In this document: in pieces, positions 1-47,097 of the stretch | Numbering within the stretch: position 1 is the stretch's first letter | Layout: the number at the start of each line of letters is the position of its first letter | Origin: Chiloscyllium plagiosum | Taxonomy: Eukaryota | Length of the DNA: 47,097 nt | Direction of reading: 5' to 3' | NCBI RefSeq assembly: GCF_004010195.1 | Contig: NC_057718.1 | Coordinates: 101,023,637 to 101,070,733, forward strand | Program-made: the position numbers and the translations under genes | Notes under the pieces: generated by a model | What the model was told of the DNA's origin: nothing | Database searches by the model: none | The model's input: only the letters and a program-made list of their open reading frames with translations

Positions 1-89
1 TGACCCCCAAGTTCAGGAACTGGCATTAATAAATGTGTTTCAAGATGATGGCAGAGTGGTGAAGAGCTAAGCCCAGGGTCTGTTTGCTC

Positions 90-925
90 CCATTGGCTTT
101 CTTCCTCTTTTTTTATCTTTTTACTTTTGCTATTTTTCTTTCCTTGTTCTTTCCTTTGTTTTCTTTAATGTTAAGTTGGGAGAGCGATGGCTGAAGGAGG
201 AGGTCCCTGGCAGTAGTGGCAATGATGCCAGGATGAGCCAGACATGGCTCCATCCCAGCCTGGGGTTTCTCGGTGAGTGGGGAGCAGGTCGATGGCTGAC
301 TCCCCCTAGCCGGGACTCACAGGTTAGCCCGAGGCTCCAGGCCGCCTGAAGGAGGAGGAAAGTGGTCTCAGTCGAGTGTGGCTGTCTCCCAGCGACCTGC
401 TGTGCTGTTCCAGCAATAAAGTTTCAGCTTTGATCTCCAGCGTCTGCAGACCTCACTTTCTCCCCCTAACCGGGACTCACATGTTAGCCCGAGGCTCCAG
501 GCCACCTGAAGGAGGAGGAAAGTGGTCTCAGTCGAGTGTGGCTGTCTCCCAGCGTGGTGGTCCACTCTCCACGTGGAGGTCTTCTTTGTCTTCAGTGGCC
601 TGGCAGGTGGGCCGGTCCAGGAGCGGCATTCTCGGCCCGGCATGTTGGTCTCTTCCTGGCTGCATCTTCAGGGTATTCCACTGTTCCTAAATCAGCCTTC
701 CTTGAGCACAGCAGCAATTAGCTGAACTGTGACGAACTTTATCTTAATTTTACTGTTTTAAAGTTATTATGTATAACTTCTGTCATTAATATAGGTGCAA
801 TGGTAGGGCAACTTATAAAACTTTTCATTGTATTATTTGTGTAAAAATACATGAGACAGTAAATTTGTATTCTGTTCTGTTCTATTGTACTGCATTCTAT
901 TCCACTATATTCTATTCTAATCTAT
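90..925 (+). mobile_element. Probable non-LTR retroelement 3' region with a Rex1/Babar-like tail
   Basis: Ends in 'ttttcattgta...tacatgagacagtaaat' followed by (TTCTA/TTCTG)n at ~868-925. The same tail type occurs at 44352-44415. The 5' boundary is uncertain. Confidence 0.4.
300..554 (+). repeat. 95-bp direct duplication (300-394 / 460-554) flanking a 65-bp PLE terminal-repeat fragment (395-459)
   Basis: The copies differ at 3 positions. The insert matches the 3' end and tail of the element at 35242-35444 (gttccagcaataaagtttca.ctttgatctccagc.tctgcagacctcactttc). Confidence 0.9.
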
Positions 926-1597
926 TTTTCTCTACTCTAATGTAGTCTTTGGTCAGTGTAGACAAAGTGGACTGAAGGGCCTCCTGTGCTTTATGATTCT
1001 GTGACTCTACAACCAGGATGGCCTAAGCCAGATTGGTTGGGACTGAGGGTCATTCAGGTTGACTTTGAGCACGGTAACTAGATGCTGGTCCAGCCTGTGA
1101 CTCCCACGTTCCATGTGTGAGTAAAGGAAGCATTACTCTGCCCCTTCACCTCCAATATTCAGGGACATTGAACTGTCCTTTTGACTCCTGAGTCTTACTT
1201 CTCATTCTTCCTTTATAAACACCAACAACATTTATTTGCTTTTCCACTTAAAAGCTGCACTTAATCTCCGGGGTCTGCTTTATAACTGAATTGGAAAATA
1301 AATAACTGAATAACTGGGTTGCTATTATCAGAAGCTTTTTTTTTGTTTTGGTCTGAGATGAATGGAATTTCATTATCATGCTTAATCCTGACCTCTGGCA
1401 CCTCCCCACTTTCCTTTGTTCTGCCATTGGCGGCTGTACCTCCAGCTCCTGTCGTGGCAATCAGCTCTAATTCTCTCCCAACACTTCTCAATACAGCTCA
1501 CCTGCCCAAAATGGTCTTTAACACCCACCTTTTGGAACGAGCTTTCGATCATTAATCTTGAGATTGCCTTATGTTGCTCTGTGACAAATTTTGAGAA

Positions 1598-1892
1598 GCA
1601 GAAGTAGGCCATTTGGCCCATCGAGCCTGCTCTGCCACTCGATGAGGCCGTGGCCGATCTGACAATCCTCAGATCCACTTTTCCCTGTAACCCTTATTCC
1701 CTTCCCCCCTTAAAAATCTGTCGATCTCAGCCTTGAATGTACTTGATGGCAGTTCTCTGCTGTAAAGAATTCCTCAGGTTCACTGCCTTCTGAGAGAAGA
1801 AATCCTATCTCATTGCTGTCTTAAACTGACAACCCCTTTCTCTAAACCTAAGCTGTCTTGTCCTAGAGTCTCCTATGAGGGGGAGCAACATT
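1598..1892 (-). mobile_element. CR1 LINE 3' end fragment
   Basis: The plus strand reads 'agaagtaggccatttggcccatcgagcctgctc', the reverse complement of the CR1 3' UTR/tail also seen at 39080-39130 and 32630-32690. Confidence 0.75.
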
Positions 1893-2096
1893 TTGTATCG
1901 ACCCTATTGTGTGCAGGCCTGGAACTCACATTATAGCAAAGATGTGATTGCACTGGAGAGGGTGCAGAGGAGATTTACCAGGATATTGTCTGGGCTGGAG
2001 GGTTTCAGCGATGGAGAGAGATTGGACAGACTGGGGGTGCTTTCCTTACAACAGAGTACATTGAGAGGGGAGATGATTGAGATGTATAAAATAATG

Positions 2097-2585
2097 GTCA
2101 TGATTTAGAGATGCCGGTTTGGACTGGGGTGTTTAAAGTTAAAAAATCACACAACACCAGGTTATAGTCCAACAGGGTGGCACAGTGGTTAGCACTGCTG
2201 CCTCGCAGCGCCAGAGACCTGGATTTAATTCCCACCTCGGGCAACTGTCTGTGTGGAGTTTGCACATTCTCCCCGTGTCTGCGTAGGTTTCCTCCGGTTG
2301 CTCTGGTTTCCTCCCACAGTCCAAAGATGTGCAGGTTAGGTGAATTGGCCATGCTAAATTGCTCGTAGTATTAGGTGAAGGGATAAATGTAGGGAATGGG
2401 TCTGGGTGAGTTGCTGTTCGGAGGGTCGATGTGGACTTGTTGGGCCAAAGGGCCTGTTTCCACACTGTAAATAATCTAATCTAAAATAGATTTAATTGGA
2501 AGCACTAGCTTTTGGAGCGCTGCTCCACAGCCACCTGATGAAGTAGCAGTTGGACTATAACCTGGTGTTGTGTGATTTTTAACTT
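2097..2585. mobile_element. Palindromic PLE-derived element, hammerhead family B, interrupted by a HE1 SINE
   Basis: Inverted arms 'aaagttaaaaaatcacacaacaccaggttatagtccaac' / 'gttggactataacctggtgttgtgtgatttttaacttt'. CTGATGA at ~2535. TSD tataaaataatg (2085-2096) / tataaaatgatg (2586-2597). Confidence 0.8.
2175..2484 (+). mobile_element. HE1 / V-SINE, full length
   Basis: tRNA-derived head (ggtggcacagtggttagcactgctgcctc, A/B boxes), V-domain 'ggagtttgcacattctccccgtgtctgcgt', CR1-like 3' end and (AATCT)n tail. Confidence 0.9.
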
Positions 2586-2783
2586 TATAAAATGATGTGT
2601 GGCATAAATAGGATAGGTAGGAAGAAATACTTGGTAGAGGGATCAATAGAGCATAAATTTAAGATCAGGAAGTTTCAAGAGGATGTGAAGAGAAACATTT
2701 TCACCCACAATGTGGGGCGAGTCTGTAACTCGCTGTCTGTGAGGGTGGTAAAGGCAGAAATACTCATCATGTTTTCAGAAGTA

Positions 2784-4254
2784 CAGGTAGTTCTGCTATA
2801 ATGTTGTAGTTGCATTTTAGTGAAACCTCGCTTAATGGAAAATCATTAATAGAAATAATGGGGCCTCTGGGAAGAGGCGGGGTTAGGGGCAGGCAAACAA
2901 CAAATATCACTCACGATCGCTCGAATATCACCCCAATGCCTAACACAAAGTATGGCACATCCTGAATGAAGGTTTAAATCATATTTGTTAATGAAACAAA
3001 AGTAAATTTAATACATTACGTGAAAAAATATAGTCAATGTAGGGACAGAGGGTCATCATCATCACCAGCTTCAGGTACAGTTGTGGTTGTAGAAGTGGAT
3101 GGTTGAGATTGATTGTCTTCTGACTGTTTCTTGCAGGTTGGTTTAAAAAAGGCATCCCCTAGTTTTTGCTGCTTTGCCCTTTCTCTTCTGTCTTGAAGAA
3201 GCTGTTCACAGGTTATAAGAGGATATCTTATTGAACAAACTGCTACCTTGCTGTGTTCAGCATTGTAATCGTTGCTCTCCAAGAGCTACAACTGCCTCTC
3301 AACTTTCCTCAGGATAGAAGACAAAAGAAAGAAGTAAGCTCTCTTGGTGCACCATCGTGGACTTCATCTCTTTCATCTCCAGCTTCCTCTTCCCCCTTGA
3401 CTGACAAGCTGTTGTAGATCAGCTATAGTGAGTTCTTCACAGTGAGACTCAAGGAGCTCTTCAATATCCTCACTTTCCACTTCTTCAAAGCCAACCTGCT
3501 TTGCAAGGGCAACACAATGTTCTTTGATTTTTGGGAACTCCTTTGATGGCTCATATCCTTTAAAATTTTTTTTTAAAAAAAGTCCGGGAGAAGCTGCTGC
3601 CAGATTGTATGGAGGCAGTCCTAATTGCCGTCACTGCAGGCCTCCACAATAATGTCAATAGCATTCTTGACGTTAAAACTCATCGAAAATTGAAGAACAC
3701 TGTCCTTATTATTGCCATCAGTCACTGCAATCTTGAACAAGTGCCTTAAATAATAAACTTTAAAAGCTGATATTGCATGGGTCCATGGGTTGAATGAGAA
3801 AGGTTGTGTTTGAAGGTAGAAATAGCCCCTTGATATTTTCAAAAAACTCAGCAATGGTGGAAGGATGGATTGGTGCATTATCCAGGATAAGGAGAGCCTT
3901 GAAACCCAAGTTGTTTTGTCTGCAATACTGTCTAAAAAATCTTCCAAAACACCATCAATGAGGTCAGAAAAAAGTTTGCCCCCTTATCCAAACATTTTTG
4001 CTTGACCTGAAGTAGACGCCTAGAGTAGACTCAAGGTAACCCTTCGAGGCCGGTGGATTGGCGGATTGTGTTGTGCTGTACCTCTCACACGCTCTGATGG
4101 TGCATGCGCAGAATGAAGCATGCGAAACGATTGCCGCTGGAATCACGCTATTGCAAGCAGAGGTGCACGTCCTCAAAAGTACCGTTCCTTAATTCTTCAG
4201 CGACGTTCTAGCCAAATTGTGCTGCCAAAGCATCCTTTATACGTGAACTACCTG
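2784..4254 (-). mobile_element. Tigger/pogo-family DNA transposon, internally deleted, with decayed transposase
   Basis: TIRs caggtagttc...tata / tata...gaactacctg with TA at 2782-83 and 4255-56. Minus-strand remnants KALLILDNAPIHP, QPMD..ISAFKVYYLR and VALAKQVGFEEVESEDIEELLESH are typical of DDE_1/TIGD transposases. Confidence 0.85.
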
Positions 4255-4497
4255 TATTTAGATGTACATTTGTGATGCCGAGACAAACAAGGCCTTGGGC
4301 TCTGTGCTGAAAAATGGGATTAGTATCATTAGGTGGTTGTTTTTGTTGATGAACCTGTTAAACCTCCTGTGTTTCTGATAACCCTTCTGTGGAGCATCTT
4401 GTGTCAGTTTACAATGTTAAAGGTTCTACATAAATGCTATTACAATAATTGCTGGGGCTAATGGACTCCTCCTGCTGAGAAGCCCAATTAAAAACTA

Positions 4498-4682
4498 AAA
4501 GAAAATCTGTGGATGCTGTAAATCAGAAACATAAACAGAAGTTGCTGGAAAAGCTCAGCATCTGTGAAGAGAAATTAGAGTTAACATTTTGGGTTGTGTG
4601 ACCCTTCCTCAGAACTGAAGAACGTTAACTCTGATTTCTCTTCACACCTGCTGAGCTTTTCCAGCAATTTCTGTTTTTGTTG
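4498..4682. mobile_element. Palindromic PLE-derived element, hammerhead family C
   Basis: Inverted arms (gttgctggaaaagctcagc / gctgagcttttccagcaat). Minus-strand gtt-CTGAGGA-agggtcacacaaccc-AAAA-tg-TT-aac is a decayed hammerhead. Confidence 0.7.
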
Positions 4683-4698
4683 CTGAGAAACCCATGTA

Positions 4699-5490
4699 GT
4701 GTCCCAAAGATGTGCAGGTTGGGTGGATTGGCCATGCTGAATTGTCCCATGGTATCCAGGGATGTGCGGGTTGGGCGGATTGGCCATGCTGAATTGTTCC
4801 ATGGTGTCTAGGGATGTGCGGATTGGGCGGATTGGCCATGCTGAATTGTCCTATGGTATCCAGGGATGTGCGGGTTGGGTGGATTGGCCATGCTGAATTG
4901 TTCCATGGTGTCCAGGGATGTGCAGGTTGGGTGGATTGGCCAAGCTGAATTGTCCCTGGTGTCCAGGGATGTTCAGGTTGGGCAGATTGGCCATGCTGAA
5001 TTGTCCCATGGTGTCCAAGGATGTGCAGGTTGGGCAGATTGGCCATGCTGAATTATCCCATGATGTCCAGGGATGTGCAGGTTGGGTGGATTGGCCATGC
5101 TGAATTGTCCCATGGTGTCCAGGGATATGCAGGTTGGGTGGATTGGCCATGCTGAATTATCCTGTGGTGTTCAAGGATGTGCAGGTTGGGCAGATTGGCC
5201 ATGCTGCATTGACCCATGGTGTCCAGGAATATGCAGGTTGGGTGGATTGGCCATGCTGAATTGTCCTGTGTCCAAGGATATGCAGGTTGGGTGGATTGGC
5301 CATGCTGAATTGTCCCATGGTGTCCCAGGAATGTGCAGGTTGGATGGATTGGCCATGCTGAATTGTCCTGTGTCCAAGGATATGCAGGTTGGGTGGATTG
5401 GCCATGCTGAATTGTCCCATGGTGTCCCAGGAATGTGCAGGTTGGATGGATTGGTCATGCTGAATTGTCCCATGGTGTACAAGGATGTGC
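4699..5490 (+). repeat. Minisatellite, ~15 copies of a 52-bp unit derived from the HE1/V-SINE body
   Basis: Unit ggtgtccagggatgtgcaggttgggtggattggccatgctgaattgtcccat matches the SINE segment at 2320-2362. The SINE 3' end follows at 5490-5610. Confidence 0.95.
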
Positions 5491-6319
5491 ATGCTAAGTG
5501 GGTTATTCATGGGAAATGTAGGGTTATGGGGATTGAGTGGCAGTCCTGGGTCTTTGGACGCTTGATGGGCTGAATGGCCTCTTTTTGCACTGTAGGGCTT
5601 CTCTGATATGTTGGGACGCACCACTGGAACGGGTGGGACTTGAACCCAGACCTACTGAACCAGAGAAAGTAACACGACAACTAGAGTCCAAAAAGCCTAG
5701 CTTCCATTTGGTTATCGAAGACGATAGAGTCAACATTCAGGTGATAAAGCAAATCCGCTTCTTTGTCTCTGGGGGAACCTGATGCTGTTAATTTGGGACC
5801 AACTTTGAGTAAACAATGAATGAATGAATGAAAGCTCGCATGATTTGTGTGACTACATAATTGCACAGAAGCCTGGTAAGATAATTAAAGTGACTGGCTG
5901 GTGACTAAAATTCTGGCGGTTGTTGATTAGAGTCACCTTGGTTTTAAGCTTGTTCCAAAATCCCTCTAATCCATCTTGAGACCTCCAATTCAAAGTTGGA
6001 ATTCGAGGCTTGTTAGGCAAATTAATACCCAGGTGACCAAACGGACCTCTGAGAAACAAACAGAAAATGACTCCAGCTGAAACACTAATGAAAATGGTCC
6101 AGTATCTGTTAAAACACACCAACATTTATTTAATTTAATGCATCGTTACTATTACTTTGTGTGTTAAATTAGCAGAGCTTGATTCAGGCTGCTAATTATC
6201 AAAACACTTCAAAGCACAGAGCAGGAGTTGAAAGCTTATTGCTGCTACGTTGGTGCTCAGAGGACCTGTATCACAAGAAACATCATTGTAGTTCAAACGC
6301 CAGTCTCCAGTCTGTTAAC

Positions 6320-6510
6320 TCTCTAGATTAGTTTAGATCACTGGATTCATAATCCAAGATTCTAGGCTCATGTTCTTGGACATGGATTCAAATCACACCA
6401 CTAATAGATGGTGAAATGTGAATTCAATAAAAATTAGAATTAAAAGGCTGGCTATAGGCAACCATTGTTGATTGTCATACAAGCCCATTTAATTCACTCT
6501 AAGGAAGAAA
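6320..6510 (+). mobile_element. Old tRNA-derived SINE fragment (same family as 18290-18600)
   Basis: 'ggattcaaatcacaccac...gatggtgaaatgtgaattcaataaa' mirrors the minus-strand copy at 18480-18540. Confidence 0.5.
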
Positions 6511-6816
6511 TAGGGTGGCACAGGGAGTTGGGTTCGATTCCAGCCTTGGGTGCATTGTTATAGGAGTTGGGATTGGTTAGAACCTTGGTTAGGCCATTTT
6601 CGGAATACTGCATTCAAATCTGATCTCCCTGTTATGGGAAAAATGTTGTTAAACTTGAAAGAGTTCAGAAAAGATTTACAAAGATGTTGCCAGGGTTGAA
6701 GGGTTTGAGCTGCAGGGAGAGGTTTAATATGCTGGGGCTATTTTCCCTGGAGCATCGGAGGCTGAGAGATGACGTTATGGAAGTTTATAAAATCATGAAG
6801 GGCATGGATGGGGTGA

Positions 6817-7023
6817 CTTGGAGGTGCCGATGTTGGACTGGGGTGTACAAAGTTAAAAATCACACTACACCAGGATATAGTCCAACAGGTTTATTTGGAA
6901 GCACTAACTTTTGAATCACAGCTCCTTCATCAGATGGTTGTGGAGCCACCTGATGAAGGAGCAGCGCTCCGAAAGCTAATGCTTCCAAATAAACCTGTTG
7001 GACTATAATCTACTGTTGTGTGA
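6817..7023. mobile_element. Palindromic PLE-derived element, hammerhead family B
   Basis: Inverted arms around ~6935-6945. TSD tggatggggtga (6805-6816) / tagatagggtga (7024-7035). Confidence 0.85.
6947..6981 (+). ncRNA. Minimal type I hammerhead ribozyme motif (PLE type)
   Basis: cac-CTGATGA-a-GGAGC-agc-GCTCC-GAAA-gc-TA-atg. The catalytic core and stem II are intact, and helix III is the palindrome AGCT. Helix I is cac/gtg in the sister copy (rc of 2501-2525) and has one mismatch here. Confidence 0.75.
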
Positions 7024-7484
7024 TAGATAGGGTGAATAGTCAAGATCTTTTTCGCAGGGAAGGGGAGTCCAAAACTAGACGACATATGTTTAAGGTGAGA
7101 GGGAAGGATTTAAAAGGAACCTAAGGGGCAACATTTTCACCCAGAGGGTGGACTGAGCTGCCAAAGGAGGTGGAAGAGGCTGGTTCAATTACAGCATTAA
7201 CAGGCACCTGGATGGGTACATGAATAAGAAGGATTTAGAGGGATATGGGACTAGATCAGTTTAGGATATCTGGTCGGCATGGATGCGTTGGACCAAAGGG
7301 TCTATTTCTGTGCTGTACATCTCGATGATTCTGTGTAGAAAGACCTTGTATGTACAAAATGGAAGGAAGCATAGCTACCAGGGACCTTGTGGCAAAGTGG
7401 TAGTGATTCAAGTCCCACCTGCTCCAAGGGTGTGTGATAGTCTCTCTGACCAGTGTGATTTGAAAATTAATACAAAACACAACT

Positions 7485-7993
7485 GGCTGTAGGAAGGATG
7501 TTGCGAAACTTGAAAGGGTTTAGAAAAGCTTTACAAGGATGTTATCAGGGCTGGAGGGTTTGAGGTACAGGGAGTGGCTGAATAATTTGGGGCTACTTTC
7601 CCTGGAGCATCGGAGACAGAGGGGTGACGTTATAGAAGTTTATAAAATCATGAGGGGCATGGATAGAGTGAACAGATAAGGTCTTTTCCCTAGGATAGAG
7701 CAATCCACAGGTCTAAGGTGAGAGGGGACAGATTTAAAGGGGATCTAAGGTGCAACTTTTTCACACAGAGGGTGGTGTGTGTATGGAATGAGCTGCCAGA
7801 GGAAGTGGTGGAGGCTGGTATAATTACAACATTTAAAAGGCATCAGGATGGGTATATGAATAGGAAGGGTTTAGAGGTATAGATATGGGCCAAATGCTGG
7901 CAAATGGGACGAGATGAATTTAGGATATCTGGTCAGCATGGACGAGTTGGACTGAAGGGTCTCTTTCTGTGCTGTACATCTCTATGACTCTAA
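7485..7993 (+). mobile_element. CR1 LINE 3' fragment
   Basis: Near-copy of the CR1 C-terminus and 3' UTR, ending 'ctgtacatctctatgactcta'. Confidence 0.85.
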
Positions 7994-10284
7994 AACGGAT
8001 GCTGAGAAACAATTTGAGCATGTCTGGAATGTCTAAATGTGGTATTCTTTTTAATCCAACTGATTAACCAACTGTGATACCAACATTTTCAAACATTTAA
8101 AAACCTCCAGGATGCCTTTCAGTTTCATGAATTGTCTTTTTGTGGAGCACCTTCATTCATTATGAAATATTGCAAGGCGATTCTTTTTCCAGATGGAAGG
8201 CCTTCAGTATTGTAAGAGAAGTCAATGACGAGTATCCTTGTTTTATGGCCTGTCCTGTTGTACTCGGCTATTAAAAGCACTGAAAATAATGAGGATCCAA
8301 GTTTGTGTTCCATACCGTACTGGATGAATGTCGTAATGGTAAAGTAAATTGCTTTATTTAAATATCTAACAGTACTGCCAGTTACTTTTGTTTTTGAAGA
8401 AGAGATGTCGATCTAAGATATTAAATTATTTTGGGTGTTAAAATAATGGCTTAATTAATGAATTCCCTTTGCTACACAATTGACTTATTTTGTCTGACAC
8501 ATGTTTAGCTGCTGGACAAGTCTTGATCTGTAAAGGTCCACATTTTGCCCTTGTGAAGCAATAGCATGCTCAACACATATATTTTCTGTATTCAGGTTTC
8601 CACATTAAATGCAGCTATATATTTGCATCCACTGGCCTTTTCTGCTCACAAAAAGGCAATCTGTTTTTTGTCACATAAAAGCCATCTTGCAAAGCATCTG
8701 CCCTTCCGTATCATTTGAGTCTGTGAGCCACTAATAACAACTCGAAAGCTGCTTCCTCAACACTGACCATGAAAGATTGATTTGAAACACCGCTCTGTCT
8801 AAGAGCACTGTGCAGGGTTTGGTGAGCAAACTTGGCTTACAGTCAAGTAACTCTCGTATGCCTTGTTCTTCTTTTAATTGCTTGTCTTTTTTTTAAATTT
8901 CCTTTCTGAGGGGAGAGAGAGAGAGATTTTCCTTACTAAACTGGGTGGCTTGTAATTGTGACTTTCTCACTGTGTCAGAGCTTTTCTCTTAAGGTCAACA
9001 GGCATGGAGAAAAGTGATCTGGGATTAAAGCTTGCACATCTGTTGGAATGACTTCGCAAGGGGCAATTAGTTGTTTTATCCCATTATAAACCATCCAGTA
9101 TTTTCTTCTTTATCACAGAAATCTCTGTACCTTTTTGTCATGTGCCCTGTGTGTGGTGCTGGATTAAGGTGCAGTTTATATGCAGTGTCAGTTTGGCTGA
9201 TTCATGCAAGGCATTAGCAACGTGTAATACAGATAGGATTCTAGATTAATCAGGCACGCAATGACAAGTCAAAAATAAACTTATTGATGTGGAGACTGTG
9301 GCTCTTCCCTGAAGGTAGAATGTTCCAAGAGACTTTATTATTTCACTTTATTTCTGTCAGTTCCTCCCTGTCTCAATTTCCTTGTAACTGTTAAAATTCA
9401 CAACTAGTGTAGTTAATTGTTCTTCATGGTGGGCGCAGTGGAACCATCTGGTCGACATTTTGCAATGAATATTGTTCATTATGTTTCCCCTGAGAGGGTT
9501 TCTGAAGCACTTCTTAAAAATTAATTCTCAGTTTGGTTCCCAACCCTCCAGGACTGTCCTGAAGTCTCAAGGAATTAAAGATTAATCTCTGGGATGTTGC
9601 TGTCAGATGCCAGGGAGGAAAACTATTAGGATACTTTTATAAAGTACTTACCCTTTACTTTGAGATGATCTTGATTAGTGGCTCAAAAAGGATTGGAGTT
9701 GGATGCTCGAAGACTGGGGGATTCCGTACTAATGTCAACAAAGAGCTTGTTGACTTTCTGATTCATCACCCTGACGGGAGATACCTTCAGCACAACCATT
9801 CATTGTCCACCATTGGATGGCCATGACCAATGATGGACATCCGAGCCCCTTGCAGTGCCTGTGCAGAGGCCAGTTAAGGGTAAGGTATGTTTGTGTGGGT
9901 TTATGGAGGGAGACAGTGTGACCCTTGTCCTTTCCTGACAAAGTAGCACACAACCACATCCCAACTCCACCCTGTGCCATCTCCATGACAACTCCAAATG
10001 CTTCTGCAAAGATGCCTCTGGCTTGAAGATGTTAGGACAGAATGGGGCAAAAGAGGGAGACTGGCAAGTGGAGACAGGGGAATTAATGGGTTGGGGATCG
10101 TGGGGCATGGAGAATGGGGATGATGTTACAATCACGATGAGATACCTGGGGACCAACTCCTGGGAGCTGCTGGTTGAGGTAGAATGCAGCCGCCAATCCT
10201 GGATCCTACTCTTGAGGGTTGTTCATTAGTCACTGGTGAACCATGAGTTCGTTCCCAGCAGAGGAGGCTTTTACTCTTGATGGC

Positions 10285-10628
10285 AAGATGTAGGGTGAAT
10301 AGTCAAGATCATTTCCCCAGGGTAGAGCAGTCCAAAACTAGAGGGCATAGGTTTAGGGTGAGAGGAGAAAGATTTAAAAGGGACCTAAGGGGCAACCTTT
10401 TCACACAGAGGGTAGTGCATGGGCGGAATGAGTTACCAGAAGAAGTGGTGGAGGCTGGTACAATTACAACATTTAATAGGCATCTGGCTGCATATATGAA
10501 TAGGAAGGGTTTAGAGGTTATGGGCCAAATGCTGGCTAATGGGACTAGATTATTGTAGAATATCTGGTCAGCGTGAACAAGTGGACAGAAGGGTCTGTTT
10601 CCGTGCAGTACAGCTCTATGACTCTATG
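10285..10628 (+). mobile_element. CR1 LINE 3' fragment
   Basis: SKTRGHRFRVRGERFKRDLRGNLFTQRVV..NELPEEVVEAGT followed by the tail. Confidence 0.9.
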
Positions 10629-10657
10629 TGGTTTATGACATAACATTAACTACTGAC

Positions 10658-10820
10658 ATTCTGAAGAAGGGTCACCAGACCTGAAACATTAAGGCTGTTT
10701 CTCTTTCCACAGATGATGCTAGACCTACTGAGTTTCTCCAGCAATTTCTGCTTTTGCTTCAGATTTCCAACATCTCCAACATTTCCAACAAAAAAAAATC
10801 TGCAGTTCTTTGTTTTATTA
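10658..10820 (+). mobile_element. PLE-derived terminal repeat, hammerhead family C
   Basis: att-CTGAAGA-a-GGGTC-acca-GACCT-GAAA-ca-TT-aag, then the body 'gatgctagacctactgagtttctccagcaatttctg' and the tail. Confidence 0.7.
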
Positions 10821-11009
10821 GCTATATACTGGATCAGTCTCCACCAAATCATTGTTCTATCTATCATCTCATATATTGCCCATATATTAACTCTTTCAAG
10901 ACCACTACTTTACGCAACAGATTGGGGGATGTGGAGGTGGAGGAGTTCTCTGGGGGTATGAAGATTTGCGAATGGGTGTAGGAAGTTAGAATTGATTTTG
11001 TGGGAGGCA

Positions 11010-11152
11010 AGTGCTGGACTTGAGTTCCGCAATCCAGGATAACACAGTTAGTGCAGTACTGAGGGAGTACTATTGTTAGGATGACAAGTTGATTAAAGCA
11101 CCTTGCCCACTCTCAGGTAGTTACCAAAGGTCCCACAGCACCATCTCGAAAC
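11010..11152 (+). mobile_element. DeuSINE-like (SacSINE/AmnSINE Deu-domain) fragment
   Basis: 'gtgcagtactgagggagtac...ctctcaggtag...aaggtcccacagcac' resembles the Deu core. Confidence 0.5.
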
Positions 11153-11204
11153 ATAGGATACCTTGACGGTGGGAGAACATTGGAAGGCAACATGAAATAG
11201 GGCC

Positions 11205-11325
11205 TGAAAACAACAAATGCGAGAGATCACAGCGGGTCAGGCAGCATCCATGGAGAGAAAGCAAGTTAAGAGTCATCTAGACTCGAAGCATTAGCTTGCT
11301 CTCTCTCCACAGATGTTGCCTGTGC
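11205..11325. mobile_element. Short palindromic PLE-derived element, decayed
   Basis: Arms caggcagcatccatggagagaaagcaagttaa / ttagcttgctctctctccacagatgttgcctg, with a stem II remnant gagtc-atcta-gactc-gaag. Confidence 0.6.
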
Positions 11326-12259
11326 TAAATCAGGGAATTTCCCCATTTGAGAGGAAATAGATGTGTCGTGGTATTGATTTTGTTTGGGGAATATAAAATG
11401 TAGGAACTGATTCTCTGGTTTGCATGCATTTGGGAAGCTTGTTGAATAGCAAACGAGTCTAGCAGGCAGTTATGAAATTTGAAGTCTGCTCTACAAACTA
11501 AATTGAGTGTGGTGGCTCATTGGATTTCTTTTGGTCCTGTTAAAAGAGTGGAGTGGATACCAAATGCACATGCAGCAGTCATGCATACAGGAAAAGATGC
11601 ATTTTCATTCCCCCTTGCATAGAGTTGGCACTGAGTAGTGTTAAGTAGCAGCCTAATCCTTTATGGTTATTGCTGGTCATATATCTGACAACAGTTACAA
11701 GCTATTCACTATGGGAAAAGCACAGTCAGCTTTGGATTCACTGAAATTTTTGTTCACTATCAGAGCCTTTGAGGGGGTTCCGTTATAAATAATGAGCCAT
11801 CAAAGTTAGGTGAGTGAAGGTGGCTGGTTGTTTTCCAGATCTCCTTGTACACGGTGTTCTGTTTCTGACGTTTGGCAGGTTCTTGTAACTTTTTGCAATA
11901 ACTGTGAGACACCATTGAATGATTCTGCAGTTTACAAGGTTTCATAAAGTAATTTGCAATGTTGATATACAAAAATGACAGAGAAGGATAACAGGAACTG
12001 CAAACCATTGCATGAAGAAGTAGTGGCACAGGGTAGTGCATTGTCACATTAACGTGCTCATCTGAGCCAGATATTGCTCTGGGGTAGCATTCAGTCTGAC
12101 CAGGGAAGGAAAGTCACAGTAACCTTGCTCAGCTTTGAGAAGAGACAGATAATAGGAGATAACCTGCAGCTGGAATGGCAAGAGACTGTGGGCTGTATGG
12201 GAACAAAAGGCCAGAGGGCAGTGAAGTTAACAAGGTAAGGATTGAGAAGAAATGTAAGT

Positions 12260-12480
12260 TAGAATCATAGACTGATAGAATCCCTACAATATGGACGTAG
12301 GCCCATTGAGTCCACACTGAGCCTCCGAAGAACATCCCATCCAGACCCACACTCCCTACCCTTTTCCTGTAACCCTGCATTGGCCTTGGCTAACCCACCT
12401 AACCTGCACATCCCTGGACACTATGGGCAAGTTAGGGATGGCCAATCAACCTCAACTGCACATCTTTAGACTGTGGGAAG
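12260..12480 (-). mobile_element. HE1/V-SINE variant, 3' half
   Basis: Reverse complement of the SINE body with an internal duplication of the 52-bp unit and a CR1-like tail. Confidence 0.75.
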
Positions 12481-12689
12481 GTGCTCATTGTCAAATCAGG
12501 TACAGAAAAAGACGTAAAGCGAGGGAAAAGAAGATTGGATGAAGAATGATAAATGACAGTAGTAAAGAAAAGGTACTAGGTTTAAATTTTATGTTACGTA
12601 ATCTTCAGCAACAATTAAAAGTTTAAAAAATGAGGTTCCACACTTGAATATTCAGTGCAGTGAATGCAGCACTGCCCTGAAAATGTATA

Positions 12690-12878
12690 CCCACCTAGCC
12701 TGGATACTATGGACAATTTAGCATGGCCAATCCACCAAACCTACACATCTTTGGACTGTGGGAGGAAACCCATATAGACATTGGGAGAATGTGCAAACTC
12801 CACACAGTCACCTGAGAGTGAAATCGAGCCTGGTTCTCTGGCGCTGTGAGGCAACAGTGCTAGCCACTGGGCCACCAC
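12690..12878 (-). mobile_element. HE1/V-SINE, 5' half
   Basis: Reverse-complement tRNA head 'ctggcgctgtgaggcaacagtgctagccactgggccacc' and V-domain. Confidence 0.8.
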
Positions 12879-13004
12879 TCAAATGGCAATAAATCACGGT
12901 CAAACATTAAGATGTTCATAGTCATAAAATGATGCAACTTGCCTTCCTTTGGCATGTTTATTTTGAATCTAATATGCAAAATCAGCTTCAGTGCACTCGT
13001 AAAG

Positions 13005-13180
13005 ACATAGAGTGATACAGATATACAGCATGGAAGCAGACCCTTTGGTCTAACTCGTCCATGCCGACCAGATATCCTAAATTAGTCTAGTCCCATTTGC
13101 CAGCATCTGGCCCATATCCCTCTCAACCCTTCCCTTACATATCCCCATCCAAATGCCTTTTAGATGTTGTAATTATACTC
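13005..13180 (-). mobile_element. CR1 LINE tail fragment
   Basis: Reverse complement of the CR1 3' UTR. Confidence 0.8.
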
Positions 13181-13459
13181 ACTGCAGTTCAATGGCAAAG
13201 CCCTGGGAAGTGCCACTCTCACTGAGGGAAGGGATTGCAGATCCTGAAGAGCAATATCCTTGTGAACCAGCATCTGTTTACTCCTCTAGAGTTGCTGTAC
13301 CATTTGTATACAAATGGAGTGTGCCATTAGCTTTACTGTTAATTTGGAAGCAAGTTATGGCCATGTGTTTTATTTTGTTACTGAGTTGAAAATGAAGGCC
13401 ACGAAGTGCTCAATTTAGTCTCAGGCATGAATAGCATTTTCATATTAAAGGACATGGCA

Positions 13460-13595
13460 GCGGAATTAGGCCATTCAGCCCATTAAACCTGCTCCACCAG
13501 TTGATTGTGGCTGATATGTTTCTCAACTCCATTCTCCCGCCTTCTCCCTGGAACCTTTGACCCCCTTACTAATCAAGAACCTCTCTGTCTCTGTC
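13460..13595 (-). mobile_element. CR1 LINE tail fragment (second subfamily)
   Basis: 'ggaattaggccattcagccc...cctgctccacc' is similar to 39085-39125. Confidence 0.65.
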
Positions 13596-14067
13596 AGTCA
13601 GTCTCTCTCTATTCTACATCACTGTGACACACTGACAGCATCACCATTATTCTTGATTCACTGTGACCTGTAGCAAAGGTCACTGTTTGTTTACAATCTG
13701 CACGGAAAAGTTAATTTGGTTTCAGAATATTAAAATTAAATTGTGAGCATAAAATAAAATTTCGAGGACCATCATCCTTGGCAGTGTTAGTTTGAAGGCT
13801 ACTGAAAGGCAAAGAGAAACGATCATGACAATTATGTACATTGACATCTCTCAAAAGAATACTTTTAATTCTGGTTAAGTTGGTGTATGGCAAGCAAGTT
13901 CTAATTAGGAAGAATTTCAGAAAGGGTATGGAGGAGTTGGACAGGTTATATGACAGACTTACTAGAATGTTTCCAAGAACTGTGTGGTTTGTTGGACAAG
14001 CTTCTTGAGTTCACTTCCTGCAATCCAAGGCCAAGGAAAGATTTGATCGAGGTATTTAAATCACATG

Positions 14068-14382
14068 GAATCCCTACAGTGTGGAAGCAGGCCATTTGGC
14101 CCATCGAGTTCACACCGACCTTCTGAAGAGCCTCCCAGCTAGACCCGCACCCGCACCCTATCCCTATATATCTCCCATAGCTAATGCACCTAACCTGCAC
14201 ATCCCTGGACACTCTGGGAAATTTAGCATGGTCAATCCACCTAACTTGCACATCTTTGGACTGTAGGAGGAAACCCATGCAGACACGGGGAGAATATGCA
14301 AACTCCACACAGAGATGGAATCAAACCCTGGTCCCTGGCGCTGTGGGGCAGCAGTGCTAACCACTGAGACACTGTGCCTCCC
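14068..14382 (-). mobile_element. HE1/V-SINE variant, full length
   Basis: tRNA head, V-domain, duplicated 52-bp unit and CR1-like tail on the minus strand. Confidence 0.85.
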
Positions 14383-15263
14383 CAGCCAAAATTGGTTGAA
14401 TAAAGAGAAAGCATTTTAACTGCTGGAGAGTTGATGATCACTGAGTGCTATGATTAGCAAAAGAAGTCGAGGTAACATAAGGAAAATCATTTTTGCACGT
14501 CAAGTGTTAGAATTTAGAATGTAACGCCAGAAAGAGGGCAGGATACAGATTAATTTACAGCTTTCCGAGGGGAAATGGATAGAATATAAAGTGAGGAGAC
14601 AAATATTTGCAGGGATATGATGACAGAGAAGGGGAGTGGGACAAACTGGGTCGTTCCTCGAAGGGGACAGTGCAGACTGGATGGGCCAAAAAGTCTTCTG
14701 TGCTCGCTTATTCCACGATTCTGTAATAAGCTCAGACAAGGTTTGCTTTTCTCGTAAGCAACTTGTGCAGTTACGTCATGCAGACTCTGAGAAACATCAA
14801 ATTTAAAGTGCTTTTCTTTTCAAAGAAAGAACAGATATTGCTCGATTTTCCTTTTGGAAGTAGCTGGCTGGTTTTGATCTTGTGCGTAGCGAGAGGGAAG
14901 GTTTTTTTGAAGCCATCACTGGGGAAATTAAAGTTCCTTTTGCAAGACTATTTAAAATGGTTTTGTGAAGTGTTTGATTTGCTTTGGAGAAATCCTGCGT
15001 TTCTCTGTTAGAATAAAGGCCAGATTATGGCACCCAAGAACTTCAAAGTTAAAGCAATTGATGAAGCCCTTCAGCAGTACACTTCCTCGTCCTGTGCACC
15101 ATCCCATGCTCAGCATCTAGAATGCATTTAGCCCTTTGTTCCCATGGTTTCAAAATTTATATTCCATCTTACTTTTTCCACATAGCTTTTTCTGACTTGC
15201 TAATCTAATACGTTTCACCAGGAAAGCTTAATTTCAGATGACTAGGGAGTTTACATCCCCGGG

Positions 15264-15489
15264 GCTAGATTAGAGTAGTGCTGGAAAAGCACAGCAGTTC
15301 AGGCAGCATCCAAGAAGCAGTAAAATTGACGTTTTGGGCAAAAGCCCTTCAGCAGGAATCCTGATGAAGGGCTTTTGCCCAAAACGTTGATTTTACTGCT
15401 CCTCGGATGCTGCCTGAACTGCTGTGCTTTTCCAGCACCACTCTAATCTAGTCTCTGGTTTCCAGCATCTGCAGTCATTATTTTTACCT
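15264..15489. mobile_element. Palindromic PLE-derived element, hammerhead family A
   Basis: ~92-bp inverted arms (ctagattagagt...cagcagga / tcctgatgaagggcttttgccc...ctctaatctag) plus a ~38-nt tail. TSD agtttacatccccggg (15248-15263) / agttttcatccccggg (15490-15505). Confidence 0.9.
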
Positions 15490-15503
15490 AGTTTTCATCC
15501 CCG

Positions 15504-16020
15504 GGAGAGAGTGAGCACTGCAGATGCTGGAAATCAGAGTCAAAAAGTTGGTGCTGGAAAAATACAGCAGGTCAGGCAGCATCCGAGGAGCACCAGAACC
15601 GATGTTTCGGGTATAAGCTAGGAGGTGTAAGAGGGGAGCTGGGAAGGCGATAGATTGTGGTGGGGGGCTGAAGGTGATGGGTCAGAGGGGAGGGTGGAAC
15701 AGTCAGATGGGAAGGAAGGTGGACAGGTGGGATAGTTCAAGAGGGCGGTGCCCAGTTGGATCTGGGATGAGGTGGCAGAGGGGGAGATCAGCAAACAGGT
15801 GAAATCGATGGCGATGCCATGTGATTGGAGGATCCCAAGGTGGAAGTTGAGGCGTTCTTCCTCCACCTGTCAGGTGACTTGGATTTGACAGTGGAGGAGG
15901 CCCAGGAATTGCATGTCCTTGGCGCAGTGGAAGGGGGATTTGAAGTGATCGGCCATAGGTTGATGGGGTTGTTGGGTGCGTGTCCTCCAAAGATTTTCCT
16001 GAAACGTTCCGCAAGTTGGC
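15504..16020 (-). mobile_element. Penelope-like retroelement 3' end: GIY-YIG endonuclease C-terminal remnant, 3' UTR and family-A terminal repeat
   Basis: Minus-strand FQENLWRTRTQQPHQPMADHFKSPFHCAKDMQFLGLLH and EEERLNFHLGILQSHGIAIDF match the PLE GIY-YIG C-terminus. This is followed by a pyrimidine-rich UTR and a terminal repeat (15504-15617). Confidence 0.8.
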
Positions 16021-16214
16021 ATCCTGTCTACCCTTTCTTTCCTCAACAGTTCCTGCCCACTCACTCTGAACATCTGACCACCCTCCCTGATTGTCAGCTC
16101 CTGACTGACTATGGAATGTGCTTACCCGAAACAACAAGGCACGCATGAGCTGCTGCGAGCATTCAAGTCAGTGCAAAGTGGGTGAGCGCTAAGAGACCAG
16201 AAATAGGTCAAGTC

Positions 16215-16415
16215 ACCCCAAAAACAGAGGGCTGCTCTCTCACTACAGAGGGACGACTGGCATTGAGTTCAACCTAAGGGTCAGCACCTCTCAGGTGAGG
16301 GGAGAGCTGGAGAAGGAGCTTCCTTCGCAGTAACATCAGCCAGTGAGGGGATCGAACCCATGCTGTTGGTGTCACTCTGCATCGCAAACCAGTTGTCCAC
16401 CCAACTGAGCTCACT
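16215..16415 (-). mobile_element. tRNA-derived SINE (different family from HE1)
   Basis: Minus-strand head agctcagttgg...gggttcgatccc with A and B boxes. Confidence 0.6.
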
Positions 16416-17135
16416 GACCCGTTCTGACACAGGTGATGGATATTTGTCCCTTCGTACAAAACAGCCTCCAATCAGGATTGTGATGAAATGTGTCGTTCGG
16501 CCCCAAAGGGCAGTACCGGGCTGCTGAACTGGATTATAATTCAGCTGCAAATAAAACTCTTTAAAAACAAATACTTTATTCACCTGATATGGATTAATCT
16601 GAATTAATCTTGCCAAAATAACGTGGCCTTACAGAACTTATTTCTCTATCTGTGGTGAGCGTTCCCCTGCGTTAAGTCTACTTTGACGTGATGATGTGTT
16701 GAGGGTGTTGCTTGGCTGGTGGCAACGTCCTTGGACAGAGGGTACAGATTGTCGCTGCTCATCACATGTGCCCCGAAATGTTGGGGCGGGCCAGCCAAGG
16801 TGAAGCCCGAGAGAAGATGCCAGCAAGCTTGAAGCTGCCAGGTACCCAATCAGATGTTCATGTTGGGAGTCGTCACTGTCTAATTATTCTCTGCTTCTGG
16901 TACAATGACAACCTGCACAGGAATGGGGCTGAATTAGATCGCAACGAGATGTTCATCTGTGCACAGACTCTCCAACAAGATTCTCACCTTGCCCTTCCAA
17001 CTGTGGGTGGAAAATTGAACTTTTTTCCCCTCAACCTCAGGAATCCGTTTTTCCGGTCTCGCTGCATATTCCAAATTGACTCATCATTTCCCGCACCCTT
17101 TAGGAGCTGGGAAAATTCACCTCTGTGTGTTAAAA

Positions 17136-17280
17136 TTAGAGTGGTGCTGGAAAGCCCTTCATCAACTTTTGCCCGAAACGTCAATTCTCCTGCTGCTTGG
17201 ATGCTGCCTGACCTGTTGTGCTTTTCCAGCACCACTCTAATCTTGGCTCTAATCTCCAGCATCTGCAGTCCTGACTTGTG
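17136..17280. mobile_element. PLE-derived family A element with a short inverted 5' arm
   Basis: Exact 15-bp TSD ctctgtgtgttaaaa (17121-17135 / 17281-17295). Contains 'gcccgaaacgtc', the hammerhead 3' half. Confidence 0.85.
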
Positions 17281-17544
17281 CTCTGTGTGTTAAAAAGTTA
17301 CTTCTGTGTTAAAGTCTATTTAATGCTGGGGAATGCACACAACAGATACAGAAATATGCTGAAATGGCATGTCAGTTTTAAAGATTCTACAGCAGGTGAA
17401 TAATGTATTTTTTTTCAAAGAGTTTTATCTTAAAGAGTGTGTTTCTTCATTGTTGATAAGCAATAGTAATACTGGTTGAAACCGATTTTCAAGATATCCA
17501 CAGCCTTTCTGGCTGATGGAAGTTCAGGATTTTTCAGCTGTACT

Positions 17545-17842
17545 AGTCCAAATCTAGTGGGCATGGGTTTACGGGTGAGAGGGGAAAGATTTAAAAGGGA
17601 CTTAAGGGGCAACCTTTTCACGCAGAGGGTGGTGTGTGAATGAAATGTGCTGCCAGAGGAAGTGGTAAAGGCTGGTACAATTACAGCATTTAAAAGGCAG
17701 CTGGGTGGGTATATGAATAGGAAGGGTTTAAAGGGATCTGGGGAAAATGGGACTAGATTAATTTAGGATATCTGGTCGGCATGGATGAGTTGGACTGAAA
17801 GGTGTGTTTCCGTGCTGTACATTTCCATGATTCTATGACTAT
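17545..17842 (+). mobile_element. CR1 LINE 3' fragment
   Basis: SKSSGHGFTGERGKI.../'ctgtacatttccatgattctatgacta' tail. Confidence 0.85.
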
Positions 17843-18294
17843 AAGCTCAAAGACAATCTCAGCTTTTGTACTGTTGGTAAACATGAATACATTAGACTAT
17901 GTATTGAATAGAAAGCTAGTGACAATTTACCGCAGATTGTACCTGTCTTAATTGTCTCTGGATGTGTCAATAACAAACCCTATTCAGTTTCCACCTGGAA
18001 CATGGATTCAGTGCCCTGAGCTCAATGAGCTAGGTTCTCATCAATGGTCTACTGAGGGAGGCCAGCTTCCAATGTTTCTTCTTGATGACTTTGTGTAGTT
18101 GCAATGGTCAAAATGTTTTCTCCTGCCACGCAGCGAGGTCAAGATAGATGAAGGAAATAAAGCTTGATCCGCCTGCATTCCAACAAGCAGAGACTGGTCA
18201 ATGGCAGCAAGAAGCTGAGGAATGCGAATTTTATAAAAGCCAAGTCCAAGAACAAATGGGATTAATGTCGATAGATTGGCACACTTTTTTTTCA

Positions 18295-18600
18295 GGAGAC
18301 CTGGGTGTCTCTGATTAGGCCAGCAAATATTGCCAATCCCTAATTGTCAAGAGTCAACTGCATTGCTGTGGGTCTGGAGTCACATGTAGGCCAGGTCAGC
18401 AGATTTCCTTCCCTGCAGGGCATTAGTGAACCAGGTGGGATTTTCTGACAATGGCTTCATTGTCATCATTAGACCCTCAATTCCAGGTTTTTATTGAATT
18501 CAAATGCCACCATCTGCTGTGGCGAGATTTGAACCCAAGTCCCCAGAACAACTTTCTAAACTAACAGTCTAGTGATAATATCTTTAGTCTGTCACCTCCC
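18295..18600 (-). mobile_element. Old tRNA-derived SINE sharing its 3' end with the LINE at 33480-34010
   Basis: B-box 'gagatttgaaccc' (reverse complement) and a 3' end 'ggccagcaaatattgccaatccctaattg'. A related copy lies at ~18780-19060. Confidence 0.55.
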
Positions 18601-19634
18601 CACTTGATGGGACGAAGGCCCTCTTCTGTGCTGTATGACTCCATAGCTCAATTCAGTAATAACCGGTGATTGGTAACTACTGACTTTAATTGGCTTCTCG
18701 AGAAGTTGGAGACTGCCTCAGGCAGAAATTTATATACTTTTGCTTATTAATTCGGAAGGCATCAGTGGCCACTTTGGATATAACTGACTTTTACTCAGCC
18801 ATTTCGGAGGGCAGTTGAGTCCATCACATTTTGCTGGGGTTACAGACTGGTTAACAGGGATGGCAGAGTTCTTGCTCCAATAGATGTTACTGAACCACAT
18901 GAGTTTTTACAACAATCCCCACTACCTTCACAATCACCATTATTGATGCTAGATCTATATTCACAATCCATTTAGCTAGCTGGATTTAAATTAGCTGCTG
19001 CAGTAGGATTTGAGTTCATATCTGGAGATCTTTATTCTAGCTAGGCCTCTGGATTACTCATTCAGCATTGTATTTTAGTGGATAATATGAAGCAATGTGC
19101 TCTTGAAAATCTGCTGGAGTAGAGCTCTGTTTATACGGGGCATTTTATCCCTGGCTTATTCATATTTTTATCTGTTGTATTACAATTAATGTAGAAAATG
19201 TTCATCATTTTTTGGAATTTGTTTACATTGTTGAGTTTATGATAAATAAACACATTAAGTCAAATAGTTTTGAATTGACTTCAGAGCAGATGGTTCATGG
19301 GCTCAGTTCTGAAGAATCAGGAATTAAGCTGAATAGCAAGTTTTAGATTACTCCGAGCAAGATATTAAATCAGTTCAGGGGAATACAGGCACCTCAGCAG
19401 AAGTAGCTTCCAGACTTTGAGATTTGTTTGTTTTCATACTTTGTGTAACAAATAGTGAAGGCTGCATCATTTAGGTTTCTGTGTTTTTGCCTTTGGACTA
19501 AAGTTTTAAAACCAAACTGTGAACAGAATTGCTGCATTTTTAATATCAGTCTCTGACACTCGTTGTTTGAAGGTGTTTACACTGTTGCTTTATTCAAGCG
19601 GCGAGGGGGAAGGAATTTAAAAATAAAAATTTCT

Positions 19635-19939
19635 AATCACCTGTTCAGCCATGTTATTGCACACCTCTAGAGTAGGTGGGATTTGATCCCAGGTTTCCTG
19701 GTCCAGAGGGGCACTACCACTGCACCACAAAGAAAATCTGTTAGGATTGCGAACTGAACCATTTGATACTTTCATTTATACCACCTCGACCACCTCCCTC
19801 CTCCCCATTCGTTCAGTTAACAATATAATTGGATCGAGGGTTCTTGAGACACAGTGATTGTGTCCCTACCTCTGGACCAGGAGGCCTGGGTTCAAGTCTC
19901 ATCTGCTCCAGATGTTTCATAACATCTCTGAACAGGTTG

Positions 19940-19977
<38 letters not shown>

Positions 19978-20095
19978 GGATCTACTGAAGGTCTGCGGTG
20001 CAGTGGTGTTGTTTTTACAGTGATGCAGAACCTCCAGGTTCGAGGCCTACTTAATCCTGAGACATATCACAACACATCTGAACAGCTTCATTAAA
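19635..20095. repeat. Cluster of three short tRNA-derived SINE-like copies (19635-19730 minus; 19845-19942 and 19995-20092 plus) around a (TA)n microsatellite at 19945-19972
   Basis: Shared motif 'gtccctacctctggaccaggaggcctgggttcaagtc...aacatctctgaacaggttgatt'. Other copies at ~5620-5680, 7388-7465 and 30250-30320. Confidence 0.65.
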
Positions 20096-22029
20096 AAGAT
20101 CTATAATGGGATCCAATATTGGACAGTATATAATTTGTGGTTGAATTATTATGACTGTGTCATTGAAACTGATTGCAGTGAATTCACAAGTTGTGTACAG
20201 TCAGAAGTATAAGAATAATCATCTTGAAATTCCTTTCTTTAAATCTCTGGAAGTGCTCTTACACACAACCGAACAGCTTTCCCACCATCAAGTCACTATG
20301 GCATTTCTTCCATCTACTGACCACCACCAGTAAATCACTCATGTAACCAATTAAATCTTTCCATGCAAAGCCCCTTACAGGCAATGCAAACCATTGAAGG
20401 TGGGAGTGAAGGTAGGGAGAGCGGGAAGGGACAAAATTAAAATGGAGTTGGAGGGGAAAATCAGGCACTGTATCTTGCCGCAGTGCCCACCTCTCTCTAA
20501 AGGCATTGATGGACACCACGTGCTCCCTTTCCAAGGACACCCAGGCACAAACGTAACCGCAGAAGAGGGGCAAGCAGTTAGCAGTGGTCCTTTGGGACTA
20601 TGGTAACTTTATCTTGACCCTTCTCGCACCATTTTAAGACAAATTCACTTCAATTCTCATTTCGGTTGAAAATTCTGATTCTAACTCTCTTCTGCTGTTT
20701 CTGTCTCACCTTGCTACAAAGCATTTTCTTGAGAAATCGAAAATAGCAATTTAGGGCTCGATTCAACCACAATGCACTTTGTGAAAGGCGAAAAGAGCTG
20801 ACTGCACCATTGTGTCCCGAAGTTGGGATGTCACTACACATTATGATCTTGTGCCAAAAAAAATGAAACCCAAACAGTCACTGTTAAATAAAATCCCTGT
20901 TTGTTTAGTAGAGGCTGCATGGGCATTCTAAGTGCCAGCTGATGTATCCTGTAATGTGTTTTCTAATTTAAACAATGGTCCAAACTAATCACTTGACTCC
21001 AACTTTTTGAGCCCCATCGTGTTTTCAACATTAATCCTTCCATGATCATTCATTTTATTTTCCAACTTATTGTTCGGATGGCCTTCATTTGAACTGCAGA
21101 TTAATCATTTGACAGTCAGCATCTTTGGGTAATTAACTGATAATTGATGACCGTGCCTGACTTGTGGGAAAAATACAGACGTTGAAAGAGATGAACGCTT
21201 TCAGCTGACTCGAAGATAACAGTTTTGAAAAATGTGTGACAAAATAAATAAGTTTAAGATTGGGAAGGTAATGAAGTGTTCTGCAAAATGTCAATAAGGT
21301 CAGCAATTGCTGGATTCATGTGCCTTGATTTCTTTTATTACTTTATAAATATGAGGAAATGATCACATATCCAAACATAAATTATGTCAAATTGTCCTGC
21401 AGGAATCTCTAAAGGGTCATGTTCTTTAATTTGGCTGAACTAATGGCCCATTCAGACCCATCCAGTTCCAATAGATTCACTAGCACTGAATTAAAAGCCA
21501 AAACATAAATATTGTGGAAGGGGGGGTGGCAGTGGCAGTGGTTCTACACAGATCTAGTGTGTCAGAGCTGGTAACTTTGGGATCATGGCTGTGCTGGATT
21601 TTTGATTCTATCAGATCTGACATTCCACTTTGGCTGGCTTGGGTCAGATACAATATACAGTAAACACTTTATTAAGTGGCATCTATCGGACCAGGGGTTG
21701 ATCCAGTATTTCAGTTGATCAAGATGTACACATAATCAATGCGAAAACAAACACTAAGACACATAATGCAGGGGTCTACACATCAGTGTTATCCTTTATT
21801 TACAGCATAAATCACTTAAATAATATGCAACTTTGCCTTCAATAAAAACGTACTGTCAGGGAGCCTTCTCACCCCCACTCTCAGCTGACGACTCTGAGTT
21901 CGTAATAATATGTAAGCGTCCAGTATTTTAGGTATGTAATTTTTGTCGGTTTGTCATAAGGTGCAGCTTAAAGCTAAGTACTGTACTGTTCATGGGACAT
22001 TGATGAAGAGATGTTGATGTTAGCCTTGG

Positions 22030-22228
22030 TGCAGAGGGATCTGGATGTCCTTGTGTATGAATTGCAGAAAGCTAGCATGCAGGTACGACAGGTCATAAAG
22101 AGGGCAAATTTGGCATTTATTGTGATAGGAAGGCAGCATAACAGGGAACTGTTGCTGCAACTGTCCTAGGTCCTTGGTGAGAACACATCTGGAGTACAGC
22201 GTACAGTTTTGGTCCCTTTACTCGAGGA
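22030..22228 (+). mobile_element. Old CR1 ORF2 fragment
   Basis: VQRDLDVLVYE...HLEYSVQFWSLY-like remnants. Confidence 0.65.
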
Positions 22229-22231
22229 TAG

Positions 22232-22385
22232 ATTTAAAAATCGCACAACACCAGGTTATAGTCCAACAGGTTTATTTGAAAAACTTTCAGAGCACTGCTC
22301 CTTCATCAGGTAGCTAGTGGGGCAGGATCATAGAACACAGAATTTACAGTAAATTATCAAAGCGTCATACAACTGATGTGATGTA
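22232..22385 (-). mobile_element. PLE-derived family B terminal repeat, inserted in a CR1
   Basis: 'aaaaatcgcacaacaccaggttatagtccaacagg'. Minus-strand tac-CTGATGA-a-GGAGC-agt-GCTCT-GAAA. Confidence 0.75.
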
Positions 22386-23542
22386 TCGAGGTGGTTTCGA
22401 GAAGATTGATCCAGATTAATTCCAAAGATGAAAGGTTTTGATGTAGTCCATCAAGCTAGTCAGTTGTAATAGTAGTGATGTCCACATCCTTAGGTTGAAC
22501 TCAGAGGAGAACAATGGTTAAATCTCAGGAAACAGCTTTAATGATGAGATGATATCTCCATATTGCAAGCTTTTATAAATAATTTTGAATGGCAAGTAAA
22601 GGACACCAGACAGCTTTGTGGAATGCGTAAGATGAGTGTTAACTTGTCCTGTGAGCTCGTTATCTGCCCTACATGAACAGTTGGAAACATATTGCACCAT
22701 CTATTTAGACACGCATTGTTTACTTAATAGTTTACCCATGGTGCTGAAGGAACAAATAACTGTCACAATTTTTAAAATGACTTGGTGGTGGAGGGCAGGC
22801 AGAAATTGGCAAACTCCTGTTGGTCAGCAGGAAACAGAGGCTGTGAAGAGATTTTAATTTGCGAGGCGGAGATTAGTATCGTGCATCCGTTCATCTGTTT
22901 TAAGTGAGAATGAGAACAAGAAGCTGTTTTGGGAAGGAGCTCACCATGAGGTTTGAAAAATACAACTGGAGAAACAAGAATAAATTGAATTCATTGATAA
23001 AGATGATTTGTAACTCTACTGTCTGTGTGCAAAAGCTAGCACCTTTACTCTGACATCTCTAAGAAGAGTCTTTATATCGAATCAAATTTGGACATCTCAC
23101 TAATATAAAACAAGCATTTCATTGCTAGTATTTAGCAATAAACTCAGTTACCCATCATTCAGCATGGTATAATGTTTACAAGTGTTTCTGTACCAAAACT
23201 GCCAGTGTGAGAATGGAAGTTCAACATATGAGGAGGACACTAAGTCCATTGAGTTTTTGCTGGTGCTGGTTGTTACCATGGTTTCTCAGTGTTTGCAGTC
23301 CAGGAGACCTCTGGAGAGGGATAGAATCACTGACAGATCCTGGGGCAGGATTTTGTAGGTGCCCACTGGCCATGTTTTTACTAGGGTAGGGCAGACACCG
23401 GCAAACCTCAAGAGGTAACAAGCCGACCACTTTCCCAGGCATCCTGAACCTGACCCCATAACCCGATAGGTGAGTGGGTGACAAAATTGGCAGCCTGTCC
23501 AGCATTTTTTTTAGGAACATCGTTAATAGGCCGTTGATCTTG

Positions 23543-24165
23543 TGTTATGGACCAGACCCCCTCAAAACATTTTAAGAAAGTAGTCTAGACCCTAGCATTT
23601 TCTTATTTTAAAGACAAAGGTCAAGAGTCTGTTCCCGATGCAATACGATTGGTCAAGCTACTCGATGTTAAGCAAAATGCAATTTATTTAAACATTAGTT
23701 AAAATGCAACCAAAGAAAGTGGAATTCAAAATAACAATTCATTTGGAAAACTTAACAGAATAATACATGCAATGACTATTACTAGTTAACTGTTCCAATA
23801 TAGTTAACACCGTGGCACACCCCATGGCAAAAATAGGAAAGTTCAGACACAGCCTCTTACATGCAGGTTTCCAAGCCAGGAGGTAAAAAGCATCAAGAAA
23901 ATATTTAGAGAGAGTAGCAGCCAGGAGGTATTCACTGAAGCTTCCAACTCTGTTGAGAGCCCAATAACTTCTGATATTACTCAGAAATTCTGATCTGTGA
24001 GAGCTGGCCACACCCAGTCAGGCTGCATTTAAAAAAAAACCCCGAGACCTCCCAAGCTGTTTGCTCAAGTGGTCTGCAGTAGTTATCTCAGCGCCTCTCT
24101 CTTATAATCTCTCTTCAAACATAAACCAGGACAAAATAATACCTTAAAGGGACAGCACTGTTCCA
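23543..24165 (-). mobile_element. Probable solo LTR (Gypsy-like)
   Basis: TG...CA ends (tgttatgg ... gttcca) with a 4-bp TSD cttg (23539-42 / 24166-69). AATAAA on the minus strand at ~23683. About 620 bp of non-coding sequence. Confidence 0.6.
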
Positions 24166-24349
24166 CTTGTTACCAAGCAATTGACTGGAACATCACACTG
24201 CCACAGCCTTAAAACAGCCAATGGGAGGGGGGAAGGCTGCTTAATGTAGGAACAGGAGTAGGCCGTTCAGCCCCTGAAGCCTGCTCAACCTTTCAAAGAT
24301 TTTATGGCTGACCTGTGACTTTGGGTAATCCAAGATGGAGGACAGGAAA

Positions 24350-25892
24350 AATTTCTGGCTGTAACAGGGGCAAAAAGGGGACATAAGATAGCTTTGGCAA
24401 ATAAAATGAAGGAAAGTCCAAAGGGTTTTTACAAATACATTAAGGACATTAGGGTAACTCAGGAGAGAATAGGGCCCCCAAAGATCAGCAAGGCAGCCTT
24501 TGTGTGGAGCCGCAGGAGATGGGACAGATACTAAACGAGTATTTTGCATCAGTATTTACTGTGGAAAAGGACGTGGAAGATGTAGAATGTCGGGAAATAG
24601 ATGGTGACATCTTGCAAAATGTCCATATTACAGAGGAGGAAGTGCTGGATGTCTTGAAACGCATAAAAGTGGATAAATCCCCATGACCTGATCAGGTGTA
24701 TCCTAGAGCTCTGTGGGAAGCTAGGCCTCTTACTGAGATATTTGTGTCATCAATAGTCACAGGTGAGGTGCCAGAAGACTGGAGGTTGGCTAAAGTGGTG
24801 CCACTGTTTAAGAAGGGTGGTAAGGACAAGCCAGGGAGCTATAGACCAGTGAGCCTGAGGTCCGTGGTGGGCAAGTTGTTGGAATGAATCCTGAGGGACA
24901 GGATGCACAGGTATTTGGAAAGGCAAGGACTGATTAGGGATAGTCAACATGGCTTTGTGCGTGGGAAACCATGTCTCACAAACTTGATTGAGTTTTTTGA
25001 AGAAGCAACAAAGAGGATTGATGAGGGCAGAGCAGTAGATGTAATCTATATGGACTTCAGTAAGGCATTCGACAAGGTTCCCCAAGGGAGACTGGTTAGT
25101 AAGGTTAGATCTCACGGAATACAGGGAGAACTAGATGGGGTTTAATTTAGATAAGTGCGAGGTGCTGCATTTTGGGAAAGCAAATCTTAGCAGGACATAT
25201 ACAGTTAATGGTAATATTCTGAGGAATGTTGCTGAACAAAGAGACCTTGGAGTGCAGGTTCATAGCTCCTTGAAAGTGGAGTCGCAGGTAGATAGGATAG
25301 CGAAGTAGACGTTTGGTATGCTTTCCTTTATTGGTCAGAGTATTGAGTACAGGAGTTGGGAGGTAATGTTGCGGCTGTACAGGATATTGCATGCAGTTCT
25401 GGTCTCCTTCCTATCGGAAAGATGTTGTGAAACTGGAAAGGGTTCAGAAAAGATTTACAAGGCTGTTGCCAGGGTTGGAGGATTTGAGCTACAGGGAGAG
25501 GTTGACCTGGCTAGGGCGACCCAGCTAGGGCTATTTTCCCTGAAGCGTCAGAGGCTGAGGGGTGACCCTATAGAGGTTTATAAAATCATGAGGGGCATGG
25601 ATAGGATAAATAGAGAGTGAGAGGGGAAAGATACAAAAGAGACCTAAGGGGCAACTTTTTCACGCAGAGGATGGGGCGTGCATGGAATGATCTGCCAGAG
25701 GATGTGGTGGAAGCCGGTACAATTGCAACATTTAAGAGGCATTTGGATGGGTATATGAATAGGAAGGGTTTGGAGGGATATTGGCCAGGTGCTGGCAAGT
25801 GGGAATAGATTGGGTCGGGATATCTGGTCGGCATGGACGGGTTGGACCGAAGGGTCTGATTCCATGCTGTACATCTCTATGAGTCTATAACT
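24350..25892 (+). mobile_element. CR1 LINE ORF2 (RT) pseudogene with internal deletions and 3' tail
   Basis: GEVPEDWRLAKVVPLFKKGGKDKPGSYRPVSL, QHGFVRGKPCLTNL, VIYMDFSKAFDKVP, and the CR1 C-terminus. Stops and frameshifts are present. Confidence 0.95.
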
Positions 25893-26136
25893 CCGTACAC
25901 TTGTCTCTGGTCCACATCCCTTAATACCTTTTGCTTAACAAAAGTTTATTCACCTCAGGTTTAAAATTGACATGTGACCGCTCGTCAGTTGGTATTTGTA
26001 GAAGAGAGTTCCAAACCTCTACCATCCTTTGTGCATAGCAGTTCTCCCTAATATTTCTCCTGAAGAGTTCAAGAATCCCCAACCAGTATGAATAGTTTAT
26101 CTTCATCTACCATGACTTTATCCTTTAAATTCTTCT

Positions 26137-26240
26137 GTTCTGAAGAAGGGCTACTGGACCCGAAACATTAACTCGGCTTTGTCTGTCCGCAGATGCTGCC
26201 AGAGCTGCTGAGTGTTTCCAGAAATTTCTACTTTGGTCAT
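26137..26240 (+). mobile_element. PLE-derived terminal repeat, hammerhead family C
   Basis: gtt-CTGAAGA-agggctactggaccc-GAAA-ca-TT-aac, with helix I gtt/aac. Confidence 0.7.
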
Positions 26241-26929
26241 AAAAAGAAACAGCTTGTCTGGCCACTCCCATGTTGTGGGAGTTTGTAAAATTGCCTGCTG
26301 TGTTTCCCCTTTGTAGCAGTGACTTGCAAGCATCCCATTAGCTGCACAGCACTTTGAGACGTCGGGTGGTTGTGAAAATGTCATAGTAATGACAGTCGTT
26401 TTTTGAGAATTGTACGATTCTGGGTTCTACAAAACATGACAAGCAGAGTCTTTTAAAAACAAATCAGCAACTTCAGCCTGCATAATGTTGAGTTGGTTTC
26501 TTAGAGCCTGTGGGGACTTCTGGCAGAGAAAGTTGCTTACTGCTGGAAATATTTGATATTCAAGGTTATCTTCAATGTGCTATCTTTTTTCTTTGGATTC
26601 TGGCTTTTAATGGGGTTCTTTAAATATCATGCACATGTTCATGTGTTTGGAGAATTTAGGGAGGGTTTTAGAATCACTGTGATTTTGCTGTTAATACCAT
26701 AAATAGTTTAATAAAATATTGCAAAACACCAGGATAATCAGCAGATGAATGGTGCTACTAATGAGAAAGGAACTGAAATTAAGAAGCACTTCAAGTCAAA
26801 ATATTTGTAGCTCTTTTCTCCCAAGATATGTTGGCAGCTTTTATTTTATACAATTGCTTTTTGATGACTTTCTTCATCCGAATTTGCCACGTCTCCTGTG
26901 AAAATCGCTTCCTGTGTTAATAAGAAGCC

Positions 26930-27765
26930 ACATTTTGCAGATGACACCAAAATTGGTGGCATTGCAGATAGTGAGCACGATTGTCAAAGGTGCAGTGGGG
27001 TATAGATAAATTGCAGATTTGGGCAGAGAAAAGGATCAAGTCCAGGTGTGAATTATGCAATAAATGGCAGAACATTTAGGAACATTGACAGACAAAGGGA
27101 TCTGGGCATACAGGTCCGCAGACCCCCGAAAGTGGCAACACAGGTGGATAAGGTGGTCAATAAGGTATGCAGCACACTGGCCTTCACTGGCTGGGGCATC
27201 CAATATAAAAGTTGGCGATTATATTACAGATAGACAAAACTTTAGTTCGGCCACATTTGGGATATTGTTTGCTGTTCTTGTCGCCGCACGACTAGACTAG
27301 AAGACCTGGAAGTTTTGGAGAGGGTGCAGAGAAGGTTAACCAGCATGTTGCCTGGGCTGGAGGGTTTGAGGAGAGATTAGACAAACTCTGATTGTTTTCG
27401 CTGAAAATTTGAGGCTGAGGACACCGACTAAATTATGAGAGGCGTGGTTAGGGTGGATAGTCAGGCTTTTTCCCAGGGTGGAAAGGTCAACTGCAAGAGG
27501 GCACAGGTTCAAGGTGGGAGGGGAAAGGTTTCGGGGAGAAGCGCAGGAAAATTTTTCCCCTCACTGAGGAAGGTGGGTGCCTGAACCATACTGCCAGTGG
27601 AGGTGGTGGAAGCAACCTTTAAGGAGTATCTTGACAGACTCACGGAGGCGAACAGAGGGATAGAAACTGTGCATGGGCAATGAGTGGCAGGTCTAAGTAA
27701 GGAGTAGGAATCGACACGGGCTTGGCAGATCAAAGAGCCTGTTCCTGTGCTGTGTTGTATATTGT
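26930..27765 (+). mobile_element. Decayed CR1 ORF2 3' fragment
   Basis: FADDTKIGGI...RDLGIQV...LERVQRRLTSMLPGL. Confidence 0.85.
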
Positions 27766-27860
27766 ATTATCTCCTTACAGATGCACCACTTTGGTAAAAT
27801 GTATTGTATTTTAATAAGTTCAGAAAATAGCTTTGGTTAAGTAGCAGTAACATTAGGATT

Positions 27861-27943
27861 TAGATTAGAGTGGTGCTGGAAAAGCACAGCAGTTCAGGCA
27901 GCATCCTCAAAATCAACATTTTGGGCAAAAGCCCTTCATCAGG
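27861..27943 (-). mobile_element. Solo tail-less PLE family A arm
   Basis: Exact TSD acattaggatt (27850-27860 / 27944-27954). Ends at the reverse complement of CTGATGA. Confidence 0.8.
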
Positions 27944-28084
27944 ACATTAGGATTGCTTGGTTATCACCGTGCACGGGTTCATCAGCTATTGTAATAATGC
28001 TGTAAATCTACCTACAGAGCACTGCTATTTGCCATAGAGTGCGTGCAATAAAGGTTCACCCTTACTAATTCTGAGGATGGAAGA

Positions 28085-28800
28085 GGGGAGATGAAGTGAA
28101 AGATCTTGGTGTGCAAGTGAACAGATCCTTAAAGGCAGAAATGTGGGTCGGTAAAGTTATACAGAAGGCACACGGAATGCTGTCCTTCATTGGCTGAGGT
28201 ATAGAATACAATAGTAGGGATATAATGATGAACCTATACAGGTCACTTGTGAGGCCACACCTGCAGTACTATGTGCATTTCTGATCACCACATTACAGGA
28301 AGGACATAATTGCTCAGGAGAGAGTGCAGAGAAGTTTCACTAGAATGTTGTCAGGGCTGGAGAATCGGAGCTATGAGGAGGGATTGGAGAGGTTTGGGTT
28401 GTTTTCCTTGGCGCAGAGAAGGCTGAGGGGTGACATAACTGAGGTGTACAAAATTGTGAGGGATCGAGATAGAGTAGACAGGGCAAACCCGTTTCCCTTG
28501 GCAGAGAGTTCAAAAGCCAGGGGTCACACATCCAAGCTAAGTGACAGAAGGATTAGAGGGGGATGTGAAGGAAGACATTTTTATGCAGAGGGTGGTGGGT
28601 GTCTGGAATTCGCTGCCTGAGTTGATGATGGAGGTAGAGACCCTAAACCCTTTTTAAAAGTACTTGGATCTGTACCTTCAGTGCTGTAAACTGCAGGGCT
28701 ATGAGCCGTGTGCAGGAAGATGGGATTAGGAAGGGCATCTGTGTGTCTTTGGGTCAACATGGACAAAATGGGCCGATAGTCCCCTTCTCTACTTTATCAT
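28085..28800 (+). mobile_element. Decayed CR1 ORF2 3' fragment
   Basis: VQRSFTRMLSGLENRSYEEGLERFGLFSLAQRRLRGDITEVYKIV. Confidence 0.85.
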
Positions 28801-28814
28801 TCTGGTGATTCATT

Positions 28815-29035
28815 GGATTGTCCTGTGAGGAAAGGTTATATAGGCATTCTCTTGAGTTTAGGAGAATAAGGGGTGATCTCAATAAAACATACAGAATTCT
28901 TACAGGGTTCAATTGGAAAGATGCAAGAAGGGGGTTTCCCCTTGCTGGTGAGTGAGAACCAGGGGCACAGCCCAACAATAAGCGGCAGGCCATTTAGGAA
29001 TGAGATGAGAAGGAATTTCTTCTCTTTTAATTCAC
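28815..29035 (+). mobile_element. CR1 3' fragment running into a tandem repeat
   Basis: GRPFRNEMRRNFFS.NSL. Confidence 0.7.
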
Positions 29036-29210
29036 TGTCCCAGAGCAGAGCAGGTAGGGGTCAGGCTGGAGGTGAATCTCTGTCCCAGGGCAGAGCAGGT
29101 TGGGGGTCGGGCTGGAGGTGAATCTCTGTCCCAGGGCAGAGCAGATAGGGGTCGGGCTGGAGATGAATCTCTGTCCCAGGGCAGAGCAGGTTGGGGGTCG
29201 GGCTGGAGGT
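29035..29210 (+). repeat. Tandem repeat, 4 x 45-46 bp, G-rich
   Basis: ctgtcccagggcagagcaggttgggggtcgggctggaggtgaatct starting at 29035, 29080, 29126 and 29171. Confidence 0.95.
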
Positions 29211-29336
29211 GCCTGAGGGGAGGTTTAATTACTGAGTAATTTGGAGGTTGAGTTTGATAGATTTTTATATCTTAAAAACATCAAGGGGCGCAATGTGTTG
29301 TGCACCATTCCCTTTGCAGTTCACTAGATCAGTCTA

Positions 29337-29477
29337 CTACCACTTGTATCTATACACACGGACAGTGAAGGACAACAATTCGACTGGGACAATATATCCA
29401 TCCTATGGCAAGCCAAACAGAGACATGCACAGGAATTCCTAGAGGCCTGGCATTCAACCCGGAACTCCATTAATAAA
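29337..29477 (+). pseudogene. Penelope-like GIY-YIG endonuclease C-terminal remnant (second PLE lineage)
   Basis: Stop-free frame LPLVSIHTDSEGQQFDWDNISILWQAKQRHAQEFLEAWHSTRNSINK matches the 'H.FDW.N..IL......R..LEAW......IN' motif. Confidence 0.75.
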
Positions 29478-29785
29478 TGGTGGTATGGTGGCTCAGTGGT
29501 TAGCACTGCTGCCTCACAGCGCCAGGGACCTGGGTTCGATTCCAGCCTTGGTTGACTGTCTGAGTTTGCACATTCTCCCCGTGTCTGCGTGAGTTTCCTC
29601 CCACACTCCAAAAGATGTGTAGGTCAGGTGAGTTAGCCATGCTAAATTGCCCCATAGTGTTAGCTGCATTAGTCAGGGGCAAATGTAGGGAAATGAGTCT
29701 GGGTGAGTTACTTTTTGGAGGGTCGGTGTGGACTTGTTGGGCCAAAGGGCCTGTTTCCACACTGTAGGGAATCTAATCTAATCTA
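29478..29785 (+). mobile_element. HE1/V-SINE, full length
   Basis: tRNA head, V-domain and (AATCT)n tail. Confidence 0.9.
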
Positions 29786-29869
29786 TAAAAAGCAAACATG
29801 TACAGTTAGACCCATATGCCAACCACTAAGAAACATCCACCCAATCTCCTCTCAGTTGGCTTCTCCTGA

Positions 29870-29960
29870 AGGAGAAAGTGAGGACTGCAGATGCTGGAGA
29901 TCAGAGTTGAGAGTATGGTGCTGGGAAAGCACAGCAGGTCAGGCAGCATCTAGGGAGAAC
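29870..29960 (-). mobile_element. PLE family A terminal-repeat fragment with tail
   Basis: ggagaaagtgaggactgcagatgctggagatcagag...gcacagcaggtcaggcagcatc. Confidence 0.75.
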
Positions 29961-30361
29961 AGTCCCAACTAATGTCATTTAGGGAAGGAAACCTACCATC
30001 CTTATCCGGTCTGGCTTCCACATGACTCCAATTTGGTTGACTATTAGTTGCCCTCTGAAATGGCTGAGGAAGCCACACAGTTCAATAGGACTTAGGGACA
30101 GATGTAGCGCATGCATCCCACGAAAGAATGGAGATGAAACACCTCTTTCCCAATCACACCAATTGAAGACTCAATTAACTGTGGCTGCAGGCATAGGAAA
30201 CATTGGGCAGTAGCATAAGGGTACGACCCAATCCAAGGCGTCCTAAGGTATAGTAGTGGTGTCCCTACCTCTGGGCTAGAAGGTCCACAGAGATGGAGGG
30301 TTCAAGTCCTACCCTCAGACAGAGAGGGTTCAGAAAAGATTTACCAGGATGTTGCTGGGTA

Positions 30362-30678
30362 TTAGATTGGATTGGATTACTTACAGTGTGGAAACAGGCC
30401 CTTCGGCCCAACAAGTCCACACCGCCCCGCCGAAGCGCAACCCACCCATACCCCTGCATTTACCCCTTACCTAACGCTACAGGCAATTTAGCGTGGCCAA
30501 TTTACCTGACCTGCACATCTTTGGACTGAGGGAGGAAACCGGAGCACCCGGAGGAAACCCACGCAGACACGGGGAGAACGTGCAAACTCCACACAGTCAG
30601 TAGCCTGAGGCGGGAATTGAACCCGGGTCTCTGGCGCTGTGAGGCAGCAGTGCTAACCACTGTGCTACCGTGCCGCCC
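30362..30678 (-). mobile_element. HE1/V-SINE, full length, CpG-rich (young)
   Basis: Reverse-complement head gggcggcacggtagcacagtggttagcactgctgcctcacagcgccagagacccgggttcaattccc. Confidence 0.92.
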
Positions 30679-30804
30679 ACTTTTTTTTTGTGCTTTTCCA
30701 GCACCACACCTTTTGACTCCCACACTAAATCCAAGTTCGACCCCATTCCCCCCTCCCCCACCTTGCTATGTAAACTGTAAAGTTTTCAGGCTGTTCTTGA
30801 ATCC

Positions 30805-31260
30805 CTGAGGTATGGAGGGCTTGAGTTATAAGGAGAGGCCAGATAGGCTGGGACTTTTTTCACTGGAGCATAGGAGGCTGAGGGGTGACCTTGCAGAGAT
30901 TTATAAAACATGAGGGGTATAGATAAGGTAAATGGCAGGTGTCTTTTCCCTCTGGTGGGGGATTTTAACTTTAGGGAGCATACTTTTAAGGAGGGAGGAG
31001 AAAGATTATAAAAAAACCCATGAGGTGCCATGTTTTTACAGAGGGTGGTTTGTGTATGGAATGGACTTTGAGGAAATGGTAGATTTGAGTACAGTTATAA
31101 TGTTTAAAACACATTTGGATGGACACGTTATTAGGAAAGGTTTGGAGGGATATGGGCGAGGAGCAGGCAGGTGGGACTAGTTTCGTTTGGGATTATGGTC
31201 AGCATGGACTGGTTGGACCGAAGGATCGGTTTCTGAGCTGTATAACTCTGTGACTCTATG
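30805..31260 (+). mobile_element. CR1 LINE 3' fragment
   Basis: CR1 C-terminal motifs and the 'ataactctgtgactctat' tail. Confidence 0.85.
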
Positions 31261-31669
31261 TGTTGGCTGTGGAGGTGTGTTCAAGCTGGTCGATTATAAA
31301 TAAAAACAATGGACCCCCAGCTTGGCTGAAATTTGGCCACACTTCATGGCATGTTGGATGTACATGACAACTGAAAAGCATTCAAACAAGTCTTGCTTGA
31401 CAAATTTATAATGCTGCAAGGTAAATAATCAGCGTGGGGTCCACACCTATATTTGATTAACATGGATTTATAAAGTAAAGTTGCTGTTTTGTGAGAAGTG
31501 AAGAGCTGTTAATTACACCAAAGCATTTGATGGCTCTAAATATGATGACAATCTTTATCTTCCTTCTTGAATAATTACTGTCATTGTTACGTTTGGTTTG
31601 CATCACTTAACATTTTGCTTCCTTTGTTAGATTATACCGTGAGACTAAATTATACACATTGAAAAGATC

Positions 31670-32060
31670 GTGGTGTCAGTCATGCATCACCTGCCTCTGA
31701 GTCACAAATCCTGGGTTCACGTCTCACTCCAGGACTTCAGTACAGACATCTAGCCTGACCTTCCACAGCAGTACTGAGGGTGTGCTGCGCTATACTGTCG
31801 CACAGAGTTCGGTTTTCACATGAGACGATAAACCAACACTCCAGGTGTCTCCTCAGGTGGATCTAACACATGCTATGGCAATATTTAAAAGAGGAACATC
31901 ATTTTTCAAAAAAAATACAGAATACCTAGACATTACCAGAGTGCAGTTTGTGGAAGTCTGCTGTGTACACATTGGCTGCTTCACTTTCTATGTTGCAACA
32001 ATGTTTACCTTTCCAGAGTGCTTCATTGGCTATGAGGTCTTTTCTGAAACTAATGGTCAT
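31670..32060 (+). mobile_element. DeuSINE-like element (SacSINE/AmnSINE related)
   Basis: tRNA-like head, 'gcagtactgagggtgtgctgc...atgagacgataaacc...tctcctcaggtggatct', and a 3' part 'cacattggctgct...tcattggctatgagg'. Confidence 0.65.
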
Positions 32061-32149
32061 CAAAAGCACTGGGCTGGAAACATTAACTCTGTTTCTCTCC
32101 ACAGATGTCACCAGGACTTGCTGAGTTTCTCCTGTTTTTGCTGGACATA

Positions 32150-32692
32150 AATACGAGTCAACTGCGTAAAGCTTTGGTCTCCTCACTTGAGAACGGATAT
32201 ACTGACCCTGGAGGGAGTGCAGAGGAGGTTCACTAGTTTGATTCCAGAGTTGAGAGGGTTGGCTTATGAGGAGAGACTGAGTAGACTGGGATTATACTGA
32301 TTGGAATTTAGAAGAATGAGGGGGGATCTTGTAGAAAGTTGTGAAGGGAATGGATTAGATAGAAGTAGAGAGATTGTCTCCAGTGGCATAGCCTCAAAAT
32401 AAGAGGGTAGCAGATTTCGGACTGAGCTGAGGAGGATCTTCTTCACCCAGAGGGTTGTGAATCTGTGGAATTCCCTGCTCAGGGAAGCAGTTGAGGTGAC
32501 CTCATTGAATGTTTTTAAGGCAAAGGTAGATAGATGTTTGAACAGAAAAGGAATTAAGGGTTATGGTGAGCGGGCGGGTAAGTGGAACCGAAGTCCACAA
32601 AAAGATCAGCCATGATCTTATTGAATGGTGGAGCAGGCTCGAAGGGCCAGACGGCCGACTCCTGCTCCTGTTTTTTAAGTTCTTATGTTATT
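32150..32692 (+). mobile_element. CR1 LINE 3' fragment
   Basis: LEGVQRRFTSLIPELRGLAYEERLSRLGLY..EFRRMRGDL followed by the tail. Confidence 0.85.
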
Positions 32693-32766
32693 GTCTTGTG
32701 ACAGAGGCAGATTCCATTATATTTTGTAAGTGCCAAATTTTTACAATTTGAATTGAGTGGAACAGT

Positions 32767-32975
32767 AGAGTCAAGAATATGGTGCTGGAAAAGCACAGCA
32801 AGTCAGGCAGCATCCGAGAAGCAGGAAAATAGACATTTTGGGCAAAAGCCCTTCATCAGTCATGAGTTCATTCCTGATGAAGGGCTTTTGCCCGAAACAT
32901 TGGTTTTCCTGCTCCTCGGATGCAGCACCACACTCTTGACTCTAATCCCCAATATCTGCAGTCCTCACTTTCACC
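32767..32975. mobile_element. Palindromic PLE-derived element, hammerhead family A
   Basis: Exact TSD tgagtggaacagt (32754-66 / 32976-88). ttc-CTGATGA-a-GGGC-tttt-GCCC-GAAA-ca-TT at ~32871-32901. Confidence 0.85.
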
Positions 32976-33479
32976 TGAGTGGAACAGTCATCATTTCTTT
33001 TAAAGATTTTCAGTTTGCAGTGTCTGTTCCCAACATATTCAAGATGGTGCGAAGAGTCATCTGTAAATGCATTAACAATGTGTGTGCCTGTGTTTCCCTC
33101 AGTATGCTTGCTGCTGCAAATATACACTGGAGTTGTGAGCTCTCTGTCAAACTGCAGTGCATCTGTTTGCTGCTGCTTTACAATTTAGATGCAGCCCTTC
33201 ATAGAGGGACAGGTTTACATTAGCGCTATTCCACTATGATTGCTGTCCATTCCCTAAATCAGCGTGCATCTGACATGAAGATATCCCCGTTTGCATCTAT
33301 GATTTTCTTCCCCACCCTAAACCAACTCCTATTCCTCTGTTATTTGTGCTGCCACCCATTTTCTAGCAGAGTCTGACTTTACTTTAGTGGTCATCCCATG
33401 GCAGCTATAAAGTCCTCAAGCAGGAGCTGAGTTCCTCGGTATACAATAACCAGAGGTAGAAAACTTCTGCTATCCACTA

Positions 33480-34012
33480 ATGAGATTTGGGCTTCCTGGC
33501 TGGACCAGCTTTTATTGCCTGTCCCTAGTTGCCCCTTGAGAAGGTGGGGGTGAGCTGCCTTCTTGAACCACTGCAGTCCACCTGCTGTAGGTAGACCCAC
33601 AATGCCCTTAGGGAGGGAATTCCAAGATTTTCACCCAGTGACAGTGAAGGGACAGTGATGTATTTCCGAGTCAGGGTAGGGAGAGACTTGGAGGGATACT
33701 TGCAAGGCTTGGTGTTCCCATGTATCTGCTGCCCTTGTAGATGGATGTGTTTGTGGGTTTGGAAGGTGTTGTCTGAGAACTTTTGGTGAATTTCTACAGT
33801 GCATCTTCTAGATATTCTGCTGCTGCTGAGCAGTGGTGGTAGCAGGAATGGATGCTTGTGGATGAGTTAACAATCAAGTGGGCTGTTTTATTCTGCTTGA
33901 TCTTGAGTGCTGTTAGAGCTGCACCCATTCCGGCAAGTGGGGAGTATTCCAAGACATTCCTGACTTGTGCCTTTCAGATAGTGGTCAAGCTTTCGGGAGT
34001 CAGGAGATGAGT
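33480..34012 (-). mobile_element. CR1/L2-group LINE 3' end
   Basis: Minus-strand C-terminus ..WNSLP..GLQWFKKAAHPHLLKG followed by a 3' UTR. Confidence 0.7.
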
Positions 34013-34102
34013 TATTCTGTGTGTGTGTGTGTGAGTGAGAGAGAGAGAGATAGGAAGGTAAGGGTGGATGGAATGGACCTTAATGATCACTTGAAGACTA
34101 TT

Positions 34103-34340
34103 ACAAACACAGGGCATGCTGAAGAAATTCAGCAGGTCAGGCATCATCTGTGGAGGGAGAAACAGTTAACTTTTTGCATCTAATATGACTCTTGTTCAGA
34201 ACTGTTCTAAACAAACAAACCTACCGTGCTACAGAGTTCTGAGAAAGAGTCAGACTGGTTTGGAAACAGCCAGGCCTGCTGGGTTTCTCCAGTGTTCTCT
34301 GTGCTTATTTCAGATTTCCAGCATCTGTGTATTTGCCTTT
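34103..34340. mobile_element. Older palindromic PLE-derived element (family C-like)
   Basis: TSD acttgaagactatt (34089-34102) / acttgaggactatt (34341-34354). Two opposed decayed gttCTGA..AagagtC motifs. Confidence 0.7.
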
Positions 34341-34443
34341 ACTTGAGGACTATTCCTGTGCCCAAAATTATTTGAGAGTCAATCGAACCCACCCTTCAGC
34401 TGTTCTCATTTAGATGACTCAAAGATGACATTATTAGAAACCT

Positions 34444-34538
34444 TGGTCAAAAAGTGTGTTGCTGGAAAAGCACAGCAGGTCAGGCAGTATCCGAGGAGCA
34501 GGAGAGTCGACGTTTCAGGCATAAGCTCTTCATCAGGA
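34444..34538 (-). mobile_element. Solo tail-less PLE family A arm with hammerhead
   Basis: Exact TSD attattagaaacct (34430-43 / 34539-52). Minus-strand ttc-CTGATGA-a-gagc-ttat-gcct-GAAA-cg-TC-gac. Confidence 0.85.
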
Positions 34539-35241
34539 ATTATTAGAAACCTGTCTCATGCTCAAGAATTCTGTGACATCTCAAAGTCTGTTTCTGCCAG
34601 TTTCTGCAGAATGAGAGTGTCAGACTGTTAGGAATTTGAAGAAAAGGGTTGATATTTGTAAAAATGCCAATATAATTGATTTAAAATAAACCCCAGCATG
34701 TTAAAAAATAATGCTGAATTGTTGGCTTTTGTTCTGAAAAACTGTAAATTGCAAATTATATCAAAGCATTTCATGCGTTTAGTCTTCAAATGGCCCATAA
34801 TAGTTCACATTTTATATATTGGTATCTCATCTGACTTTTCACCAATCCAAGTGAGACAGTTTAATGTTAAATGTTATTTAACTAACATCTAGTGTACCAG
34901 GATTGCCGTTATGAATCTGAACGGTCTCAATTGGCATCATTCCGCTAATTCCAATTGATTTGCAAGTCATTGAGTTTCTGTGTTAAGTTCCCCACATTTT
35001 GCACATATGCTTCCTCACTGGGGTTCTGCTTATACAAGAACATGGTTTTTAAGGAGCGGAAATGATTGTGTTTCCATAATCTTGGAGTATTTTATATTTT
35101 GCATACTTATCTGCAGGTGAACCCTGCACAGTACAAAATGCCAGATGATTACATACCTCTGTACCAATGGTGTTTAGAAGATTAATGCTGATTGATGCCA
35201 GTTGGGATTAAAGGAGGGGATATTGGTACACCAGACATTCT

Positions 35242-35444
35242 TGAAACTTTATTGCTGGAACAGCACAGCAGGTCAGGCAGCATCCAGGGAACAGGAGATT
35301 CGACGTTTCGGGCACAGGCCCTTCTAAGGGCCTGTGCCCGAAACGTCGAATCTCCTGTTCCCTGGATGCTGCCTGACCTGCTGTGCTGTTCCAGCAATAA
35401 AGTTTCAACTTTGATCTCCAGCATCTGCAGACCTCACTTTCTCC
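35242..35444. mobile_element. Young, perfectly palindromic PLE-derived element (family A variant)
   Basis: 82-bp arms (35242-35323 / 35326-35407) with a 2-nt spacer, a 37-nt tail, and an exact TSD acaccagacattct (35228-41 / 35445-58). Confidence 0.92.
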
Positions 35445-36377
35445 ACACCAGACATTCTCTCTAATGCAATATGCAAAGCTAACTGAGAGGGGCCAGAAGC
35501 AGGGGAACTTGTTTAGAGAGGAGAGATTCTAGAACAGGTAATGAATGTTTTTGTAATTTCCATGCCTGAGTGATTGTGACTTGAGGGCCCCACATCTGGC
35601 TAAAAAGACTAATTTGGTCGTGGCTAGCCTTTTTTCCGATTCTGCAATTCTCCTGTTTCAGCTGCAAATTTTGAACGAGGACCGGAACTCTCATTCGAAG
35701 AGAAGTTGCATTTGTATTGCCGCAAATGCACCATCACATCCCGGAATGTTTCACAGGCTCATTACCAAGCAACCTTTGACACTGAGCTGCAATGGGCCTC
35801 GAGAGAGGTACATTTGTCTCAGGATTGGGTTCAAATATGAAAGGGAGATACATGTGGAGAGGGTTTGTGGAGACTTCCATAGTTTAGCAAGTTCTAAGCA
35901 ATGTCGCCAATGATGAAGGAACTAAAATGGGGGGGATGTTGAGGCCAGATCTCAGAGGATAGTAGGAGATACCTTTAAACTTGATAATCCAGTTGATTTT
36001 CATAGGCGTGTAGCCAGGAATAATTTAATTTAACCAGGGAAATAAAGATGAATAGACCTGTCATTGTAGTAACACTGAATGTTTATCAGCCATGCAGCAA
36101 CATGTTGTATGCTGAATGAGTTCCTTGGAAGTCTATTCACTGTTACTGCGTGGCGAAACACATCTGCTTTGTGTACAGTATAGTGTCAGAAAGAACAGTG
36201 AGTTAATGGCCAGTTCATCAGTGGCTTTAAGAATGGTGGGCAATTTAGTTTCTCCCAACCAGTCTTGTGAAGCAGGGAAGTTCCACAGACATTGGCAGTT
36301 AATGTTTCAGATGGGAATAAAATCTGAGACTCCGCCCAACTGACACAAGCCATTACAAGTCATAGCCCAGTTACCCA

Positions 36378-36444
36378 ACCTGGTAATCCGATCCACCCGG
36401 TAATCCGATCCATCCGGTAATCCGATCCACCCGGTAATCTGATT
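36378..36444 (+). repeat. Tandem repeat, ~4 x 17 bp
   Basis: ggtaatccgatccaccc-type unit at 36382, 36399, 36416 and 36433. Confidence 0.9.
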
Positions 36445-36507
36445 GACATGCACACTGCCTATGACATAAAGCAGTAGTCACATAGGGTAAAGTAGGGAGG
36501 ACATTTC

Positions 36508-36810
36508 TGGGAGAAAGTGAGGACTCCAGATGCTGGAGACCAGAGTTGAGAGAGTGGTTCTGGAAAAGCACAGCAGGTCAGGCAGCATCCGAGGAGCAGG
36601 AAAAATCAACGTTTCAGGCAAAAGCCCTTCATTAGGAATGGGAATGAGGGGATGAGTGATTGTGGGTGAATGGGGGTAGGTGAGGAGGATTGCAAACATT
36701 GGAAGGACGATTGGCAGAGAAGGACAAGGAAATGCTGAAGGAAAGGGGAAGGCAGGATTGGGTGCTGGCTGATTTGAGAGGTCTTCGAAAGAGTTTTGCA
36801 TCTTGGACTT
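36508..36810 (-). mobile_element. PLE family A terminal repeat with adjoining putative 3' UTR
   Basis: Tail, body and decayed hammerhead at 36508-36640, then purine-rich (plus-strand) sequence arranged like 15620-15790. Confidence 0.7.
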
Positions 36811-36959
36811 GGGACTAAACACTGCTCCCTCTGCAGTCTCACATTCTACCTTGTTAATAATACATTGATCCTTTGTTTTGTAGTTTTAAAGCCATATTTA
36901 TTCAGCTTGTTTCCAAATCATTCGTCCCATGCGTCGGTCATCCACGTTTTGCAATAACT

Positions 36960-37500
36960 GTAGAGTCATAGAGTTACAAGGCATGGAATCAGGGCCTTCA
37001 GTCCAACTCTTCCATGCTGACCAGATATTTTGAATTAATCTAGTCCCATTTGTTAGCATTTGGCCCATATCCCTCTAAACCCTTCCTATTCATGTACCCA
37101 TCCAGATGCCTTTTAAATATTATAATTGTACCAGCCTCCACCAGTTCCTCTGGCAGTTCATTTCATACATGCACCACCCTCTGCATGAAAACGTTGCCCC
37201 TCAGGTCCCTTTTAAATCTTTCCCCTCTCACCTCAAACCTATGGCCTCTACTTTTGGACTCCCCCACCCTGGGGAAAAGACCTTGTCTATTCACCCTATC
37301 TATGCCCCTCATGATTTTATAAACTTCTAGAAGGTCAGCCTCACCCTCTGAGTCAGCCTCTCCCTATTGCTCAGACCCTCCAACCTTGGCGACCTTCTTG
37401 TAAATCTTTTCTGAGCCCTTTCAAGTTTCGCAACATCCTTCTTATAGCAGGGAGATCAGAACTGAACACAGTTTTCCAAAAGTGGCTGAACCAACGTCCT
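36960..37500 (-). mobile_element. CR1 LINE 3' fragment
   Basis: Reverse complement of the CR1 C-terminus and tail. Confidence 0.88.
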
Positions 37501-37509
37501 TGATTAGAG

Positions 37510-37660
37510 ACAAAAATAAACTACAGATGCTGGAATCCAAGGTAGACAAACAGGAGGCTGGAAGAACACAGCAAGCAAGGCAGCATCAGGAGGTGGAGAA
37601 GTCAACGTTTCGCGTATTCACCCTTCCTCAGGACTAGATGTGGGGACAGGGGGAGCTTAA
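37510..37660 (-). mobile_element. PLE-derived terminal repeat, hammerhead family D
   Basis: Tail 'aaaataaactacagatgctggaatc' and body 'gctggaagaacacagcaagcaaggcagcatc'. Confidence 0.7.
37601..37634 (-). ncRNA. Minimal hammerhead ribozyme motif
   Basis: gtc-CTGAGGA-a-GGGT-gaat-ACGC-GAAA-cg-TT-gac. Helix I gtc/gac, palindromic helix III ACGT, one stem II mismatch. Confidence 0.65.
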
Positions 37661-38384
37661 ATGCCCTATACAGGTTATGTTTACTGTGAGAGCGAAGTTA
37701 TCTTTCAAATTAAAGTTGGTGAAAAAATTGATAACATTATTCTGAAGATGGTTATGTTATAATTCATCTCTGCAAATTAATACTTTAGGATAATCCTGAA
37801 TAACAGGAGTGATTACAAGGAGGACAATTATATATTTGGGGAGTGGAGGTGGGGATTCAGTTTATAAGAACTGTCAGATGCAGAGTTTTGAATCATCCAT
37901 TATGTTAATCCCTGTATGGCACTGATTGTTTTCCGATCGTCTACTTCTGTTCCATTTGTCGGGAATAAATTCTTGAGCCTGTGCAGCCTAGTTATCTTGT
38001 TTTTGTCCTATCCTGAGTATTGTTTCTCTCTCTGTGGTCTGCTCCCTGATGGACATGAGCTGCTGTTTTAGCAGATTCAGTGGATATGCCGATGTTTGCA
38101 GTGTGGGAGTAGTTTTGTGGCACCATTGCTCAGATTACTGGAATTTAATCTTACACTTGAATAGCAGGATATATAATTCATGTAACATTTTAGCATATAA
38201 CATTTTTCTTGCAGTTCTAAGCAATGAAACGCATACAGCAGGTGTGACCTGGCCTTTGGATTAAGAATGGAATTGTTTGAAAACCTGAGTTTAGCAACGT
38301 CAAAAAGCAAGCATTTGATCACTGTAACTCCATCTCTGTCTCTGCTGCTCTCTCTCCTTTTACCTCTGCATACTTCTCCTTTTC

Positions 38385-38858
38385 ATAGAGTCACAGAGAT
38401 GTACAGAGCAGAAACAGACCTTTTGATCCAACTGGTCCATGCGGACCAGATATCCTAAACTAATCTAGTCCCATTTGCCAGCTTTTTGCCCCTATCCCTC
38501 TGAACGCTTCCCATTCATGGACCCATCCAGATGCCTGTTAAATGTTGTAATTGTACCAGCCTCCACCACTTCCTCTGGCAGCTCATTCCACACACACACC
38601 ACCGTCTGCTTGAAAACGTTGCCTCCTAGGTACCTTTTAAATCTTTCCCTCGCACCCTAAACCTATGGTTTTTAGATTTGGACTCTCCTACTCTGGGGAA
38701 AAGACCTTGCCTATCCACCTCATGTCCCTCTTGATTTTATAAACCTGTATACGTCACCCCTCAGCCTCCGACGCTTCAGGGAAACCAGCCCCTGCCTATT
38801 CAGCCTCTCCCTATTGCTGATATGCTCCAACCTTGGCAAATTCCTTGTAAATCTTCCT
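38385..38858 (-). mobile_element. CR1 LINE 3' fragment
   Basis: Reverse complement of the CR1 C-terminus and tail. Confidence 0.88.
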
Positions 38859-39065
38859 TGCTTACTTTTTAGTTGCTGACATATAGAATCTGAACCTGAT
38901 TTGAAGTTAGAAGGATGAGTGTAGATGAAAAATCATCTATTTAGAATAGAAAGTGCAGCTTAAACTGGGAAGGTGTCATCTGTGAAAGACAATAAAAAGG
39001 TCAAATAATGGATAATTGAGGATGAAACTAAGGCACAAAATAATTTTGTATTTTCAAAGGATGCC

Positions 39066-40032
39066 AATAGACAATAGACAATAGGTGCAGGATTAAGCCA
39101 TTCTGCCCTTCGAGCCTGCACCACCATTCATTATGATCATGGCTGATCATCCTCAATCAGTATCCTGTTCCTGCCTTATCTCCATAACCCTTGATTCCAC
39201 TATCCTTGAGAGTTCTATCCAACTCTTGCTTAAATGAATCCAGAGACTTGGCCTCCACTGCCTTCTGGGGCAGAGCATTCCACACAGCCACCACTCTCTG
39301 GGTGAAGAGGTTTCTCCTCATCTCTGTTCTAAATGGCCTACCCCTTATTTTTAAGCTGTGTCCTCTGGTTCGGGACTCACCCATCAGCAGAAACATGTTT
39401 CCTGCCTCCAGAGTGTCCAATCCTTTAATAATCTTATATATCTCAATCAGATCCCCTCTCAGTCTTCTAAACTCAAGGGTATACAAGCCCAGGCTCCAAT
39501 CTTTCAACATAAGATAGTCCTGCCATTCCAGGAATTGACCTCGTGATCCTACGCTACACTCCCTCAATAGCCAGAACGTCTTTCCTCAAAATTGGAGACC
39601 AGAACTGCACACAGTACTCCAGGTGCAGTCTCACCAGGGCTCTGTACAGCTGCAGAAGAACCTCTTTGCTTCTTTACTTGGATCCCTCTTGTTATGAAGG
39701 CCAGCATGCTATTAGCTTTCTTCACTACCTGCTGTATCTGCATGCTTGCCTTCATTGACTGGTGTACAAGAACACCCAGATCTCTCTGTACTGCCCCTTT
39801 ACCTAACTTGACTCCATTTAGGTAGTAATCTGCCTTCCTGCTCTTGCCACCAAAGTGGATAGCCATACATTTATCCACATTAAACTGCATCTGCCATGCA
39901 CCTGTCCACTCACCTAACTTGTCCAGGTCACCCTGTAATCTCCTAACATCCTCCTCACATTTCACCCTGCCACCCAGCTTTGTATCATCAGCAAATTTGC
40001 TAATGTTACTGTTAATACCATCTTCTATATCA
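39066..40032 (-). mobile_element. CR1 LINE 3' ~1 kb (end of RT domain)
   Basis: DIEDGINSNISKFADDTKLGGRV...LQGDLDKL...QMQFNVDKC; EFRRLRGDLIEIYKII; (caataga)n tail. Confidence 0.95.
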
Positions 40033-40438
40033 TGCAGTGCTCTTGAACACTGCATTTTTGATTTTCAGGAGATATCATTTGGTCTTCAGAGTCTCCTTTC
40101 TCATTCTTACTATCTTCTCCAGTGGCTGATGCAGCTACAAGTTGATGAGTAGGGTTTTGAACTCTTACAAAAGGAGAATTAGAAGAATTTATCTATATCT
40201 GCTAAATGTAAAGCCACAACACACAGAGGCACCACAGTATTTTAATTGGTGCAGGATGACGAGTAAATTTGCAAAATTTATTTCAATATAGCTAACTCCT
40301 ACAAAAAGCCATCATCCGAAAAACAGCTCCTGTAGTCTGGTGAGATCACAGACATACATATTCAGAAAGCTAGAATATTTTATTCAGTTAGTACCCTTTC
40401 CAATGCATCTCGGATGTCGATCTCTGATATTAAATTTA

Positions 40439-41540
40439 ACAATTGACACAACGTTAACTACAATAGCACCCCACTACAAATTGAGTACTTCCTGAATGTA
40501 TGCAGCCTTAAATTAGAACTACCACACTCATCTGCTGATCACTTATTGCCTCAGTAATTTCAAGACTTCCAAGCTAGTTACCTGAGTGTTCCTTTGTTGG
40601 CCTGTTTGAAACTGTTCTCACTCCTTTGTAACCTTTTTTCTCTCCGTACTCCCTTATGGCCAGTCTTTGTCTCTCTCCCACCTCCTTCGTTAAAACCTCT
40701 CTCCCATCCACTTCGCTTAAGCCCTCCCTCTCTCCCACTCTCTCACTGTCTTTGCGATCTCCCTGTTTCTCCCACCGTTCTGGTTGAGGGTTCCCCATCT
40801 CCCATTTTCTGTCATCTCTCTAGCGGCTCCCTGTCTCCCCTCAGCCACGTTCTCTCCCCAGCAGTCTCCTTACCACTTACACTCTTTGCCCCCTCACCCA
40901 TGGAAAGCAAAACCTCTGCTCCCTGCCACAGTTTGACCTCGCAGCCTCAGCACAGGGGAACAGGTAAAGGTTTGCATTAATTTCCCCACCTCCCTCTTCA
41001 TCCCACCCAATCCCAGATCCATCTTTCCCCTTCTGGACCTCAGAGCCAGACTGTAGAAGCAGTTTCCAGACCTTGACTTTCCAGACCCTAGGTCTTGCAC
41101 CCCCTCTCTCCCACGGTGCCCCCCCTCCCTCTATTTACCTGGTGACTCCCTCACTCCTGGCACTTACCCACCTGCTCCAATCACAGCGTGTTCATATTGC
41201 TTGCCTGTTGATTGGCTCACCAGTAATCATCTCCCTAGCAACCGCAGGAGAGAGCCAGTGATTAGAGCGAGCATCTCCTTAGCATTTCTTTGTGTTCAAC
41301 CCGCGGGATCAACTTTCCTCCCATTGGATGTCCCCAGTGGTATATATTTCCAGAGTGCTTTGGGGAGGAATGCAGTGCCATGTGGAACACTCAGGTAACT
41401 AGCAGCTTGGAAGTCTTGAAATTACTGAGGCAATGAGTGATCAGCAGATGAGTGTGGTAGTTCTAATTTAAGGCTACATACATTCAGGAAGTACTCAATT
41501 TGTAGGGGGGTGCTATTGTAGTGAAAGCTGTGTCAATTGT
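40439..41540. mobile_element. Non-autonomous DNA-transposon-like element with ~155-bp inverted termini
   Basis: 40439-40592 is the reverse complement of 41384-41540 at roughly 90% identity by eye. TA flanks both ends (40437-38, 41541-42). Confidence 0.75.
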
Positions 41541-42284
41541 TATTGGGTGGCGCTCTGTTCAATTAACATTTTGGGAAAAATGTGAAGCTTGTTGGATTTT
41601 CTTCCAGGGGACAGTGAAATTCACAGTGCATACAGATTGTACAAGCAGTTGTGTTGATGAGCCGAATGGTTCTCCTGGGTCCCTTTATTTCAAAGCGCAT
41701 CTCTACCACCATTTCCTCAGAATCTGTTGTTTCCTTTCTATCAGTTTCCTTCCTGCCGAGCCACAGCTTTCAGACAGCATTACCCTGTGGCCTTGACTCC
41801 GCACTGACTACATCGCTCTGATTTTCTTTCTCCCTCCATGCCTTGACAGTGAGCTGAGGAACTTACAGCAGAAAGCTCTGTGACATCTCTTTCCTTGATT
41901 CTTGCTGGCATTTAGAGTCCAGAGTGGATTTTGAAATCTGCCAAAAACATTTTTAAATCATCAATTATTAAAAGTCACATGGCATGGCCGATTATAATAC
42001 CGTTTTGTCGTGGTATTGAGGGTGTCATACTTTGTCTATCGGCTCGATATCTCCCTGCATAGGAACACAGCAGAAGTAGACTGTTCAGCCCTCAAGCCTG
42101 CTTGCCATTCTATATCATGGCTGCTTCTCTACCTCAGTGTCATATTTCCCATGTCCCTCAATGACTGTTGCGTTGATAGGACATACAAAGAGGAGTAAGT
42201 GCAAAGGTGATTCACCTCAAATGAAACTAGGACTGTGAACTTCAACTTTCAGAAAGGATCAAAGCTCTTTTTTTCTTGAAAGAA

Positions 42285-42685
42285 GATTGTGAGGAGTGAC
42301 CTGATAGGTGACCTTATAGAGGTTTATAAAATCAGGAGAGGTATAGTTAAGGTGAATGGCAGGTGCCTTTTCCCTAGGATGGGAGATTTCAGACTAGAGG
42401 ACATATTTTTAAGGTAAGAGGAGAGAGATTTAAAAAGACGTGGCATCAATTTTTTTTCAGAGTTGGTGGAATTGAATTCCATTTGTGAAGTGAACTTGCT
42501 GAGGAAGTGGTGGATGTGGGTACAATTACAACATTTAACAGAACTTGGATAAGGACATATTTAAGAAACGTTTGGAGGGATATGGGCCATGACCAGCCAG
42601 GTGGCACGAGTTCAGTTTGGGATTATGTTCGGCATGGACTGATTGAACCAAAAGATCTGTTTCTGTGCTGCATGACTCTATGACT
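42285..42685 (+). mobile_element. CR1 LINE 3' fragment
   Basis: GDLIEVYKIRRG.. and the 'catgactctatgact' tail. Confidence 0.8.
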
Positions 42686-44214
42686 GTATTATATGAAAGT
42701 GTTTGGTAGGGTAGTCTTGTTCTATTTGTCAAAGAGACCAGACAAATAGGCTGTAAAGATAAACGAATCCAGTCAGAAATTCAGGAGAAATATTTTTACC
42801 CAGAGAGTGACCAGAACGTGCAAACCCGAGTCAATCATTCGGCCCATCGAGTCTGTTCCTGTATTCAATGAGATCATGACTGATCTCATAAACCTCAACT
42901 CCATTTTCCTGACTTTTTTCCTATTACCCTTGATTCACTTATAGATTAAAAATCTGTCTCAACCTTAAATATGCTTAAAGAATTGCACAGCCTCACTATC
43001 CTCCTGGGTAGTTGGAGAAGGAGTAGTTGAGGAAAGTACATATGTATTTAAGAGGCATTTAGATCATAATGTGGATGGGAAAATGTAATGGGATGATATG
43101 TTGACAGGATTAGATGAAAAGAGATGAGAGAAGGTTCGTGCAAAAAATAAGCATTGGATTGGGCAAATGGCCTCATCATTTTTGTAAACACTTTGTGACT
43201 TTAAGACTTGGAGTAGACCTCATTTCTTGCAGAAACATGTTGGTAATCCCAAGCAATTCCCTTCAATTTGTACAAAGAGCAGTATGATTGATTCCACACT
43301 CAATTCCATATTGACCTTTCCATCTACACTTGGGCTACAGCACTAAAGGGGTGGCAGGGACCTTATTATCCTACTCAGCCCCTTCTCAGTTCCCTGTTCT
43401 TTTGCAATTAGTTACCAACGTTACTTTCTATCACCTGAGCAGAGTCCATCCCCATCTCTCTTTCCATTCCGCTGCCAAAAACACTTAATTGCACATTGCA
43501 GCATCTTCCAAAGTGGCCCACAGCCAGTGTCTCTTTTTGAACTGTAATCTTTAATATTCACTTGGGAATAGCACACAGCAACCAAAGACAAGATTCTCAT
43601 ACCCACCGTCAGGTTCGCTAGTGCTCTCACCCTTCTGCTTTTTCTCTGATCTTAGACCTGTGTTGTGCAGACTGTCCTGTTCTCAAAGGCTGCCGCACTG
43701 TTTTCCAAACTCTCTATTCTGCCATCAACAACTACAAAGGGGCCACACCCCTGCCCAGTACTGTTTCCCATCGCAGATCCTCTGTAAGGTTTTTGTGTTC
43801 TGCCACCTTTCTGTATGTCGTGAATGGAGTAGAAATGTATGTTCTTCTTTTGGACATTAGCTGTGGTTAACTACAAGCCATCGTGTCAAAACAGATAATT
43901 GTCCACAGTGATTTCTCTTTCAATGATAATTGGATGAATGGCCTTAGGAACATATTCTGCACCACACAATGGGCGGGCAAGGAAATAGGTCCAAAGCCTA
44001 TCTCAGCTGGAGTAGGAATTGCCATCCCACTGTCAGTGTTATTCTGAATCATACACTAGCCATTTAACCAATTTTGTAACCAGGCCCTCATTATGATACA
44101 GGTTATGTAGCAAAAATGCAAACTTTTATATAAAGCTGTGGTTGATGATATTTCGATTTTAAACAGCTATGAAATAAAATGCTTATTAGTTTAGAGCTGA
44201 CATTTAAACAGGCC

Positions 44215-44350
44215 ATTGAGGTCTGTTTTCAGGATAGGGGAGTCCAATACTAGAGGATATAGGTTTAAGATGAGAGGGCAAAGATTTAAAAGAGACCTAA
44301 GGGGCAACTTTTTCATGCAGAGTGTGGTACGTGTATGGAACGAACTGGCA
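44215..44350 (+). mobile_element. CR1 fragment, followed by a Rex1/Babar-like tail (44352-44415)
   Basis: GESNTRGYRFKMRGQRFKRDLRGNFFMQSVVRVWNEL, then 'tacatgtgacaataaagctaattctaattcta'. Confidence 0.7.
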
Positions 44351-45574
44351 ACTTTTGTAAACTGTTTACTGTACTCATGTGAGTACATGTGACAATAAAG
44401 CTAATTCTAATTCTAAAATAGCAGCTGTTCACCACACTGTGGATGAGGAGGGCAACTTTCTTTGGATCTTCCTCAGCTGTGCCACCAGATGTGTTTCTCA
44501 GCAAAATTTTTACGGCCGAGGATTTTAGCTACGAGGTTGTTCAGAGAAGATGGAATTCCTCTCCCTGGATCAAAGGAGATTAAGGGTCGAATCTGTTGAG
44601 GTTTGTAAAAAAAAAAGACAGAGTTTGATAAGGTGGACAAGAAGCTAATGGCAGAATGACTAATTTAAGGTTTGGATAGAAAAGCTAGGGGTGTGTGAGG
44701 AAGAATCTTCATATGCAGCAAGAGGTCTTTATGCAGCAATACAGTCTTTCTTCACTGCCTGTGAAGGTGGTGGAGGGGAGAGACAATGAGTTCAAAAATA
44801 AATTGTATTATATAGTCATATATTTGTATTATATGGCTGTTATACTTGTATTATAAATTAAGGTACATGAGGGAAATGAGGGATACAGAGTTTAGAACAA
44901 AGGAATGGGACAGACTGGATTGCTCTTAAGAGAGGCAGCATGGACTGAATGGGCCAAATGGCCTCCTGCCAAGCTAAAAGAAGTCTTGAGCGGCACCCTA
45001 ATGAGCAGTGTGCGAGAAAGTAATGACATTTACATTCTCATTGAAGAGGAGGAACATGGGCTTTGACGGTTTAATAATGTCAGTTGTCTTGCTTGCACTT
45101 TGTTACATTTGATGAGAGCGGAGGGTGAGGAATGGATTGTCGAGATTATTGCATGTTTCAGTGAAATGAGATAATCACGTGTTGAGTTTCTGCAGCAGCG
45201 CTCTCTCTTTCTAGCAAAATTAAAACTTCTTCAGTAAAACCAGATATACAGTCAAAACTGGTAACCCATATAGCAAACTCTTGAATGAAGCTGTTCACAT
45301 ATTCAGTGTGACAGAAAAGCAGAATTCCAACTTTGGCTCACGCTTCACAACCCAGAGAACGCGTGATTACGGTCCCACTATTTTACAAAGGTGAGGAGCA
45401 ACAACTGTATTTCCCTCGAGTCCTCCATTTGCATCGGCTCAGTGTCCAATGGGGTGATTCCTGTCGTAATCTATTTACATATTACACAATACTTCGAGAG
45501 ATAGGCATGGTGTGTACAGGCTGGATGTTTCCACTGGTTGGAGAATTGAGAGCAGTTTGGAAATAAGGGAGATA

Positions 45575-45720
45575 AAATAAAACGCTGAACTTCGGATGCT
45601 GAAGATCTGAAACATGAACTGAAATTGCTGGAGAAACCCAGCAGGTCTGGCAGCATCTGTGGAAAGAGAGCAGAGTTAACTTTTCAGGTCCAGTGACCCT
45701 TCATTAGAACTGTTTCTGTT
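45575..45720 (-). mobile_element. PLE family C terminal repeat between CR1 fragments
   Basis: Minus-strand gtt-CTAATGA-a-GGGTC-actg-GACCT-GAAA-ag-TT-aac. Confidence 0.7.
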
Positions 45721-46772
45721 TTTGGTAGAAATCTGGATGGCATGGACAAGTTGGACCAAAGGGTCTGTTTCTGCATGTTACATCTCCACAACTCCATGAC
45801 TCGAAAGGTGATGCCATTTATGACTGAAGTTGAGAGCCTTTGTAACTTCCTATTTCAGAGGGCTATGGAAGTTCAGTCTTTGAGTATGTTTAAAGTAGAG
45901 ATTGATTATCACAAATTTATCAATCATACTTATCAATCATAAAATTTATGGGAACAGTGTGAATAACAGCATTGAGCTGCTCAATCAGCCAAAATCATAC
46001 TAAACAGCATAGCAGTGTTGATGGGCTGAATAGCCTCCTCTTGTCTTTATGTTCCTGAATAATAGTTTTGTATTGCCTGGCTATGTGAAGTAGGCTGTGA
46101 TCCCAAACTCCTTGTTTGAAGTTAAAACGTTGTTCAATTTTGTTCACTGATTTCTTTTTACACTGGGCTGGGATTTGCTAAAAAAGTATATAATGAGGGT
46201 CTGAGCAAGACAAGCTACTATTGATGGACAATTCAGCCAGAAACGTGTGACAAGAAAGAGATAGCCCGTGAATTGTGAATCACCTCAGGGTGCAGGGCCC
46301 AACAGCATTGAAAAAGTAGCATCCCACTCTCGCCCTCTCTCAGACTCATTTGTGCATGAATTGTTCATGCAATTCTCTGCAGATAGTGAGTCTGGTAATG
46401 AATAGCGTACAGTACAGTTTTAACAATGTGTTTGTTTTGTAACTGCATGAGGAAACAACTCATTGGGCTCAGGGAGTGAGCAATTTAAACTGGAATTTCA
46501 TGACTTCAGGTAGTGAATTTTTGGCGATGTAAAAAATGTCTTATCTTACATTTATAAACATTTTCTTTTCCTTTCTGTCTCTCTACTTTCTCTCTCTTTA
46601 TCCCATTTTTCTTTCCCATTTTCTGTTTCTCTTTCTGCAAATGATTTAACATTAAATTCACCCAATCCCTCAGTCCATTTATTTCTCACTCCTTTAAATC
46701 ATTGATTAAATTGTTGGTTCTGTCCCCTAATAGTCAGAGGGAAATTGAGAACCAAACTTGTAAGGAGATCTC

Positions 46773-47097
46773 AGCTAGAGAAGGTGCAAAACTTGACCTC
46801 CTCTTCGGAAATAAGGCAGGGCAGGTGACTGAGGTGTCAGTGGGGGAGCACTTTGGGGCCCACAACCATAATTCTATTCGTTTTAAAATAGTGATGGAAA
46901 AGGATAGACCAGATCCAAAAGTTGAAGTTCTAAATTGGAGAAAGGCCAATTTTGACGGTATTAGGCAAGAACTTTCGAAAGCTGATTGGAGGCAGATGTT
47001 CGCAGATAAAGGGAAGGCTGGAAAATGGGAAGCTTTCAGAAATGAGATAACAAGAATCCAGAGAAAGTATATTCCTATCAGGGTGAAAGGGAAGGCT
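46773..47097 (+). mobile_element. CR1 LINE ORF2 (end of APE endonuclease and linker), open to the window edge
   Basis: Stop-free ARE GAKLDLLFGNKAGQVTEVSVGEHFGAHNHNSIRFKIV...VLNWRKANFDGIRQEL..W. Confidence 0.9.

Follow-up and report, generated by a model that had tools for sequence, protein, structure and literature searches.

Minimal hammerhead ribozymes are a known component of the terminal repeats of Penelope-like elements (PLEs) in metazoan genomes (Cervera and De la Pena, 2014; PMC4209133). In the available portions of that paper they are of type I, contain the boxes CUGANGA and GAAA, leave one base unpaired between A9 and 10.1, pair G10.1 with C11.1, and combine a short helix I with palindromic positions 15.2-16.2. 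They form several consensus families per genome that covary between families and include a U3-A8 core variant; truncated PLEs contribute most of them as single motifs, and some lie in opposite-strand pairs. For endonuclease-bearing PLEs, the accessible parts of two reports (Craig, 2021, PMC8557442; Frangieh, 2024, PMC11167929) describe copies that are heavily truncated at the 5' end and lie beside an inverted, likewise 5'-truncated copy, a tail of 30-40 bp at one insertion end only, two 3' ends, in keeping with two reverse-transcription start sites, and a hammerhead ~55-100 nt upstream of the 3' ends. Animal non-LTR retrozymes, as excerpted from PMC7229834 and the preprint 10.64898/2026.07.22.740005, are short non-coding type I hammerhead repeats akin to PLE terminal repeats, which form tandem arrays giving circular RNAs.

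The repeats in the 47,097-nt stretch of shark DNA analysed here (the window) share the features of motif and insertion listed above; no tandem arrays were found. This match identifies them as members of an already described kind of PLE hammerhead and not as a new one; the biology is in print and the window adds little to it. The differences concern the host (the main-text parts and two supplementary files of PMC4209133 that were searched mention no shark) and the length of helix II, which is 4-7 bp here versus 7-8 bp in the Schistosoma families of the same portions. In addition, the ORF of family A lies upstream of the motif in the copies read, whereas the PAc ORF starts within it (PMC8557442 and PMC11167929, in part); a frame starting at the ATG within the family A hammerhead runs for only 17 codons.

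Abundance and families

Requiring the core, 1 nt, a perfect stem II and GAAA (the strict descriptor) gave four matches in the window, whereas 200 shuffles averaged 0.05 and never exceeded 1. The looser pattern CTGANGA..GAAA matched 15 times versus 3.07 expected, and none of 100 shuffles contained at least 15 matches. A covariance model (R1) trained on the strict matches and run with filters off, for which the four window matches are its own seeds, found 15 full-length matches at E<1e-3, two partial ones at 35302-35325 (-) and 35318-35353 (+), and a weaker one at 2529-2577 (+) with an E-value of 0.016. These 18 hammerhead-derived segments, at 14 loci, agree with the at least 17 copies of the original prediction, and the number of insertion units rises to ~21 once tail-only pieces are added (Table 1).

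The motif was present at all 12 sites listed in that prediction, although at 2501-25 (reverse complement) only its 3' half is found, the copy at 35326 (+) belongs to a pair that lacks the CUGANGA box, and the family D hammerhead at 37601-34 (reverse complement) has one mismatch in helix II. The left end of the system had been placed at 395, but 395-463 is a tail fragment without a hammerhead. Beyond the named sites we found the copies at 36602-36641 (-) and 27909-27948 (-), further inverted partners at 32826-32865 (-), 15322-15361 (-) and 6899-6939 (-), and an F-like family at ~11212-11325 and ~34100-34205.

When 200 kb of unselected flanks are added to the window (247 kb), the strict descriptor has 38-39 matches and the density of hammerhead-derived segments is ~1 per 3 kb. 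Families A-D, out of the roughly four foreseen, were all recovered, and the 247 kb hold six families plus a U3-A8 core variant. Genome-wide there are 15,996 exact copies of the intact family A core and 11,894 of the family B core, with no copies of either reversed control. The family forms keep CUGANGA and GAAA, and these numbers indicate that several families were active fairly recently. Each exceeds the totals given for coelacanth (~4,000) and Xenopus (~9,000) in the portions of PMC4209133 at hand. PLE hammerhead stubs account for a visible part of this genome's unclassified short repeats.

Table 1. Insertion units of the hammerhead repeats in the window (nt positions; a dot in the strand column marks units with arms on both strands).
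Unit	Position	Strand	Description
A2 tail-only fragment, no hammerhead	395-463	+	5'-truncated within tail motif; long tail; tail as in 35365-35444
Family B tail-only fragment, long end	2098-2176 (approximate)	-	B tail motif at 2176, no mismatches
Family B head-to-head pair	2492-2586	.	Left arm: stem II, GAAA, AGCT; right arm: CTGATGA, then internal deletion
Family C head-to-head pair	4487-4681	.	Minus arm: hammerhead 4577-4618, long tail; plus arm: truncated inside motif, short end; flanked by GCTGAGAA[G/A]CCCA (4474-4486 and 4682-4694)
Family B head-to-head pair	6817-7025	.	Hammerheads 6899-6939 (-), 6944-6984 (+); minus long tail, plus short end
Family C single	10655-10812 (3' approximate)	+	Starts at helix I; ACGT decayed to ACAT
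F-like head-to-head pair	11212-11325 (approximate)	.	Junction inside hammerhead; tail motif 11248 (-)
Family A head-to-head pair	15265-15488	.	Hammerheads 15322-15361 (-), 15355-15394 (+); minus short, plus long tail; flanked by AGTTT[A/T]CATCCCCGGG; inserted at 3' end of 15504-16004 element
Older, longer A-type copy	15504-16004	-	GIY-YIG remnant 15765-16004, 3' UTR, hammerhead without 5' half, long tail; tail motif 15583 (-)
A-type complex head-to-head unit	17136-17281	.	Deletions, broken hammerhead; flanked by CTCTGTGTGTTAAAA
Family B single	22233-22318	-	Hammerhead 22275-22315; deletion after GAAAG; short end; 5' bound is a minimum, with at least 40 nt of family sequence upstream
Family C single, short end	26136-26243	+	Hammerhead 26134-26175
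Family A single, short end	27861-27945	-	Hammerhead 27909-27948; internal deletion; flanked by ACATTAGGATT
A-type tail-only fragment, long tail	29871-29966	-	
Family A head-to-head pair	32767-32975	.	Hammerheads 32826-32865 (-), 32868-32907 (+); minus short, plus long; flanked by TGAGTGGAACAGT
Decayed C/F-like single	34100-34205 (approximate)	-	Tail motif 34148 (-), 1 mismatch
Family A single, short end	34446-34541	-	Begins 4 nt before CTGATGA; flanked by ATTATTAGAAACCT
A2 head-to-head pair	35241-35444	.	Junction in CUGANGA box; minus short, plus long; flanked by ACACCAGACATTC
Family A longer copy, long tail	36510-36710 (5' approximate)	-	Hammerhead 36602-36641; 3' UTR upstream
Family D single, long tail	37505-37640 (3' approximate)	-	Hammerhead 37598-37637; starts at helix I
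Family C single, long tail	45583-45716	-	Hammerhead 45672-45713, core CTAATGA; starts at helix I

Structure and covariation of the motif

The hammerhead core (C3 U4 G5 A6 N7 G8 A9, G12 A13 A14 and H17) is present in the family forms, and helix III is a 4-nt palindrome, ACGU or AGCU. The unpaired base after A9 (alignment column 14) is at least 90% A, with T in both family E rows; the 10.1-11.1 pair (columns 15-32) is GC in 26 rows, GU in eight and AU in one; and the palindromic 15.2-16.2 positions (columns 37-38) read CG in 12 and GC in nine, the remainder being mostly CpG-decay forms. The predicted minimal type I fold, with helices I and II covarying between families, was confirmed: among strict matches 84.8% of the paired cells can pair, compared with 63.5% in shuffles, the observed value was reached by none of 500 shuffles, and slid controls gave 22-43%. 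Helix I, which lies outside the descriptor, is 70% paired and all four of its pairs vary on both sides. The 79 model matches from the 247 kb give the same picture; the compensatory changes are between families and represent few, ~6-7, independent events.

Rfam Hammerhead_1 and related families have the same catalytic core boxes, but the motifs described here, unlike those families, have neither a helix III hairpin nor loop-loop contacts. The Rfam hammerhead families gave no match even at E<=10 (there were 14 weak matches, none to a hammerhead), which is expected because the Rfam models require helix III.

Relationship to Penelope-like elements

Family A is derived from Penelope. Elsewhere in the genome its sequence extends upstream into an ORF with reverse transcriptase (RT) and GIY-YIG domains. 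The ORF P0001, upstream of family A, ends in a GIY-YIG domain (23.1 bits versus the Pfam cut-off of 22.6), and its 67 longer relatives (E<=1e-10) mostly carry RVT_1, some also GIY-YIG; RT-to-endonuclease alignments and ORF remnants were found upstream of hammerheads at many loci. In the readable stretches of the long-ORF loci L116-L119, no unit with two terminal direct repeats was seen. The sole ORF remnant within the window, at 15765-16004, is a C-terminal GIY-YIG remnant (residues 313-392 of P0001 as tblastn query; 55% identity, E 3.8e-20).

The Penelope derivation proposed for the whole system stands for family A and is less direct for the others. Family B has short and long ends and head-to-head pairs like those of family A, and PLE ORF remnants lie upstream at two of the eight loci inspected, one of them without the GIY-YIG part; this is partial evidence for a Penelope origin. 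Families C, D and F share the family A tail motif, and no longer copy was seen among the 14 copies of families C and D in the 247 kb.

Insertion ends, pairs and target duplications

How PLEs begin and end reverse transcription is poorly understood, and the repeats provide a large natural sample of insertion ends that constrains both steps, through a sharp start at helix I, two 3' ends and a one-long-one-short rule in pairs. The 3' module comprises the minimal type I hammerhead motif and a tail of 55-100 nt, with two alternative 3' ends, a short one and a long one with an extra ~35-45 nt of tail. Most units have 90-150 nt per arm. The 92 tail motifs counted fall into 20 head-to-head pairs and 52 unpaired singles. 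One long and one short tail were found in 17 of the 20 pairs, both were short in three and both long in none; as 21 of the 52 singles are long, the one-long-one-short excess in pairs has P = 7.5e-4. Only two pairs have the opposite (+,-) orientation. Target-site duplications measure 10-16 bp and one duplication flanks the head-to-head pair.

The units are very probably short retrotransposed copies of the PLE 3'-terminal module, hammerhead plus tail, likely made by the PLE RT and GIY-YIG endonuclease. By analogy with Frangieh (2024), either of two internal RNA sites would serve as the start of reverse transcription, giving the short or long end, and priming of both strands of one target would yield the inverted pairs. 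Hairpin-shaped units with target duplications might instead be small MITE-type DNA transposons, given near-perfect palindromes with duplications of 13-16 bp such as the window pair at 35241-35444 and L025:1904-2090, whose arms are 99.5% identical. We regard this as highly improbable: each arm is a copied retroelement 3' end, single copies of this sequence are just as common (52 of the 92 tails), the ends differ by the long/short rule, and the junction positions vary, some falling inside the motif.

Start points at helix I

Copy starts cluster 3-8 nt before CUGANGA, at helix I. All 14 copies of families C and D in the 247 kb begin at -3 to -5, and all 12 copies of the U3-A8 variant at -4 (AGCT). 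In family A, 27 of the 65 usable copies begin 0-10 nt before CUGAUGA, later 10-nt bins holding 3-5 each, and 38 begin further upstream (range 0 to >247 nt); these extents were measured against one reference copy and may be too short for diverged subfamilies. The two forms anticipated, mini-elements and extreme 5' truncations, thus both occur. Contigs and reads of other runs also break at both 3' ends and, on the 5' side, 4 nt ahead of the core.

A fixed start would fit a template RNA whose 5' end is defined, and for many mini-copies the chances seem evenly poised that they are run-off products ending there, at helix I. More tentatively, a joint reading would make the mini-copies discrete run-off products, the fixed start at the first base of helix I the point where the PLE template RNA begins and the one-long-one-short pairs the outcome of two-strand integration by a dimeric particle; if so, the RNA would open with the hammerhead, whose palindromic helix III could join two templates.

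A possible if rather doubtful explanation is that the mini-copies are ordinary 5' truncations: the RNA would have no defined end, and the RT would tend to stop after a folded or protein-bound hammerhead/tail module. The wide spread of family A starts fits it, as do pair junctions inside the motif, the lack among mini-copy starts of an extra G pointing to a cap, and the protein-binding segment of the RNA, which lies immediately 3' of the hammerhead in the consulted portions of PMC11167929; yet such stops would have to be very sharp in the U3-A8 variant and in families C and D, for which the 247 kb contain no longer copy.

Decay, cleavage and RNA data

The prediction that most copies carry core mutations proved an understatement. 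The complete motif is kept in none of the 16 aligned window copies (CUGANGA in 12, GAAA in 10), which marks them as fossils, and in 18 of the 79 copies across the 247 kb. The hammerhead in the window is an inert passenger. In an active element the predicted cut after H17 would require a dimer formed through the ACGU or AGCU palindrome; the in vitro activity of such minimal motifs is low, according to the available parts of PMC4209133.

The discrete unit boundaries and very high copy number could also suggest non-autonomous elements in their own right, akin to retrozymes or SINEs, which are self-transcribed, cleaved by the hammerhead, circularised and finally copied, and the preprint 10.64898/2026.07.22.740005, in the excerpts at hand, places non-LTR retrozymes tied to PLE terminal repeats in one chondrichthyan. 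This origin is improbable. Among 26 adjacent model matches within 1 kb there are no tandem arrays of one family (17 are head-to-head, two are (+,-), and the seven on the same strand are all of different families), the copies show no permutation at the cut site, and family A units run colinear with the 3' UTR and ORF of the PLE. RNA reads, too, continue into the flanks. Run X21, a polyA single-cell library and as such a weak test for 5'-OH ends, showed no pile-up of read ends at the predicted cut; its reads, 96% of which extend into unrelated flank and which occur in both orientations, look like read-through of embedded copies.

Hammerhead motifs in the window and the genome

The hammerhead observation is real and was correctly read in the original prediction, the described motif being present in all 12 of the sites named there. 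The window contains 15 instances of the pattern CTGANGA..GAAA, compared with 3.07 expected, and this count was reached in none of 100 shuffles. A strict descriptor, comprising the core, one unpaired base, a perfect stem II and GAAA, matched four times in the window (mean of 0.05 over 200 shuffles) and 39 times when 200 kb of flanks, chosen without regard to the motif, were added to it. A covariance model built from the strict hits (R1) recognized 18 window segments at E ≤ 0.016 and 79 matches over the combined 247 kb at E ≤ 0.01, or one per 3.1 kb, of which 38 had served as model seeds. An Rfam search of the window at gathering and E-value thresholds gave no hammerhead; the sole matches were weak, miRNA-like and located on long inverted repeats (15.3, 32.8 and 35.3 kb). 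Not one of the 16 copies in the window retains the complete motif; across the 247 kb, 18 of the 79 do. The window copies are fossils.

In the 3.56 Gb assembly, where the window occupies C9:101023637-101070733, a family A 30-mer has 7,961 + 8,035 occurrences and a 32-place family B pattern has 5,984 + 5,910; the reversed control was zero in each case.

Helix structure and families

In an alignment of the 38 strict hits (A1), with helix I in columns 3-6/41-44, helix II in columns 15-19/28-32 and the helix III palindrome in columns 36-39, 84.8% of the cells are paired. Shuffles gave 63.5% and reached the observed value in 0 of 500 cases, and slid controls gave 22-43%. Helix I, which lies outside the descriptor, is 70% paired, with two-sided changes in all four pairs. 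The covariation of helices I and II between families exceeds all 500 shuffles and the slid controls, and pair counts on the 79 R1 matches agree. The helix changes fall between families and so represent few independent events.

Helices of the hammerhead families
Family	Helix I	Helix II	Helix III
A	UC/GA	GGGC/GCCC	
B	CAC/GUG	GGAGC/GCUCC	AGCU
C	AGUU/AACU	GGGUC/GACCC	
D	AGUC/GACU	GGGU/ACCC	
E	UCCA/UGGA	GUUACC/GGUAAC	
F	AGCU/AGCU	GAGUC/GACUC	
U3-A8	AGCU/AGCU	GGGUC/GACUC	

Family E is absent from the window. A seventh family has the core UUGACAA, in which U3-A8 replaces C3-G8. Its 20-mer has 2,537 exact genomic copies, whereas the same backbone with C3-G8 was found once, and with a single change 59 times; the core covariation is therefore between families, not within one.

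Relation to Penelope-like elements

Going upstream from the motif, genomic copies of family A pass through a non-coding stretch of ∼150 nt and reach the end of an ORF, ...LIFHLGTLQPQGINVDF. The 392-residue frame of a family A locus (P0001) scored 23.1 bits against Pfam GIY-YIG (cut-off 22.6). Its longer relatives number 67 at E ≤ 1e-10; RVT_1 is present in most of them, and GIY-YIG as well in some. Remnants spanning the reverse transcriptase to the GIY-YIG endonuclease (RT-to-EN) were detected by tblastn at several loci, where they lie upstream of hammerheads, and in the window. The family A tail motif is common to families C, D and F. Family B, which has a tail of its own, an AT-rich upstream region and remnants of the Penelope-like element (PLE) ORF at two of eight loci, is likely derived from a PLE; its copy at L052 is either a deletion derivative or has a different 3' region.

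Pfam searches of 78 window ORFs gave only a weak RVT_1 match and a weak DUF7397 match. The minus-strand frame with a weak RVT_1 match had no tblastn match to P0001, P0003 or P0035 and so probably represents a LINE-type fragment.

In every structural trait these copies agree with the minimal type I hammerheads of metazoan PLEs (PMC4209133), the U3-A8 core family included. Literature searches, which took in two supplement files of PMC4209133, turned up no paper that names these shark families. The hammerhead-bearing PLE copies belong to an already known kind. There are no tandem arrays in the 247 kb, so these are very unlikely to be retrozymes.

Features in the window and at other genomic loci or flank pieces (L-numbers)
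Feature	Location	Description
Family E hammerheads	L035:2824-2869; L036:2688-2733	Stem II 6-7 bp; T as unpaired base after A9
U3-A8 hammerheads	L038:3011-3118 (window flank); L120-L131 (contig C1)	
Family B copy	L052:1658-2700	PLE ORF remnant ending just ahead of the GIY-YIG part; ∼350 nt AT-rich, then hammerhead
RT-to-EN remnant	window 15765-16004	
Open frame	window 39567-40064 (-)	Weak RVT_1 match, E 6.6e-4, below cut-off
Asymmetric pairs	L031; L038:5808	
Mini-pair of A2 (subfamily of A)	L025:1904-2090	187-nt palindrome, arm identity 99.5%; one end long, one short; 16-bp duplication CTCTTCTATGATCAGT on both sides
Young-looking family A pair	window 15265-15488	At 3' end of the next
Older, longer A-type copy	window 15504-16004	
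24-nt string GTCGAGTGTGGCTGTCTCCCAGCG	window 371-394; 533-556	Brackets the next and ∼70 nt of other sequence
Tail-only fragment	window 395-463	

Tails, pairs and target duplications

A brute-force scan of the 247 kb found 92 tail motifs, 17 of them in the window. Twenty close head-to-head pairs account for 40 of the 92, the opposite orientation being found in only two pairs. Tails end in one of two ways, the long form carrying an extra 35-45 nt: 17 of the 20 pairs combine a long and a short tail, three have two short tails and none has two long ones, compared with 21 long tails among 52 single copies (P = 7.5e-4). Duplications of 10-16 bp flank both singles and pairs. The tails, pairs and duplications seen here match the PLE insertion marks given by Craig et al. 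(2021; PMC8557442).

Head-to-head pairs may come from symmetric snap-back, with which some pairs agree (arms of 34-41 nt, spacer of 2-16 nt), but others are clearly asymmetric, such as those at L031 and L038. Frangieh et al. (2024; PMC11167929) described two-strand priming and two internal start sites, with which the insertion marks agree.

The mini-pair at L025 lies upstream of a truncated copy, to which it is unrelated. PLEs have been reported to land in or beside earlier copies, and the position of the young-looking family A pair agrees with this habit. The repeated 24-nt string near the start of the window exceeds the usual length of a target duplication.

RNA data and the 5' ends of copies

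A listing of RNA runs containing the probe L006:1300-1650 gave none. In X21, a raw polyA single-cell run, 96% of 921 reads extend beyond the copy into sequence unrelated to it, and reads occur in both orientations. This pattern indicates read-through of embedded copies. Read ends showed no pile-up at the predicted cut, and X21 says little about cleavage there.

The 5' ends of family A were determined from 69 copies with the exact 30-mer, less one reference and three cut by N runs. Of the remaining 65, 27 have their first base 0-10 nt ahead of CUGAUGA, most of them between -3 and -8; each of the later 10-nt bins contains 3-5 copies. In 16 of the 20 pairs the two tail motifs are separated by 76-110 nt, placing the starts of both arms at the core box. 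Helix I is where each of the 14 family C/D hits begins, and all 12 U3-A8 copies viewed start at helix I too, exactly at AGCT. No consistent extra G (a cap signature) was seen at mini-copy starts, and no clear case of a copy starting exactly at the predicted cut was found among the 20 pairs. We read the fixed start, at about even odds, as a defined 5' end of the RNA, with run-off; a stop of the enzyme at the edge of the module is a less likely source. Three shared breakpoints, at -4, at the short end and at the long end, occur in contigs of two other sequencing runs (X1 and X5) and in the raw RNA reads of X21.
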